In this document: one piece after another, positions 1 through 18,942 of the stretch
Position numbering within the stretch: position 1 is the stretch's first letter
Layout of the letters: each line of letters begins with the position of its first letter
Origin: a virus
Length of the DNA stretch: 18,942 bases
Reading direction: 5' to 3' (one strand)
Virus genome (UHGV): UHGV-0121731
Program-made: the position numbers and the translations under genes
Notes under the pieces: generated by a model
Told to the model about the DNA's origin: nothing
Database searches by the model: none
The model's input: the letters and a program-made list of their open reading frames with translations, nothing else

Positions 1-49
1 ATTAGTTAAATTACTCATATCGCTTCAATTGGCTCTAGTTAACTCTGGT

Positions 50-1045
50 TTATGGACGCATTATGGACATTCCTGACACCGGGTTAAGAGTCACAGCATC
101 TTGTAAGAAATCCGGTGCAAAGTGTGCGTAGGTCATAGTTTGCTGAATGTTAGAATGACCCAGGATGCGCTGCAATGTGATTATGTTACCTCCATTCATT
201 ATAAAATGTGTGGCAAATGTATGCCTCAAAACATGTACTGCTTGTCCGTCAGGTAAATCGGGTTTTACTTCCCTGAGAGCGTTACGCACTTTGTAGTAAC
301 TGGCATTAAAAAGCCTGCCTGAATTTTTGGTCTTGATCCGTTTAATCAGGTCCTGCGAAACGGGAATTGTCCTGCGTTTTCCGTTTTTAGTTTTCATAAA
401 CGTAACCATCTGGTTAATGATGTGTTCAGCTTTTAAATTAGACACTTCACTCCAGCGTCCACCAGTAGAAAGGCAGACCAGAGTTGCATTTAATTCATCA
501 CCATCAAGCACGGATAACAGCCGCGTAATCTCTTCACTGGACAAAAAAGCCATTTCCGTAACAGCTTCACGTAACCGTTTAATCTCACGGAACGGGTTGT
601 GAGAGTGGTATTCACCGGCGTCAATTAACTTGGTGAACATCCCGCTCATTATTGCCAGATGTCGATTTACGCTGGCTGGTTTCAGACCATCGTTCATCAT
701 TACAACGCGATAATCAGTTATCGTTTTCTTTGTTAGCTGGTCAGCTCTGGACACTCCCATTTCTGCAAATTTGGCGATTATTGTCGTTAAACGCCCCCGT
801 TCAATATCTCCACGCTCATGTGATTTTCCGTGATATATCCACCATCTGCCTAACAACTCTGTAAGAGTTCGGCGGTCGGCTGGTTTCTCCAACCACTCTT
901 TGTTGTGGTAGTTAACCAGGACATGACGTTCGAATGCTTGAGCTTCACCTTTAGTTTTAAATTTCCGCCTGATACGTTTTCCATCTGCACCCTGCGGTCT
1001 GACGTCCACTTCATAACGACCATCATCGAGCTTTTTAATAGACAT
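50..1045 (-). CDS. int: Tyrosine integrase, P2 Int family (331 aa)
   Basis: Full-length ORF with ATG at 1043-1045. Product begins MSIKKLDDGRYEVDVRPQG and has a C-terminal catalytic region (HVLRHTFATHF...LGHSNIQQTMTYAH) typical of phage tyrosine recombinases. It sits at the prophage end, divergent from the early operon, as in P2 lysogens. Confidence 0.9.
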   Translation of the reverse strand: MSIKKLDDGRYEVDVRPQGADGKRIRRKFKTKGEAQAFERHVLVNYHNKEWLEKPADRRTLTELLGRWWIYHGKSHERGDIERGRLTTIIAKFAEMGVSRADQLTKKTITDYRVVMMNDGLKPASVNRHLAIMSGMFTKLIDAGEYHSHNPFREIKRLREAVTEMAFLSSEEITRLLSVLDGDELNATLVCLSTGGRWSEVSNLKAEHIINQMVTFMKTKNGKRRTIPVSQDLIKRIKTKNSGRLFNASYYKVRNALREVKPDLPDGQAVHVLRHTFATHFIMNGGNIITLQRILGHSNIQQTMTYAHFAPDFLQDAVTLNPVSGMSIMRP

Positions 1046-1138
1046 AAAGCCCTCCGATGACGCTGTTTACTTCTACTACTTGAAAATTAATGCAATTTTC
1101 TTTCGTACATTTACTACACACATATGCTGAATAAATCG

Positions 1139-1438
1139 TCAGCCAGTCTTCTGGTCTGAGTGGTGCAAGGTTGTTGAGTCTTGCCCAATGTGTGCGAGAG
1201 CCGGGGCTATTTGTCCAGCTGCTGGATCTGTTTCATCAAACATGAACCAGTCACGATACTTGCGAAAGCGTGGATGCTTAAACAGCTTCATACCTGCTTC
1301 CATAGGCATTTTTGATTTTCCTGATTCATATCCATGATATGTGTAGTAATTAATTCCAATTAATTCAGCAAGTTCCTTAGTTTTAAGGCGTTCGGATTCA
1401 CGGATGAGCTTTAGTTTCTCACTTTGTTCACTTGACAT
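1139..1438 (-). CDS. C: Immunity repressor, P2 C-like (99 aa from the ATG at 1438; the ORF track extends to a TTG at 1456)
   Basis: Small ORF directly upstream of int on the same strand and divergent from the cox-like gene. The size from the internal ATG equals that of P2 C. The N-terminal helix-turn-helix-like segment is LKTKELAELIGINYYTYHGYESG. Confidence 0.65.
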   Translation of the reverse strand: MSSEQSEKLKLIRESERLKTKELAELIGINYYTYHGYESGKSKMPMEAGMKLFKHPRFRKYRDWFMFDETDPAAGQIAPALAHIGQDSTTLHHSDQKTG

Positions 1439-1531
1439 AATTTTGCTAATCTCCAATTATATTGTTACTTGGCAATTTGTGATTCGCTCAAAAAGGCTCT
1501 AGATGGCTCCAGTTGGTGAATCGCAAATCTT
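1439..1531. promoter_or_regulatory. Divergent early/repressor promoter-operator region (lysis-lysogeny switch) containing a tandem decamer GGCTCTAGAT-GGCTCCAGTT at 1495-1514
   Basis: Non-coding gap between the divergently transcribed C and cox-like genes. It holds two adjacent direct repeats of GGCTCYAGWT. A possible rightward promoter is TTTGTGA (about 1476-1482) with TAGATG (1500-1505), but exact promoter elements are not resolved. Confidence 0.45.
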
Positions 1532-1903
1532 ATGGAGGATAGCAAAGTGACGACAAATGTAGAAATTTCTTGTCCAACTAGCGATGAGGCAAGTTTCGAA
1601 AATGAAGCCAAACGTAAAAGCATTCAGATTTCAGAGCGCCCATCTGATTTGCTGTCGAAAGAAGGTTTTGCTCTTTACATCGGTAAGACACCACGCGCGG
1701 TGGCTGAAATGGCTAAAGCAGGAAAGCTGCCAGCCTTCTACATGACAGACCCATTAAAACCAAGAGGGAAAGCTGAATTATGGATTAATCGCCGTGAGTG
1801 GGACAAGTACGCAGCCCAGCTAGTTGATGAAGCTCCGACAGAATGGCATGACTGGAAAAATCGCATTAGTTACAGCAAATCAAGACATGGCCGTGCGGCT
1901 TAA
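1532..1903 (+). CDS. cox: Cox-like excisionase/early-promoter regulator; true start uncertain (ATG 1532, GTG 1547 or TTG 1649)
   Basis: First gene of the rightward early operon, opposite the repressor. The segment ALYIGKTPRAVAEMAKAGKLPAFYMTDP resembles the winged-helix DNA-binding core of P2 Cox/186 Apl-type proteins. The 123-aa ORF is longer than P2 Cox (91 aa), so an internal start is plausible. Confidence 0.55.
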   Translation: MEDSKVTTNVEISCPTSDEASFENEAKRKSIQISERPSDLLSKEGFALYIGKTPRAVAEMAKAGKLPAFYMTDPLKPRGKAELWINRREWDKYAAQLVDEAPTEWHDWKNRISYSKSRHGRAA

Positions 1904-1913
1904 GGTGGAAAGG

Positions 1914-2084
1914 ATGAACGAGCCTCGTTGTATTGCTCAGTTATTGCGTAACGAAAGCCCCAGGGCGATTGACTTCACCATCACCCACGGTAAGGGGCGT
2001 AAGGGAATCATTATCCGCACCAAAAAACAGAGTCCGGTAAAAAAGGCTCTGACCTTTCTGAAAAGCCGGAGGGTCTGGAAATGA
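1914..2084 (+). CDS. Small basic early protein (56 aa), positional equivalent of P2 orf78
   Basis: ATG at 1914 preceded by AAGGTGGAAAGG and placed 10 nt after the cox stop. Its stop overlaps the next gene's start (ATGA at 2081-2084). Product is K/R-rich. The ORF track shows a longer version from 1824 that overlaps cox. Confidence 0.4.
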   Translation: MNEPRCIAQLLRNESPRAIDFTITHGKGRKGIIIRTKKQSPVKKALTFLKSRRVWK

Positions 2085-2581
2085 CAGTGATGACGCTCAA
2101 TCTCGTTGAAAAACAGCCAGCAGCTATGCGCCGGATAATTGGCAAGCATCTTGCCGTCCCTCGCTGGCAGGATACATGTGATTATTATAATCAGATGATG
2201 GAGCGCGAACGGCTAACGGTTTGCTTTCATGCACAGTTAAAACAGCGTCACGCAACGATGCGTTTTGAAGAAATGAACGACGTCGAACGTGAACGACTGG
2301 TTTGTGCAATTGATGAATTGCGTGGCGCATTCTCAAAACGCCGTCAGGTTGGTGCAAGTGAGTATGCATATATTAGTTTTTTAACAGTCAGTCAGCGTCG
2401 CACTTTATTTATGCACGCACGACTGACAGAAAAAGAATTCAACCAGCCGTACTGGCGAATTAATGAAGAATCATGTTACTGGCGTGATGCTTTATTCCGT
2501 GCATTACGTGAATTATTCAGTCTGTTTGAGTATGCACCGACAATTCTGACGTCGGTAAAACCAGAGCAATATCTGCATTAA
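2081..2581 (+). CDS. Early protein, likely P2 gpB-like replication accessory protein (166 aa)
   Basis: Position between cox and A and a length of 166 aa matching P2 B. Translationally coupled to the upstream small ORF. Assignment is by synteny and size only. Confidence 0.5.
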   Translation: MTVMTLNLVEKQPAAMRRIIGKHLAVPRWQDTCDYYNQMMERERLTVCFHAQLKQRHATMRFEEMNDVERERLVCAIDELRGAFSKRRQVGASEYAYISFLTVSQRRTLFMHARLTEKEFNQPYWRINEESCYWRDALFRALRELFSLFEYAPTILTSVKPEQYLH

Positions 2582-2602
2582 ATAATTAACCAGAGTTTTT
2601 AA

Positions 2603-2630
2603 CGCACTTAATCGTGCGGGGCTTCTTTTT
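2603..2630 (+). terminator. Weak hairpin plus T-run after the B-like gene (possible partial terminator/attenuator)
   Basis: CGCAC-ttaatc-GTGCG stem-loop followed by GGGCTTCTTTTT. The stem is short (5 bp), so this is weak. Confidence 0.25.
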
Positions 2631-2644
2631 GCCTGGAGAAAGTC

Positions 2645-2869
2645 ATGCATACAGTTTCTGAAAATCAGTGCGGTAAATACGCATTACTGCTGCAACAGGC
2701 CAGAACCGAAGCACAGGCCGACGCTGCGACGCGCTTTTCTTCTCATCTTGACGCCATGATTCGCCATATCACAAAGGCGGAGTTATCCCGCGTGGAGATA
2801 GTCGAGCTGCTCAGTCAGGAGTCGGAAAAATTTCACAATATCGGATTGTCTCGCGGGGAGGTGCTTTGA
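2645..2869 (+). CDS. Hypothetical early protein (74 aa), P2 orf80 position
   Basis: ORF with GGAG ribosome-binding site at 2634-2637 and ATG at 2645. Its end overlaps the next gene. It lies in the conserved early-operon block between B and A. Confidence 0.5.
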
Positions 2870-3171
2870 TGTCCTGTTCTCATTCAGTTGTATTACTGAA
2901 TAACGCCTTAAAAATCGCCGTTATGGAAAATGGTGATTTATCTCTTATTCAACTTTGTCTTGATAAAGAAAAACGCGACATAACTGAATCTGTTATCGCG
3001 ATTTATCAGAATGAATTAAACCTCCTGTCTGATGTGGTCAATTTACTTGTTAAACGCGCTGTATTCCACAAGCAAATTTCCTCCGTGGATGAACTGACAA
3101 AATTAACGACAGAAATCGTCAGCTATTGCGCTGATGAATTTAAGAAACTGAACGACAAAAGGAACTGGTAA
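2866..3171 (+). CDS. Hypothetical early protein (101 aa), P2 orf81 position
   Basis: Overlapping start/stop with both neighbours (TAATG at 3169-3173), same strand and operon context. Confidence 0.5.
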
Positions 3172-3395
3172 TGCCGGACAACGTAGATTTCATTCAGGAA
3201 CAACAGGCTGAATTACTGGAGCGCCAGATTAACGCGGCAAGGGTAAAACATTGCGGTGTTTCTGCGCTGGTTTGCGAAGAGTGTGACGTGCCAATACCTG
3301 CTGCCCGTCGTGCGGCTTATCCGTCAGCCACGCGTTGTGTTTCCTGTCAGTCAGTCTTTGAAGCAAAAAACAAACATTACCGGAGAATGGCATGA
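3171..3395 (+). CDS. TraR/DksA-type C4 zinc-finger protein (74 aa), P2 orf82 position
   Basis: Two CxxC pairs (CEEC...CVSC) in a short protein with an N-terminal helical region, the hallmark of phage TraR/DksA-like zinc-finger proteins found at this position in P2-like early operons. Confidence 0.6.
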   Translation: MPDNVDFIQEQQAELLERQINAARVKHCGVSALVCEECDVPIPAARRAAYPSATRCVSCQSVFEAKNKHYRRMA

Positions 3396-3667
3396 GTATT
3401 CGTATCGAAATTGGCGAACGTTATGTCGTTACCAGTGACAGCTTTCAGTTTATTCTCCACGAGAAAAAGAGAGCGGAAAGCGGTAAAAACGCCGGTCAGG
3501 AGTGGCTGGCGGTGGTTGGTTATTACCCGAAATTAAGCCAGCTCGTTTCCGGCCTGATGCATCACGATATTCTGACCGGAAGCGCAAAGTCTTTTGCTGA
3601 TTTAAACGCGCAGGTTGAGCAACTCAGCAAGCGTTGTTCAGAGGCTTTTGGCTCATATGGCCGTTAA
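3392..3667 (+). CDS. Hypothetical early protein (91 aa), P2 orf83 position
   Basis: ATGA overlap with the upstream gene at 3392-3395. Its 3' end overlaps the start of A. Confidence 0.5.
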   Translation: MSIRIEIGERYVVTSDSFQFILHEKKRAESGKNAGQEWLAVVGYYPKLSQLVSGLMHHDILTGSAKSFADLNAQVEQLSKRCSEAFGSYGR

Positions 3668-5921
3668 AGCCTCCGGGCATTTTGTCCCTCCGTCAGCATT
3701 TGCCGCAGGCACCGGTGAGACGTTTACCGGTGCTTATGCATGGAACGCGCCACGCGAGGCCGTCGGGCGCGAAAGACCCCTTACACGTGACGAGATGCGT
3801 CAGGTGCAAGGTGTTTTATCCACGATTAACCGCCTGCCTTACTTTTTGCGCTCGCTGTTTACTTCACGCTATGACTACATCCGGCGCAATAAAAGCCCGG
3901 TACACGGGTTTTATTTCCTCACATCCACTTTTCAGCGTCGTTTATGGCCGCGCATTGAACGTGTGAATCAGCGCCATGAAATGAACACCGACGCGTCGTT
4001 GCTGTTTCTGGCAGAGCGTGACCATTATGCGCGTCTGCCGGGGATGAATGACAAGGAGCTGAAAAAGTTTGCCGCCCGTATCTCATCGCAGCTTTTCATG
4101 ATGTATGAGGAACTCAGCGATGCCTGGGTGGATGCGCATGGCGAAAAAGAATCACTGTTTACGGATGAGGCTCAGGCTCACCTGTATGGTCATGTTGCTG
4201 GCGCTGCACGAGCTTTCAATATTTCCCCGCTCTACTGGAAAAAATACCGTAAAGGACAGATAACCACGAGGCAGGCATATTCTGCCATTGCCCGCCTGTT
4301 TAACGATGAGTGGTGGACTCATCAGCTTAAAGGCCAGCGTATGCGCTGGCATGAAGCGTTACTGATAGCTGTCGGGGAGGTCAATAAAGACCGTTCTCCT
4401 TATGCCAGTAAACATGCCATTCGTGATGTGCGTGCACGCCGCCAGGCAAATCTGGAATTTCTTAAATCGTGTGACCTCGAAAACAGGGAAACCGGCGAGC
4501 GCATCGACCTTATCAGTAAGGTGATGGGCAGTATTTCTAATCCTGAAATTCGCCGGATGGAGCTGATGAACACCATCGCTGGTATTGAGCGTTACGCCGC
4601 CGCAGAGGGTGATGTGGGGATGTTTATCACGCTTACCGCGCCGTCAAAGTATCACCCGACACGTCAGGTCGGAAAAGGTGAAAGTAAAACCGTCCAGCTT
4701 AATCACGGCTGGAACGATGAGGCATTTAATCCAAAGGATGCGCAGCGTTATCTCTGCCGTATCTGGAGCCTGATGCGCACGGCATTCAAGGATAATGATT
4801 TACAGGCCTACGGTTTGCGTGTCGTCGAGCCACACCACGACGGAACGCCGCACTGGCATATGATGCTTTTTTGTAATCCACGCCAGCGTAACCAGATTAT
4901 TGAAATCATGCGTCGTTATGCGCTCAAAGAGGATGGCGACGAAAGAGGAGCCGCGCGAAACCGTTTTCAGGCAAAACACCTTAACCGGGGCGGTGCTGCG
5001 GGATATATCGCGAAATACATCTCAAAAAATATCGACGGCTATGCACTGGATGGTCAGCTCGATAACGATACCGGCAGACCGCTGAAAGACACTGCTGCGG
5101 CTGTTACCGCATGGGCGTCAACGTGGCGTATCCCGCAATTTAAAACGGTTGGCCTGCCGACAATGGGGGCTTACCGTGAACTACGCAAACTGCCTCGCGG
5201 CGTCAGCATTGCTGATGAGTTTGACGAACGCGTCGAGGCTGCACGCGCCGCCGCAGACAGTGGTGATTTTGCGTTGTATATCAGCGCGCAGGGTGGGGCA
5301 AATGTCCCGCGCGATTGTCAGACTGTCAGGGTTGCCCGTAGCCCGTCGGATGACGTTAACGAGTACGAGGAAGAAGTCGAGAGAGTGGTCGGCATTTACG
5401 CACCGCATCTCGGCGCGCGTCATATTCATATCACCAGAACCACGGACTGGCGCATTGTGCCGAAAGTGCCGGTCGTTGAGCCTTTGACTTTAAAAAGCGG
5501 CATCGCCGCGCCTCGGAGTCCTGTCAATAACTGTGGAAAGCTCACCGGTGGTGATACTTCGTTACCGGCTCCCACACCTTCTGAGCACGCCGCAGCAGTG
5601 CTTAATCTGGTTGATGACGGTGTTATCGAATGGGATGACCCGGATGTCGTGAGGGCGCTCAGAGGTGCATTGAAACACGGACTGAGAACACCAAATCGTC
5701 AGCAAAGAAACGGAAGCCCGTTAAAACCGCATGAAATAGCGCCATCAGCCAGACTGACCCGGTCGGAACGAATGCAAATCACCCGTATCCGCGTTGACCT
5801 TGCTCAGAACGGTATCAGGCCGCAGCGATGGGAACTTGAGGCGCTGGCGCGTGGAGCGACATTGGTATATGGCGAAAAAAAATTCACATATCAGCTTGTT
5901 GATAAGCAGTTTGGTTTTTAA
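3657..5921 (+). CDS. A: Rolling-circle replication initiation endonuclease, P2 gpA family (754 aa from the ATG at 3657)
   Basis: N-terminus MAVKASGHFVPPSAFAAGTGETFTGAYAWNAPREAVGRER matches my recollection of P2 A almost exactly. The length is close to P2 A (761 aa). The ORF track starts 14 codons earlier at 3615. Confidence 0.9.
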   Translation: MAVKASGHFVPPSAFAAGTGETFTGAYAWNAPREAVGRERPLTRDEMRQVQGVLSTINRLPYFLRSLFTSRYDYIRRNKSPVHGFYFLTSTFQRRLWPRIERVNQRHEMNTDASLLFLAERDHYARLPGMNDKELKKFAARISSQLFMMYEELSDAWVDAHGEKESLFTDEAQAHLYGHVAGAARAFNISPLYWKKYRKGQITTRQAYSAIARLFNDEWWTHQLKGQRMRWHEALLIAVGEVNKDRSPYASKHAIRDVRARRQANLEFLKSCDLENRETGERIDLISKVMGSISNPEIRRMELMNTIAGIERYAAAEGDVGMFITLTAPSKYHPTRQVGKGESKTVQLNHGWNDEAFNPKDAQRYLCRIWSLMRTAFKDNDLQAYGLRVVEPHHDGTPHWHMMLFCNPRQRNQIIEIMRRYALKEDGDERGAARNRFQAKHLNRGGAAGYIAKYISKNIDGYALDGQLDNDTGRPLKDTAAAVTAWASTWRIPQFKTVGLPTMGAYRELRKLPRGVSIADEFDERVEAARAAADSGDFALYISAQGGANVPRDCQTVRVARSPSDDVNEYEEEVERVVGIYAPHLGARHIHITRTTDWRIVPKVPVVEPLTLKSGIAAPRSPVNNCGKLTGGDTSLPAPTPSEHAAAVLNLVDDGVIEWDDPDVVRALRGALKHGLRTPNRQQRNGSPLKPHEIAPSARLTRSERMQITRIRVDLAQNGIRPQRWELEALARGATLVYGEKKFTYQLVDKQFGF

Positions 5922-6360
5922 TCAAATAGTGTATTAAATGTACTAAAATGTATCTTTTTATATAAAAAACAAAGTGCTGAATCAATTCTCATTTTTTGTA
6001 TTTTTTAGATCGTAAACCGATTAGTGTTACCAAGAGTATTCAGTTAATAGGGCTTTAATTTTTTGCTTCCCTGTTTTGGTGGTTATGTGGTACTGTTTTT
6101 TTATACAGTTTTTGAGGTTGCTGAGAAATAGAAAATGATAGAGTTATATGCGAGCCTTAGTTTAATTCGTTGTAATTAGGATTGGGTATATCATTCGTAC
6201 TGTCAGTGGTCATATACCACTAAGCAAAGCAATAGAATCCTACGAATTATTGTTTAAATAGTAACATTGGCAATTATAACGGCAGTATCTGTGTTTTGTC
6301 TGTCAGTGGTTACATCGAGAGTATGTGATTTGCATTACATAACTAGTTGATGTTCCTTAG

Positions 6361-6389
6361 TTGTAGATAGAAAGTATTCGATTTATTAT
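6361..6389 (+). promoter_or_regulatory. Candidate sigma70 promoter for the cargo operon (-35 TTGTAG 6361-6366, 17-bp spacer, -10 TATTAT 6384-6389)
   Basis: Hexamers with canonical spacing lie about 35 bp upstream of the first cargo gene (ribosome-binding site AAGGA at 6410-6414, ATG at 6423). The region is AT-rich, so chance matches are likely. Confidence 0.25.
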
Positions 6390-6422
6390 AAGAGTACAAA
6401 AATTTATGCTAAGGATACTAGA

Positions 6423-6614
6423 ATGGAGTGGATTACACATATAATCACTTTCTTTGTCGGACTGGGAGCGGGTTGGTCGATTCGTGTCGTGTTTTCATCT
6501 AGAAAGCAAATTGGTGATTCCAGCGTGAACTCAAACAATCATACAGTTACTCAAACTGGTAACAGTGTTACAAATGGAAGTATTGTTGGCGGTAATCAGG
6601 ATAGGTCACATTAA
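6423..6614 (+). CDS. Small membrane protein (63 aa): one predicted TM helix plus an S/N/T/G-rich tail
   Basis: Good ribosome-binding site and ATG. Hydrophobic segment WITHIITFFVGLGAGWSIRVVF followed by a polar tail ending in the repeat GNSVTNGSIVGGNQ. First gene of the low-GC operon. Confidence 0.5.
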   Translation: MEWITHIITFFVGLGAGWSIRVVFSSRKQIGDSSVNSNNHTVTQTGNSVTNGSIVGGNQDRSH

Positions 6615-6625
6615 GAGGTGTTGGT

Positions 6626-7189
6626 GTGTCTATCGAACAGTCAGGAAATACCGTAACAAATGGCAACATAATTTCTGGTGATCAGACTAATCATATATTC
6701 AATTATCCTGTTAAAGGAACTAACAGGGAGATACAGAAACTTTATGAGTGTTTGAAGAGAGGTGATATAGGGGAAGCGGTTCCGGGGTTTTGTGCTGAAC
6801 TAGAGCATTATATGTCCCTTCAGCCTGATATTGATGTTCGGGGGTTAGACGCTAAATTACTCGAGAGTAATAGAAAAGATTTGTTGTTTTTAGCTAAGCA
6901 GATGAAGGAAAAAGCGACAAAAGCTATAATGCGTCGCCAGACGTCAAAAACTGCACAAAGAATATTTGTAATAATTTTAGATCAAATTCATTTTGATTTT
7001 ATAACGAAAGTAACACCACTTATAGAAGCGGATAGCTCCAGAGTGATTGTTGATGAGAAAATCGCTTCAATAATTGATGAATTATATTCGTCTTTGGGAG
7101 AAAACTTGCTAGAGCTAACAGCAAAAGATCTCTTGGGATTACTATTTTTTCTGGGTGGCAATTGCCATATAAGGTGGGATAAATGCTAA
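6626..7189 (+). CDS. Hypothetical protein (187 aa): N-terminal GNTVTNGNIISGDQ repeat and a helical C-terminal domain
   Basis: GTG start preceded by AGAGGTG. Its N-terminus repeats the C-terminal peptide motif of the upstream small ORF. Stop overlaps the next start (ATG at 7183). Confidence 0.55.
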   Translation: MSIEQSGNTVTNGNIISGDQTNHIFNYPVKGTNREIQKLYECLKRGDIGEAVPGFCAELEHYMSLQPDIDVRGLDAKLLESNRKDLLFLAKQMKEKATKAIMRRQTSKTAQRIFVIILDQIHFDFITKVTPLIEADSSRVIVDEKIASIIDELYSSLGENLLELTAKDLLGLLFFLGGNCHIRWDKC

Positions 7190-7683
7190 TTTACCATCCA
7201 GCATATGATGCATATCATTGTTTATTCAGAATGATTGCTCTTATAGACCATGTAAATGAAATTGAGGTAGATAAGGCCAGGATTTTGGACTTCTATCTGC
7301 TATTTCCTGCTTTGGTATCTGAAATTAGAATGCCTCATAATTATTCTTCAATGAAGAAAGAAGCGAAGAAGTATTCTAATATATATCGGGATCCTATTAA
7401 TGTTACATCTACATTCAGAGATATGTATGAAATTCAAATGGCAGCAATAAGATGTCTTGCAGCTACTGGGTTGGTTGAGATGGATTGTCTTGAGAAAAAC
7501 ATTATAAAGAGAACAGATAAGTCTGTTCCAGATGGCTTATTACTTTCTATTAATAATTTTATTAATACGAATAAAACTATTAATACATTTATCATAGACA
7601 CACTATCTAAATTCCATTTGGTTGGAAAAGATGGTTTAAAAGATAGAACGAAGTTAATGGAGTTTAGATATGACTATTCTTAA
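7183..7683 (+). CDS. Hypothetical small helical protein (166 aa); possible middle-component-like partner of the ATPase
   Basis: Overlaps both neighbours (translational coupling). No catalytic motif is recognisable by eye. Confidence 0.55.
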   Translation: MLIYHPAYDAYHCLFRMIALIDHVNEIEVDKARILDFYLLFPALVSEIRMPHNYSSMKKEAKKYSNIYRDPINVTSTFRDMYEIQMAAIRCLAATGLVEMDCLEKNIIKRTDKSVPDGLLLSINNFINTNKTINTFIIDTLSKFHLVGKDGLKDRTKLMEFRYDYS

Positions 7684-9607
7684 TCCATCTTTTTTTGTTA
7701 GTAAATTAAAAGTTTTCCAAGCTGGGCATGAAGCCTTTAGCTGTGTTTTCCATAAAGGGGTAAATGTAATAAGGGGGCGAAATAGCTCTGGCAAAACTAC
7801 TGTTATGGATCTTTTAGCATTTTCACTTGGTGCTGAAAATATTAGCTTGAAACCAACAGCTCTTTTATGTTCATTTACCATGGTTGAAGTGCTTTTGAAT
7901 AATAATCTTGCCTGTTTTAAGCGGGAGATAAGTTCAGAATCCATGCGACCGTTGAGTATTTTTTGGGGCTCGATGGATAAAGCTCTTAACTCATCACCGA
8001 GTCAGTGGCAAACTTATCCTTTTAAGCGTTCAGAAAAATCACTGAGTTTTTCTCAGGTAATTTTAAATGCTTTAGATATGCCTCTAGCTCAAGGAGAGGG
8101 TGCTTCAATTTTAACAATGCATCAAATCCTACGTGTATTATATGCAGATCAGCCATCTCTTCATAGTCCTATATTTAGGAACGATAATTTTGATAGAGCT
8201 CTAACACGAGAGACTATTGGTGATTATTTATGTGGTATATTTGATGACAAACTTTATAGCTCTTTGATTAGGCTTAAACAGGTTGATTCTGAACTTTCGA
8301 CAAAAATTGTTGAGCTGAAAAGCATATTTAAAGTTCTTGGACGCTCTGGGCAATCGCAGCATGTAAGTTTTATTGACGATAAAATAAAAGAGCTAAGAGA
8401 GAAGAAAGAAAAGATCAATGGCGAGCTTATCTCTCTCAAAGAGAGTAATAACTCTTCTGTTAATGATAAAAATGCTGATAAAACTAAAACTAACAACCTT
8501 CGAAAAAAATTAAATAAAGCGAAGGAAGAAGAAGTAAAAAATATTGATAGTATCCATATGTTAGAAATGGAGATAGCTGACTCTGAAATGTTCATTAATG
8601 AGTTAGAATCCAGATTGCGCTCTCTTAATGAATCAAGTATTGCCAGAGACTATTTTAGCAACGTTAAATTTCAATTTTGTCCCAGTTGTTTAAGTGAGTT
8701 GAATATTTCCTCTGAAAATGAGTGCTCATTATGTAAAAATCACGCGCCAGAGGGTAGTGATGCTCCTCAATTATTAAGGATGAAAAATGAGATTTCTATC
8801 CAATTAAAAGAATCCAGAGATCTTCTTGAGCATAATTATGTAAAACTGAGAGAGCTTAAGAGCCAATCTCCTGCTTTAAAGCAAAAAGTGCGAGATTTAA
8901 TTCGTGAATATGAAGAAGTCTCTAAGGTTTGGGAAAATGCCTATGAAATAGAGTTTGAAACTCTTACTAAGGCTCTGGGACGTGTTGAAGAAGAAATTAA
9001 ACAGGCTTGTGAATTACAAAAACTTAGTGATGTAATATCTGATTTGCAAAAAGAACGTGATAGTCTGCAGTTAGAGAAGGAGAGATTGTCCTCTTTAATT
9101 GAATCTTTGGAGAGTAAAGAGGAATATAGGAAGAAGGATATTTCTAAAACTATAGAAAAAATTATGAAAAGACTTCTTAAAAAAGATCTTCCATTGCAGA
9201 CTGAATTTATTGATCCCAGAAAAGTTAATTTTAGCTTTGCCGATAATACTGTTTATGTAAATGGGGCTAAGTATTTTTCAGAAAGTTCAGCAGTTGTATT
9301 AAGACATCTCTTTCATTTAGCATTGTTAACTGCAAGCATTGAAAAAAAATACATGAGATTACCTCGTTTCCTAATGCTTGATGGAATTGACGATGGTGGA
9401 ATGGAGAAAGAGCGCAGTCACAATCTGCAGAAAATAATAGTACAAGAAACTCAATCGTATCAATATGATTTTCAAATAATTTATGCGACATCGGAGATTA
9501 ATCCAGAATATGAAAATACCGATTTGATTGTTGGTCGGTATTTTAATCCAGATGATAAATCATTAAAGATAAATTATACCGCTCTTGATAAAGATTTATT
9601 GAACTAA
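7670..9607 (+). CDS. SMC/Rad50-like ABC ATPase (645 aa) with split head, long K/E-rich coiled coil and central CxxC-x14-CxxC hook
   Basis: Walker A GRNSSGKTT at residues 36-44 (nt 7775-7801). Central Cys pairs CPSC...CSLC at nt 8678-8734. K/E-rich heptad-like region across roughly residues 200-520. C-terminal Walker B-like FLMLDGIDDGG (about nt 9371-9400) followed by ERSH. No Toprim or other nuclease domain is appended. Confidence 0.75.
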   Translation: MTILNPSFFVSKLKVFQAGHEAFSCVFHKGVNVIRGRNSSGKTTVMDLLAFSLGAENISLKPTALLCSFTMVEVLLNNNLACFKREISSESMRPLSIFWGSMDKALNSSPSQWQTYPFKRSEKSLSFSQVILNALDMPLAQGEGASILTMHQILRVLYADQPSLHSPIFRNDNFDRALTRETIGDYLCGIFDDKLYSSLIRLKQVDSELSTKIVELKSIFKVLGRSGQSQHVSFIDDKIKELREKKEKINGELISLKESNNSSVNDKNADKTKTNNLRKKLNKAKEEEVKNIDSIHMLEMEIADSEMFINELESRLRSLNESSIARDYFSNVKFQFCPSCLSELNISSENECSLCKNHAPEGSDAPQLLRMKNEISIQLKESRDLLEHNYVKLRELKSQSPALKQKVRDLIREYEEVSKVWENAYEIEFETLTKALGRVEEEIKQACELQKLSDVISDLQKERDSLQLEKERLSSLIESLESKEEYRKKDISKTIEKIMKRLLKKDLPLQTEFIDPRKVNFSFADNTVYVNGAKYFSESSAVVLRHLFHLALLTASIEKKYMRLPRFLMLDGIDDGGMEKERSHNLQKIIVQETQSYQYDFQIIYATSEINPEYENTDLIVGRYFNPDDKSLKINYTALDKDLLN

Positions 9608-9612
9608 CAACC

Positions 9613-9640
9613 AAAACCATGCATAACCATGCATGGTTTT
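9613..9640 (+). terminator. Intrinsic terminator after the cargo operon
   Basis: Perfect hairpin AAAACCATGCAT-aacc-ATGCATGGTTTT starting 6 nt after the ATPase stop. The stem ends in a T-run on the + strand and an A-run precedes it, so it could terminate in both directions. Confidence 0.6.
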
Positions 9641-9740
9641 GCATTTATATCAGCTTGTTTTTGAATCGGGGCAAGTCCAGAGGTGGTAAGCTGTTTGGAG
9701 AAAACTGCAACTGCATTAAAACCGCCCCACGAAGCGGGCG

Positions 9741-9759
9741 GGCGAGGCGGGGAAAGCAC
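9741..9759. other. P2-type cos site (19-nt cohesive-end sequence GGCGAGGCGGGGAAAGCAC)
   Basis: Exact match to the P2 cohesive-end sequence as I remember it, located between the hotspot and portal gene Q as in P2 prophage maps. The sequence is recalled, not looked up. Confidence 0.6.
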
Positions 9760-9901
9760 TGCGCGCTGGCGGTGGTGCTGATTTTATTTTTTCAGCGTCT
9801 GAGCGCGTCGTGATGGCGTTTAGATTGTTAGCCGGGGCGTTGGTGTGTCTGCGGGCTGTTTTGTGCGGTGGTGAGCGTGTGAGGGCGTGATGGCGGGTTG
9901 T

Positions 9902-9923
9902 AAAAAAGCCGCCCGCAGGCGGC
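9902..9923 (-). terminator. Intrinsic terminator of the leftward P-Q transcript
   Basis: GCCGCC-cgca-GGCGGC hairpin (9908-9923) lying 5 nt downstream of the Q stop on the minus strand and followed on that strand by a run of six T (AAAAAA on + at 9902-9907). Confidence 0.6.
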
Positions 9924-9928
9924 GATGT

Positions 9929-10963
9929 TCAGCCGTTGTCAGTGTCCAGTGAGTAGTTTTTAAAGCGGATGACCTCCTGACCGAGCCAGCCGTTTATCTC
10001 GCGGATCCTGTCCTGTAACGGGATAAGCTCATTGCGGACAAAGACCTTTGCCACTTTCTCAATATCACCCAGCGACCCGACGTTCTCCGGCTTGCCCCCC
10101 ATCAACTGAAAGGGGATGCGGTGCGCGTCCAGCAGGTCAGCGGCGCTGGCTTTTTTGATATTAAAAAAATCGTCCTTCGTTGCCACTTCACTGAGCGGGA
10201 TAATTTTAATGCCGTCGGCTTTCCCCTGTGGGGCATAGAGAAACAGATTTTTAAAGTTATTGCGGCCTTTCGACTTAACCATGTTTTCGCGAAGCATTTC
10301 GATATCGTTGCGATCCTGCACGGCATCAGTGACGTACATGATGTATCCGGCATGTGCGCCGTTTTCGTAATACTTGCGGCGGAACAGCGTGGCCGACTCA
10401 TTCAGCCAGGCAGAGTTAAGGGCGCTGAGATATTCCGGCAGGCCGTACAGCTCCTGATTAATATCCGGCTCCAGCAGGTGAAACACGGAGCCGGGCGTGA
10501 AAGGTGTCGGCTCGTTGAAGGACGGCACCCACCAGTAAACATCCTCCTCCACCCCACGGCGGGTATATTTTGCCGGTGAGGTTTCCAGTCTGATGACCTT
10601 ACCGGTAGTGCTGTAACGCTTTTCCAGAAACGCATTACCGAACACCAGAAAATCCAGCACAAAGCGGCTGAAATCCTGCTGAGAAAGCCACGGATGCGGG
10701 ATAAATGTCGAGGCCAGAATATTGCGTTTGACGTAAATTGGTGAGCTGTGATGCACGGCAGCACGCAGGCTTTTTGCCAGACCGGTAAAGCTGACCGGTG
10801 GCTCATACCATCTGCCGTTACTGATGCACTCGACGTAATCCAGAATGTCACGGCGGTCGAGTACCGGCACCGGCTCACCAAAGGTGAATGCTTCCATTTT
10901 CGGGGCGCTGGCGGTCATTTTTTTTGCCGCAGGTTGCGGTGTTTTCCCTTTTTTCTTGCTCAT
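9929..10963 (-). CDS. Q: Portal protein, P2 gpQ family (344 aa)
   Basis: Length identical to P2 Q. Product starts MSKKKGKTPQPAAKK with a GGAG ribosome-binding site. Its start overlaps the stop of the upstream terminase remnant (TGATG), as in the P2 P-Q operon. Confidence 0.85.
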   Translation of the reverse strand: MSKKKGKTPQPAAKKMTASAPKMEAFTFGEPVPVLDRRDILDYVECISNGRWYEPPVSFTGLAKSLRAAVHHSSPIYVKRNILASTFIPHPWLSQQDFSRFVLDFLVFGNAFLEKRYSTTGKVIRLETSPAKYTRRGVEEDVYWWVPSFNEPTPFTPGSVFHLLEPDINQELYGLPEYLSALNSAWLNESATLFRRKYYENGAHAGYIMYVTDAVQDRNDIEMLRENMVKSKGRNNFKNLFLYAPQGKADGIKIIPLSEVATKDDFFNIKKASAADLLDAHRIPFQLMGGKPENVGSLGDIEKVAKVFVRNELIPLQDRIREINGWLGQEVIRFKNYSLDTDNG

Positions 10964-11235
10964 CAGTAAAACTCCAGAATGGTGGATGTCAGCGAGGTGC
11001 TGATACCGGCGGTGAGTGGCTCATTTAACAGGGCGTGCATGGTCGCCCAGGCGAGGTCGGCGTGGCTGGCTTCCTCGCTGCGGCTGGCCTCATAGGTGGC
11101 GCTGCGTCCGCTGCTGGTCATGGTCTTGCGGATAGCCATAAACGAGCTGGTGATGTCGGTGGCGCTGACGTCATATTCCAGACAGCCACGACGGATAACG
11201 TCTTTTGCCTTGAGCACCATTGCGGTTTTCATTTC
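10963..11235 (-). pseudogene. P: Terminase large subunit (P2 gpP family), C-terminal remnant only (about 90 codons of an expected ~590)
   Basis: The minus-strand frame ending ...SLTSTILEFY is coupled to the Q start as in P2, but the reading frame runs into the S remnant and V/W on the opposite strand within about 300 bp, so the 5' ~1.5 kb of P is absent. Confidence 0.7.
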
Positions 11236-11664
11236 CGGTGTGTGACCGGACTGATTGAATCGCTGTCACCGTCAGGGCGTCGGCGACTGAGCGCCGAACT
11301 GGCGAAACGTCTGCGTCAGAGTCAGCAGCGTCGGGTGATGGCACAGAAAGCCCCGGACGGCACACCCTACGCGCCACGCCAGCAGCAGAGCGCCAGAAAA
11401 AAGACTGGTCGTGTTAAGCGAAAAATGTTTGCGAAACTTATCACCAGTCGTTTTTTGCATATCCGCGCCAGCCCGGAACAGGCATCAATGGAATTTTACG
11501 GCGGGAAGTCGCCGAAAATCGCCAGTGTGCATCAGTTCGGTCTGTCGGAAGAAACCCGGAAAGACGGTAAGAAAATTGATTATCCGGCGCGTCCTCTGCT
11601 CGGCTTTACCGGTGAGGATGTGCAGATGATTGAAGAGATTATCCTGGCTCACCTCGACCGTTAG
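11236..11664 (+). pseudogene. S: Tail completion protein (P2 gpS family) lacking its start and first residues
   Basis: Frame reading ...LSPSGRRRLSAELAKRLRQSQQRRVMAQKAPDGTPYAPRQ... to a stop at 11664 resembles gpS-type proteins. No start codon or ribosome-binding site is present, and it abuts the terminase remnant on the other strand. Confidence 0.65.
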
Positions 11665-11696
11665 TTGTGCCATCCCCGACACCTCATCGTCACATT

Positions 11697-11718
11697 GCCG
11701 CCGGTATGACCCGGCGGC
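11697..11718 (+). terminator. GC-rich hairpin between the S remnant and V (GCCGCCGG-tatgac-CCGGCGGC); possible operon boundary element
   Basis: Perfect 8-bp GC stem with no clear U-tract, so terminator function is doubtful. Confidence 0.2.
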
Positions 11719-11730
11719 ATCCTTCCCGTT

Positions 11731-12366
11731 ATGAACACTCTCGCAAATATTCAGGAACTCGCGCGCGCACTGCGCAACATGATCCGCACCGGCGTTATCG
11801 TCGAAACCGACCTTAACGCCGGTCGCTGCCGTGTGCAGACCGGCGGCATGTGCACTGACTGGCTTCAGTGGCTGACCCATCGCGCCGGACGTTCGCGCAC
11901 ATGGTGGGCACCTTCCGTGGGGGAACAGGTGCTGATTCTGGCCGTGAGCGGTGAACTCGACACGGCGTTCGTTCTGCCGGGGATTTATTCCGGCGATAAC
12001 CCCGCGCCGTCTGCGTCGTCTGATGCCCTGCATATCCGTTTCCCTGACGGGGCGGTGATTGAATATGAACCCGAAACCAGTGCACTTACGGTAAGCGGAA
12101 TTAAAACGGCCAGCGTGACGGCTTCTGATTCTGTTACCGCCACGGTGCCGGTGGTCACGGTGAAAGCGTCAACCCGTGTCACCCTGGACACACCGGAAGT
12201 GGTCTGCACTAACAAACTGACTACCGGCACGCTGGAAGTGCAGAAGGGCGGGACGATGCGCGGCAACATTGAACACACCGGCGGTGAACTCTCATCAAAC
12301 GGTAAGGTACTGCATACCCATAAACACCCCGGCGACAGTGGCGGCACAACAGGGGGACCTCTATGA
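11731..12366 (+). CDS. V: Baseplate central spike protein, P2 gpV family (211 aa)
   Basis: Length identical to P2 V. N-terminus MNTLANIQELARALRNMIRTG and C-terminus HTHKHPGDSGGTTG match my recollection of gpV. Confidence 0.9.
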   Translation: MNTLANIQELARALRNMIRTGVIVETDLNAGRCRVQTGGMCTDWLQWLTHRAGRSRTWWAPSVGEQVLILAVSGELDTAFVLPGIYSGDNPAPSASSDALHIRFPDGAVIEYEPETSALTVSGIKTASVTASDSVTATVPVVTVKASTRVTLDTPEVVCTNKLTTGTLEVQKGGTMRGNIEHTGGELSSNGKVLHTHKHPGDSGGTTGGPL

Positions 12367-12710
12367 CTGCGCGTTATCTCGGAATGAATCGCAGTGATGG
12401 CCTGACGGTCACTGACCTTGAGCATATCAGCCAGAGTATCGGCGATATCCTGCGCACACCGGTCGGCTCACGGGTGATGCGTCGTGATTACGGCTCGTTG
12501 CTGGCGTCAATGATTGACCAGCCGCAGATCCCGGCGCTTGAGTTGCAGATTAAGGTCGCCTGTTACATGGCGGTGCTGAAATGGGAACCCCGCGTCACCC
12601 TGTCATCCGTCACCACGGCGCGCAGTTTTGACGGGCGAATAACGGTCACGTTAACCGGTCAGCACAACGACACCGGCCAGCCACTTTCGTTAACCATCCC
12701 TGTGAGTTGA
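12363..12710 (+). CDS. W: Baseplate wedge protein, P2 gpW family (115 aa)
   Basis: Same length as P2 W, with an ATGA-coupled start to V. Confidence 0.85.
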   Translation: MTARYLGMNRSDGLTVTDLEHISQSIGDILRTPVGSRVMRRDYGSLLASMIDQPQIPALELQIKVACYMAVLKWEPRVTLSSVTTARSFDGRITVTLTGQHNDTGQPLSLTIPVS

Positions 12711-12714
12711 AACC

Positions 12715-13623
12715 ATGCCGATTATCGACCTGAACCAGCTACCCGCACCGGATGTGGTCGAGGAGCTGGACTTTGAAACCATTCTTGCCGAACGCAAGGC
12801 GACACTGATTTCCCTTTACCCGGAAGACCAGCAGGAGGCGGTCGCCCGTACCCTGATGCTGGAATCTGAGCCTCTCGTCAAACTGCTGGAGGAAAATGCT
12901 TATCGTGAGCTTATCTGGCGTCAGCGTGTGAATGAGGCCGCACGGGCGGTAATGCTGGCCTGTGCCGCCGGTAATGACCTTGATGTGATTGGTGCCAATT
13001 ACAACACCACGCGCCTGATTATCACCCCGGCAGATGATTCGACTATCCCGCCGACACCGGCAGTGATGGAATCTGACACCGATTATCGTCTGCGTATTCA
13101 GCAGGCGTTTGAAGGTTTAAGCGTCGCCGGGTCAGTGGGAGCCTATCAGTATCATGGTCGCAGTGCCGACGGGCGTGTCGCGGATATCTCTGTCACCAGT
13201 CCGTCTCCGGCCTGTGTCACTATCTCTGTGCTGTCTCGCGAAAATAACGGTATCGCATCCGAAGACCTGCTGGCGGTGGTGCGCAACGCCCTTAATGGTG
13301 AGGACGTCAGGCCGGTGGCCGACCGCGTGACCGTGCAGTCTGCCGCCATCGTTGAATACCAGATAAACGCCACGCTTTACCTTTACCCTGGTCCTGAAAG
13401 CGAACCCATCCGCGCTGCTGCCGTGAAAAAACTGGAAGCGTACATCACGGCACAGCACCGGCTGGGGCGCGACATCCGTCTGTCTGCCATTTATGCCGCT
13501 TTGCATGTGGAAGGCGTGCAGCGTGTCGAGCTGGCCGCACCACTGGCCGACATTGTGCTCAACAGTACGCAGGCGTCTTTCTGCACCGAATACAGCGTCG
13601 TGACCGGAGGCTCGGATGAGTGA
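12715..13623 (+). CDS. J: Baseplate wedge protein, P2 gpJ family (302 aa)
   Basis: Same length as P2 J and correct position in the conserved V-W-J-I order. Confidence 0.85.
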   Translation: MPIIDLNQLPAPDVVEELDFETILAERKATLISLYPEDQQEAVARTLMLESEPLVKLLEENAYRELIWRQRVNEAARAVMLACAAGNDLDVIGANYNTTRLIITPADDSTIPPTPAVMESDTDYRLRIQQAFEGLSVAGSVGAYQYHGRSADGRVADISVTSPSPACVTISVLSRENNGIASEDLLAVVRNALNGEDVRPVADRVTVQSAAIVEYQINATLYLYPGPESEPIRAAAVKKLEAYITAQHRLGRDIRLSAIYAALHVEGVQRVELAAPLADIVLNSTQASFCTEYSVVTGGSDE

Positions 13624-14227
13624 TTCGCGCCTGCTGCCGACCGGCTCATCACCGCTTGAAGTCGCCGCCGCAAGAGCCTGTGCGGAAATTGAAAAAACGC
13701 CGGTCAGTATTCGTGAGCTGTGGAACCCGGATACCTGTCCGGCAAATCTGCTGCCGTGGCTGGCGTGGTCATTTTCGGTTGACCGCTGGGATGATAAGTG
13801 GCCGGAAGCGACAAAACGCGCTGTTATCCGCGATGCGTATTTCATTCACTGCCATAAGGGCACTATTGGTGCGATTCGCCGTGTGGTGGAGCCGCTCGGC
13901 TATCTGATTGAGGTGAGGGAGTGGTGGCAGCTCAACGAGGAGCCGGGGACGTTCCGCATCGTTGTTGGCGTGCTTGAGCAGGGTATTACCGAGGAAATGT
14001 ATCAGGAGCTGGAGCGTCTCGTTGCTGATGCAAAACCTGCAAGCCGCCATCTGACGGGACTGGCTATCAGTTTAAGTACAACCGGCAACATTTTTGTCGG
14101 TGCGGGATGCTATCACGGCGACGCCCTGACGGTTTATCCCTACACCCCGGAGGCCATTATTGTCGGAGGGGATTATTTCCCGGCCTCGGCCATTCATTTA
14201 ATTGATAACCTGAGAGTAAACGCATGA
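13616..14227 (+). CDS. I: Baseplate/tail protein, P2 gpI family (203 aa)
   Basis: Position in the conserved V-W-J-I-H order and overlapping start/stop with both neighbours. Confidence 0.75.
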   Translation: MSDSRLLPTGSSPLEVAAARACAEIEKTPVSIRELWNPDTCPANLLPWLAWSFSVDRWDDKWPEATKRAVIRDAYFIHCHKGTIGAIRRVVEPLGYLIEVREWWQLNEEPGTFRIVVGVLEQGITEEMYQELERLVADAKPASRHLTGLAISLSTTGNIFVGAGCYHGDALTVYPYTPEAIIVGGDYFPASAIHLIDNLRVNA

Positions 14228-15408
14228 CAGTGAAATACTACGCCATTCTGACTAATCAGGGCGCAGCACGGCTGGCTAACGCGACGATGCTCGGCAGTAA
14301 GCTGAATCTGACGCAAATGGCCGTTGGTGATGCGAATGGTGTCTTGCCGACACCAGACCCGGCACAGATAAAACTGATTAACCAGAAACGCATCGCGCCG
14401 CTGAATCTTCTGAGTGTTGACCCGAACAACCAGAGTCAGATTATTGCGGAGCAAATCATCCCTGAGAACGAGGGCGGATTCTGGATCCGTGAGATTGGGC
14501 TTTATGATGATGAAGGCGTACTCATTGCGGTGGCGAACTGCCCGGAAACGTACAAACCGCAGTTGCAGGAAGGCAGTGGTCGTACCCAGACTATCCGCAT
14601 GATTCTGGTTGTCACGAATACCGAAGCTATCACGCTGAAAATCGACCCGTCGGTGGTACTGGCGACCCGTAAATATGTGGATGATGAAGTCCTGGAATTA
14701 AGGCTGTATGTGGATGACCAGATGAGCAAACACATTGCCGCACAGGACCCTCATACCCAGTATGCACAGAAACATAATCCGACATTTACCGGAGAACCAA
14801 AAGCACCGACGCCTGCCGCAGGAAATAACACCACGCGGATTGCGACCACTGCGTTTGTACAGGCCGCTATTACCGCTCTGATTAACGGTGCGCCTGACAC
14901 GCTGGACACACTGAAAGAAATTGCCGCGGCCATTAACAATGACCCGAAATTCAGCACCACCATTAACAATGCGCTGGCAGGTAAACAACCGCTGGACAAT
15001 ACGCTGACTCATTTGAGTGGAAAGGATGTTGCCGGTCTTCTCGCATACCTTGGTTTGGGAGAAGCGGCGAAAAGGGATGTGGGCACAGGAGATAATCAGA
15101 TACCGGATATGGGAGCATTCGCTTCTGGTTCGGGATGGTTCAGGCTACCAGGTGGATATATTGTTCAGTTTGGCACTTTTGCAGGAAACACGACCCGCTT
15201 TATCAGTGGACACTTCCCTATACCATTCCCTAATCAGCCGATGGTTTCAGTCAGTGTTATGTCTGATGCCGTTCAGTCAGACCCGTCGATTCCTGCCCCG
15301 CAGGTTTTGTCTGTAAATTTTGAACATATCAGTAATTCAGCGTGGCGTGTGGCAACCAGTGATATCTCACAGCAATACAGATTCAGTTATATTTCGATAG
15401 GACGGTAG
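14224..15408 (+). CDS. H: Tail fibre protein (394 aa): constant N-terminal part (to about nt 15050) fused to the currently expressed variable C-terminal segment
   Basis: The N-terminus MTVKYYAILTNQGAARLANATMLGSKLNLTQMAVGDANG is the conserved tail-fibre N-domain of P2 H-type proteins. The invertase crossover site lies inside the ORF at 15038-15063. Confidence 0.85.
   Translation: MTVKYYAILTNQGAARLANATMLGSKLNLTQMAVGDANGVLPTPDPAQIKLINQKRIAPLNLLSVDPNNQSQIIAEQIIPENEGGFWIREIGLYDDEGVLIAVANCPETYKPQLQEGSGRTQTIRMILVVTNTEAITLKIDPSVVLATRKYVDDEVLELRLYVDDQMSKHIAAQDPHTQYAQKHNPTFTGEPKAPTPAAGNNTTRIATTAFVQAAITALINGAPDTLDTLKEIAAAINNDPKFSTTINNALAGKQPLDNTLTHLSGKDVAGLLAYLGLGEAAKRDVGTGDNQIPDMGAFASGSGWFRLPGGYIVQFGTFAGNTTRFISGHFPIPFPNQPMVSVSVMSDAVQSDPSIPAPQVLSVNFEHISNSAWRVATSDISQQYRFSYISIGR
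15038..15063. other. Left crossover site of the invertible segment (26 bp, TTCTCGCATACCTTGGTTTGGGAGAA)
   Basis: Imperfect dyad with the Hin/Gin-family site shape. Its right 14 bp (TTGGTTTGGGAGAA) are identical to the reverse complement of the site at 16914-16939. It encodes the LGLGE join in the fibre protein. Confidence 0.65.
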
Positions 15409-15410
15409 AA

Positions 15411-15851
15411 ATGCAGAAATATATTTTCAGTGCCGATAAAAATGCGTTTTTCCCTGTGGAGCTTAAAATCGCTTATCAGGAATCCGGCGAATGGCCCGAT
15501 GATGGAATCGAAATTGACGACACTGTTGCTGCCGAATTTATGAAGGAAGCACCAGAAGGAAAATACAGAGGTGTCATCGACGGAATGCCTGCATGGATTG
15601 ATATTCCACCGCCAACTCATGAGGAACAAATTGCCGCAGCCGAACTGAAAAAGCAGCAATTGATTAATCAGGTCAACGAATACATAAACAGTAAGCAATG
15701 GCCTGGTAAAGCGGCGATTGGTCGCCTGAAAGGTGAGGAACTGGTGCAATATAATTTGTGGCTGGATTATCTGGACGCACTGGAACTGGTCGATACTTCC
15801 GGTGCGCCAGATATTGAATGGCCTACGCCTCCGGCAGTTCAGGCCAGATGA
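15411..15851 (+). CDS. Tail fibre assembly chaperone for the current orientation (146 aa)
   Basis: Immediately follows the fibre gene. C-terminus LWLDYLDALELVDTSGAPDIEWP is the conserved tail-fibre-assembly C-terminal motif. Confidence 0.8.
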   Translation: MQKYIFSADKNAFFPVELKIAYQESGEWPDDGIEIDDTVAAEFMKEAPEGKYRGVIDGMPAWIDIPPPTHEEQIAAAELKKQQLINQVNEYINSKQWPGKAAIGRLKGEELVQYNLWLDYLDALELVDTSGAPDIEWPTPPAVQAR

Positions 15852-16425
15852 CATCAGGCGCGGTGCTGGTATCTGTTGCCTCCACCGCGTCAATGTAATC
15901 CAGCACAGCGTTAAGTCGGGTGGTTTCTGCCTGCGTCAGCTTCCGCCCGGCCCGTAATTTCATCTGAATCAGACTGATGGAAGCCATTGCAGCATCAATC
16001 AGCGACTGGCGCTTTGCTTCTGCCGCGTCTAGTGCGGCGCTATGCTGTGCCTCGGTATCCGTCACCCATTTCTCACCATCCCATTTATCGAATGGCGTTA
16101 ACGGGGCGATAGTGGTTGTATTTTCAGGGTAATCACCCGGAGCTGTGATTTCTTTCGATTCTCCTGTTTCGGTGCTATAGATGATTTCACCGCGATGGTC
16201 TGGTACATATTCCCATGAGTTAAAATCTGCAGAACGGCAGATTGCATAACCAGCTTTATGTGTAACTGGTGCATCTAAACAAGAACATGCCGGGATACCG
16301 ACGCCAACGGCAAGATATTCTGTTGATGATGAAATGTATTCCCGTGTCGTGTTGTCATAGTTATAGACGGTAATATCACCCGCTACTGTGGCAATAAATT
16401 CACTGTTTAATTTTGCCTGTGTCAT
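15823..16425 (-). CDS. Alternative tail fibre assembly chaperone (200 aa), convergent partner inside the invertible segment
   Basis: C-terminus LNAVLDYIDAVEATDTSTAPDVIWPELP shares the same chaperone motif. Its start overlaps the stop of the alternative fibre segment (TAATG). Confidence 0.8.
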   Translation of the reverse strand: MTQAKLNSEFIATVAGDITVYNYDNTTREYISSSTEYLAVGVGIPACSCLDAPVTHKAGYAICRSADFNSWEYVPDHRGEIIYSTETGESKEITAPGDYPENTTTIAPLTPFDKWDGEKWVTDTEAQHSAALDAAEAKRQSLIDAAMASISLIQMKLRAGRKLTQAETTRLNAVLDYIDAVEATDTSTAPDVIWPELPEA

Positions 16426-16926
16426 TATGCAGCCCTCACGATGTAGTTAAATGCAATGTTGCGCGGGCGGGTTTCAGTGCCAATATTCGCTGCATTGTCA
16501 GAAGCAACCCCACGAGTGCTGACAGCTCTTACTGCTGAAGGTAGGCTTTGAGGCTCCCGGTCAGTATAGGCAATCCCCCCATCCCCTCCAGTTGCTAGCG
16601 GAGCATAACTCCCGGCCTGACCAATAGTTGACGATGTTGTATTTGAACCTGTCCAGATCTGCTGGTTATGTGAGTGGTCTCTGAGTGAATGGCCTTGAGA
16701 TGAAAGCAGCGCACGCCCGTTGTCGATACCACGACTATCATCCCATCCACGAATAAACTCACCGCGTAAATCAGGTAATTTATTTGTTGGATAAGCCTTT
16801 GCCAGTTCCGGGTATTCTTCAGCAGAAAATGCCGCACCGTTGCATTTCAGCCAGCCTGTTGGCGGTGTGGCTGAAGGCCATGGAACAGGCACCCCAACAG
16901 GTAATGCTGAGCCTTCTCCCAAACCA
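16425..16926 (-). CDS. Alternative, currently silent tail-fibre C-terminal segment (tail-collar type); expressed only after inversion fuses it to the constant part of H
   Basis: The minus-strand frame crosses the right crossover site and continues ...GLGEGSALPVGVPVPWPSATPPTGWLKCNGAAFSAEEYPELAKAYP..LPDLRGEFIRGWDD, a classic tail-collar fibre motif. It has no promoter or start of its own; the ORF-track Met at 16967 lies outside the segment. Confidence 0.75.
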
Positions 16927-16939
16927 ACGTTTATGAAAA
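16914..16939. other. Right crossover site of the invertible segment (TTCTCCCAAACCAACGTTTATGAAAA)
   Basis: Reverse complement TTTTCATAAACGTTGGTTTGGGAGAA shares its right half exactly with the left site. It lies about 50 bp upstream of the invertase gene. Confidence 0.65.
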
Positions 16940-16988
16940 TGCAGAGATAACGGGCAAGTGGCATCATCTCCGGTTTTTATTCAGGGGG

Positions 16989-17588
16989 ATGCTCATGTTT
17001 ATTGGCTATGTACGCGTATCAACAAATGACCAGAACACGGAATTGCAGCGTAACGCGCTGGAATGCGCGGGATGTGAGCGGATTTTTGAGGACAAAATCA
17101 GCGGCACGAAGTCCGACAGGCCGGGACTGAAAAAACTGCTCAGGACATTATCGGAGGGGGATACACTGGTAGTCTGGAAGCTGGACCGGCTGGGGCGTAG
17201 TATGCGGCATCTGGTCATTCTGGTTGAGGAACTGCGCGAACGTGGCATTAATTTTCGCAGCCTGACGGATGCTATTGATACCAGCACGCCGATGGGGCGT
17301 TTTTTCTTTCATGTGATGGGTGCCCTGGCTGAAATGGAACGAGAACTCATTGTCGAGCGGACTCGGGCCGGGCTGGAAGCGGCCAGAGCCAAAGGTCGTA
17401 TTGGTGGCAGACGTCCTAAACTCACCACGAGTGAGTGGGAGCAGGCCGGGCGTTTGCTGGCTGCAGGGGAGTCACGTCAACGCGTGGCACTGATTTTTGA
17501 TATTGGTCTGTCCACGCTCTATAAAAAATTTCCCTCATCAGCGACAAAGAATAAATTGTGTCATCCCTTAGCCAACCGGGACAAATAG
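16989..17588 (+). CDS. Serine DNA invertase, Gin/Hin/Pin/Cin family (199 aa; alternative ATG at 16995)
   Basis: MLMFIGYVRVSTNDQNTELQRNALECAGCERIFEDKISGTKSDRPGLKKLL...GRIGGRRPKLT is near-identical in pattern to Gin/Pin, with catalytic Ser in the VRVSTNDQ motif and a C-terminal helix-turn-helix. Confidence 0.9.
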   Translation: MLMFIGYVRVSTNDQNTELQRNALECAGCERIFEDKISGTKSDRPGLKKLLRTLSEGDTLVVWKLDRLGRSMRHLVILVEELRERGINFRSLTDAIDTSTPMGRFFFHVMGALAEMERELIVERTRAGLEAARAKGRIGGRRPKLTTSEWEQAGRLLAAGESRQRVALIFDIGLSTLYKKFPSSATKNKLCHPLANRDK

Positions 17589-17647
17589 CCTGACATCTCC
17601 GGCACAACTGAAAATATCACTCACCCATTAACCACGGAGTTAAACGG

Positions 17648-18028
17648 ATGAGTGACTATCATCACGGCGTGCAGGTGCTGGAGATTAACGACGGCACCCG
17701 CGTCATTTCCACCGTATCCACTGCCATTGTCGGCATGGTCTGCACGGCCAGCGATGCGGATGCGGAAACCTTCCCCCTCAATAAACCGGTGCTGATTACC
17801 AATGTGCAGAGTGCAATTGCAAAGGCTGGTAAAAAAGGCACGCTGGCGGCGTCGTTGCAGGCCATCGCTGACCAGTCAAAACCGGTCACCGTTGTCGTGC
17901 GTGTGGAAGACGGCACCGGCGAAGACGAGGAAACGAAACTTGCGCAGACCGTTTCCAATATCATCGGCACCACCGACGAAAACGGCCAGTACACCGGACT
18001 GAAAGCCCTGCTGGCGGCGGAGTCGGTA
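17648..18028 (+). pseudogene. FI: Tail sheath protein (P2 gpFI family), N-terminal ~127 codons only
   Basis: [31 protein letters not shown]... matches the gpFI N-terminus as I remember it, but the frame stops after 146 codons; a full sheath is about 396 aa. Resemblance is lost after ...LLAAESV at about 18028. Confidence 0.7.
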
Positions 18029-18029
18029 A

Positions 18030-18179
18030 GACACCGAGTCGAAAATCTCCGTGGTCTGCACCTATTTCCGGTTGACGATGGACGGTAAGGAGCTGGTCGA
18101 AATCGACACCATCAACATGATTGAGAAGGTGAACGGCGTCGACCGGCTGGAGCAACACCGCCGCAATATCGGCCTGTGA
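18030..18179 (+). pseudogene. FII: Tail tube protein (P2 gpFII family), C-terminal ~49 codons only
   Basis: A different frame reads [49 protein letters not shown] to a stop at 18177-18179, about 56 bp upstream of E, which is where the tube gene ends in P2. There is no start codon. Identity rests on position and on recollection of the tube C-terminus. Confidence 0.5.
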
Positions 18180-18235
18180 TTTTCATACGGTCAGCCAGGC
18201 TGACCGGTTAACCCTGATTCAGAAGTGAGAAAACC

Positions 18236-18511
18236 ATGAACAAAGAAAATGTCATTACCCTGGAAAATCCGGTCAAACGTGGTGAGCAGGTTATCGAACA
18301 GGTCACGCTGATGAAACCCAGTGCCGGGACGCTGCGCGGTGTCAGTCTGGCTGCGGTTGCAAACTCCGAAGTCGATGCACTGATTAAGGTACTGCCGCGC
18401 ATGACGGCACCGATGCTGACCGAGCAGGAGGTCGCCGCGCTGGAACTGCCTGACCTTGTGGCGCTGGCCGGTAAGGTGGTCGGTTTTTTGTCGCCGAACT
18501 CGGTGCAGTGA
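18236..18511 (+). CDS. E: Tail assembly chaperone, P2 gpE family (91 aa)
   Basis: Same size as P2 E, with the slippery heptamer near its 3' end and the tape-measure start overlapping downstream. Confidence 0.85.
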   Translation: MNKENVITLENPVKRGEQVIEQVTLMKPSAGTLRGVSLAAVANSEVDALIKVLPRMTAPMLTEQEVAALELPDLVALAGKVVGFLSPNSVQ

Positions 18512-18663
18512 CGTTTCCGAAAAATCTGTCGGTCGATGACCTGATGGCGGATGTGGCAGTGATATTTCACTGGCCGCCATCAGAACTGTATCCCATGAGC
18601 CTGACCGAACTCATCACATGGCGCGAAAAGGCGCTCCGGCGAAGCGGAAACACGAATGAGTAA
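18236..18663 (+). CDS. E+E' frameshift fusion product (tail chaperone extension)
   Basis: Joining the E frame to the -1 frame at 18484-18490 gives a continuous product ending at TAA 18661-18663, which overlaps the tape-measure ATG at 18656 as in P2. Confidence 0.6.
18484..18490 (+). promoter_or_regulatory. Programmed -1 ribosomal frameshift site T_TTT_TTG producing E+E'
   Basis: A canonical X_XXY_YYZ heptamer in the E frame. The -1 frame is open from here to 18663 and reads VAELGAVTFPKNLSVDDLMADVAVIFHWPPSELYPMSLTELITWREKALRRSGNTNE. Confidence 0.7.
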
Positions 18664-18892
18664 CAATGTAAAATTACAGGTATTGCTCAGGGCTGTTGAC
18701 CAGGCATCCCGCCCATTTAAATCCATCCGTACAGCGAGTAAGTCGCTGTCGGGGGATAAGCGCGTCATAGACGAGCAGGACTGGACAATCACTAAGGTGA
18801 CACATTTTCTGAATAATAGCGGCTTCACGACGTCCCTGGAGCTTGAGGTCAGGCTTTCTGATGTGGAGTACGAAACAGAAGATGATGAGTGA
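18656..18892 (+). pseudogene. In-frame fusion remnant: tape-measure (gpT) N-terminal ~34 codons joined to the gpD C-terminal ~44 codons
   Basis: MSNNVKLQVLLRAVDQASRPFKSIRTASKSLSGD has the gpT start character, but the ORF is only 78 aa; a tape measure is over 800 aa. The tail ...WTITKVTHFLNNSGFTTSLELEVRLSDVEYETEDDE is followed by AT-rich non-coding DNA as expected after the last tail gene D. The D assignment is from memory and position. Confidence 0.55.
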
Positions 18893-18942
18893 TGTATTTA
18901 TTTTATCTGTTTGTTTTATAAGGATAAATTAACTAAAATGGC

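Follow-up and report, generated by a model that had tools for sequence, protein, structure and literature searches.

Predicted Cox boxes shared by the lysogeny switch and the attachment arm of a P2-like prophage at pflA

The prophage described here appears to carry binding sites for its own Cox protein at two places, the lysogeny switch and the attachment arm beside the integrase gene. The DNA that we analyzed, called the window throughout, is the whole 18,942-nucleotide stretch of UHGV virus genome UHGV-0121731, and it is a P2-like prophage inserted at the 5' end of pflA. We put at roughly 80% the probability that the decamer arrays at 21 to 50 and 1485 to 1514 (Table 1) are cox boxes, that is, binding sites of the prophage's own PhiD145-type Cox. 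A sequence-only reading of the window had proposed that one motif, present at the switch and close to the attachment site, is the target of a Cox-type protein at both, and comparative and positional sequence evidence supports that proposal. The evidence consists of the homology of the Cox protein, the occurrence of the array across at least nine switch types, the covariation of the motif with Cox, and the P2-like positions of both arrays. We infer physical binding by Cox, the exact position of Pc, and an effect on recombination.

The sequence-only reading had placed GGCTCTAGTTAACTCTGGTTTATGG at 31 to 55 and GGCTCTAGATGGCTCCAGTTGG at 1495 to 1516, the latter between C and cox, and both placements were correct, with the C start at 1438 and the GTG start of cox at 1547. 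In a search of both strands of the 18.9-kb window, the exact octamer said to be common to the two, GGCTCTAG, was found at no positions other than 31 and 1495. The match of 16 of 22 positions that had been claimed needs adjustment: the ungapped comparison of 31 to 52 with 1495 to 1516 gives 15 of 22, and the best 22-nucleotide frame gives 16. The likeness runs 10 bp further to the left, where CGCTTCAATT (21 to 30) faces CGCTCAAAAA (1485 to 1494), and each site can therefore be read as three decamers. Their consensus is [A/G][A/G]CTCTAG[A/T]T, and in both arrays they recur every 10 bp without deviation, as direct repeats about one helical turn apart. Because the int stop codon occupies 50 to 52, positions 31 to 49 lie outside int; the last base of the attachment-arm array is the first base of that stop codon, and the array abuts the Int arm sites.

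Table 1. Features of the window that bear on the two decamer arrays
Feature	Position	Strand	Basis or remark
Predicted Cox-box array, P' arm of attP/attL: CGCTTCAATT (weak), GGCTCTAGTT, AACTCTGGTT	21..50	+	Period 10 bp
int, tyrosine integrase, PhiD145/pflA-site type	50..1045	-	Pfam Int_N + Phage_integrase; junction at pflA 5' end
Predicted P' arm Int arm-type sites TATGGACGCAT TATGGACATTC	51..72	+	11-bp period; overlap last int codons
C, P2-type immunity repressor, 99 aa	1139..1438	-	HTH_19 + HTH_3, both under Pfam curated cut-offs
Predicted early promoter Pe: -35 TTGACA (1432-1437), 17-bp spacer, -10 AATTAT (1455-1460)	1432..1460	+	Promoter scan
Candidate C operators: direct repeats ATTTTGCTA (1440-1448), ATATTGTTA (1459-1467)	1440..1467	+	Flank Pe -10; inference only
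Inverted repeat ATTTGTGATTC (1475-1485) / GAATCGCAAAT (1518-1528)	1475..1528	.	Brackets switch array; repeat search
Predicted Cox-box array, Pe-Pc switch: CGCTCAAAAA (weak), GGCTCTAGAT, GGCTCCAGTT	1485..1514	+	Period 10 bp; 33-62 bp upstream of cox start
cox, 118 aa	1547..1903	+	Pfam Phage_Cox 2.7e-29; 4LHF 1.9e-6

The start of pflA holds the att core, ACCAATAACTGAC, 41 to 53 bp to the left of window base 1. The earlier description of the first array as next to the prophage end is correct in substance; the array itself is 72 to 90 bp inside the prophage junction. This junction has the same position, at the 5' end of pflA, as the published integration site of PhiD145 and PhiD160, which is given as 950293 (PMC3448106). 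Because the host site is shared, the window Int is very probably the same Int as that of PhiD145 and PhiD160. The account of PhiD145 in PMC3448106 describes no Cox sites. The repeats TATGGACG and TATGGACA at 51 to 72 fit the P2-type Int arm consensus, tgTGGaCa (PMC3448106), and equal in position and period the annotated P' arm sites of P2, TGTGGACACTG and TGTGGACACTC. Phage D8 has a second pair of Int arm sites on the P arm, on the ogr side of the core. Lysogens lose the native pflA start codon, and an in-frame ATG in the phage P' arm (window 18 to 16, minus strand) gives pflA a 20-residue extension (MSNLTNCNTTENTATAGATK). On the strand of int, this ATG follows the int stop by 31 nucleotides, with the predicted Cox boxes directly upstream of it.

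Besides its Pfam match, the cox product matches the crystal structure of P2 Cox (4LHF) over residues 33 to 102. A winged-helix domain spans residues of about 33 to 106, and the N-terminal stretch of about 30 amino acids is immunity-type specific. Other types start cox with an ATG, and in alignments the GTG at 1547 takes its place, preceded like it by a conserved ribosome-binding site, GAGGATAGCAAA. The identical Cox protein is present on at least 1000 contigs. P2 has a homologous Cox (Phage_Cox; 4LHF), and its cox boxes, found at Pc and attP, are spaced 10 to 11 bp apart (PMC3936717), as direct repeats like those of the window. Both P2 and the window have one array 20 to 55 bp upstream of cox, in the region of P2 Pc, and a second array between the att core and the P' arm Int sites that overlaps the int stop. 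The P2 record places Pc 18 to 43 bp upstream of cox and the boxes CTAAAAGGCA, TTATAAGACA, and TTAAACGCAA 23 to 52 bp upstream of the cox ATG, and the position of the window switch array matches that of these boxes. In the same record, the Cox footprint overlaps the int stop and has the core on one side and the P' arm Int sites on the other, and the geometry in the window is equal.

A different explanation is that the motif is a promoter or leader signal. At the switch, the box complement (TAGAGT or TAGAGC) would then supply the -10 of Pc; at attL, it would be a promoter or 5' leader for the pflA start that the phage provides. A relaxed promoter scan found a P2-like Pc with TAGAGT, the complement of the box, 42 to 49 bp upstream of cox in types C, D, and L093; it gave a candidate with the hexamer TATTCT at that place in A2 and none in type A. 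A TTG-type -35 at 18 to 26 bp upstream of cox falls at the place of the mapped P2 Pc, and the attL boxes directly precede the ATG that extends pflA. For the window's own switch type, the standard and relaxed scans yielded no convincing Pc promoter, and the box complement there, TAGAGC, makes a poor -10. The single candidate from the standard scan, ATCACA-16-TATAAT, was rejected; it shares sequence with the Pe -10, and C would have no ribosome-binding site if it were transcribed from there. A promoter or leader signal leaves the 10-bp tandem organization unexplained, and it gives no account of the second Cox subfamily described below, in which, at another integration site, the motif is changed at both places and again lies against the Int arms. 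We consider such a signal quite unlikely as the explanation of the arrays. Because the P2 boxes overlap Pc, the promoter reading is compatible with Cox binding and is more an addition to it than an alternative.

We also considered whether the switch decamers are operators of the C repressor, in which case the copy near int would be either a coincidence or another C site. The C-cox intergenic region does hold the decamers as direct repeats, and P2-family C proteins bind nonpalindromic direct repeats (PMC3936717; PMC1904268). Operators should follow immunity; however, the array is common to at least nine switch types in which the C helix-turn-helix regions differ and the Cox DNA-binding domain is the same. 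Across these types, the Cox domain is nearly identical from PSDLLSKEGFALYIGKTPRAV onwards and the rest of the switch differs. The C protein of the window is 79 to 80% identical to those of two heteroimmune types, and the differences fall mostly in the N-terminal helix-turn-helix, with the C-terminal half nearly identical. That the array is kept while the C helix-turn-helix varies argues for Cox and against C. In all switch types with this Cox domain, the end of the array is 13 to 20 bp upstream of the cox ribosome-binding site.

The layout of the switch also bears on the C repressor. The predicted Pe (Table 1) agrees in layout with the annotated Pe of P2, and its -35 overlaps the C start codon; the other switch types read have TTGACA over the C start and TAnnnT 17 bp later, and the window's own type has AATTAT. 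P2 operators O1 and O2 flank the Pe -10, whereas the decamer array lies 35 to 55 bp downstream of the predicted Pe -10. Separate, type-specific direct repeats do flank the Pe -10 in several types. The repeat search that yielded the candidate C operators of the window also recovers P2 O1/O2 (GTTTAGAT, 22 bp apart), and type-specific direct repeats occur at the equivalent place in seven other types (P88, 705R2, L091, L096, L097, L098, and the phage D8 variant of the window's own type); at this position the search reported none for the pro147 type or L094. Most relatives carry ATATTGCTA in place of ATATTGTTA at 1459 to 1467. C is not known to have a role at attP, which likewise counts against C as the protein that reads both arrays, and we judge this explanation to be very unlikely. 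The inverted repeat around the switch array has arms of 11 nucleotides with one mismatch in the window and of 12 nucleotides in D8. Equivalent repeats were found by search in A2, A3, and L091 and by eye in types C, D, and L094, and their arm sequences vary from type to type.

The pairwise match between the two sites is weak when taken alone. When the attachment arm was shuffled with its dinucleotides preserved, 5.7% of the shuffles reached 16 of 22 against the switch (P about 0.06), and a search for GGCTCTAG with one mismatch allowed gave 12 matches versus 8.45 expected, as a chance resemblance of two short sequences without a common function might give. We built an independent PWM using only switch decamers that belong to other immunity types. 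With this PWM, 31 and 1495, both on the plus strand, were the top two of 37,866 window positions. As tandem pairs they scored 25.2 and 26.0, respectively, more than three times the score of any other pair in the window (best unrelated pair, 7.4), and as triples the attachment arm scored 32.2 and the switch (1485) 28.6 (best unrelated triple, 5.7). The three attachment-arm decamers scored 6.9, 14.4, and 10.9, and in the whole attP of phage D8 no score above 3 was found besides these three. The similarity is therefore significant, since a matrix from the switch regions of other phages ranks both sites at the top. A second PWM was made from the window's four decamers, with 20,000 random 70-nucleotide segments as the null. 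It found the tandem pair at the same position in 8 of 8 other switch types carrying this Cox domain, with scores of 15.0 to 22.7, each above all of the random segments (maximum, 9.5). Given these scores and the covariation of the motif between Cox subfamilies, chance resemblance is hardly credible. A hexamer-sharing scan of the other types' switches against all 60-nucleotide pieces of the window gave the attachment arm 3 to 10 shared hexamers, with a mean of about 1; it was dropped in favor of tandem PWM scoring because it was too coarse and the attachment arm was not always the maximum.

All relatives with this Int carry the attachment-arm array unchanged, and in Scandinavium and Pseudescherichia, whose Int is 80% identical, the arm reads CGCTCTGATT AGCTCTAGTT AACTCTGGTT. 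Because the arm is invariant among phages with this Int, there is no independent variation within that subfamily. Window positions 1 to 20, to the left of the boxes, are equally conserved in Scandinavium, probably because they code for the pflA extension, and arm conservation by itself is thus not diagnostic. Most of the 80 IMG/VR loci end exactly at the int stop, and this set therefore covers switch diversity without attachment arms. A polymorphism count in type A was set aside because it was contaminated by a subtype.

A second Cox subfamily is made up of prophages of Cedecea, Enterobacter, and Salmonella that are integrated at a site other than that of the window prophage, with Cox 55 to 61% and Int 56% identical. 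These prophages carry CGCCCTAAAG-like boxes, with a period of 9 to 11 bp, at the switch and also beside the Int arm sites. The PWM of the second subfamily scored 16.7 to 21.5 on its own arms (null maximum, 13.1) and 0.8 and 6.2 on window-type arms; the window-type PWM scored 2.6 to 2.8 on second-subfamily arms. In the second subfamily the decamers change but the Int arm consensus tgTGGaCa does not, and the recognition helix is TPRAVAEMAKAG in the window Cox versus TPAAIRKMATAG in the Enterobacter and Salmonella Cox. When switches were compared with arms in a matrix of five Cox subfamilies, the diagonal was the best of 120 permutations. In P88 (Cox 53 to 57% identical), the switch array matches (12.4) and the arm match is weak (4.3; P = 0.08). 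The motif follows the Cox protein and not the immunity repressor, being constant over at least nine C types and changed at both sites in the second subfamily. Another factor acting at both places, such as Int or a host nucleoid protein (IHF or Fis), is as improbable as chance: P2-type attP arms do contain IHF and Int sites, but the decamers are unlike tgTGGaCa, which stands separately at 51 to 72, the P2 IHF site is on the other side of the core, and there is little reason for the specificity of a host factor to shift in step with Cox across Escherichia, Enterobacter, and Salmonella prophages.

The predicted Cox boxes of the window differ from those of P2 in several respects. The P2 consensus, TTAAA(G/C)NC(A/C) at Pc, attP, and P4 PLL, is another motif than the window decamer. 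P2 has at least six boxes and a footprint of about 70 bp, whereas the window has two to three recognizable boxes per site, all in the same orientation. The window Cox has the extra N-terminal stretch of about 30 amino acids, and its recognition helix differs from that of P2 Cox (TPRAVAEMAKAG versus STGAVRRMIDKG). When scored with the window PWM, both P2 regions, the switch and the arm, fall within the null range. Given the other motif, the two to three copies per site, and these null-range scores, the arrays are not cox boxes of P2 specificity, and the window motif appears to represent a different specificity class within the family.

Other members of the family offer further comparisons. WPhi Cox recognizes a 12-nucleotide direct repeat at Pe-Pc (PMC5009727). 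Like the window, WPhi has few direct repeats at the switch (CCCTAGAAAGGAC / ACCTAGAAGGGAC) and a partly matching repeat beside the P' arm Int sites (AAGGGAC / GAAGGGC beside GTGTGGACACTATGTGGACAC), but it differs in motif, repeat length, spacing, and integration site. Ahlgren-Berg et al. reportedly showed binding by WPhi Cox experimentally in 2009, with weaker binding in attP. WPhi Cox has 90 amino acids and no N-terminal extension, whereas the window Cox has 118 and its binding is predicted. In phage 186, Apl binds direct repeats spaced by one helical turn, both at att and at the early promoters (PMC7498355). Apl is both the excisionase and a pR-pL regulator, so that one small protein links the lysis-lysogeny switch with excision. 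It falls in a different Cox/Apl subgroup (PMC3448106), and its partners are a CI-type repressor and 186-type Int arm sites (tgccGCCActt). Coupling of switch and excision by one protein is already established for P2, WPhi, and 186, and the window arrays would be an ordinary, previously unlisted variant of this mechanism.

As we envisage it, Cox protomers would bind successive decamers, one per helical turn. The switch array is at the position of P2 Pc, and Cox binding there would stop C and int from being transcribed and send the phage into lytic growth. On the P' arm, where the array lies against the Int arm-type sites, Cox binding would give attL a form suited to excision and would prevent integration. 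The predicted boxes would couple repression of Pc to excision. It is doubtful, although somewhat less so than the alternatives above, that the attL array is more than an excision site and that the Pc-C-int operon would drive pflA, with Cox regulating it. If this is true, the lysogenic operon of the prophage drives expression of the host pyruvate formate-lyase activase, and Cox at induction regulates a host metabolic gene as well as excision.

Taken together, these results give a concrete, predicted sequence that a Cox very common among E. coli prophages would recognize. They also show how this phage group can exchange immunity while the coupling of switch and excision stays. What is swapped is the C helix-turn-helix with its candidate operators and the Cox N terminus; what remains as a unit is the Cox winged-helix domain with its predicted switch boxes, Int, and the attachment arm. 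In the second Cox subfamily, the paired change of motif would represent a natural specificity swap for winged-helix directionality factors.

When phage D8 (L001) was compared with the junction in a lysogen (L002) and with the unoccupied site of K-12 (L003), the att core ACCAATAACTGAC was located at the opening codons of pflA, 41 to 53 bp to the left of the first base of the window. This is the published PhiD145/PhiD160 site (PMC3448106, Table 1). The int-C-cox region, which is followed by the replication genes B and A, is 99% identical to the Peduovirus phages pro483, D8, 11W/12W, P24E6b, and vB_YpM_46. The match to P2 itself starts only at position 1914, and the int-C-cox module is therefore of a non-P2 type. 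Just right of the core, on the plus strand, lies a G+C-rich hairpin and then a T run (GCCCCCGCCGTAGCGGTATTTTCT; L001 positions 1466 to 1490, ~10 to 35 bp left of the window start), the stem sequence of which differs in Scandinavium. Separately, a deletion in the Yersinia phage vB_YpM_117 (L007, ~690 to 730) fuses the core to the inside of int, equivalent to window position ~297, and takes out the int 3' end together with the P' arm and the predicted Cox boxes.

Features of the int-C-cox region and arrays upstream of cox in other switch types
Feature	Coordinates	Strand	Sequence or remark
int	50-1045	minus	left 2 kb of window
C repressor, P2-type	1139-1438	minus	
Cox homologue	1547-1903	plus	
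Attachment arm array	21-50		CGCTTCAATT GGCTCTAGTT AACTCTGGTT
Switch array	1485-1514		CGCTCAAAAA GGCTCTAGAT GGCTCCAGTT
Direct repeat	1440-1448		ATTTTGCTA; flanks predicted Pe -10, as P2 O1/O2
Direct repeat	1459-1467		ATATTGTTA (ATATTGCTA in most relatives); flanks predicted Pe -10, as P2 O1/O2
Type A2 (L042)			GACTCAGAAT AGCTCTAGTT
Type A3 (L043)			GGCTCTAAGT AGCTCCAGTT
Type pro147/S164			GGCTTCAAAT AGCTCTGGTT
Type vB_YpM_115/E. albertii			GACTCTAAAT CGCTCTAGAT
Type L045			AACTCTAGCC AACTCTAACT AGCTTTAGTT
Type L091			AACTCTAGGT GGCTCTAGTT
Type L093			GGCGCTAATT GACTCTAACT GGCTCTAATT
Type L094			AGCTTTAGAT GGCTCTAGTT

The sequence-only reading had placed related decamer pairs at the switch and beside the int stop. 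Both sequences are where it put them. Aligned without gaps, they agree at 15 of 22 positions rather than the 16 claimed, and the similarity reaches one more decamer leftward. The exact octamer GGCTCTAG occurs in the window only at 31 and 1495. Judged within this genome only, the arm-switch match is weak: when the arm is dinucleotide shuffled, 5.7% of the shuffled sequences match the switch equally well. Using a matrix built from the switch decamers of other types only, we found that 31(+) and 1495(+) rank first and second of 37,866 window positions. With this matrix, tandem pairs score 26.0 (1495) and 25.2 (31) versus 7.4 for the next unrelated pair, and triples score 32.2 (arm) and 28.6 (switch) versus 5.7. 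The third-best single match (12.1), AGCTTTAGTT at 1407 to 1416, lies inside the C coding sequence (KLKL codons); it is nontandem, its DNA is not kept in the pro147-type C gene, and it is probably due to chance.

Relatives gathered from three sources (phage records, IMG/VR, and a set with a single genome for each species) comprise at least nine switch types. In all of them, the Cox winged-helix domain (PSDLLSKEGFALYIGKTPRAVAEMAKAGKLPAFYMTDPLKP...) is nearly identical, and Int is either the same or 80% identical. These types vary in the C helix-turn-helix, the switch DNA, and the first ~30 residues of Cox, and every one keeps the tandem array just upstream of cox. With a matrix from the window's four decamers only, the arrays of eight other types score 15.0 to 22.7 each (maximum of 20,000 random 70-nt segments, 9.5), and in each of the eight, 13 to 20 bp separate the end of the array from the ribosome-binding site. 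Because the motif is constant across switch types, its reader must be a protein of constant specificity, which Cox fits and C does not. The proposal that one Cox-type protein reads the motif at both switch and arm is supported by an array that stays constant across at least nine types while C varies.

The immunity module has its mosaic boundaries within genes, in C and in the 5' part of cox (1547 to 1640). Among the C proteins, the N-terminal helix-turn-helix varies and the C-terminal half is shared. The Cox proteins of these types differ only in their first ~30 residues, and the module takes in the N-terminal part of Cox. A second Cox subfamily is without this stretch. Within 1532 to 1549, the most likely start codon of cox is GTG 1547, which lines up with the ATG that each of the other switch types has behind GAGGATAGCAAA; ATG 1532, annotated in D8 and many 123-amino-acid database entries, is probably not.

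The motif also changes with the Cox subfamily. In Cedecea, Enterobacter, and Salmonella prophages, Cox is 55 to 61% and Int 56% identical to the window's, and the Cox recognition helix is TPAAIRKMATAG versus TPRAVAEMAKAG in the window type. Their switches carry four to five CGCCCTAAAG-type boxes at a spacing of 9 to 11 bp, and the same motif abuts the Int arm sites (e.g., CGCCCTAAAA TGACCTAGTC against AGTGGACGTTATATGGACAC). The switch-box matrix of this second subfamily scores 16.7 to 21.5 on its own arms (null maximum, 13.1) and 0.8 and 6.2 on window-type arms, and the window-type matrix scores 2.6 to 2.8 on second-subfamily arms. When switches were compared with attachment arms across five Cox subfamilies, the diagonal was the best of 120 permutations. 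The more distant phage 705R2 (L009) has ACAA(G/A) decamers at switch and arm alike. P88 (L008) is less clear, with 12.4 for the switch array and only 4.3 for the arm. As a separate observation, the P88 switch has ten hexamers (AATTAACACA region) in common with the arm of the otherwise distant 705R2, more than with its own arm.

As an explanation of the shared sequence, promoter or leader signals leave the periodicity and covariation unaccounted for, although such signals may exist alongside Cox binding. That the switch decamers are C operators is unlikely, since the array is common to heteroimmune types and lies downstream of Pe, and since separate direct repeats, specific to the type, surround the Pe -10; the search that detected them also picks out P2 O1/O2. 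These flanking repeats are themselves candidate C operators. At this place, seven other switch types (P88, 705R2, L091, L096, L097, L098, and the D8 variant) each carry a direct repeat of their own; in L091, for example, copies of ATGTGTCTT are spaced by 21 bp, and in L098, copies of GGTCGTGA are spaced by 29 bp. Chance, Int, and IHF are each disfavored by the foregoing tests. A type-specific inverted repeat (ATTTGTGATTC, 1475 to 1485, and GAATCGCAAAT, 1518 to 1528) encloses the switch array, as do inverted repeats with other arm sequences in A2, A3, and L091 (by search) and in C, D, and L094 (by eye); it may represent an additional copy of an operator in inverted orientation or form a hairpin in the transcript.

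Integration also changes pflA, whose native start codon is lost (ATG to AAG). An in-frame ATG at window positions 18 to 16 (minus strand) extends PflA by MSNLTNCNTTENTATAGATK (window 1 to 18, minus strand, continuing leftward; loci L002, L053, L062, and L090 to L094). The longer pflA is the RefSeq annotation, and the extension stays open, with amino acid changes, in Scandinavium and Pseudescherichia. On that strand, the int stop precedes this ATG by 31 nt, and the predicted Cox boxes are located immediately before the ATG; transcription of the prophage's lysogenic operon may therefore extend into pflA.

In the P2 record, the Pe -35 lies over the C start codon, O1/O2 flank the Pe -10, and the Pc -10 and -35 lie 38 to 43 and 18 to 23 bp upstream of cox. 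The P2 switch boxes CTAAAAGGCA TTATAAGACA TTAAACGCAA are 23 to 52 bp upstream of cox, versus 33 to 62 bp for the window's array. The P2 attP Cox footprint lies between the core and P' arm Int sites and overlaps the int stop; the window's arm array abuts TATGGACGCAT TATGGACATTC (51 to 72), which agree with the published arm consensus tgTGGaCa (PMC3448106). The WPhi layout is the same: its switch carries a 12-nt repeat, matched in part by another repeat next to the arm sites. P2 Cox boxes are 10 to 11 bp apart, and the protein assembles into a helical filament in which each turn of the DNA accommodates one protomer (PMC3936717). By analogy with P2, WPhi, and 186, binding of Cox to the decamers would be cooperative, with one decamer for each turn. 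The bound protein would cover Pc at the switch, and in attL, beside the Int arm sites, it would favor excision and inhibit integration. At the P2-equivalent Pc position of types C, D, and L093, the complement of a box supplies a TAGAGT -10; in the window's own type, Pc could not be placed because the complement reads TAGAGC. The principle of Cox coupling is already established, and the window motif is unlike the P2 and WPhi boxes and so adds one more specificity class to a known family.

Follow-up and report, generated by a model that had tools for sequence, protein, structure and literature searches.

A defective P2-like prophage at the Escherichia coli pflA locus, probably inactivated recently by three deletions

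The locus studied here raises the question of whether a prophage that has lost its particle and lysis genes, and whose retained genes are undamaged, is kept by its host for cargo and immunity or was inactivated too recently to decay. The window, meaning the whole stretch of 18,942 nucleotides that was analysed (UHGV-0121731), is a P2-like (Peduovirus) prophage of E. coli. Its gene order is collinear with that of pro483 (NC_028943) at approximately 97% identity, and its early half aligns without gaps to the prophage of E. coli Z142-6 (98.6% nucleotide identity over positions 1-11243). The window has the integrase and pflA attachment site of these prophages, the immunity proteins and invertible fibre module of pro483, and the cargo of the Z142-6 prophage; in contrast to both, it has lost head, lysis, and tail genes amounting to 12.5 kb, making particles impossible. 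The P2-type cos, the C/Cox switch, the A/B replication genes, and the Ogr activator are all present (ogr beyond the window edge), but the window lacks the full complement of head, lysis, and contractile-tail genes that a functional P2-like phage has. Judged by gene order and content, the window is a defective member of the P2-like (Peduoviridae) phages, and its element is of an ordinary, already known kind, a defective P2-like prophage with a defence cassette.

Analysis by tblastn indicated that int, C, cox, B, A, four small early ORFs, V, W, J, I, H, G, the inverted G'/H', and the invertase are full length. Together with the ORFs, it bore out the earlier note, which had described the integrase, repressor, cox, A, the hot spot operon, the baseplate genes, the fibre module, and the invertase as complete. 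The full-length tyrosine integrase (331 aa; 50..1045, minus strand) matches pro483 Int along 331/331 aa at 99.7% identity and has a Phage_integrase Pfam match in identical copies of the element. The C-type immunity repressor (99 aa; 1139..1438, minus strand) is 100% identical to the pro483 repressor, as is Cox, the excisionase and early-switch regulator (1532..1903, plus strand; PF10743 in identical copies), to its pro483 counterpart. Replication protein B (166 aa; 2081..2581, plus strand) is full length at 98% identity. The replication initiator A, a HUH nickase of 754 aa (3657..5921, plus strand), matches aa 1-719 of pro483 A in tblastn, and the complete 754-aa ORF is identical on 19 contigs; the replication origin presumably lies inside this gene, as expected for the family. 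A search with the 19-mer that we take to be the P2 cos sequence, using 18 of its 19 positions with position 5 left free, located cos at 9741..9759 on the plus strand (18/18 searched positions match at 9741-9758).

Comparison with pro483 revealed exactly three deletions in the window, D1 to D3, of 7,444, 1,188, and 3,866 bp (about 12.5 kb in total). D1 (junction at 11243..11244) joins pro483 positions 8632|16077 and removes P codons 1-497, O, N, M, L, X, Y, K, lysA/B/C, R, and S codons 1-10. D2 (18028/18029) joins 22890|24079 out of frame, the loss running from FI codon 128 into FII as far as codon 123. D3 (18757/18758) joins 24809|28676 and removes T from about codon 35, the whole of U, and D up to about codon 343. 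Each junction shows 1-2 nt of microhomology and none carries an IS element. An assembly artefact was ruled out, the same junctions being found in at least 24 independent contigs. The deletions are thus few and clean, as had been claimed, with the retained genes at full length.

Without the terminase/capsid/lysis block, sheath, tube, tape measure, U, and D, the element can achieve neither lysis nor particle formation. The claim that every particle and lysis gene is deleted or truncated was nevertheless too broad: it stands for P, the capsid block, the lysis genes, FI, FII, T, U, and D, and also applies to the truncated S and the lost R, both absent from the list in the earlier note, but tblastn found the portal gene Q, E/E', and every gene for the baseplate and fibres intact. 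Q (9929..10963, minus strand) is 99.4% identical over 344/344 aa, although D1 would have cut it off from its late promoter, judging from the P2 operon structure. Adjacent to it lies P', a large terminase remnant of 93 codons from the end of the gene (10963..11243, minus strand; aa 498-590 only in tblastn), followed by S', a tail completion gene without codons 1-10 (11242..11664, plus strand; aa 11-150), in which a GTG arises at the D1 junction and which is annotated as a 140-aa gene in copies of the element. The baseplate genes V, W, J, and I (11731..14227, plus strand) are all full length at 96-99% identity. Further right on the plus strand, the sheath remnant FI' (17648..18088) consists of 127 codons and an out-of-frame tail and contains the D2 junction, and the tube remnant FII' (18030..18179) retains the last 49 codons. 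The tail assembly chaperone genes E and E' (18236..18663, plus strand) are intact at 98-100% identity. D3 lies within an in-frame T'-'D fusion ORF of 78 aa (18656..18892, plus strand), and the exact fusion protein occurs on at least 24 contigs, every one of which carries this element.

The tail fibre gene H (394 aa in this orientation; Pfam Phage_tail_fib and Gp53-like_C) and its chaperone gene G (146 aa; Caudo_TAP) occupy 14224..15851 on the plus strand, and the alternative H C-terminus, H' (16425-16967), and chaperone G' (15823-16425) lie on the minus strand as parts of the same invertible module. The adjacent serine DNA invertase of the Gin/Cin/Pin/Hin type (197 aa; 16995..17588, plus strand) has Resolvase and HTH_7 domains, matches Mu Gin structures over residues 1-182 (E=1e-94), and carries the catalytic Ser9, with MFIGYVRVSTNDQ at its N-terminus. 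Crossover sites of the Din family are inverted and about 26 bp long; here, 27-nt inverted repeats (15038-15064 and 16913-16939) bound the invertible segment (15038..16939) and flank H/G and H'/G', next to an invertase with Ser9 and a C-terminal HTH. In two natural copies (L009 and L013), the segment 15050-16930 is inverted with its ORFs intact, and H is 442 aa. Because the fibre segment is found in both orientations among natural copies, the Gin-like invertase is active. Of the host-range switching previously proposed, the flipping was therefore confirmed, but without particles it has no phenotype. The Mu Gin/G segment and the e14 Pin/P-segment likewise pair a Gin-family invertase with alternative fibre ends and chaperones. 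The window differs from them in its P2-type backbone, neither lambdoid nor Mu, and in its single inverted-repeat pair, which implies two states. Inversion in a defective prophage has its parallel in the e14 Pin segment of K-12, where flipping also persists (PMC4272514).

The hot spot between A and Q contains a four-gene ABC-3C/Lamassu-like cassette (6423..9607, plus strand; Pfam, PADLOC) of low GC content (33-36%). All on the plus strand, it consists of genes for a TM peptide (6423-6614), a CTD9 protein (6626-7189; Pfam CTD9 2e-29), an MC5 protein (7183-7683; Pfam MC5 1e-52), and an LmuB-like SMC/ABC ATPase (7670-9607; PADLOC LmuB 7e-47). The ATPase, the MC5 middle component, and the CTD9-bearing partner are as in Lamassu/ABC-3C systems, but in place of a recognised LmuA-type effector domain the cassette has the membrane peptide and the CTD9 protein. 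No recognised effector domain was found in the 187-aa CTD9 protein, whose N-terminal 72 aa match no family; it has a GN(S/T)VTNG motif in common with the membrane peptide, which is conserved upstream of the CTD9 gene in relatives (63-70 aa). The four-gene order is preserved in relatives down to 55% ATPase identity, and over the same range the small membrane ORF and the CTD9 ORF remain separate, ruling out a split or pseudogenised effector. The window's cassette is 98-100% identical to cassettes of intact prophages. It is a putative anti-phage defence system, the immunity and defence roles being assigned by family membership.

The window had been taken for the whole element, which proved incorrect, as both borders fall just outside it. 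A 13-nt att core (attL) lies 42-54 nt left of window position 1, and in identical copies the right border is formed by ogr and then attR. Of ogr, which encodes the late-gene activator, the window includes just the initial 5 nt (18938..18942, plus strand), with the remainder beyond it; in identical copies the gene is intact (72 aa, PF04606; 10319-10537 in L007). An att core flanks either side of the element, which is inserted within the 5' end of pflA (codons 2-5), with flanks matching E. coli at 100% identity; strain GF31 carries an intact P2-like prophage in the same site. The comparison across strains that the earlier note had proposed found the element at pflA, with the same junctions, in no fewer than 24 independent contigs of E. 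coli from several studies, and the copies differ by 0-1 SNP per 10-16 kb. The element was not found in 5,426 complete RefSeq E. coli genomes, nor were element or junction found in a scan of GTDB representative genomes, leaving the host lineage and age poorly constrained.

We consider it probable, at about 80%, that the element is a recently inactivated P2-like prophage at pflA in one E. coli lineage whose retained genes are intact through youth, with no demonstrated selection. The S'-J block is 99.9% identical (2 mismatches in 1,885 nt) to that of L054, a prophage intact at R-S; this match and the 0-1 SNP among copies indicate that point lesions had no time to accumulate under any regime of selection, and clean ORFs therefore prove nothing on this score. 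The earlier argument that clean deletions instead of point decay fit a prophage kept for cargo and immunity consequently lost its support. In the proposed scenario, three microhomology-mediated deletions would have taken out the 12.5 kb and with it particles and lysis, turning the remainder into a chromosomally locked island. By analogy with the family, the C repressor would silence the early operon and confer immunity to homoimmune P2-like phages, the cassette would be expressed from the place where P2 phages usually carry defence genes, and the intact Int, Cox, A, B, cos, and ogr would permit excision and replication in principle. The Gin-like invertase continues to flip the fibre segment, as the two orientations in natural copies show directly. 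The intact genes would then reflect youth and deletion as a fast route of prophage inactivation, and the largest deletion may have used endpoints that are deletion-prone within this phage family.

A domesticated prophage, maintained by selection for a repressor and cassette that protect the host, which would keep the genes intact, appears possible but rather unlikely. The completeness of the cassette and its near identity to those of intact prophages are in its favour, as is the fixation of the element at a single locus in at least 24 samples; occurrence in many samples could, however, also stem from positive selection on the host clone. Diversity after deletion is virtually nil, making purifying selection not demonstrable: with 0-1 SNP per 10-16 kb, post-inactivation dN/dS has no statistical power, and the only changes seen, P->S in P' and I56T in W, are non-synonymous (n=2, uninformative). 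Q, the genes for baseplate and fibres, E/E', and the remnants P', FI', FII', and T'-'D, all useless without a virion, are no less clean than the cargo, and D1 is located at a mutational hot spot. P2 elements that are defective yet have conserved defence genes ("UGRs with P2 markers") are known and likewise combine an inactivated backbone with a cassette that hardly differs from those in intact phages, raising the same question of domestication versus ongoing exchange; among their core genes, the P2 "primase", a replication function, is reported to be pseudogenised most often, with no constant loss pattern, whereas the window has three large clean deletions, no pseudogenised core genes, and an intact gene A (PMC13586616). 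Cryptic or "grounded" prophages share the inactivated backbone with a defence cassette (PMC6379469).

Two further readings concern a function for the tail and mobility genes. The 19.4-kb element might be excised, replicated, and packaged by a heteroimmune P2-like phage, either co-resident or superinfecting, as a satellite or defective interfering genome; we regard such helper-dependent mobilisation as improbable, despite the intact cos, int, cox, A, B, and ogr, the flanking att cores, and the recurrence of the D1 junction in L003, another prophage, inserted at another attachment site. All copies of the element found are located at pflA, the flank haplotypes are not common to the D1-carrying elements, and helper-manipulating genes are absent: no capsid-size, transactivation, or primase modules such as P4-like satellites use to exploit helpers were found, the non-cargo ORFs being P2 genes or their fragments. 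At 19.4 kb the element amounts to about 58% of the P2 genome and a dimer to about 115%, and from what is known of P2/P4 packaging, fitting either into a P2 head is doubtful. That the intact baseplate, fibre, chaperone, and invertase genes serve an R-type tailocin or other structural co-option, with inversion switching targets, has a negligible probability, even though the segment flips. This reading is refuted by gene content: a contractile tail can be neither built nor released when R, U, D, the genes for sheath, tube, and tape measure, and every lysis gene are missing or truncated. The recently inactivated prophage thus remains the preferred reading; as one more defective P2-like prophage with a defence cassette, it fits the view of such remnants as reservoirs of immunity genes. 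It also offers a clean natural test case, with a defined locus (pflA), three exactly mapped lesions, and an intact immunity module, cargo, and active invertase.

Comparison of D1 with deletions elsewhere revealed that its right end (S codons 10-13, the S-site) also serves as an endpoint in at least 10 deletions that arose independently in other P2-like prophages; two sites within P likewise recur as endpoints, and the left end of D3 falls exactly on a GAT^ATC position. As D1 ends at an endpoint that recurs in many P2-like prophages, this points to mutational bias, not to selection on the window's element. An ancient shared deletion was ruled out as the source of D1: the D1-carrying elements have no common flank haplotype, the window's S'-J block equals that of a relative intact at the site, and the differences among P' remnants are all synonymous except one private window change, which indicates that the divergence is older than the deletion. 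Apparent scattered endpoints in S also dissolved: truncated proteins of 133 aa and 125 aa were contig-end artefacts, and one of 136 aa results from a 1-nt deletion in the same motif of an otherwise intact E. fergusonii prophage. The S-site junction occurred in 0 of 156 IMG/VR loci spanning the site, and a metagenome scan for the junction gave two matches, both due to chance.

We tentatively propose that P2-like prophages hold a few deletion-prone nodes between which head and lysis genes are lost repeatedly and independently through a specific breakage or template-switch mechanism. The proposed nodes are S codons 10-13 (GACCGGC|TGACCGG), P at pro483 8585-8588 and 8631-8633, and GATATC at 15507, with D1 (8632|16077) as one instance in the window and the left end of D3 as another; a candidate mechanism combines cleavage of the restriction type at GATATC with a site in S that is fragile or causes stalling. 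Other candidates fared poorly. Neither a hairpin at the S-site nor a second copy of its motif was found, nor was the similarity between P-site and S-site that a recombinase needs. Among 4-mers near the breakpoints, CCGG ranked 1-2 of 136, which is not significant (family-wise P 0.12). CRISPR self-targeting with a Cas3-type one-directional deletion was rejected, no spacer in 5,426 E. coli genomes matching any of three plausible protospacer frames (two for type I-E, one for type I-F), and so was a homing endonuclease beside S, the HNH gene of the GPEC1446 prophage sitting in the cargo hot spot instead. If such nodes exist, P2-type phages would become harmless cargo-bearing islands along a channelled route and not by random decay; confirmed at scale, recurrent endpoints would bear on how, how fast, and with what mechanistic bias temperate phages are disarmed within bacterial genomes. 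As a separate observation, the nodes show a candidate resemblance to the A-gene region at pro483 5017-5073.

The window belongs to the P2-like (Peduovirus) prophages and is defective. Megablast against phage genomes identified pro483 (NC_028943) as the top match (75% coverage, 96.7% identity), with 18.9 kb of the window corresponding to 28.8 kb of this reference. None of the 5,426 complete E. coli genomes searched contains the contiguous window, and the best match among them, strain Z142-6, has a 32-kb prophage, intact, in the same chromosomal position. Alignment by local blastn to pro483 and to the Z142-6 prophage resolved three deletions: D1 at window 11243 (pro483 8632 joined to 16077, 7,444 bp lost), D2 at window 18028/29 (22890 to 24079, 1,188 bp lost), and D3 at window 18757/58 (24809 to 28676, 3,866 bp lost). 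Microhomology at each junction is 1–2 nt long, and none of the three has an IS element. A tblastn of the window with every pro483 protein revealed full-length early and integration genes (int, C, cox, B, four small early ORFs, and A), full-length structural genes (portal gene Q, V, W, J, I, H, G, E, and E'), and likewise the invertase and the oppositely oriented G'/H' pair, the alternative chaperone and tail-fibre end. P is cut down to its final 93 codons, the S remnant starts at codon 11, and FI and FII are reduced to the first 127 and the last 49 codons, respectively. D3 joins T(1–34) to D(344–387) in frame, forming a 78-aa ORF (window 18656–18892); this T'-'D fusion was found in no other element and provides a handy exact marker.

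Apart from three corrections, the tblastn results agreed with the gene inventory of the earlier note. Its statement that every gene for particle formation or lysis is deleted or truncated holds for most of them, but Q, E, and E' survive as well, and the truncation of S and the loss of R must be added to its list. The window had also been taken as the whole element, but its ends fall short, with the att core and an intact ogr lying outside. Its reading of the element as a prophage that is defective and non-lytic, with the immunity genes, cargo, and switch all intact, is supported. The element is neither a tailocin nor a P4-type satellite.

The right end of D1 lies in S codons 10–13 (pro483 16074–16084, window 11243; GACCGGC/TGACCGG, motif GACCGGCTGACCGG). 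Comparison of P2-like prophages of E. coli and Salmonella revealed that this S-site is the right endpoint of independent deletions with at least 10 different left partners (loci L003–L006, L118–L127, and L226), located in Q (7786), P (8588, 8632, and 9565), O (10489 and 11123), L (13588), K (14385, in a Salmonella prophage), lysC (15510), and R (15682), with junction homologies of 1–8 nt that are often imperfect. As an internal control, S proteins from this cluster that are truncated to other lengths were checked. The 133-aa and 125-aa forms, considered as further endpoints, are contig-end artefacts, and the 136-aa form, from an otherwise intact P2-like prophage of E. fergusonii (CP057266, locus L225), has lost 1 nt of the GACCGG motif (leaving GACGG), which frameshifts S. 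No real deletion endpoints were found in the 45 nt neighbouring the S-site. Sampling from the P side, independent of S, revealed two recurrent left nodes (deletion endpoints) in the 3' part of the terminase gene P (loci L004, L005, L006, and L228–L232): 8631–8633 (window ~11243), with the right partners 9223, 15509, 16077, and 20472, and 8585–8588 (window ~11199), with the right partners 16073, 23330, and 26704. Position 15509/10 of pro483 serves as an endpoint from either side. Truncated P adjoins truncated S in just 5 of ~1,630 carriers among complete E. coli genomes, and a junction at the S-site occurs in none of the 156 IMG/VR P2-like loci spanning it. The events are thus rare yet strongly clustered. 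It is possible, with a tentative probability of about 0.3, that P2-type prophages are disarmed via a few deletion-prone sites, which, if true, would be of real interest for prophage domestication research.

The same P'-S' junction as D1 is present in a prophage of E. coli Z1323PEC0011, which has other cargo, another attachment site, and ~3% divergence, and the elements with the D1 junction have no flank haplotypes in common. Comparison of the P' remnants of D1-type elements with intact P revealed synonymous differences only, except for a P->S change private to the window, indicating that the divergence is older than the deletion. The D1 junction either arose more than once or spreads by conversion very near the junction. 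As to what could cluster the endpoints, no support was obtained for a local hairpin or repeated motif at the S-site, for sequence similarity between deletion sites, for CCGG proximity to nodes (family-wise P = 0.12), for CRISPR spacers matching three protospacer frames (5,426 E. coli genomes searched), or for a homing endonuclease beside S. The top-ranked 6-mer near 19 distinct nodes is GATATC, an EcoRV-type site (binomial p = 2e-4); the family-wise P is 0.09 when all 6-mers are considered and 0.003 for the palindromic ones. Node 15509 and the left end of D3 (window 18757, pro483 24808/9) coincide precisely with the blunt-cut point GAT^ATC, and node 8633 is 3 nt from a GATATC site (pro483 8637). 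These positions suggest that restriction-type breaks may lie behind some deletions; GATATC does not account for the S-site itself. In addition, several nodes resemble, over short lengths, part of gene A (GCTGCGGGATATATCGCG; pro483 5017–5073, window ~4963–5019), a candidate ori nick region beside the active-site tyrosine codons.

Exact look-up of the T'-'D fusion protein identified at least 24 contigs from human-gut metagenomes (several studies), Logan assemblies of sequencing runs, and the draft E. coli genome GCA_012702095.1. In every one, the same element sits between pflA and pflB; the copies differ from the window by 0–1 SNP per 10–16 kb, and the genes on either side match E. coli at 100% identity. 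GF31 carries an intact P2-like prophage at this site. The 13-nt att core, ACCAATAACTGAC, lies 42–54 nt before window position 1, and its second copy lies 110 nt past ogr (contig L007, 10651–10663). Read in identical copies, ogr is intact (72 aa) and directly follows the last window base, with the complete element spanning ~19.4 kb. The insertion is within pflA codons 2–5 (left junction, contig L017, 6291–6362), where the pflA start is replaced by a phage-encoded 20-residue N-terminus, MSNLTNCNTTENTATAGATK; the start thus lies in the prophage and the pflA promoter region is phage-supplied. A short remnant of the pflA start is retained at attR. The 19-nt P2 cos cohesive end, searched with one position left open, matches at window 9741–9758 in all 18 others.

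The earlier note had taken the full-length reading frames and the few, clean deletions to fit a prophage kept for its cargo and immunity functions. This argument fails on age, as hardly any variation separates the copies. Across 1,885 positions of the S'-V-W-J block, the element has 2 mismatches to an IMG/VR contig (L054) that is intact across R–S. In so short a time, point lesions are not expected in ~12 kb of coding sequence, whatever the selection regime. Genes with no use outside a virion have stayed as free of lesions as the cargo. The two changes observed, P->S in P' and I56T in W, are both non-synonymous, a sample far too small to interpret. Defective P2 elements with near-identical defence genes have already been described, with domestication explicitly left open (PMC13586616).

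The cargo (window 6423–9607; low GC, 33–36%) occupies the A–Q position, an established defence hot spot in P2-like phages (PMC13586616). It encodes a 63-aa membrane peptide (6423–6614), a 187-aa protein with the ABC-3C CTD9 domain, a middle component (MC5), and a 645-aa SMC-like ATPase whose top matches are PADLOC LmuB models. The cassette matches ABC-3C/Lamassu defence in the ATPase and middle component, and from this sequence we infer anti-phage activity. No recognised effector domain was found in the cassette. Relatives with ATPase identity as low as 55% keep all four genes, small peptide included, in this order. The end of the peptide and the start of the CTD9 protein (6626–6690) share a GN(S/T)VTNG(S/N)I motif, and this pair may be the unrecognised effector of the system. 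A split pseudogene was ruled out by the conserved order of the peptide and CTD9 genes across relatives. Immediately 3' of the ATPase gene lies a palindrome with a perfect 13-bp stem (9612–9641, CAAAACCATGCAT..ATGCATGGTTTTG), which looks like a putative bidirectional terminator separating the cargo from cos.

Inverted repeats of 27 nt (15038–15064 and 16913–16939) bound a 1.9-kb segment encoding an alternative H C-terminus and its chaperone. The adjoining 197-aa invertase has the catalytic Ser9 and matched Mu Gin structures over residues 1–182 (E = 1e-94), and every defining feature of a Gin-family invertible fibre module that was tested is present. Positions 15050–16930 are flipped in two natural copies (L009 and L013), in which H is 442 aa and G' is on the forward strand; the presence of both orientations in natural copies indicates that the invertase is active in the defective prophage. 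Parallel cases are the e14 Pin segment, in another defective prophage, and invertible segments from P2-like prophages (PMC4272514). Without sheath, tube, and capsid, there is no particle on which the fibre switch could act. The metagenomic copy L013, which shares the D2 and D3 junctions, contains nine SNPs within 138 nt of G' (equivalent to window 15856–15993). This cluster is likely a recombination patch from another phage, and defective copies may thus continue exchanging fibre sequence.

Follow-up and report, generated by a model that had tools for sequence, protein, structure and literature searches.

Salmonella enterica LmuACB (PDB 9hqu and 9hqx) and V. cholerae DdmABC are Lamassu systems of the Cap4–CTD7–MC3 type. 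In canonical Lamassu, oligomerisation switches on the N-terminal enzyme of LmuA (bioRxiv 10.1101/2025.03.14.643221; 10.1101/2025.06.23.660979), and an origin from SbcCD has been proposed for these systems (PMC12663957). LmuB zinc hooks have been published, and Salmonella LmuACB needs them for defence (bioRxiv 10.1101/2025.03.14.643221); short LmuB proteins have been reported with zero, one or two CxxC copies (PMC12663957). Walker B variants in Lamassu have also been described, with hhhhD[Q/S/T/E] as the consensus of short Lamassu (PMC12663957). A separate line of work concerns Bab/Agp, found in E. coli prophage hotspots, in which amyloid templating takes place between a small protein and a sensor: Bab consists of an N-terminal hydrophobic helix and a C-terminal 20-aa motif, and the Agp sensor carries the same motif at its N-terminus (bioRxiv 10.1101/2024.11.07.622273).

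Here, we analysed a stretch of 18,942 nt from virus genome UHGV-0121731 (hereafter the window), which carries an operon of four genes, not three: a small, predicted membrane protein, LmuA with a CTD9 domain only, LmuC of the MC5 type and LmuB. The locus resembles the published effector-less short Lamassu, which likewise combines an LmuB of about 600–650 aa and a full-length LmuC with an LmuA cut to its C-terminal domain, and which likewise occurs in many species and in phage/satellite hotspots. In the accessible portions of the published text on these systems, neither a fourth small gene nor a motif shared with LmuA is mentioned, whereas both are present in 31 of 31 loci here. Compared with Salmonella LmuACB and DdmABC, the window has CTD9/MC5 rather than CTD7/MC3, its LmuA is without the Cap4 nuclease and its Walker B reads D-G where theirs reads D-Q; moreover, V. 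cholerae LmuB has no CxxC and the window LmuB has two. Lamassu Ec-Lipase and other CTD8/CTD9 lipase Lamassu have the CTD9 family, the LmuB zinc hook and an E. coli host in common with the window, but the window LmuA carries a motif of ~20 aa and a linker at its N-terminus instead of the lipase domain. What is new here is the effector question, with a fourth gene that is conserved and has a motif in common with LmuA; LmuB and its hook were already known.

The operon lies in a prophage defence hotspot

5950–9850, no strand: low-GC cargo island (33–40% GC vs. 52–58% in the flanks) in the gpA–gpQ (old/tin) hotspot of a P2-like prophage
3615–5921: Phage_GPA, flanking the cargo island
9929–10963: Phage_portal, flanking the cargo island
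9612–9641, no strand: palindrome (perfect, 13-bp stem) lying 5 nt downstream of the LmuB stop

The cos-proximal gpA–gpQ hotspot of a defective P2-like prophage carries the system as cargo; this hotspot has been described previously (PMC9122126). Records of P2-like phages matched only the last 145 bp, next to the cos end, and the whole island was present in 19 of 5426 complete E. coli genomes. The palindrome behind LmuB is likely the operon terminator. The defence-hotspot context supports a putative function in anti-phage or anti-plasmid defence by abortive infection.

Identity and catalytic motifs of LmuB

7670–9607, + strand: LmuB, ATG start, 645 aa; SMC/Rad50-like ABC ATPase sensor
7775–7801, + strand: Walker A (P-loop) GRNSSGKTT, LmuB aa 36–44; invariant in homologues and related loci
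9275–9289, + strand: ABC signature-like FSESS, LmuB aa 536–540; invariant in homologues and related loci
9368–9400, + strand: deviant Walker B and D-loop region FLMLD-G-IDDGG, LmuB aa 567–577; Gly replaces the catalytic Glu

The 645-aa protein had been described in an earlier note on this DNA as a Rad50-like ABC ATPase with Walker A GRNSSGKTT and a Walker B-like FLMLDGIDDGG, and both motifs were located at the positions listed above. The AF2 model (pLDDT 76.5 overall; secondary structure assigned by DSSP) bore out this description, displaying a split head and an antiparallel coiled coil, and a Foldseek search with the model returned LmuB chains as the top PDB matches (9hqu_A, E 3.8e-16; 9hqx, 9uxh and 9nyg), with Rad50 and SMC ranking behind. 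In addition, the PADLOC LmuB model PDLC03862 matched aa 6–573, nearly full length, with an E value of 7.3e-47, and 443 homologues were found. The sequence identity to the solved LmuB chains of Salmonella and V. cholerae is only ~15%; comparison of the LmuB sequence with PDB chains yielded noise only, and the LmuB family profile run against PDB sequences missed these chains and matched 5y05 alone. It is as good as certain that the protein is LmuB, the known sensor subunit of the short Lamassu (ABC-3C) anti-phage system, and, taken alone, it is a routine, already-known Lamassu component.

Domain searches against Pfam, PADLOC and NCBIfam detected no nuclease or other extra domain in the 645-aa protein, in agreement with the absence of a fused nuclease or effector reported earlier; LmuB in Lamassu never carries the effector. 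A point that had been overlooked is that the protein is a defined subunit of Lamassu/ABC-3C, in which the effector is LmuA, encoded here two genes upstream.

D571 and G572 of the Walker B region were invariant both in the 30 aligned homologues and in the related loci. Because Walker B reads D-G, ATP hydrolysis by LmuB is probably slow; relative to the consensus hhhhD[Q/S/T/E], its Gly is a further variant. By position, FSESS corresponds to the head-engagement serine of Salmonella LmuB, which has been mutated as S536R (bioRxiv 10.1101/2025.03.14.643221).

Coiled coil and apex cysteines of LmuB

8246–8653, + strand: ascending coiled-coil arm, LmuB aa 193–328; helix breaks at 226–232 and 260–268 (AF2/DSSP)
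8765–9184, + strand: descending coiled-coil arm, LmuB aa 366–505; break at 419–423 (AF2/DSSP)
8678–8734, + strand: apex cysteine module C337PSC340-x11-C352SLC355, LmuB aa 337–340 and 352–355; four-Cys zinc site predicted

In the AF2 model, the split ATPase head comprises residues 1–192 and 506–645, and a 37-aa apex (aa 329–365) lies between the two helical arms. The central region is thus a coiled coil, as had been anticipated, and its K/E richness was confirmed (26% and 31% K+E in the arms vs. 9% and 13% in the head halves), but its length is about 310 aa in the model and not ~450 residues. Similarly, the earlier placement of the cysteines at the coiled-coil apex, at nt 8678–8734, was exact, whereas the spacer between the two motifs is 11 residues rather than 14. 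The helix break at 260–268 of the ascending arm matches the folding point FP1 reported for Salmonella LmuB (bioRxiv 10.1101/2025.03.14.643221).

LmuB contains 9 Cys in total, a frequency at which ~0.1 CxxC would be expected per protein; two CxxC within 20 residues are far rarer by chance than one, and the motif is more than a chance occurrence. C337, P338, C340, C352, L354 and C355 were invariant in the 30 aligned homologues (52–79% identity), and all 28 LmuB proteins from related loci, down to 37% identity, carried exactly two CxxC in the same place with spacers of 11–13. DSSP assigned single beta bridges at residues 336, 343, 351 and 358, flanking each CxxC, in a region where pLDDT is only 45–55. 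Furthermore, the LmuB family profile matched the coiled-coil and CxxC region of MSMEG_4306 (5y05) with an E value of 1e-4. MSMEG_4306 (PDB 5y05/5y06) is a coiled-coil protein bearing a C4 zinc ribbon; on the LmuB side, the aligned part comprises the ascending helix and the first CxxC, but MSMEG_4306 is without an ATPase head and the likeness may be analogous, not homologous.

The first motif, CPSC, fits the Rad50/SbcC-type hook consensus CPxC, and the second, CxLC, is additional to it. Like Rad50/SbcC, LmuB is a DNA-end-sensing ABC ATPase whose antiparallel coiled coil has a CPxC at its tip, but it differs in its second CxLC 11–13 residues downstream and in its much shorter arms (about 135–140 aa). 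Moreover, Rad50/SbcC has one CxxC per protomer, with Zn held between two protomers, whereas the window LmuB has two per protomer. The conserved cysteines make zinc binding by the apex quite probable. Most likely, zinc is held by the four cysteines in a rigid module of two knuckles at the tip of the coiled coil; one Zn per protomer is favoured, and inter-protomer bridging is possible. The hook had previously been read as implying dimerisation through zinc, but two CxxC in one chain need not mean this, since four Cys can bind one Zn within the protomer as a zinc ribbon. Nor does the view that a hook is unusual for small phage-defence ATPases hold, given that LmuB hooks were already published (PMC12663957; bioRxiv 10.1101/2025.03.14.643221).

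LmuA is without an effector domain

6626–7189, + strand: LmuA without effector domain, 187 aa, GTG start; N-terminal motif, linker and CTD9 oligomerisation/docking domain
6632–6685, + strand: N-terminal motif of LmuA, IEQSGNTVTNGNIISGDQ, LmuA aa 3–20; same motif as the small-protein tail
7183–7683, + strand: LmuC, middle component, 166 aa; Pfam MC5 (PF20291), E 1.1e-52, full length

LmuC is encoded between LmuA and LmuB, as Lamassu requires, and overlaps them by 7 nt and 14 nt, respectively. The C-terminal domain of LmuA is Pfam CTD9, a Lamassu family-specific docking/oligomerising type for which oligomerisation is a published AF3 prediction. The ~72 aa ahead of CTD9 gave no match in Pfam, PADLOC or NCBIfam, be it to an N-terminal enzyme such as the nuclease, lipase, Sir2 or protease of other Lamassu or to any other domain, and aa 1–33 had no secondary structure in the model (pLDDT ~50). 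This short form is the rule among relatives: all 114 LmuA homologues were 125–223 aa long with CTD9 only, and an exhaustive LmuA profile search returned 604 cluster representatives, with 141 of the best 150 being 170–215 aa long and aligned from approximately profile position 3. Hundreds of 50%-identity clusters contain the short form. One CTD9-like protein, P0328, has an N-terminus resembling PD-(D/E)xK.

A fourth gene encodes a 63-aa protein

6423–6614, + strand: small protein, proposed membrane effector or partner, 63 aa; 'hypothetical' in RefSeq; hydrophobic N-terminal helix, S/R/N-rich linker and C-terminal motif
6432–6497, + strand: hydrophobic Gly-rich helix, ITHIITFFVGLGAGWSIRVVFS, small protein aa 4–25, followed by basic residues
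6543–6599, + strand: C-terminal motif of the small protein, TVTQTGNSVTNGSIVGGNQ, aa 41–59; aligns with LmuA aa 2–20

An AAGGA Shine–Dalgarno sequence precedes the ATG of the small gene, and an equivalent by position and sequence was found directly upstream of LmuA in all 31 related loci with DNA. The pair of small gene and LmuA extends from Escherichia to Burkholderia, Pseudomonas, Acinetobacter and metagenomes, with protein-like conservation of the small ORF and a fixed spacing (~3–12 nt or a 4-nt overlap), and all four ORFs were intact in 30 of the 31 loci. The possibility that the small ORF and LmuA are one frameshift-split gene was rejected, because in every locus the two are read in different frames, they have separate Shine–Dalgarno sequences and there is no fused form; two seemingly longer forms (P0255 and P0327) result from ORF mis-calls that run through the small gene in the wrong frame.

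The small protein matched phrog_17975 (E 1.5e-45), and the family follows the conserved pattern M[ED]x[ILW][TS]...F.AG.G.GW, with Q44 invariant and G52 and D58 nearly so. No match was obtained in Pfam, PADLOC or NCBIfam, nor in the PDB with the family profile; a search of 18 family members against Pfam gave only weak transmembrane-helix families (LapA_dom and YajC), and no homology to Bell/Babybell or any other family was detectable. The maximum Kyte–Doolittle value over 19 residues was 1.64 in the window protein and 1.1–1.9 in its relatives, and the predicted hydrophobicity (about 1.4–1.9) is borderline for a transmembrane segment. As basic residues follow the helix, an N-out, C-in topology is predicted. 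The earlier note had argued that any effector activity must come from the small partners or from ATPase-driven DNA engagement, and the first of these proved apt: LmuA is without an effector domain, and the best candidate is this fourth small gene, which had gone unnoticed.

The small protein and LmuA share a co-varying motif

The shared motif of ~20 aa is G/N/D-rich and lies at the C-terminus of the small protein and at the N-terminus of LmuA. In the window pair, its alignment score was 63, compared with a mean of 20 and a maximum of 43 for shuffled sequences, and across related loci the mean own-pair score was 53.4 vs. 20.2 for shuffled tails (maximum 43). LmuA aa 3–21 also matched phrog_17975 positions 42–60 (E 0.047). 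The motif is composed of 46–73% G/N/Q/S/T/D with alternating hydrophobic residues, which, together with its disorder in the monomer model, lends indirect support to a putative cross-beta form. Permutation of the partners among 14 representative loci gave p = 5e-5, revealing co-variation of the motif within loci, and locus-matched variants were found, such as GHMSGRDVNV/GHMGGRDVNV in locus L034 and VGRDDNS in both Acinetobacter proteins. The similarity is at the protein level; an origin as a DNA repeat or by recent gene conversion was rejected, as DNA identity is 61% and, of 10 identical residues, only 4 share the codon. It is probable that the shared motif makes the small protein a functional partner of LmuA. 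Co-variation this tight fits templating of one protein by the other and a tether between them alike.

Proposed mechanism

By inference from Lamassu complexes of solved structure, LmuB, LmuC and LmuA in a 2:1:1 ratio would form a closed sequestration complex in which the C-terminal domain of LmuA packs with LmuC and the apex region of LmuB. LmuA would then be released once DNA ends or hairpins are bound and ATP drives head engagement, and its freed C-terminal domain would self-associate. The clustered LmuA N-terminal motifs, disordered, G/N/D-rich and ~20 aa long, may nucleate an amyloid-like fold rich in beta structure. This fold would draw in the small single-helix membrane protein by templating the same motif on its cytoplasmic tail; clustering of the helices of the small protein would permeabilise the membrane and abort the infection. 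Release and oligomerisation of LmuA would thereby provide the nucleation step that amyloid signalling needs (bioRxiv 10.1101/2025.03.14.643221; 10.1101/2025.06.23.660979). This explanation as a whole, with LmuB of Lamassu and an LmuA motif that templates a small membrane effector, seems to us somewhat better than an even bet. Its central element, namely that templating switches on the small protein as a membrane effector, is given somewhat less than even odds. More tentative again is the generalisation that 'effector-less' Lamassu are four-gene systems in which an LmuA oligomer may template a prion-like motif on a 50–70-aa single-helix killer.

The analogy is drawn with the Bab/Agp BASS11, Bell/NLR and HET-S/NWD2 pairs, in which, as in the window, the genes are adjacent, the executioner is small and the motif lies at the N-terminus on the sensor side. 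With Bab/Agp, the window further shares a co-evolving motif pair, an E. coli prophage defence hotspot and a sensor side that is expected to oligomerise; in the window, oligomerisation would come from the LmuA C-terminal domain, as judged from the literature only. However, Bab is a 90-aa helical bundle, whereas the small protein family comprises single-helix proteins of 50–70 aa without detectable homology to it. Effectors of the Bell/HeLo type have a membrane-targeting domain with a pore-lining N-terminal helix; the small protein has a hydrophobic Gly-rich N-terminal helix, its only one. The sensor is an SMC-like LmuB/LmuC complex where the amyloid pairs have NLR/STAND or TPR sensors that oligomerise when a ligand binds.

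Alternative explanations

Several other explanations were weighed. That the 645-aa protein is encoded by a housekeeping SMC, RecN or SbcC/Rad50 gene, or a fragment of one, has a practically negligible probability. The weak P-loop similarity of its N-terminus to SMC and Rad50 models would be in its favour, and the earlier note had set such homology against its own reading; when checked, NCBIfam Rad50/SMC scores were 14–29 bits against cut-offs of 567–1087 (14–21 bits vs. 700–1087 for Rad50), far under the family cut-offs, and this origin was rejected. In addition, no Mre11/SbcD partner was present among the neighbouring genes, the gene lies within a low-GC prophage cargo island, and the specific LmuB HMM and the LmuB structures match much better. 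It is also rather improbable that a Rad50-type intermolecular zinc hook, possibly with two zincs, dimerises LmuB and that the ATPase acts on DNA by end binding or clamping without a dedicated effector, the small proteins being accessory. CPSC does fit the Rad50/SbcC consensus CPxC. LmuB–LmuC also binds DNA ends (PMC12663957). However, four cysteines per chain suffice for an intramolecular site, the profile matches the coiled-coil and CxxC region of 5y05, and V. cholerae LmuB dimerises without any hook (PMC12663957), which makes zinc bridging unnecessary for dimers. Moreover, the D-G Walker B predicts a poor motor, and no role would be left for the fourth gene or for the conserved LmuA and its likewise conserved N-terminal motif.

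The motif could instead serve as a tether and not as a trigger: a stable beta-zipper between the small-protein tail and the LmuA N-terminus would keep Lamassu constitutively anchored to the inner membrane, for example close to where phage DNA enters, and killing or interference would come from elsewhere. The motif scores and co-variation, as evidence of a homotypic interaction, apply here equally, a cytoplasmic tail is predicted from the basic residues behind the helix, and the helix resembles a plain single-pass anchor with weak LapA_dom and YajC matches. Nevertheless, we consider a tether unlikely: it would leave the system without any effector, though every studied Lamassu acts through LmuA, and in the solved complexes only the LmuA C-terminal domain is sequestered while the N-terminal part is free (bioRxiv 10.1101/2025.03.14.643221), so that a permanent tether would not be switched by activation. 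Finally, the locus could be a decaying or non-functional remnant of a lipase- or nuclease-type Lamassu that lost its effector domain, the upstream ORF being spurious. CTD9 is otherwise linked to lipase effectors (bioRxiv 10.1101/2025.03.14.643221), the CTD9-like P0328 with its PD-(D/E)xK-like N-terminus exists and the host prophage is itself defective; furthermore, a related effector-less variant is reported to have given no protection and was negative on 28 phages, with a construct that may differ in family or small-gene content (PMC13586616). This origin is nonetheless very improbable, as 30 of the 31 loci, spread over distant Proteobacteria, retain all four ORFs intact, the catalytic motifs of LmuB are invariant, the short LmuA occurs in hundreds of 50%-identity clusters and the small ORF keeps its protein-like conservation, Shine–Dalgarno sequence and fixed spacing. 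An effector-less clade, as described by Haudiquet et al., also comprises more than 100 sequences in more than 40 species (PMC12663957).

Implications

It is a published puzzle how a large and widespread clade of Lamassu can function when it has no effector domain; the fourth gene and its co-varying motif offer a concrete, testable answer. The killing component may be missing from constructs and pipelines (DefenseFinder, PADLOC, RefSeq) restricted to the three named genes. If templating of the small protein by LmuA is true, amyloid signalling would reach beyond NLR-like and TPR sensors and include DNA sensors of the SMC type, and the 'release and oligomerise' principle of Lamassu could drive a non-enzymatic output. 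In that case, SMC/Rad50-like sensing would be linked for the first time to signal transduction of the amyloid type, and the small protein would be the smallest known amyloid-controlled executioner.

Identification of the ATPase as LmuB

The 645-aa ABC ATPase is the LmuB subunit of a Lamassu (ABC-3C) defence system. It matched the PADLOC LmuB model PDLC03862 over aa 6-573 (E 7e-47) and ten more PADLOC LmuB models, each at E < 1e-5. In addition, the top PDB matches of the LmuB structural model (9hqu_A, E 3.8e-16; 9hqx; 9uxh_F; 9nyg_B) are LmuB chains from solved Lamassu complexes, with Rad50, SMC, MukB and JetC ranking below them. A housekeeping SMC, RecN or SbcC gene was ruled out because curated Rad50 and SMC models scored 14-29 bits against the protein, far under their cut-offs of 567-1087. 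The overlapping upstream genes encode LmuC, which matches Pfam MC5 at E 1e-52, and an LmuA-type protein, in which Pfam CTD9 covers aa 73-184 (E 2e-29). In RefSeq the three genes are already annotated as 'AAA family ATPase', 'ABC-three component system middle component 5' and 'ABC-three component system protein'.

Features of LmuB
7670-9607, plus strand: LmuB ORF, 645 aa
aa 36-44: Walker A, GRNSSGKTT
aa 337-340 and 352-355 (nt 8678-8734): CxxC pair, CPSC and CSLC
aa 536-540: signature-like FSESS
aa 567-577 (nt 9368-9400): Walker B region, FLMLDGIDDGG

The AlphaFold2 model, built with 30 homologues as input (mean pLDDT 76.5), showed a split head (aa 1-192 and 506-645) and two helical arms (193-328 and 366-505), with a 37-residue apex between the arms that holds all four cysteines. 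The position of the CxxC pair in the earlier note, nt 8678-8734, is exact. The arms contain 26% and 31% Lys+Glu vs. 9% and 13% in the head halves. Two lengths in the note required correction: the spacer between the CxxC motifs is 11 residues rather than 14, and the coiled coil spans about 310 residues in the model rather than about 450. Helix breaks at 260-268 and 419-423 coincide with the folding point FP1 of Salmonella LmuB, located at 266-276 and 416-432 (bioRxiv 10.1101/2025.03.14.643221).

The Walker B motif reads hhhhD-G and is invariant in 28 relatives, with D-N in the more distant metagenome locus L034. Gly after the Asp is not listed in the consensus published for short Lamassu, hhhhD[Q/S/T/E]. 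The motif is a further form of the Walker B without glutamate that typifies Lamassu, and it predicts ATP binding with slow hydrolysis.

The apex cysteines of LmuB

Residues C337, P338, C340, C352, L354 and C355 are invariant among 30 LmuB homologues of 52-79% identity. Moreover, exactly two CxxC motifs with spacers of 11-13 residues were present at the apex in 28/28 LmuB proteins from related loci, down to 37% identity. LmuB has nine cysteines in total. As a sequence pattern, the apex arrangement is not due to chance. The Rad50/SbcC hook consensus is CPxC; the first LmuB motif, CPSC, agrees with it, and the second, CxLC, is an addition.

A hook had been thought unusual for a defence ATPase, a view that does not hold, as zinc hooks have already been published in LmuB. 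The protein has been described as head, coiled coil and zinc hook, and defence by Salmonella LmuACB needs the LmuB hook (bioRxiv 10.1101/2025.03.14.643221); Bacillus LmuB carries a canonical CQYC hook (bioRxiv 10.1101/2025.06.23.660979). According to Haudiquet et al. (PMC12663957), the number of CxxC copies in short LmuB ranges from zero to two, and the window protein is the two-copy form.

DSSP analysis of the model, in which the apex has a pLDDT of only 45-55, identified single beta bridges at 336, 343, 351 and 358, either side of each CxxC, as would be expected of two zinc knuckles. The sole PDB sequence match of the LmuB family profile was the coiled-coil and CxxC region of MSMEG_4306 (5y05, E 1e-4). 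Because of these bridges and this match, and because four cysteines per chain can hold zinc without a partner chain, a zinc-ribbon-like module stiffening the arm tip is the favoured reading of the apex; zinc bridging between LmuB protomers is possible. In solved Lamassu complexes, the LmuA C-terminal domain, LmuC and both LmuB tips converge at the apex.

LmuA without an effector domain

The Lamassu effector sits on LmuA, never on LmuB. The window LmuA is only 187 aa long, and no domain other than CTD9, its C-terminal oligomerisation and docking domain, was detected in it. Its AF2 model (pLDDT 82.8) shows no structure over residues 1-33 and a helical domain beyond them. All 114 homologues from a word-indexed search (114/114) are 125-223 aa long with CTD9 only. 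When 1.84 billion representatives were searched exhaustively with the profile, 604 clusters were found, 147 of them at E <= 1e-30, and 141 of the best 150 representatives are 170-215 aa long. One profile match of 349 aa, P0328, has a PD-(D/E)xK-like N-terminal domain and is therefore a canonical LmuA. Two database 'LmuA' proteins of 254-262 aa, P0255 and P0327, are gene-calling artefacts with the ORF start set too far upstream; their ORFs run out of frame through a small upstream gene and hide it from annotation.

A conserved fourth gene shares a motif with LmuA

6423-6614: small 63-aa ORF, 11 nt upstream of LmuA, with an AAGGA ribosome-binding site

This ORF is a RefSeq 'hypothetical protein' and defines PHROG 17975, of unknown function. 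Its product consists of a hydrophobic Gly-rich N-terminal helix (MEWITHIITFFVGLGAGWSIRVVF), a Ser/Arg/Asn-rich linker and the tail TVTQTGNSVTNGSIVGGNQDRSH, and the LmuA N-terminus, MSIEQSGNTVTNGNIISGDQTNH, is the same motif as this tail. Related loci were drawn from one genome-collection scan (26 loci) and from contig look-ups with LmuB and LmuA homologues (seven). A 50-70-aa ORF with the same three parts lies directly upstream of the short LmuA in 31/31 loci with usable DNA, and a further locus, by annotation alone, has a called ORF of 51 aa in that position.

The alignment score of small-protein tails with the head of their own LmuA averaged 53.4, vs. 20.2 for shuffled tails (maximum 43) and 38.8 for non-cognate partners. 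When partners were permuted among 14 representative loci, the observed total was reached in 0/20,000 trials (p = 5e-5). The motif varies together within loci: NGSIVGGNQ and NGNIISGDQ in enterics, GGDIVGGD and SGDLVAGN in Burkholderia, and GHMSGRDVNV and GHMGGRDVNV in L034, with AGGDVAGRDI (Methylibium and Roseateles) and VGRDDNS (Acinetobacter) found in small protein and LmuA alike. The similarity is maintained at the protein level; the motif coding segments share 61% DNA identity, with an identical codon at 4/10 identical residues. Independently, LmuA aa 3-21 matched the PHROG of the small protein at positions 42-60 (E 0.047). The motif core, written as a loose regular expression, occurred within the first 60 residues of 100/150 best short-LmuA representatives and within residues 61-180 of only 6; in all six frames of the window it matched at only five places, and the small protein and LmuA account for two of them. 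The conserved fourth gene and the co-varying shared motif demonstrate a partnership between the small protein and LmuA.

Two loci showed additional features. The Proteus small protein (L002, 3738-3950) contains a tandem pseudo-repeat, SNNRTV twice, immediately before the shared motif, a feature reminiscent of certain amyloid-signalling effectors, in which the motif is pseudo-repeated. At the Comamonas locus (L035, 4539-6591), the LmuB gene has been cut to 353 aa by an IS (DDE_Tnp_1), and the small ORF, LmuA and LmuC are intact despite the insertion.

Genomic setting

The operon occupies a low-GC island of ~3.9 kb (33-40% GC vs. 52-58% in the flanks) in a P2-like prophage.

3615-5921: P2 replication gene A (Phage_GPA), island boundary
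9929-10963, minus strand: portal gene Q, island boundary
10963-11232, minus strand: 89-aa terminase remnant (Terminase_6C), after the portal gene
11035-11664: gpS-like gene, directly after the terminase remnant
15823-16967, minus strand: tail-collar and tail-fibre-assembly ORFs, part of an inversion module

The site is the old/tin hotspot near cos that Rousset et al. described for P2-like phages (PMC9122126). P2-family phage records match the island only over its last 145 bp, and the complete island is present in 19/5426 complete E. coli genomes. Another E. coli P2-like prophage (L004, 1475-6905) carries at the same hotspot a 55%-identical copy of this four-gene Lamassu variant plus a KAP-family NTPase gene; its small ORF was missed by the gene caller. 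Burkholderia copies of the system lie in defence islands, close to type I restriction and HNH genes.

The window prophage is defective. Tail genes start right after the terminase remnant, the gpS-like gene being followed by V, W, J, I and H of the baseplate and tail; capsid, small-terminase and lysis genes are absent. A tail-fibre inversion module spans 15823-17588, where a Resolvase/HTH_7 invertase (16989-17588, plus strand) adjoins the oppositely oriented ORFs.

Upstream of the small ORF is an AT-rich non-coding leader of 470 nt containing two direct copies of CTGTCAGTGGT, at 6200-6210 and 6300-6310, 100 bp apart, a possible operator or regulatory element. Five nt past the LmuB stop lies a perfect palindrome (9612-9641, CAAAACCATGCAT-AACC-ATGCATGGTTTTG) whose stem is 13 bp long; it is terminator-like on both strands. 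Such a long palindrome in the system's own locus is curious, given that a response of Lamassu to DNA hairpins or palindromes has been reported.

Discussion

In characterised Lamassu systems, LmuB2-LmuC-LmuA is a closed complex that sequesters the LmuA C-terminal oligomerisation domain; DNA ends or hairpins and ATP-dependent head engagement free LmuA, whose C-terminal domains then assemble (as a tetramer for CTD7) and render the N-terminal enzyme active (bioRxiv 10.1101/2025.03.14.643221; 10.1101/2025.06.23.660979; PMC12663957). AF3 predicts cyclic oligomers for CTD8 and CTD9 proteins (bioRxiv 10.1101/2025.03.14.643221). By homology to other Lamassu, we infer the same release-and-oligomerise step for the window system, where the N-terminal motif is the only thing that LmuA oligomerisation can cluster. 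Freed, oligomerised LmuA would nucleate a beta-rich fold of the shared motif, which would recruit and convert the tails that the small membrane protein exposes to the cytoplasm, and the clustered helices might then breach the membrane. A cytoplasmic tail (N-out, C-in) is predicted from the basic residues that come after the helix.

The small protein and LmuA are laid out like the amyloid signalling pairs HET-S/NWD2 and Bell/NLR, and like Bab/Agp, which acts in E. coli prophage hotspots. In this layout, a small protein joins a hydrophobic helix at its N-terminus to a 20-aa motif at its C-terminus, the product of the neighbouring gene carries that motif N-terminally, and the sensor side oligomerises. 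In Bab/Agp, BASS11 motif templating activates a membrane-targeting executioner (bioRxiv 10.1101/2024.11.07.622273; 10.1101/2020.01.06.895854). Weighing against the proposal, no homology of the small protein to Bell-type domains was found, the hydrophobicity of its helix is borderline, and a related Lamassu variant, in a construct that may have lacked the small gene, was inactive in one screen (PMC13586616). Amyloid-type templating with membrane killing by the small protein is a candidate mechanism, somewhat short of probable.

The shared motif may instead hold the complex at the membrane as a permanent beta-zipper, which would leave the system's effector still to be named. Alternatively, LmuB may act on DNA by itself, with a hook that joins two chains as in Rad50, a reading that leaves no role for the fourth gene or for the motif conserved in LmuA. 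A decaying remnant is contradicted: across Proteobacteria the ORFs are intact and the catalytic motifs invariant, and the sequences fall into hundreds of clusters.

A literature search, which did not cover the founding ABC-3C paper, returned nothing relevant tying Lamassu to amyloid or LmuA to transmembrane proteins. Neither the ATPase nor its hook is new, the protein being an LmuB with two CxxC motifs; the output module of this Lamassu variant appears to be previously undescribed, and the interest of the system rests on the effector hypothesis, which is testable.

Follow-up and report, generated by a model that had tools for sequence, protein, structure and literature searches.

In this study, we asked how a P2-like prophage comes to carry the end of its large-terminase gene P directly against a tail gene S that lacks its start, and whether such a junction is a single accident of prophage decay or one product of a process that recurs. 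The window, by which we mean the whole 18,942-nt stretch of viral DNA analysed (UHGV-0121731), is made up of blocks with 94–98 % identity to P2 in P2 order (int-C-cox-B-A ... cos-Q-P / S-V-W-J-I ... ogr), as in the P2-like (Peduovirus) group, and the Pfam families found on identical genes agree with its assignment as a P2-like prophage. An earlier note on this DNA had described about 90 C-terminal codons of P abutting a start-less S-like frame at roughly 11233–11250, and had proposed an alignment to a complete P2-like genome to locate the break points and any microhomology. By BLAST against P2 (NC_001895), window positions 9741–11243 correspond to P2 1–1501 and positions 11243–11666 to P2 8946–9369; against Wphi, the match runs over Wphi 1–1502 and then from 8947 onward, and from window position 11731 onward V, W, J and I follow in P2 order in the comparison with both phages. 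The left block spans cos, the portal gene Q and the final 92–93 codons of P, and the right block is S from codon 11/12. The deletion junction lies at position 11243, inside the range first given, with P2 1501 joined to P2 8946 and a microhomology of 1 nt. The sequence around it reads TTTCCGGTGTG[T]GACCGGACTG, where the bracketed T is position 11243 and can be attributed to either side (P2 1501 or 8946). The join is flush, GTGT↓GACCGG (the arrow marks the break here and below), and the parental break points are GGTGTGT↓AGCGG in P and CCGGCT↓GACCGG in S. With an overlap of 1 nt at this position and of 2 nt at each of two other joins in the window, the deletion is a homology-independent break-and-join event.

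Both gene remnants agree well with what had been claimed for them. The P remnant (10963–11243, minus strand) is colinear with P2 1221–1501 and translates into the final 92–93 residues of the 590-aa terminase with the native stop kept, while the nuclease/ATPase body of the enzyme is gone; Pfam Terminase_6C matches the equivalent ORF in the related record L010. The S remnant (11242–11664, plus strand) covers residues 12 to 150 of S, with the native stop at 11664, and the join itself has made an in-frame GTG at 11242–11244, which stands directly before S codon 12. Judging from the P2 annotation, no promoter would have been kept upstream of it. The same 140-aa S product is annotated by PGAP (NCBI) as an intact protein in strain Z1323PEC0011, and annotation pipelines label it an intact 'virion morphogenesis protein' (e.g. 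in NZ_CP148277.1), so that the truncation is hidden.

The size of the loss was taken from two intact prophages, L021 and L025, which were retrieved by a look-up of the W protein of the window. These have no mismatch to window positions 9808–11243 (1436 nt) and three differences in the 6787 nt of positions 11243–18029 (99.96 % identity), and in both of them the two flanks lie exactly 7,445 bp apart, the lost DNA being P2 1502–8946. Loss in one event, as previously proposed, is upheld, but the estimate of about 9 kb has to be lowered to 7,445 bp. As the flanks have not diverged from those of an intact relative, the deletion must be recent. According to the P2 annotation, it removed P codons 1–498 (84 % of the gene), O, N, M, L, X, Y, K, lysA, lysB, lysC, R and the first 11 codons of S, together with the divergent late promoters P_P/P_O and their activator site. 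Colinearity with P2 and comparison with the two intact prophages bear out that the scaffold/capsid, small terminase, head completion and lysis (holin and endolysin) functions are missing while cos and the portal gene are kept; to this list, correct as far as it went, the tail genes R and X and both late promoters have to be added. Altogether, we put at about 0.8 the probability that the window is a P2-like (Peduovirus) E. coli prophage that has recently undergone a homology-independent deletion of 7,445 bp with both ends at preferred break sites.

Much of the prophage outside this deletion is preserved. Window positions 9712–9759 equal P2 33546–33593, the right end of P2, and the 19-nt cohesive end (9741–9759, GGCGAGGCGGGGAAAGCAC) is an exact match to P2 cosL and lies beside the portal gene. 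Q is an intact ORF of 344 aa (9929–10963, minus strand; colinear with P2 Q at 187–1221), and exactly this portal protein is very common in intact prophages; in the window, the deletion would have cut the gene off from the late promoter P_P (start at P2 3016). Integrase, repressor, cox, B, A and ogr are also kept in the lineage of the window. Between the replication gene A and cos lie four intact accessory ORFs (6423–9607, plus strand), which, according to Pfam on the identical genes of L010 and to PADLOC, encode a 63-aa ORF product, a CTD9-domain protein, an MC5-domain protein and a 645-aa LmuB-like SMC ATPase. The ATPase is the sole cargo protein matched by PADLOC (LmuB, E = 7e-47), and the cargo looks like a Lamassu / ABC-three-component defence system.

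Two further deletions have struck the tail genes. At the second junction (18028–18029), sheath gene FI is fused to tube gene FII (P2 18033 joined to 19222, with an AA overlap and a loss of approximately 1.19 kb), and at the third (18757–18758) the start of the tape-measure gene T is fused to the end of D (P2 19952 joined to 23819, with a TA overlap and a loss of approximately 3.87 kb). Compared with L021 and P2, the window therefore lacks 7,445 bp, 1.19 kb and 3.87 kb, and it is a defective prophage. The three deletions would make heads, tails, DNA packaging and cell lysis all impossible for the element; the claim that it can neither lyse the cell nor package DNA is thus upheld from gene loss, and with two additional tail-gene deletions the prophage would be more crippled than that claim had it.

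Several other features of the window were seen along the way. The 731-nt segment between the second and third junctions (18028–18758, FII'-E-T') has 98.6 % identity to L021, compared with 99.96 % for the adjoining 6.8 kb, which suggests that it is a recombination patch between two deletion junctions. The tail-fibre region (14224–17588) is unlike that of P2 and contains a 394-aa fibre gene, two fibre-assembly/collar genes on the opposite strand and a resolvase-family invertase gene (16989–17588); positions 15765–16475 have the opposite orientation in prophage L008, which hints at a host-range segment capable of inversion. In the integrase/repressor region (50–1216), DNA identity to P2 is just 66–70 %. 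In sister contigs the prophage adjoins pflB/focA, and the attachment site of this lineage therefore differs from that of P2 and from the cpxP-fieF site occupied by the dog-strain prophage described next.

The same junction at 11243 is present in five records (L010, L016, L017, L020 and L024), which are independent assemblies and metagenome contigs with 99.99–100 % identity to the window, and it can for this reason not be an assembly artefact. Two metagenome contigs are 100 % identical to the window and one isolate assembly differs by 1 base, all of them with the same three junctions, and within this near-clonal lineage the junction is clearly common by descent. Among 5,426 complete E. coli genomes, the identical junction was found in one aligned piece in only two records, both of them Korean dog isolates (Z1323PEC0011/13; L001 = NZ_CP148277.1). 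The prophage in these strains sits at the cpxP-fieF site, carries different cargo, is about 3 % divergent from the window and has a different second rearrangement, with an inverted T fragment. This is a 585-bp piece of T (P2 21741–22325) lying in inverted orientation between I and U at L001 9487–10071, and as the bases of P2 22324–25 occur at both of its borders, it looks as if three breaks had been rejoined after the piece in the middle had turned over. Around the junction, the window and the dog-strain version differ at –5, +17 and +41 nt from the join and have no private variants in common. At –5 and +17 both alleles are also present in intact phages, so that the tract common to the two carriers is at most about 21 nt long. 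As far as the join, the flanks of the window are those of an intact phage, whereas those of the dog strain are other haplotypes. From these alignments, the junction of P2 1501 and 8946 appears to have arisen at least twice, the dog-strain case being independent. The earlier note had expected that carriage by other strains would date the deletion; other carriers do exist, but given the recurrence in the dog strains, sharing alone dates nothing.

A junction that appears to have formed twice raises the question of whether its two ends are used in other deletions as well. In two BLAST surveys of the 5,426 complete genomes, designed to find prophages with no more than 1–2 kb between the Q side and the V side, 15 independent head-module deletions were found. 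Five of their left ends fall at P2 1501/1502 and three at 1455; four of their right ends fall at 8946–8948, two at 10669 and two at 7485–7492. If end points were uniform, the probability of such clustering would be no more than 5e-6 for each cluster. Two of the prophages, L004 (NZ_CM129848.1) and L005 (NZ_CP106929.1), have the same outer break sites in P and S as the window with an island of phage DNA in between, namely P2 2090–2434 (345 bp) in L004 and 8378–8551 (174 bp) in L005; each island is bounded by CCGG-containing sequence. The S site has been joined to at least ten different partners, which include O, L, lysB and a point just past the late promoter. These were retrieved by a search for exact copies of the 140-residue S remnant, which can find that S start only and so measures the diversity of partners and not their frequency. 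Free of this bias is L023, found through protein W and belonging to the phage lineage of the window, in which P2 7942 is joined to the same S site. The same sites act as left and as right ends (V', D); position 10669, for instance, is the left end in two prophages and the right end in two others, and the left end at 18031–33 is used both by the second junction of the window and by a different deletion in TB06052 (L004). A look-up of the window's portal protein revealed no further junctions in the contexts sampled, 10 of 10 being intact, and intact forms are the large majority. That the two break sites of the window are used repeatedly is established, as are the junction itself, its size, its recency and the gene losses. 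In the literature searched, we found no account of independent prophages whose deletions end at identical or nearly identical positions marked by a sequence motif.

The break sites also resemble each other in sequence. Of 31 distinct junctions, 22 can be placed at a T↓R step in both parents, where 8.4 would be expected from a simulation matched for overlap length; this count includes several junctions placed by hand, is inflated by the reuse of hot sites and depends on picking T↓R among ambiguous positions, for which the null model corrects. Seven of the 31 do not fit T↓R, and some of these, such as the junction in the prophage of E. coli B, use microhomologies of 6–8 nt; that prophage and three others were joined in this way at other places. 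When 29 unique sites, each counted once, were compared with all T↓R steps in P2, position +1 was A in 21 of the 29 and position +4 was C or G in all 29, and CGG was present at +3 to +6 in 15 of 29 sites, compared with a background of 6.8 % (P about 9e-11). The left side of the sites is rich in G and C, and a loose consensus can be written as SSGNT↓ANCSG. About half of the ends have a CCGG no more than 2 nt away, as opposed to 7 % expected; P2 contains 253 CCGG sites.

These observations can be brought together in the following model. DNA would be broken between T and a purine at the two sites in P and S given above, both of which would be preferred breakage sites in P2 DNA, and the outer ends would then be joined flush with one T in common. 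Cutting and rejoining may be carried out by a RecA-independent break-and-join process, that is, a nuclease or topoisomerase combined with end joining, and the DNA that is broken might be that of the lysogen or that of an incoming phage. The deleted form could persist through the loss of lethal late genes or through the retained defence cargo. We favour breakage at preferred sites followed by end joining over slippage or selection because the same nucleotides are reused and hot sites are joined to one another, and because islands have been kept in L004 and L005 and one fragment has been inverted in L001, which points to rejoining after several breaks. In its general form, the proposal is that P2-like prophages are repeatedly disarmed at a few sites (P2 1455, 1501, 7492, 8378, 8946, 10669 and 18031; SSGNT↓ANCSG), which are rejoined in varied combinations, with fragments sometimes kept or inverted, by a specific break-and-join activity in the lysogen or on incoming DNA; this we regard tentatively, as having a little less than an even chance of being correct.

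Among the other explanations, replication slippage or microhomology-mediated template switching would attribute the hot spots to local sequence, such as the two GACCGG copies at the S site or small hairpins. Several joins at the S site do use 4–7 nt of microhomology (TGACCGG, ACCGGA, TGAC, GCTG), and CCGG is abundant in P2. However, the join in the window recurs despite an overlap of 1 nt, at the P site the overlaps are limited to T or TA, and retained islands and an inverted fragment are not products of slippage. The distances of 0.4–13 kb are also long for replication slippage, and we consider this explanation unlikely.

It is also conceivable that the junction of P2 1501 and 8946 arose only once and then passed from one prophage to another, whether by homologous recombination or by transfer. 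Mosaicism and frequent recombination are typical of P2-like prophages, the segment at 18028–18758 has 98.6 % identity to L021 between neighbours with 99.96–100 %, and descent of the junction is clear inside the window's own lineage. A single origin is nevertheless difficult to reconcile with the differences between the window and L001 at –5 and +17 nt from the join, where both alleles occur in intact phages, since a common tract of at most about 21 nt is too short for RecA exchange. Moreover, the same ends also occur with other partners. We therefore hold a single origin to be quite unlikely, and breakage at the same preferred sites in separate prophages remains the reading that we favour.

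According to a third view, deletions form at random and only those with these end points survive, for instance because toxic products are silenced or because S acquires a new start. In line with this, several joins (those of the window, L001, L004 and L006) put an in-frame GTG or ATG before S codon 12, and deletions that remove lysis genes are plausibly favoured. Against it, a start codon will result by chance for three of the four nucleotides that can precede TG, and the single-nucleotide precision at the P end, which lies inside a dead gene, is left unexplained, as is the use of the same sites as both left and right ends. We regard selection in place of a breakage bias as very unlikely; selection for a new S start codon in particular is not supported, as no promoter remains upstream of S and the joins of L005 and L011 do not supply a canonical start codon.

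A helper-dependent, satellite-like derivative that is packaged by a co-resident intact P2, and with which the junction has spread horizontally, might be suspected because cos, A, B, cox, int and ogr are kept and because some genomes contain two P2-like prophages (as with L021 and L022, which share a genome); yet capsid-size and helper-exploitation genes are lacking, the three deletions look like decay in a nearly clonal lineage and spread would not yield differing flanking haplotypes, which makes this highly improbable. The chance of an assembly artefact, or of a lineage with a naturally short P, is practically negligible, as nothing was found in favour of either, the same join is present in complete long-read genomes and several independent assemblies, and the entire module is present in intact prophages with flanks identical to those of the window, which excludes the one alternative that the earlier note had named as able to refute it.

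If breakage at preferred sites is taken as the working model, several known activities can be considered as its source. A consensus for DNA gyrase is RNNNRNR(T/G)↓GRYC(T/G)YNYN(G/T)NY. Scored against this consensus string and not against a weight matrix, the S site agrees at 11 of 13 positions and is in the top 0.5 %; in a scan of P2, high scores were obtained only for the S site and two of its partner sites, and the 29 sites as a whole do not outscore the full set of T↓R steps (P = 0.73). Self-targeting by a type I-E CRISPR system at the S site was rejected, as no array in the 5,426 genomes has a spacer beside the AAG at P2 8937–8939 in the one register searched; the query was a chimeric repeat-spacer-repeat sequence, and all matches were to the repeat. 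The phage integrase and the A protein were set aside too, the break sites in P and S being without meaningful similarity to the P2 att core or the ori nick, and carriers have different integrases and attachment sites. Most carriers have no invertase gene; the comparison with invertase crossover sites was made by eye only. Restriction at CCGG does not account for the ends, since the cuts lie beside CCGG and not within it, the flanking bases are not uniform and no fixed cut distance fits. An apparent ACACCGG-N16-17 class was dropped as it comprised three ends only, and a CTA variant of the S site, considered for L005 and L011, is absent from 14 of 14 intact references, the joins in these two prophages being merely shifted by 1–3 nt.

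Taken alone, the junction documents one prophage that has been made harmless while keeping a defence system, which is the expected fate of many prophages. If, on the other hand, a few predictable motif sites are used, then shared junctions are no naive guide to dating or relatedness, and the decay of prophages is biased by a mechanism that is open to laboratory testing. A specific enzyme, and not random slippage, may then set the rate at which defective P2-like elements arise, elements that often carry anti-phage systems, and the route of prophage domestication would be readable from junction sequences. The recurrence merits a proper census before much weight is rested on the hot spots.

It remains to compare the element with known systems. 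R-type tailocins, bacteriocins derived from P2 tails, are like the window P2-type and without head genes; here, however, the lysis cassette, R and X are gone, FI and FII are fused and T-U-D is deleted, so that no particle is possible and this assignment was rejected. A P4-like phage satellite was rejected as well, since apart from cos the element has none of the hallmarks, consisting only of P2 core genes and defence cargo with no genes for helper exploitation. The closest relatives are the defective ('grounded' or cryptic) P2-like prophages of E. coli, such as the remnant in E. coli B and the ogrK/D' remnant in K-12, which have the same family membership and gene order and which, like the window, have lost late genes by internal deletion while keeping accessory or defence cargo. 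The prophage of E. coli B REL606 (L035 3963–4130, NC_012967.1) also has a deletion from portal gene to S, with P2 945 joined to 9206 across a 6-nt microhomology, and carries ABC-three-component cargo; its join uses other sites and belongs to a different junction class from the T↓R joins.

At the level of mechanism, the short-homology-independent illegitimate recombination in E. coli studied by the Ikeda school, reportedly attributed to subunit exchange by DNA gyrase, shares with the junctions described here joins with 0–2 nt of homology, recurrent sites, a cut after T and, in concept, independence of RecA. It differs in that the motif found here (SSGNT↓ANCSG, mostly T↓A) is without the 4-bp-stagger symmetry expected of a type II topoisomerase. 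Alternative end joining and restriction-stimulated deletion of linear DNA in E. coli likewise produce flush joins or joins with 1–7 nt of microhomology, internal loss and, now and then, retained or inverted fragments, whereas the cuts in our set are not at CCGG and fit no single recognition sequence at a fixed distance. The feature belongs with the defective P2-like prophages already familiar, and its junction, taken alone, is ordinary prophage decay. In a survey of defective P2-like elements, near-identical defence genes were often found to be retained, with no obvious pattern in the core genes lost (PMC13586616); in the elements described here, by comparison, specific nucleotides recur as the end points of the deletions.

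Follow-up and report, generated by a model that had tools for sequence, protein, structure and literature searches.

A probable P-segment-type invertible tail-fibre module in an inactivated P2-like prophage of Escherichia coli, with genomic evidence for inversion after inactivation

The 18,942-nt stretch of DNA analysed here (UHGV virus genome UHGV-0121731, referred to below as the window) appears to carry a recombinational switch of tail-fibre specificity inside a prophage that can no longer make a virion, and so raises the question of whether such a switch can still operate after its phage has been inactivated and, if it does, which enzyme drives it and whether it serves the host. The switch is of a kind that is already known, a textbook invertase module in an arrangement found in the sequenced phages pro483 and Fels-2. 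We consider it highly probable (about 0.9) that the locus is a P-segment/G-segment-type invertible tail-fibre module in a recently inactivated P2-like E. coli prophage, and most simply the module would be a still-working remnant that has not yet decayed.

Components of the invertible module

The elements of the module, in order along the window, are as follows.

14224-15408, + strand: tail-fibre gene H (P2 gpH-like), 394 aa in the present orientation (Pfam, public gene calls)
15038-15063: left crossover site (pixL/gixL-like), inside the fibre reading frame, TTCTCGCATACC-TT-GGTTTGGGAGAA
15051-16926: invertible segment, 1,876 bp from one crossover centre to the other
15411-15851, + strand: tail-fibre assembly chaperone for the tip Sv (TfaP-like), 146 aa (Pfam Caudo_TAP, 9e-34)
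15823-16425, - strand: second tail-fibre assembly chaperone, for the tip Sv' (TfaE-like), 200 aa (Pfam Caudo_TAP, 2e-32)
16425-16967, - strand: reading frame of the alternative fibre tip Sv' (Collar domain), the tip itself encoded by 16425-16925 (Pfam Collar, 1e-15)
16914-16939: right crossover site, TTCTCCCAAACC-AA-CGTTTATGAAAA
16995-17588, + strand: DNA invertase, small serine recombinase (Pin/Gin/Cin/Hin subfamily), 197 aa (Pfam Resolvase and HTH_7)
17013-17084: candidate Fis-dependent recombinational enhancer within the 5' end of the invertase gene (alignment to the P1 enhancer)

Gene H, for which public gene calls agree on the 394-aa product, consists of a constant part (14224-15050) and a variable tip, Sv (15051-15408), with a gp53-like C-terminal domain. 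Pfam places Phage_tail_fib at residues 1-150 (1e-61) and Gp53-like_C at residues 307-394, and towards the N-terminus the protein shows 46% identity to P2 gpH. In the present orientation the fusion reads ...AYLGLGE-AAKRDVGTG..., and the second tip, Sv', is joined to an 18-aa leader (16926-16967) whose start lies beyond the segment, its junction reading ...GLGE-GSALPVGVPVPWP.... The first-pass annotation had described two alternative fibre C-termini with their chaperones in convergent arrangement, and the reading frames and Pfam domains bear this out: each tip has its own downstream Caudo_TAP gene, one per strand, and the two chaperone genes converge with a 29-nt overlap. When the segment was inverted in silico, Sv' joined the constant part in frame to give an open 442-aa fibre, which is also called as a gene in the public assemblies L100, L102 and L103. 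Thus, the exchange of tips at ...AYLGLGE that had been proposed gives in-frame fusions both ways (394 aa and 442 aa). No similarity was found when the tips were compared with Mu S/S' and with the C-terminus of P2 H.

A scan of positions 13000-18942 returned as its longest inverted repeat a pair of 27-nt arms at 15038-15064 and 16913-16939, 81% complementary and separated by 1,848 nt. This repeat search and a consensus scan both recovered the 26-bp crossover sites that had been reported in inverted orientation at 15038-15063 and 16914-16939, together with their shared sequence, TTGGTTTGGGAGAA. Against the palindromic consensus TTCTCNNAAACCNNGGTTTNNGAGAA the two sites score 19/20 and 18/20, compared with 13/20 for the runner-up position in the window and 16/20 for the best position among 200 shuffles; the half-site pattern was matched 5 times against 1.24 expected. 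Both sites are imperfect palindromes, as expected of Gin/Pin-type sites, and their central dinucleotides (TT at 15050-15051 on the left, AA at 16926-16927 on the right) match when the two are read as inverted copies of each other. The left site is also present in pro483, OW1E2 and BUCT2930. A three-site shufflon, as in one P2-like prophage of enteropathogenic E. coli (EPEC), was considered and rejected, the full-site scan giving two sites only.

The invertase had been predicted to lie just outside the segment as a Gin/Pin-like serine recombinase, and this assignment is upheld both by its Pfam domains (Resolvase, 7.6e-53; HTH_7 at residues 140-183, 8.7e-13) and by a match of residues 1-182 to the Mu Gin structures 3UJ3 and 4M6F at E = 1e-94, whereas gamma-delta and Tn3 resolvases match only at 1e-33 to 1e-28. 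Public gene calls start the protein at 16995 (197 aa), with 16989 as an alternative start of the reading frame. It is 97% identical to the pro483 invertase, 86% to PinE, 85% to the Fels-2 invertase, 80% to Gin and 78% to Cin, and the best match among GTDB representative genomes has 87% amino acid identity. The nucleophile motif YVRVS and the LDRLGRS motif are identical to those of Gin; in the alignment to Gin 4M6F, GYVRVSTNDQ, KLDRLGRS and MERELIVERT are all kept and M114 is the wild-type residue. With a full-length reading frame and catalytic and DNA-binding motifs identical to those of Gin, the gene is intact.

The candidate enhancer was located by comparison with the annotated P1 enhancer and with the hin sequence. 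The stretch aligns without gaps to the P1 enhancer (cin nt 19-90), with 58/72 positions identical to P1 and 54/72 to Mu, compared with 55/72 between P1 and Mu, a similarity that coding constraint would also explain in large part. Two candidate Fis cores, at 17017-17031 (TATCAACAAATGACC) and 17065-17079 (GCGCGGGATGTGAGC), have their centres 48 bp apart, at a distance of about 97 bp from the centre of the right site; the first is that of Mu, and the second differs by 1 nt from that of P1. PMC3798978 places the enhancer about 100 bp from the nearest crossover site in this invertase subfamily, and it mentions ATTTA and TAATG as lying between the Fis sites of hin, consistent with the hin sequence used here. 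Inversion of the segment may depend on Fis and this enhancer.

Taken together, these components suggest the following mechanism. Dimers of the Pin/Gin-family invertase would bind the two 26-bp sites, and Fis bound to the enhancer near the start of the enzyme's own gene would assist cleavage of both. Each site would be cut at its central AA/TT dinucleotide, and strand rotation would then invert the intervening 1,876 bp. Because one site lies within the fibre gene at ...AYLGLGE, inversion exchanges the tip together with the chaperone gene that follows it, so that the present state provides the constant part with the gp53-like tip and the 146-aa chaperone (Tfa146), and the flipped state the constant part with the Collar tip and the 200-aa chaperone (Tfa200).

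Inactivation of the prophage and orientation of the segment

On sequence grounds the host element is a P2-like (Peduovirus, pro483-like) E. coli prophage that was recently inactivated by three internal deletions. Window and pro483 are collinear, with about 97% DNA identity, except for the deletions and for a cargo of Lamassu/ABC-3C-like defence genes that is still present. It follows the P2 gene order (int-C-cox-B-A ... Q P / O N M L ... V W J I H G ... FI FII E T U D ogr); ogr and then pflB are found beyond the window end in L087. Compared with pro483, 12.5 kb of structural and lysis genes have been lost, namely those for the major capsid, the scaffold and both terminase subunits (of the large one only a C-terminal fragment is left), those for lysis, sheath, tube and tape measure, the U gene and the greater part of D. 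The sheath remnant lies just downstream of the invertase.

17648-18088, + strand: truncated sheath gene, with the FI N-terminus joined out of frame to the FII end, 146 aa

The same deletions were present in no complete RefSeq E. coli genome. The earlier statement that the prophage can make neither capsid nor sheath therefore agrees with what is seen, the capsid gene being absent and the sheath cut to 146 aa. Since a virion cannot be built, the change of host range that inversion had been expected to bring about is not realisable by the element alone, and with the structural and lysis genes deleted there would be no released virions whose host range it could alter. For the intact relatives such a change of host range would be expected. 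Co-option of the locus as a tailocin was likewise rejected, the genes for sheath, tube and tape measure having gone together with U and D.

The first-pass annotation had raised the possibility that the invertase might still be flipping the segment in a dead phage, and public genomes bear directly on this. Two E. coli assemblies, GCA_012702095.1 (L099) and GCA_049871205.1 (L103), carry the same dead prophage, with the same deletions, the same flank and the same pflB site. Over 12,594 nt they agree at every position beyond the segment (0 differences), and the 1,876 bp from one site centre to the other in L099 are the exact reverse complement of those in L103, with 0 mismatches. Over 7,948 nt L103 equals the window flipped in silico except for 1 mismatch, located outside the segment; both of its junctions are contiguous, and it verifies the breakpoint at the left-site centre. 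Because the two assemblies share the deletions but differ by inversion of the segment, the segment must have flipped after the deletions arose. The switch has thus outlasted the phage, much as had been suggested, both orientations of one dead prophage being found with the breakpoint at the site centres. A metagenome scaffold (L093) that shares the right-hand deletions is flipped too, and most dead-prophage assemblies have the orientation that does not give a StfE2-like product (see below). Both orientations occur also in intact relatives that are at least 99.9% identical (L100 flipped; L101 and L104 unflipped), and E. coli BUCT2930, which has the element at the same pflB site, shows the opposite orientation with a segment 99.9% identical. 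When complete E. coli genomes were sorted by junction type, 35 were of the window type and 440 of the flipped type.

The genomic comparison therefore indicates that the flanked segment has inverted since the death of the prophage, and the enzyme responsible may have been the local invertase or another Pin-like enzyme acting in trans. It is conceivable, if rather unlikely, that the local invertase is silent or inactive and that the difference in orientation was made entirely by a Pin/Gin-family invertase encoded elsewhere in the genome. There is precedent in PinQ of the Qin prophage, which is more effective than PinE in inverting the e14 segment (PMC12529663). Modules of this kind are widespread: the query was matched in 4,085 of the 5,426 complete E. 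coli genomes, at a median of 2 places per genome. Enzymes of this subfamily cross-react, Fin acting on hix for example, and strict and relaxed scans found no consensus sigma-70 promoter upstream of the local gene, whose expression is thus presumed. On the other side, invertases of the Pin/Gin family are known to have weak promoters, and the full-length reading frame with its Gin-identical motifs, the conservation of the candidate enhancer region and the presence of exactly the same invertase protein in intact prophages all argue against a silent or inactive local enzyme.

Some short-read contigs end close to the sites, L090 at 16929 and L113 at 15079. The contig ends of L090, L113 and L092 were considered as proof of mixed orientation within one sample and rejected as such, since they fall away from the expected branch points of the assembly graph and are suggestive only. 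Contigs that stop at or near the sites do indicate that assembly is hard here, and one could ask whether the two orientations arose as an assembly artefact, or by RecA recombination between the repeats, instead of by site-specific inversion. We regard this as very improbable indeed. The repeat shared by the two sites spans only about 18 bp (15047-15064 and 16913-16930), which is shorter than reads or k-mers and below the length at which RecA recombines efficiently; L103, with both junctions contiguous, is the product predicted for exchange at the central dinucleotide; and both orientations recur in independent complete genomes and phage records.

Possible co-option by the host

A module that persists in a dead prophage could also have been taken over by the host as a recombinase-switched anti-phage device, in which a free 132-aa StfE2-like protein would block phage adsorption and the host would keep the switch. 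In e14, inversion of the P segment yields StfE2, a leader fused to a gp53-like C-terminus, which blocks adsorption of T2 (Kirigo et al. 2025, PMC12529663). The positional counterpart in the flipped window joins the leader (start at 16967, - strand) to the gp53-like tip, giving 132 aa, and a 132-aa Gp53-like_C gene is called in both L100 and L103. The leaders themselves can be compared directly (MMPLARYLCIFINVGLGE in the window, MPFACYFFIFINVGLGE in e14), and retention of the defence cargo by the dead prophage would also fit a role in protecting the host. Nevertheless, the gp53-like domain is just 29% identical to that of e14 StfE2, no promoter-like site was found upstream of the leader reading frame in strict and relaxed scans, the GGAG lies 0-3 nt from its two ATGs, and the prevalence of the non-StfE2 orientation among the dead-prophage assemblies also speaks against such a device. 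The intact prophages are 99.95% identical over 6.8 kb (3 mismatches), which makes the deletions very recent, so that recent decay would suffice to account for an intact module and no selection is needed. We therefore think this use of the module improbable. The same low probability applies to the broader idea that the dead prophage is partly kept for the host, whether through a StfE2-like adsorption block or through invertase and fibre cassettes that serve co-resident P2-like phages in trans.

The preferred reading, a recently stranded but still-working module, has consequences of its own. The locus is truly phase-variable, so that E. coli assemblies alike in all else will differ in it and short-read contigs may be broken there, and two isolates that differ only by the inversion provide a clean natural example, showing that a site-specific switch can outlive its phage. 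Should defence of the e14 StfE2 type prove general, remnants such as this prophage would be candidates for it; and if co-option were true here, the single e14/PinQ case would be extended to a second, unrelated class of prophage remnant.

Relation to characterised systems

Among P2-like elements, pro483 (NC_028943) has a backbone with 97% DNA identity, both of the crossover sites and an invertase with 97% identity, but its tips differ from those of the window (Sv 36% and Sv' 58% identity). In pro483, in Fels-2 (Fin) and in the P2-like prophages of EPEC E2348/69, the invertase lies between the fibre genes and the sheath gene, as it does in the window; one of the EPEC E2348/69 prophages has a three-site shufflon, whereas the window has two sites only. 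The Mu G segment (Gin) and the P1 C segment (Cin) follow the same logic, with a constant Sc, alternative Sv/U and Sv'/U' sets, and an invertase gene that lies beyond the segment and contains an enhancer in its 5' end. They are larger (Mu about 3 kb, P1 about 4.2 kb, against 1.9 kb here), their site sequences differ from those of the window (Mu TTCCTGTAAACCGAGGTTTTGGATAA), and the chaperones of the window show weak similarity to Mu U'. In the PinQ/StfE2 system (PMC12529663) the repeat core, TTGGTTTGGGAGAAG, is the same as that of the window, and flipping the window gives the same kind of leader plus gp53-like reading frame, with an effector domain that is distantly related; no PinQ-type enzyme was found in the window.

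On the sequences compared, the closest characterised system is the P segment of e14 with PinE, from a cryptic lambdoid prophage of E. coli K-12, in which stfP/ycfK-tfaP, the convergent tfaE-stfE and pinE have the same order and orientation as their counterparts here, and a leader reading frame likewise enters the segment from the invertase side. The right crossover site is identical in the two elements and the left differs at 3/26 nt. Tfa200 is 88.5% identical to TfaE, Sv' 62% to the StfE fragment and Tfa146 56% to TfaP, but the gp53-like tip shares only about 29% identity with its e14 StfP/StfE2 counterpart, and the window invertase ends in a C-terminal tail of 16 aa that is absent from PinE. 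Inversion in cultures has been demonstrated for e14 and for the EPEC P2-like prophages (PMC4272514), and the e14 segment is inverted by both PinE and PinQ (PMC12529663). The two elements differ in origin, e14 being lambdoid and the element in the window a P2-like myovirus remnant with a gpH-like constant fibre part (Phage_tail_fib), yet both are defective prophages whose segments have inverted.

Crossover sites and the two fibre states

The first-pass annotation had described two inverted crossover sites bracketing alternative fibre tips, and its account of the sites, the genes and the in-frame fusion proved correct in every particular, the sole refinement being the start of the invertase, which public gene calls place at 16995 rather than 16989. 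The module is laid out as follows.

14224-15408, H tail fibre, 394 aa, with a Phage_tail_fib N-terminal domain and a Gp53-like_C tip
15038-15063, left 26-bp crossover site, TTCTCGCATACC-TT-GGTTTGGGAGAA
15411-15851, + strand, fibre chaperone (Caudo_TAP)
15823-16425, - strand, fibre chaperone (Caudo_TAP)
16425-16967, - strand, Collar-domain ORF
16914-16939, right 26-bp crossover site, TTCTCCCAAACC-AA-CGTTTATGAAAA
16995-17588, + strand, invertase (Resolvase and HTH_7 domains)

The top-ranking inverted repeat within 13000-18942 had its arms at 15038-15064 and 16913-16939. Both sites are imperfect palindromes of the half-site TTCTCNNAAACC flanking a central dinucleotide, which reads TT (left) and AA (right) on the + strand; in an alignment as inverted repeats the two dinucleotides are the same. 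Scores on the full palindromic consensus were 19/20 and 18/20 for the two sites, 13/20 for the runner-up position in the 18.9-kb window and at most 16/20 over 200 shuffles; the half-site pattern was also enriched (5 hits against 1.24 expected). As the window holds exactly two sites, the module is a two-state switch, and a shufflon was ruled out by the same scan. Inversion in silico of the 1,876-bp segment between the site centres (15051-16926) fused ...AYLGLGE in frame to GSALPVGVPVPWP..., giving a 442-aa fibre followed by a 200-aa chaperone. The convergent chaperone genes share 29 nt at their 3' ends (15823-15851), an overlap also annotated in relatives, and an internal inverted repeat (15761-15784 and 15881-15904, 79%) stems from the homologous chaperone C-termini on opposite strands.

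Decay of the prophage

The window was collinear with the P2-like phage pro483 at about 97% identity, except for three deletions.

Junction 11243, pro483 8633-16076 lost (7.4 kb): most of terminase P, O, N, M, L, X, the lysis genes, R and the start of S
Junction 18028, pro483 22891-24078 lost (1.2 kb): most of FI and FII
Junction 18757, pro483 24810-28675 lost (3.9 kb): T, U and most of D

All three junctions showed microhomology of 1-2 nt, and none had an IS element or remnant. A prophage with these losses is unable to make heads, sheath, tube or tape measure, which confirms the earlier claim that the phage is dead. The sheath deletion joins FI at about codon 126 to the end of FII, out of frame. 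Beyond the window end lie ogr and then pflB-focA-ycaO-serC-aroA, 99.9-100% identical to E. coli chromosomes; the host is E. coli.

In P2-like remnants (L106-L115), the exact 140-aa truncated S' product (11242-11664) is preceded by no fewer than five distinct left flanks, namely a P fragment, lysB, a truncated O, a P/O start and a truncated L, and the deletions that end there all stop inside a span of about 5 nt at S codon 10 (GACCGGCTGACCGGACTG). This shared endpoint reflects either a hot spot for deletion or the selection of these loci by exact-protein look-up. Cargo on the + strand (6423-9607) separates gpA from the portal gene and stands in place of the DUF4238 gene of pro483. It consists of a 63-aa ORF, a CTD9 protein of 187 aa, an MC5 'middle component' of 166 aa and an LmuB-like SMC/ABC ATPase of 645 aa (PADLOC LmuB, 7e-47). 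Together they constitute a three-gene defence system of ABC-3C/Lamassu type at the P2 defence hotspot, which the dead prophage retains intact.

Orientation of the segment in public genomes

Copies of the dead prophage were recovered by exact-protein look-ups from many public assemblies and metagenomes. Most (L087-L092 and L094) matched the window at 100% identity and shared its orientation. In GCA_049871205.1 (L103/L110), however, the deletions and flank were those of the window, whereas the fibre was of 442 aa and the gp53-like ORF lay on the minus strand, adjoining the invertase. Compared with the window flipped in silico, L103 showed one mismatch in 7,948 nt, outside the segment. Compared with L099, from GCA_012702095.1, over 12,594 nt, it was identical everywhere except 15051-16926, where its 1,876 bp were the exact reverse complement. 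Since any one deletion originates in one chromosome, descendants that have all three in common in opposite orientations show that the segment has inverted at least once since the prophage died. The earlier suggestion that this segment might still flip in a dead phage is thereby upheld. The exchange falls inside both sites and is consistent with crossover at the central dinucleotides.

A metagenome scaffold (L093) with the same right-hand deletions was also flipped. Among intact relatives of at least 99.9% identity both states were represented, L100 being flipped and L101 and L104 unflipped. E. coli BUCT2930, whose intact prophage shares the pflB site, carries the segment inverted at 99.9% identity between flanks of about 97%. 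In a count over complete E. coli genomes, 35 had the left junction of the window type and 440 the predicted flipped junction.

The flip may have been made by a related invertase acting in trans rather than by the local enzyme, as Pin-family enzymes cross-react (PMC12529663) and E. coli commonly carries modules of this sort; against this, the local gene encodes a full-length invertase with the very sequence found in intact prophages. Several short-read contigs of the dead prophage stop inside a site or less than about 50 nt from one (L090 starts at 16929, L113 ends at 15079 and L092 starts at 16873). Such ends may reflect mixed orientations within the sequenced cultures; the positions in L090 and L113 are not those of simple graph branch points.

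The invertase, possible co-option and related modules

The invertase matched Mu Gin crystal-structure sequences over residues 1-182 (E = 1e-94), compared with 1e-33 at best for resolvases, and retains the nucleophile motif GYVRVSTNDQ, KLDRLGRS and MERELIVERT when set against Gin. It is 97% identical to the annotated pro483 enzyme, 86% to PinE of the cryptic K-12 prophage e14, 85% to the Fels-2 enzyme, 80% to Gin and 78% to Cin. In the P1 record the Cin enhancer is annotated at cin nt 19-90, and its gap-free counterpart here is 17013-17084, matching P1 at 58/72 positions and Mu at 54/72 (P1 against Mu, 55/72). It holds two candidate 15-bp Fis cores.

17017-17031, candidate Fis core, identical to that of Mu
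17065-17079, candidate Fis core, 1 nt different from that of P1

Their centres are 48 bp apart and the right crossover centre is about 97 bp away, in agreement with the spacing of roughly 100 bp in Hin (PMC3798978). Because coding constraint conserves this stretch too, we only infer that it is a Fis/enhancer element. Promoter scans found no consensus promoter for the invertase. Its 16-aa C-terminal tail (SSATKNKLCHPLANRDK) is unmatched in Gin, Pin and most relatives. The tail stops 59 nt short of the sheath gene, at the position that the Ogr-activated pF promoter occupies in P2; inspection of 17540-17647 by eye revealed no TGT-N12-ACA activator site.

Co-option of the module had also been proposed. 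In e14, inversion of the P segment is reported to create StfE2, a short invertase-side leader joined to the gp53-like end of StfP, and StfE2 to block T2 adsorption (Kirigo et al. 2025, PMC12529663). The flipped window encodes the exact positional counterpart, a 132-aa ORF with the leader MMPLARYLCIFINVGLGE (e14, MPFACYFFIFINVGLGE) and a gp53-like domain 29% identical to that of StfE2, and because the flipped state mirrors this published case, co-option may be regarded as a legitimate hypothesis. Its support here is confined to the architecture shared with e14. Over 6.8 kb the window and intact prophages show 3 mismatches, and after so recent a decay an intact module is no sign of selection; moreover, a scan upstream of the leader ORF found no promoter-like site, its Shine-Dalgarno spacing is poor, and the dead-prophage copies are mostly in the orientation that is not StfE2-like. 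A tailocin role was ruled out by the deletions.

The layout of e14, stfP-tfaP, convergent tfaE-stfE and then pinE, is that of the window. The right sites are identical, whereas the left sites differ at 3/26 nt; identities are 88.5% between TfaE and the 200-aa chaperone, 62% between StfE and the alternative Collar-domain tip (Sv') and 56% between TfaP and the 146-aa chaperone. The module is therefore of Pin/P-segment type, mounted on a P2-type fibre. The G-FI interval, which in P2 holds the conversion gene fun(Z), is occupied in the window and pro483 by the second cassette and the invertase.

The fibre tips come from a shared pool. Both occur in P2-like phage records at 95-98% amino acid identity (for example the Kp4845-2 series, in flipped orientation), and the side-fibre ends of HK97 and HK106 match Sv' at 55-60% identity. 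The Kp4845-2 phages (OK490395 etc.) are labelled as infecting Klebsiella pneumoniae, and their invertase is 85% identical; either the cassette pair crosses genera or the host labels are loose. Segment and flanks diverge to different degrees in BUCT2930 (99.9% and about 97%) and in L102 (95% and 99.9%), while L097 has Sv/Tfa146 in common with the window (99.1%) and a different Sv'. These comparisons indicate that cassettes evolve apart from the backbone and are exchanged between prophages.

The system is of a known kind, closest to the e14 Pin/P segment and essentially the module found in pro483 and in other P2-like prophages. Experiments have shown such modules to invert (PMC4272514), and what is added to this picture is comparative proof of inversion after the prophage was crippled.

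Follow-up and report, generated by a model that had tools for sequence, protein, structure and literature searches.

The stretch of DNA analysed here, called the window below, is the whole of UHGV-0121731 (18,942 nt), a P2-like (Peduovirus) prophage remnant lodged in E. coli between pflA and pflB. Eight collinear blocks with 94-98% identity to P2 (blastn against AF063097) run through it, among them cos, Q, V-W-J-I, pF-FI, E-E' and cox-B-A (Table 1). A tyrosine integrase gene stands at one end of the element and ogr at the other, the latter reached in carrier contigs that continue past the end of the window and lead on into pflB-focA-ycaO-serC-aroA. The chromosomal flanks in these contigs are 99.9% identical to E. 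coli chromosomes. On the comparison with P2 by blastn, the element carries three internal deletions, here named J1 (11243), J2 (18028/29) and J3 (18757/58); a first-pass annotation of the window had rightly placed J2 second in this order. As to the site itself, the prophage has inserted between pflA and pflB, at the 3' end of the former gene. This attachment site differs from the classical P2 sites, and the integrase gene shares only about 66-70% DNA identity with P2 int.

Table 1. Features of the window, with the matching P2 coordinates where an alignment gives them
Feature	Window position	Strand	P2 position	Remarks
Tyrosine integrase gene	50-1045	-		One end of the element
cox to A	1900-5906		26277-30283	blastn
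ABC-three-component (Lamassu-like) cassette	6626-9607			Intact, three genes; P2 old/tin hotspot
cos, Q, 3' end of P	9741-11243		1-1501	blastn
Junction J1	10963-11664			Joint at 11243; P 3' end (minus, 10963-11243) to S 3' part (plus, 11243-11664)
3' part of S	11243-11666		8946-9369	blastn
V, W, J, I	11731-14052		10308-12629	blastn
Invertible tail-fibre segment	15038-16939			1.9 kb
Crossover sites	15038-15064 and 16913-16939			27-nt inverted repeats
Serine invertase gene	16989-17588			Pin/Cin/Gin-like
Late promoter pF region	17551-17624	+	17555-17583 (Ogr site), 17626-17628 (transcription start)	Positional alignment
pF and start of FI	17568-18029		17572-18033	blastn, 95.9% identity, E = 0
Truncated sheath pseudogene FI'	17648-18088	+		127 gpFI codons, then 19 out-of-frame codons and TAA; 146 aa
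Junction J2	18028-18029		18033 joined to 19222	1,190 bp lost; base-level alignment
End of FII, E, E', start of T	18028-18758		19222-19952	blastn, 97.9% identity, E = 0
Tube gene remnant 'FII	18030-18179	+		gpFII codons 124-172 and stop
Tail-assembly chaperone genes	18236-18663	+		Intact; E 18236-18511, E+E' through 18663; Pfam PF10109
T'-'D in-frame fusion	18656-18892	+		T residues 1-34 and D residues 344-387; 78 aa
End of D	18757-18942		23819-24004	blastn

The sheath gene FI and the tube gene FII are cut and joined to each other at J2. The two P2 alignments that meet there have two nucleotides in common, the AA at 18028-18029, in agreement with the earlier placement of the junction at about 18028-18030. 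The loss amounts to 1,190 bp whether it is reckoned against P2 or against the closer relative Z142-6, so that the earlier estimate of about 1.5 kb was about 300 bp too large. Sheath codon 127/128 is joined to tube codon 123/124 out of frame, because 1,190 leaves a remainder of 2 on division by three and FI and FII occupy the same frame in P2.

Upstream of the joint, the first 127 residues of the 146-aa ORF align with residues 1-127 of gpFI, and the last 19 are unrelated to gpFI, being tube sequence read in a shifted frame. The description of this ORF as about 127 gpFI codons followed by 20 unrelated ones is therefore upheld by protein alignment in its first part and corrected by one codon in its second. 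In Pfam, the stub retains only PF22671 (sheath domain III N-terminal region, residues 26-86); PF04984 (Phage_sheath_1) and PF17482 (Phage_sheath_1C) are missing, whereas P2 gpFI has all three families. The loss comprises 269 of 396 sheath residues, both conserved core domains among them, and the core domains of the contractile sheath protein (gpFI / gp18 family) are thus gone. Judged by its sequence, the ORF is a truncated sheath pseudogene and functionally not a member of that family. A naturally short sheath, the reading that the first-pass annotation had itself set against a deletion, does not fit the related phages: in P2 as in Z142-6, the sheath measures 396 aa and the tube 172 aa.

Downstream of the joint, the 18030-18179 product is identical to gpFII residues 124-172 at 49 of 49 positions, and it matches the Pfam Phage_tube profile (PF04985) over positions 118-165 of 165 with E = 2.7e-18. 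The proposal that this frame is a tube C-terminus, put forward from the letters of the sequence, is borne out by both comparisons. Residues 1-122 of the tube protein and most of codon 123 have been lost. No ATG is found in the remnant, and its only internal GTG, at 18051, has no Shine-Dalgarno motif before it; the full-length PF04985 domain of a tail tube protein FII, with a start of its own, is absent. The surviving fragment has no usable start codon and is best regarded as non-coding. Its stop at 18179 lies 56 nt before the start of E at 18236, and the spacing in P2 is the same (19373 to 19430), as had been predicted. For annotation, it follows that the proper label for ORF 17648-18088 is sheath pseudogene, and for 18030-18179 tube-gene fragment.

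The surroundings of this scar are better preserved. The core promoter and start site of pF appear conserved with respect to P2. Near-continuous identity to P2 begins at about position 17570, within the annotated Ogr-binding site of pF, and upstream of that point the match is confined to TTGTG at 17556-17560. The upstream half of the predicted activator site (17551-17579) consequently differs from P2, and this half overlaps the end of the invertase gene. On the other side of the joint, the slippery sequence GGTTTTTTG is found at 18483-18491, and the P2 frameshift site at 19685 maps to window position 18491. The antisense ORFs that cross J2 (17961-18158 and 17876-18061, minus strand) match no family, an Rfam search of the window returned no family, and no sigma-70-like promoter was found in 17400-18942.

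The other two deletions are larger. At J1, about 7.4 kb has disappeared, with the rest of P, O, N, M, L, X, Y, K, lysABC, R and the start of S. At J3, 3,868 bp has been deleted across a TA microhomology: gpU is wholly lost, and the tape measure T is cut to 34 residues and fused with the last 44 of D. Between them, the three deletions eliminate or cut short functions of the capsid, the terminase ATPase, lysis, the sheath, the tube, the tape measure, U and D, so that essential P2 genes are gone. The earlier claim that no contractile tail or tailocin can be made from this element is strongly supported, since none of the genes for sheath, tube, tape measure, U, D, X, R and S has escaped deletion or truncation. 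There is strong reason, from gene content, to expect that the element alone could build neither virion nor tail nor tailocin and would need a helper.

J1 has a distribution of its own. It recurs, identical base for base, in another P2-like remnant of E. coli Z1323PEC0011 and Z1323PEC0013, located next to fieF/pfkA, with different cargo (a DEAD/DEAH helicase) and a sequence about 3% diverged around the joint. The presence of this allele at two loci with different cargo suggests that J1 may be an old event that preceded J2 and J3, or may have spread by prophage recombination or helper-assisted transfer. The J1 pattern was not found in the viral, metagenome and species-representative collections searched.

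J2 is almost certainly the scar of a spontaneous deletion within the FI-FII pair of a defective P2-like prophage. The junction, its size and frame, the domain losses, the intact ancestral type and the occurrence in independent samples are all direct observations. According to this explanation, 1,190 bp would have been lost from the sheath-tube pair of an integrated P2-like prophage, through microhomology-poor illegitimate end-joining or replication slippage. From then on, the sheath gene would encode at most a 146-aa stub that lacks the core domains needed to build the contractile lattice, the final 49 codons of the tube gene would persist as an untranslated relic, and the remnant, now presumably grounded, would be inherited vertically.

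The retention of such a remnant likely has its reason in the Lamassu-like cassette. Its proteins are a CTD9 effector-domain protein (187 aa), the middle component MC5 (166 aa) and an SMC-like ABC ATPase (645 aa) that matches PADLOC LmuB with E = 7e-47. We also considered whether the decayed late genes might still serve a purpose. In its widest form, this idea has the stub, E/E+E' and T'-'D acting as tail-poisoning decoys trans-activated by the Ogr of an arriving P2-like phage, or else the remnant being mobilisable by a helper; we hold it to be improbable. The decoy version, if true, would give the element a second, decoy-type means of exclusion beside its Lamassu-like system. The mobility version can point to the conservation of cos, int, cox, B, A and ogr and to the exact J1 joint found in a different remnant elsewhere. 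Slightly less probable still is the narrower form, in which the 146-aa stub, perhaps with T'-'D, would be a retained functional product, for example a dominant-negative decoy that upsets tail assembly in superinfecting P2-like phages and is expressed from pF once such a phage brings in Ogr. Conservation does extend to the core promoter of pF, to the start codon and to the ribosome-binding region, E and E+E' are intact and T'-'D is in frame; a second, independent remnant, that of GPEC1240, has a sheath N-terminal piece as well. However, an N-terminal piece of the first gene is expected after any two-gene deletion, and the architecture accordingly carries no signal. Selection cannot be measured on carriers that are all about 100% identical, the 19-residue end of the stub is frame-shifted tube read-through, and sheath-tube joints are rare: the two pieces are brought close together in 1 of the 1,674 genomes with a match to the region, within a search of 5,426 complete E. 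coli genomes.

As for the manner of the deletion, ordinary illegitimate recombination, by end-joining or slippage, is the most likely route. Microhomology amounts to 2 bp at J2 (AA), 2 bp at J3 (TA) and 1 bp at J1 (T). A random-joint model gives P(k>=2) = 0.16; the observed 2, 2 and 1 bp are of the length expected by chance and carry no repeat signal. The search for short direct repeats at the J2 breakpoint, recommended by the first-pass annotation, yielded none beyond the AA. Two other routes were considered and rejected: the GAGTCG hexamer present on both sides of J2, of which both copies are retained, and an IS-mediated deletion, as neither IS nor foreign DNA is found at any junction and the joints are flush with P2 sequence.

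A site-specific event would be the alternative, in which the element's own serine invertase cut directly oriented quasi-crossover sites. The enzyme is active in the lineage, where its segment has been seen flipped in other samples, and the crossover sites have a central AA/TT dinucleotide, AA also being the microhomology of J2. We scored the six parental breakpoints against the element's own 12-2-12 crossover consensus, taking the best of five offsets. The true sites reach 19-20, whereas five breakpoints score 6.75-7.5 and the sixth, on the right of J1, 8.75; against the background of the P2 genome (mean 6.0, 99th percentile 10.5), these values rank between the 65th and the 92nd percentile. 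Moreover, the J3 and J1 joints, TA and T, are not AA, and wild-type enhancer-dependent invertases strongly disfavour deletion. Involvement of the invertase is thus very improbable, and we retain illegitimate recombination.

The repeats that flank the invertible segment resemble the crossover sites of Gin, Cin and Pin, and in other samples of the same remnant the segment occurs in the opposite orientation with 99.9-100% identity (partly so in one of them). This indicates that the invertase still works in a prophage unable to make a tail.

In indexed public data, the exact 146-aa product occurs in 31 blocks. The ten contigs fetched stem from two draft E. coli assemblies at NCBI, from human-gut metagenomes in ENA and from Logan assemblies, and all are 99.8-100% identical to the window across J2, the longest covering all three deletions. 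GCA_012702095.1 and GCA_016665465.1 are among the carrier isolates. Overall, J2 is identical in more than ten independent assemblies, and independent E. coli assemblies and metagenomes show this remnant at one and the same locus. Every contig retrieved through the T'-'D fusion protein of J3 also has the J2 sheath stub; a search for intermediates with J3 and without J2 found none, nor did any contig show only one or two of the deletions as far as J2 and J3 are concerned. Neither the J2 nor the J3 breakpoint turned up in the collections searched, which comprised 5,426 complete E. coli genomes, 185,579 genomes of species representatives, IMG/VR and JGI metagenomes. J2 in particular is present in 0 of the 5,426 complete E. 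coli genomes, has no match among GenBank phages and no exact match in GTDB species representatives, IMG/VR or JGI metagenomes. Both breakpoints are specific to this lineage, and their host lineage, missing from the complete genomes, is known from draft and metagenome contigs only. The absence of J2 from finished E. coli genomes is the sole weak point that could favour an assembly artefact, with J2 arising from a collapsed or chimeric contig instead of a true deletion, and the chance of this is close to nil, as NCBI drafts, ENA metagenomes and Logan unitig assemblies, built by separate pipelines, hold the same J2 with 99.8-100% identical flanks and no repeat at the breakpoint could mislead an assembler.

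The scar of a spontaneous deletion stands as the preferred explanation, with no observation against it, and its practical meaning is simple. The element is a dead prophage and should be scored neither as an inducible phage nor as a tailocin locus. It provides one more documented case in which P2-like prophages drop structural and lysis genes and keep defence cargo; beyond annotation, its significance is little.

Set beside P2, the element has in common the gene order, the promoter position, the start of FI, the end of FII, the 56-nt FII-E spacer and the E/E' frameshift site, and its retained pieces are 96-98% identical in nucleotides when the late operon FI-FII-E-E'-T-U-D is compared. It lacks P2 18034-19221 (about 1,190 bp), 19953-23818 (3,868 bp) and about 1502-8945 (about 7.4 kb), and it differs from P2 in its integrase and attachment site, its tail-fibre/invertase module and its old/tin hotspot cargo. 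The closest relative found is the intact 32-kb P2-like prophage of E. coli Z142-6 (NZ_CP159689) at the pflA/pflB site. Both share the site, the integrase and the ABC-3C/Lamassu-like cargo, with 98.6% identity over window positions 1-11250. Z142-6 has complete head, lysis and tail genes, including the full-length sheath and tube, which the element does not; conversely, it has a tail-fibre region of the P2 H/G type and lacks the invertible segment and the invertase that the element possesses.

Other defective P2-like prophages of E. coli, such as those of GPEC1240 and of Z1323PEC0011 with its J1 joint, are likewise derived from P2 and shaped by internal deletions. The prophage of GPEC1240 (NZ_CM142783), which adjoins trhP, bears an independent sheath-tube deletion with other breakpoints (P2 18225 joined to 19050), which indicates that such scars recur in P2-like remnants; the rest of its tail operon looks intact. 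We take the cryptic P2 remnant of K-12 adjoining ogrK to belong to the same group.

R-type tailocins, contractile bacteriocins such as the R-pyocins, derive from a P2-like tail module that lost its head genes, and the element resembles them in keeping the baseplate genes V, W, J and I as well as fibre genes. Tailocins, however, retain intact sheath, tube, tape-measure and lysis genes, all of which are truncated or gone here: sheath, tube, T and D are truncated, and nothing is left of U, X, R and the lysis genes. The loss of sheath, tube, tape-measure and lysis genes means that this is not a tailocin locus. J2 is a product of ordinary prophage decay in a known kind of element and represents no new feature type. 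Defective P2-like prophages that combine pseudogenised core genes with intact defence cargo have already been described in a recent survey (PMC13586616). The retention of such cargo fits the account of P2 hotspots occupied by defence systems (PMC9122126).

Follow-up and report, generated by a model that had tools for sequence, protein, structure and literature searches.

Prophage decay by multiple internal deletions is an accepted route to defectiveness (reviewed in PMC6379469), and the 'ogr-D′' remnant of Escherichia coli K-12 and the P2*B prophage of E. coli B are both on record among P2-like remnants (PMC3032704). In these two elements (the former ogrK / yegZ, at the cyaR-yegQ site), as in the one described here, the 3' end of gene D and the ogr gene survive beside attR. 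Our element differs from both in its site (pflA/pflB), in an integrase gene with about 66-70% nucleotide identity to P2 int, in the larger amount of phage DNA kept (about 19 kb) and in the partner of D, which is fused in frame to the start of T here and joined to host or other DNA there. Further multiply deleted remnants, EC3 (and OZ547541) and NCTC9100, carry independent in-frame deletions from the 5' part of T into D (products of 121 and 207 aa); they differ from ours in leaving T at codon 52 and entering D at codons 319 and 233, respectively, in lying at the yegQ site and in their other accompanying deletions. The prophage of strain Z142-6 (NZ_CP159689) shares with our element the pflA/pflB site, the integrase, the immunity and replication genes and an ABC-3C cargo, with 98.6% identity over the first 11,250 positions. 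It differs in being intact (about 32 kb), with P through S, FI, FII, T, U and D all complete, and in having a different fibre region and no invertase.

The stretch of DNA analysed here (UHGV virus genome UHGV-0121731, 18,942 nucleotides, hereafter the window) is a defective P2-like (Peduovirus) prophage of E. coli inserted between pflA and pflB. It aligns with P2 (AF063097, BLASTN) as collinear blocks of 94-98% identity that follow the P2 gene order (int-C-cox-B-A ... cos-Q-P ... V-W-J-I-H-G ... FI-FII-E-T-U-D-ogr), and it also matches other Peduovirus phages and prophages. The collinearity is broken at three places, each mapped against P2 (Table 1), so that the three separate deletions proposed by a first-pass annotation of this DNA are borne out. 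Deletion 1 removed 7.4 kb of head, lysis and tail-completion genes; across all three, most of P together with O, N, M, L, X, Y, K, lysA-C and R is gone, FI has lost its C-terminus and FII its N-terminus, and T and U are absent along with most of D. Because the deletions took virion genes, the element is unable to make capsids or tails. On contigs identical to the window, the host flanks are pflA upstream and pflB-focA-ycaO-ycaP-serC-aroA after ogr, with a chromosomal flank 99.9% identical to E. coli.

The left end is the part least like P2. The integrase gene (50-1045, minus strand), the repressor and cox, all within window positions 1-1903, have about 66-70% nucleotide identity to P2 where they align, and this region is a 98.6% match to the Z142-6 prophage. 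Immunity and integration type differ from those of P2, the target being the pflA/pflB intergenic site. We considered whether the window could be P2*B, the defective prophage already known from E. coli B, and rejected this, because the site is pflA/pflB and not cyaR/yegQ; that identity is also countered by a junction found in no complete RefSeq E. coli genome. The element is another case of the known decay of P2 remnants, with a junction not seen in complete genomes.

Table 1 Features of the F operon, the chimeric reading frame and the three deletion junctions in the window.
Feature	Position	Strand	Details
Deletion junction 1	11243	.	P2 1501 (inside P) joined to P2 8946 (S codon about 10)
Late promoter pF, Ogr activator site and transcription start	17551..17624	+	homology to P2 17555-17628
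FI' sheath fragment	17648..18088	+	N-terminal 127 codons, then FII sequence out of frame
Deletion junction 2	18028/18029	.	P2 18033 (FI) joined to P2 19222 (FII), 'AA' microhomology
gpE tail assembly chaperone gene	18236..18511	+	intact; PF10109, E = 2e-12
Slippery site and E' -1 frame extension	18484..18663	+	TTTTTTG at 18484-18490, extension to 18663; overlaps T' start
Chimeric T'-'D ORF	18656..18892	+	ATG at 18656, TGA at 18890-18892, 78 aa
gpT 5' remnant	18656..18758	+	codons 1-34 plus opening bases of codon 35
gpD 3' remnant	18757..18892	+	codons 344-387 and stop
Deletion junction 3	18757..18758	.	2-bp 'TA' microhomology common to T and D parents
ogr promoter region	18893..18942	+	P2 -35 at about 18911-18913, -10 at about 18934-18940

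The third deletion produced the reading frame on which we focus. The first-pass annotation had read this 78-aa ORF as roughly 34 residues of a gpT start followed by roughly 44 residues of a gpD end, and alignment to P2 T and D makes the split exact: residues 1-34 are gpT 1-34 of P2 (34/34 identical) and residues 35-78 are gpD 344-387 (44/44 identical), the opposite of the missing gpD similarity that would have spoken against a fusion. At the nucleotide level, window 18028..18758 corresponds to P2 19222..19952 (97.9% identity, BLASTN) and window 18757..18942 to P2 23819..24004 (97.3%), the match in T stopping at P2 19952 and restarting in D at P2 23819. The T side of the junction is GGGGGATA|TCC and the D side GGCTT|TAAGCG; base by base, T is followed through ...GTCGGGGGATA and D from TAAGCGCGTC.... 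A tblastn search of 50,697 phage records with the 78-aa chimera recovered annotated gpD / tail protein genes over residues 31-78 (E = 6e-24). The deletion cost 3,868 bp of P2, in line with the earlier estimate of about 4 kb for the tape measure gene, U and most of D: T codons 35-815, the whole of U and D codons 1-343 are absent, leaving 34 of 815 gpT residues (4%) and 44 of 387 gpD residues (11%).

The join is in frame, as had been claimed, with a single reading that runs through to D's own stop. P2 T and D lie in different frames, one apart, and 3,868 equals 1 mod 3, so the two remnants fall into register. The ORF also sits where a tape measure gene is expected: its first 8 nt are also the last 8 nt of the E+E' frameshift ORF (18508..18663), and P2 has the same overlap (E+E' 19430..19857, T from 19850). 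In the two NCBI draft genomes carrying the junction (window 18746-18892 = L014 11099-11245 = L017 1818-1964), the annotation has, where the 78-aa ORF would be, an ORF of 48 aa and, separately, a GpE' fragment of 39 aa; pipelines therefore disagree on the chimera, calling it as 78 aa or 48 aa.

Signals on either side of the chimera have been kept: pF and the E/E' slippery site are intact, and so are the start context and ogr. The pF region is identical to P2 from window position 17568 on and retains the TTGTG left half-site, and the P2 counterparts of the frameshift element are a site at 19685 and an E+E' end at 19857. A consensus scan returned a terminator-like hairpin at window 18463-18490 (GCTGGCCGGTAAGGTGGTCGGT followed by TTTTTTG); it is no terminator but the E/E' -1 frameshift site, with its stem-loop and slippery stretch. 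Junction 2, in the same operon as the chimera, is out of frame; its product is a 146-aa ORF holding sheath FI codons 1-127, which still scores as Gp18_domIII_N. Beyond the D stop, the DNA that had been described as AT-rich and non-coding is indeed non-coding and yet far from featureless, as the ogr promoter lies there: window 18893..18942 is 94% identical to P2 23955..24004, the P2 stretch with the annotated ogr -35 and -10. The ogr start falls about 32 nt past the window end, and on a contig identical to the window (L004) ogr follows, with a 72-aa product identical to P2 Ogr. Window 18757-18942 and this contig together thus hold a D 3' fragment, an intact ogr and then pflB, the arrangement of an 'ogr-D′'-type remnant.

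Of the two parent proteins, little that defines a family remains. The 78-aa chimera matched no Pfam family at E <= 0.01 and has no precomputed Pfam entry, while its neighbours match as expected. The domain of the gpT family (PF10145, PhageMin_Tail, a full-length alpha-helical ruler) is found in the T product of intact relatives (L020); with only residues 1-34 of 815 left, the chimera gave no Pfam match to it, and with only residues 344-387 of 387 left, the gpD domain (PF05954, Phage_GPD) was likewise not detected. In any functional sense, then, the chimera is no member of the tape-measure or Phage_GPD families, the defining domains being absent.

Our data suggest that the 78-aa ORF is very probably a neutral scar of prophage decay by illegitimate recombination. 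The anatomy of the fusion, its junction, its identity to P2, its clonal spread and the absence of domain matches form the observed basis of this reading. A single RecA-independent, microhomology-mediated event would have brought T codon 34/35 up against D codon 343/344 at the shared 'TA', at the cost of 3,868 bp (the whole of U and the larger part of both the tape measure gene and D), and the remnants would then be read through as T(1-34)-D(344-387) to D's stop. Two more deletions took out the genes for head, lysis and tail completion and left the sheath and tube genes joined out of frame. The peptide itself is predicted to be made only if the Ogr-dependent pF fires, coupled to E/E' translation; pF needs Ogr and so should be silent in the lysogen, and any peptide that is made is presumably non-functional. 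Nothing we found contradicts the neutral scar directly, although the endpoints of the deletion are recurrently used breakpoints and not random positions, which implies that some feature of the local sequence or structure biases where joining takes place. On its own the finding matters little: it adds one more deletion allele and explains a 78-aa hypothetical ORF.

The same chimera recurs in independent data. The exact 78-aa protein is present on at least 24 contigs from independent ENA and Logan assemblies, and a look-up of the junction-2 protein adds the NCBI drafts GCA_012702095.1 and GCA_016665465.1. Compared with the window over up to 11.3 kb, the copies show 99.99-100% identity, and carrier contigs reach 323 kb, with normal chromosome on either side. 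Such near-identity of independent copies indicates a young clone and no assembly artefact. Every contig of sufficient length has all three junctions together; exact look-ups of three junction-specific proteins found no intermediate with one or two deletions, and complete genomes and GTDB representatives likewise held none. The comparison with related strains by which the first-pass annotation had hoped to order the events could thus be made, and it yielded no order because all carriers have all three deletions. Its proposal of a progressive reduction of the prophage is plausible, and other P2-like remnants have differing sets of multiple deletions; the further idea that the deletions selectively spared the regulatory, cargo and fibre modules would be a supposition drawn from what is left. 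The three exact junctions provide a clonal marker for a lineage of E. coli that occurs in metagenomes of the human gut.

Two other explanations of the chimera bear on whether it is real and whether it is used. The third junction could in principle be an assembly or chimeric-contig artefact, and the sole point in favour of this is that none of the 5,426 complete RefSeq E. coli genomes, and no GTDB species representative, has it in one piece; against this, the identical junction occurs on the contigs noted above from independent samples and assemblers, the two NCBI drafts included, and we consider the chance of an artefact negligible. Alternatively, the fusion might be a selected small protein, interfering for example with tail assembly of a superinfecting P2-like phage, or its frame might have been kept to protect downstream ogr expression. 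Three independent T-to-D deletions, with products of 78, 121 and 207 aa, are all in frame, and the D 3' end with ogr survives in most remnants, as this explanation would lead one to expect. When comparable deletions are ascertained in complete genomes at the DNA level, the picture is less uniform: EC3/OZ547541 (T 20009 to D 23743, 121 aa) and NCTC9100 (T 20005 to D 23487, 207 aa) are in frame, but the deletion in strain H2 (E 19603 to D 23804) is out of frame. With the window included, three of four are in frame, a result with P(>=3/4) = 0.11 at a one-in-three chance, so that selection for an in-frame fusion is not supported and the frame of junction 3 is consistent with chance. Frame is in any case irrelevant to ogr, because a separate ogr promoter lies beyond the D stop. 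The lack of any domain match, the small number of gpT and gpD residues left and the fusion of the D C-terminus to unrelated or antisense partners elsewhere also argue against a selected product. Conservation is uninformative among near-clonal carriers, and the two single-residue variants of the peptide (V9L and E78D) give no hint of constraint. Taken together, a selected function seems very unlikely, and the neutral scar remains the reading we prefer.

How the deletion arose is a separate matter. At each of the 22 junctions that could be mapped, in our element and in other remnants like it, the microhomology is 0-7 nt long, with imperfect matches reaching 15 nt. Such overlaps are the mark of illegitimate, microhomology-mediated joining, and in this the junctions of the window resemble spontaneous microhomology deletions in general. 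Several of the endpoints are shared as well. Both endpoints of junction 3, and the right endpoint of deletion 1 in S, have been used by many independent deletions with different partners. A look-up of the truncated gpS left by deletion 1 (S' ORF 11242-11664, 140 aa) returned five different left partners (loci L020-L028), at P2 1501, 3368, 3992, 6457 and 8393, all joined at P2 8940-8948 (..GACCGGCTG|ACCGGACTG..), a set in which an exact-protein look-up selects one specific start codon and so inflates endpoint reuse. In one of these loci (L020) only gene R has been lost, and the prophage is otherwise intact-looking.

A protein search with the 78-aa chimera recovered about 50 short ORFs that begin with an N-terminal partner and end in the C-terminus of gpD; these partners include T, Cox, A, FI, holin, O, U, V, E, R, orf82, orf91 and antisense P or Q. 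Among 36 distinct events of this X'-'D kind, D was entered at A319 in 15, at T327 in 5, at K339 in 3 and at K343/344 in 7 (the window among them), a clustering reached in none of 200,000 uniform simulations; ORFs with a gpT N-terminus leave T at residue 34 (3 of 13 events) or 52 (5 of 13). Most of these reuse events come from exact-protein or protein-similarity look-ups of called ORFs and are biased towards in-frame joins. DNA in independent assemblies confirms three cases (A42 to D 23818 in L030, cox to D 23819 in L031 and T 19956 to U 22672 in L032). A further junction of strain H2, outside the retrieval, joins 8378-84 to FII and uses the site GCCGATA|TCCGG, which L020 (to S) and P0012 (to D) use too. 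In P2 (L001) coordinates, the reused endpoints lie in D at 23743-23748, 23767-23769, 23803-23805 and 23817-23820, in T at 19951-19956 and 20005-20009 and downstream of lysB at 8378-8384. Left endpoints typically follow ...GATA or ...GTAT, and the T34 and lysB-proximal sites, both quasi-palindromes, share the 9-mer GATATCCGG. We regard these endpoint hotspots as likely real.

These observations raise the question of what directed the break, if anything did. One candidate would be an enzyme of the element itself, either its serine invertase acting at quasi-crossover sites or gpA acting at a pseudo-origin. The 2-bp overlaps at junctions 2 and 3 are as long as the stagger of a serine recombinase, and the invertase is active in this lineage, where both orientations of segment 15050-16930 occur; yet all six parental endpoints match the element's crossover site TTCTCGCATACCTTGGTTTGGGAGAA at 11-12 of 26 positions, which is background (mean 11.6, 95th percentile 14), and most other remnants with the same hotspots carry no invertase. 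A deletion by a Cin/Pin/Gin-type invertase was rejected because the endpoints resemble the 26-bp site no more than background does. For gpA, the A319 hotspot in D (GCGGAGTTCTCT) resembles TCGGAGTCCTGT beside the annotated ori nick, but the match is offset from that nick, it is one of 27 sites with <=3 mismatches where 19.9 are expected by chance, other hotspots lack such similarity and A319 is not the site of junction 3; rolling-circle nicking by gpA at a pseudo-origin was accordingly rejected as a resemblance at chance level. We regard either enzyme as an extremely improbable author of the deletions. The P2 attP core, XerCD dif arms, RuvC, gyrase, cos and the type I-E PAM were also compared with the endpoints, by eye and as consensus sequences, and none was convincing. 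A different possibility is that the deletion was directed by break- or join-prone sites, any two of which can be joined, junction 3 being a combination of the T34 site (GGGGGATA|TCCGG, a GATATC quasi-palindrome) with the D343/344 site (GGCTT|TAAGCG). This explanation concerns the origin of the deletion and is compatible with a neutral scar. The clustering of D-side joins, the recurrent exits from T, the three DNA-level cases, the bystander junction in H2 and the five left partners that meet in S all point towards it. So does the placement of several endpoints in loops or at the bases of small hairpins predicted by single-strand folding; only the D region folds better than shuffled sequences (z = -2.5, the other regions not being significant), a weak score that leaves this placement suggestive and not evidence. 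Weighing on the other side are the ORF bias of the look-ups, the rarity of S'-type breaks in complete genomes (no S-start break among the 60 matches listed in an unbiased survey) and the failure to find an enzyme or motif, invertase quasi-sites and gpA pseudo-origins both standing at background. On balance, direction by hotspots is quite possible, if short of probable.

Whatever its cause, a more general proposal follows the same lines. We suggest tentatively, and as something that may well not hold, that the decay of P2-like prophages is non-random, with a few sites (T codon 34, D codon 343/344, D A319, T327, K339, T codon 52, S codon 10 and a position downstream of lysB) reused as endpoints in many combinations and in independent lineages. 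A limited search of the literature turned up no description of such reuse of few endpoints with many partners in P2-like prophages. If decay is indeed non-random, sequence- or structure-directed breakage and joining, possibly at small GATATC / CCGG quasi-palindromes and TpA steps, would shape which remnants persist. If the hint of endpoint reuse holds, domestication would be channelled in part by mutational hotspots and not by selection alone, and the 'ogr-D′'-type remnants of unrelated strains would be convergent products of the same break sites.

The other P2-like remnants recovered (L002, L003, L021-L024, L027-L029, L031-L034) lie mostly at the yegQ/ogrK site and have their own sets of deletions, the smallest consisting of int-C-cox'-'D-ogr (L031). 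At two hotspots they carry cargo that includes SIR2, DarT plus Macro, GmrSD plus HEPN, a Fic protein, methyltransferases, Mrr_cat and a NACHT protein. The locus between gpA and gpQ, beside cos, is a described defence hotspot of P2-like phages (bioRxiv 10.1101/2021.01.21.427644). In the window, cargo at 6626..9607, between gpA and cos/gpQ, is an ABC-three-component (ABC-3C) system composed of a CTD9 protein (187 aa), an MC5 protein (166 aa) and an ABC/AAA ATPase (645 aa); the same cargo occurs in the intact relative of strain Z142-6.

The tail-fibre segment at 15050-16930 lies in the opposite orientation in two copies of the element (L006 and L010) that are otherwise identical to the window. 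It is bounded by crossover sites at about 15038-15063 and 16913-16938 and followed by a serine invertase ORF (16989-17588), and its inversion exchanges the C-terminus of the fibre between a 394-aa Gp53-like_C form and a 442-aa Collar form. Since both orientations occur among the copies, the invertase has been active within the deleted lineage, in a prophage no longer able to build tails.
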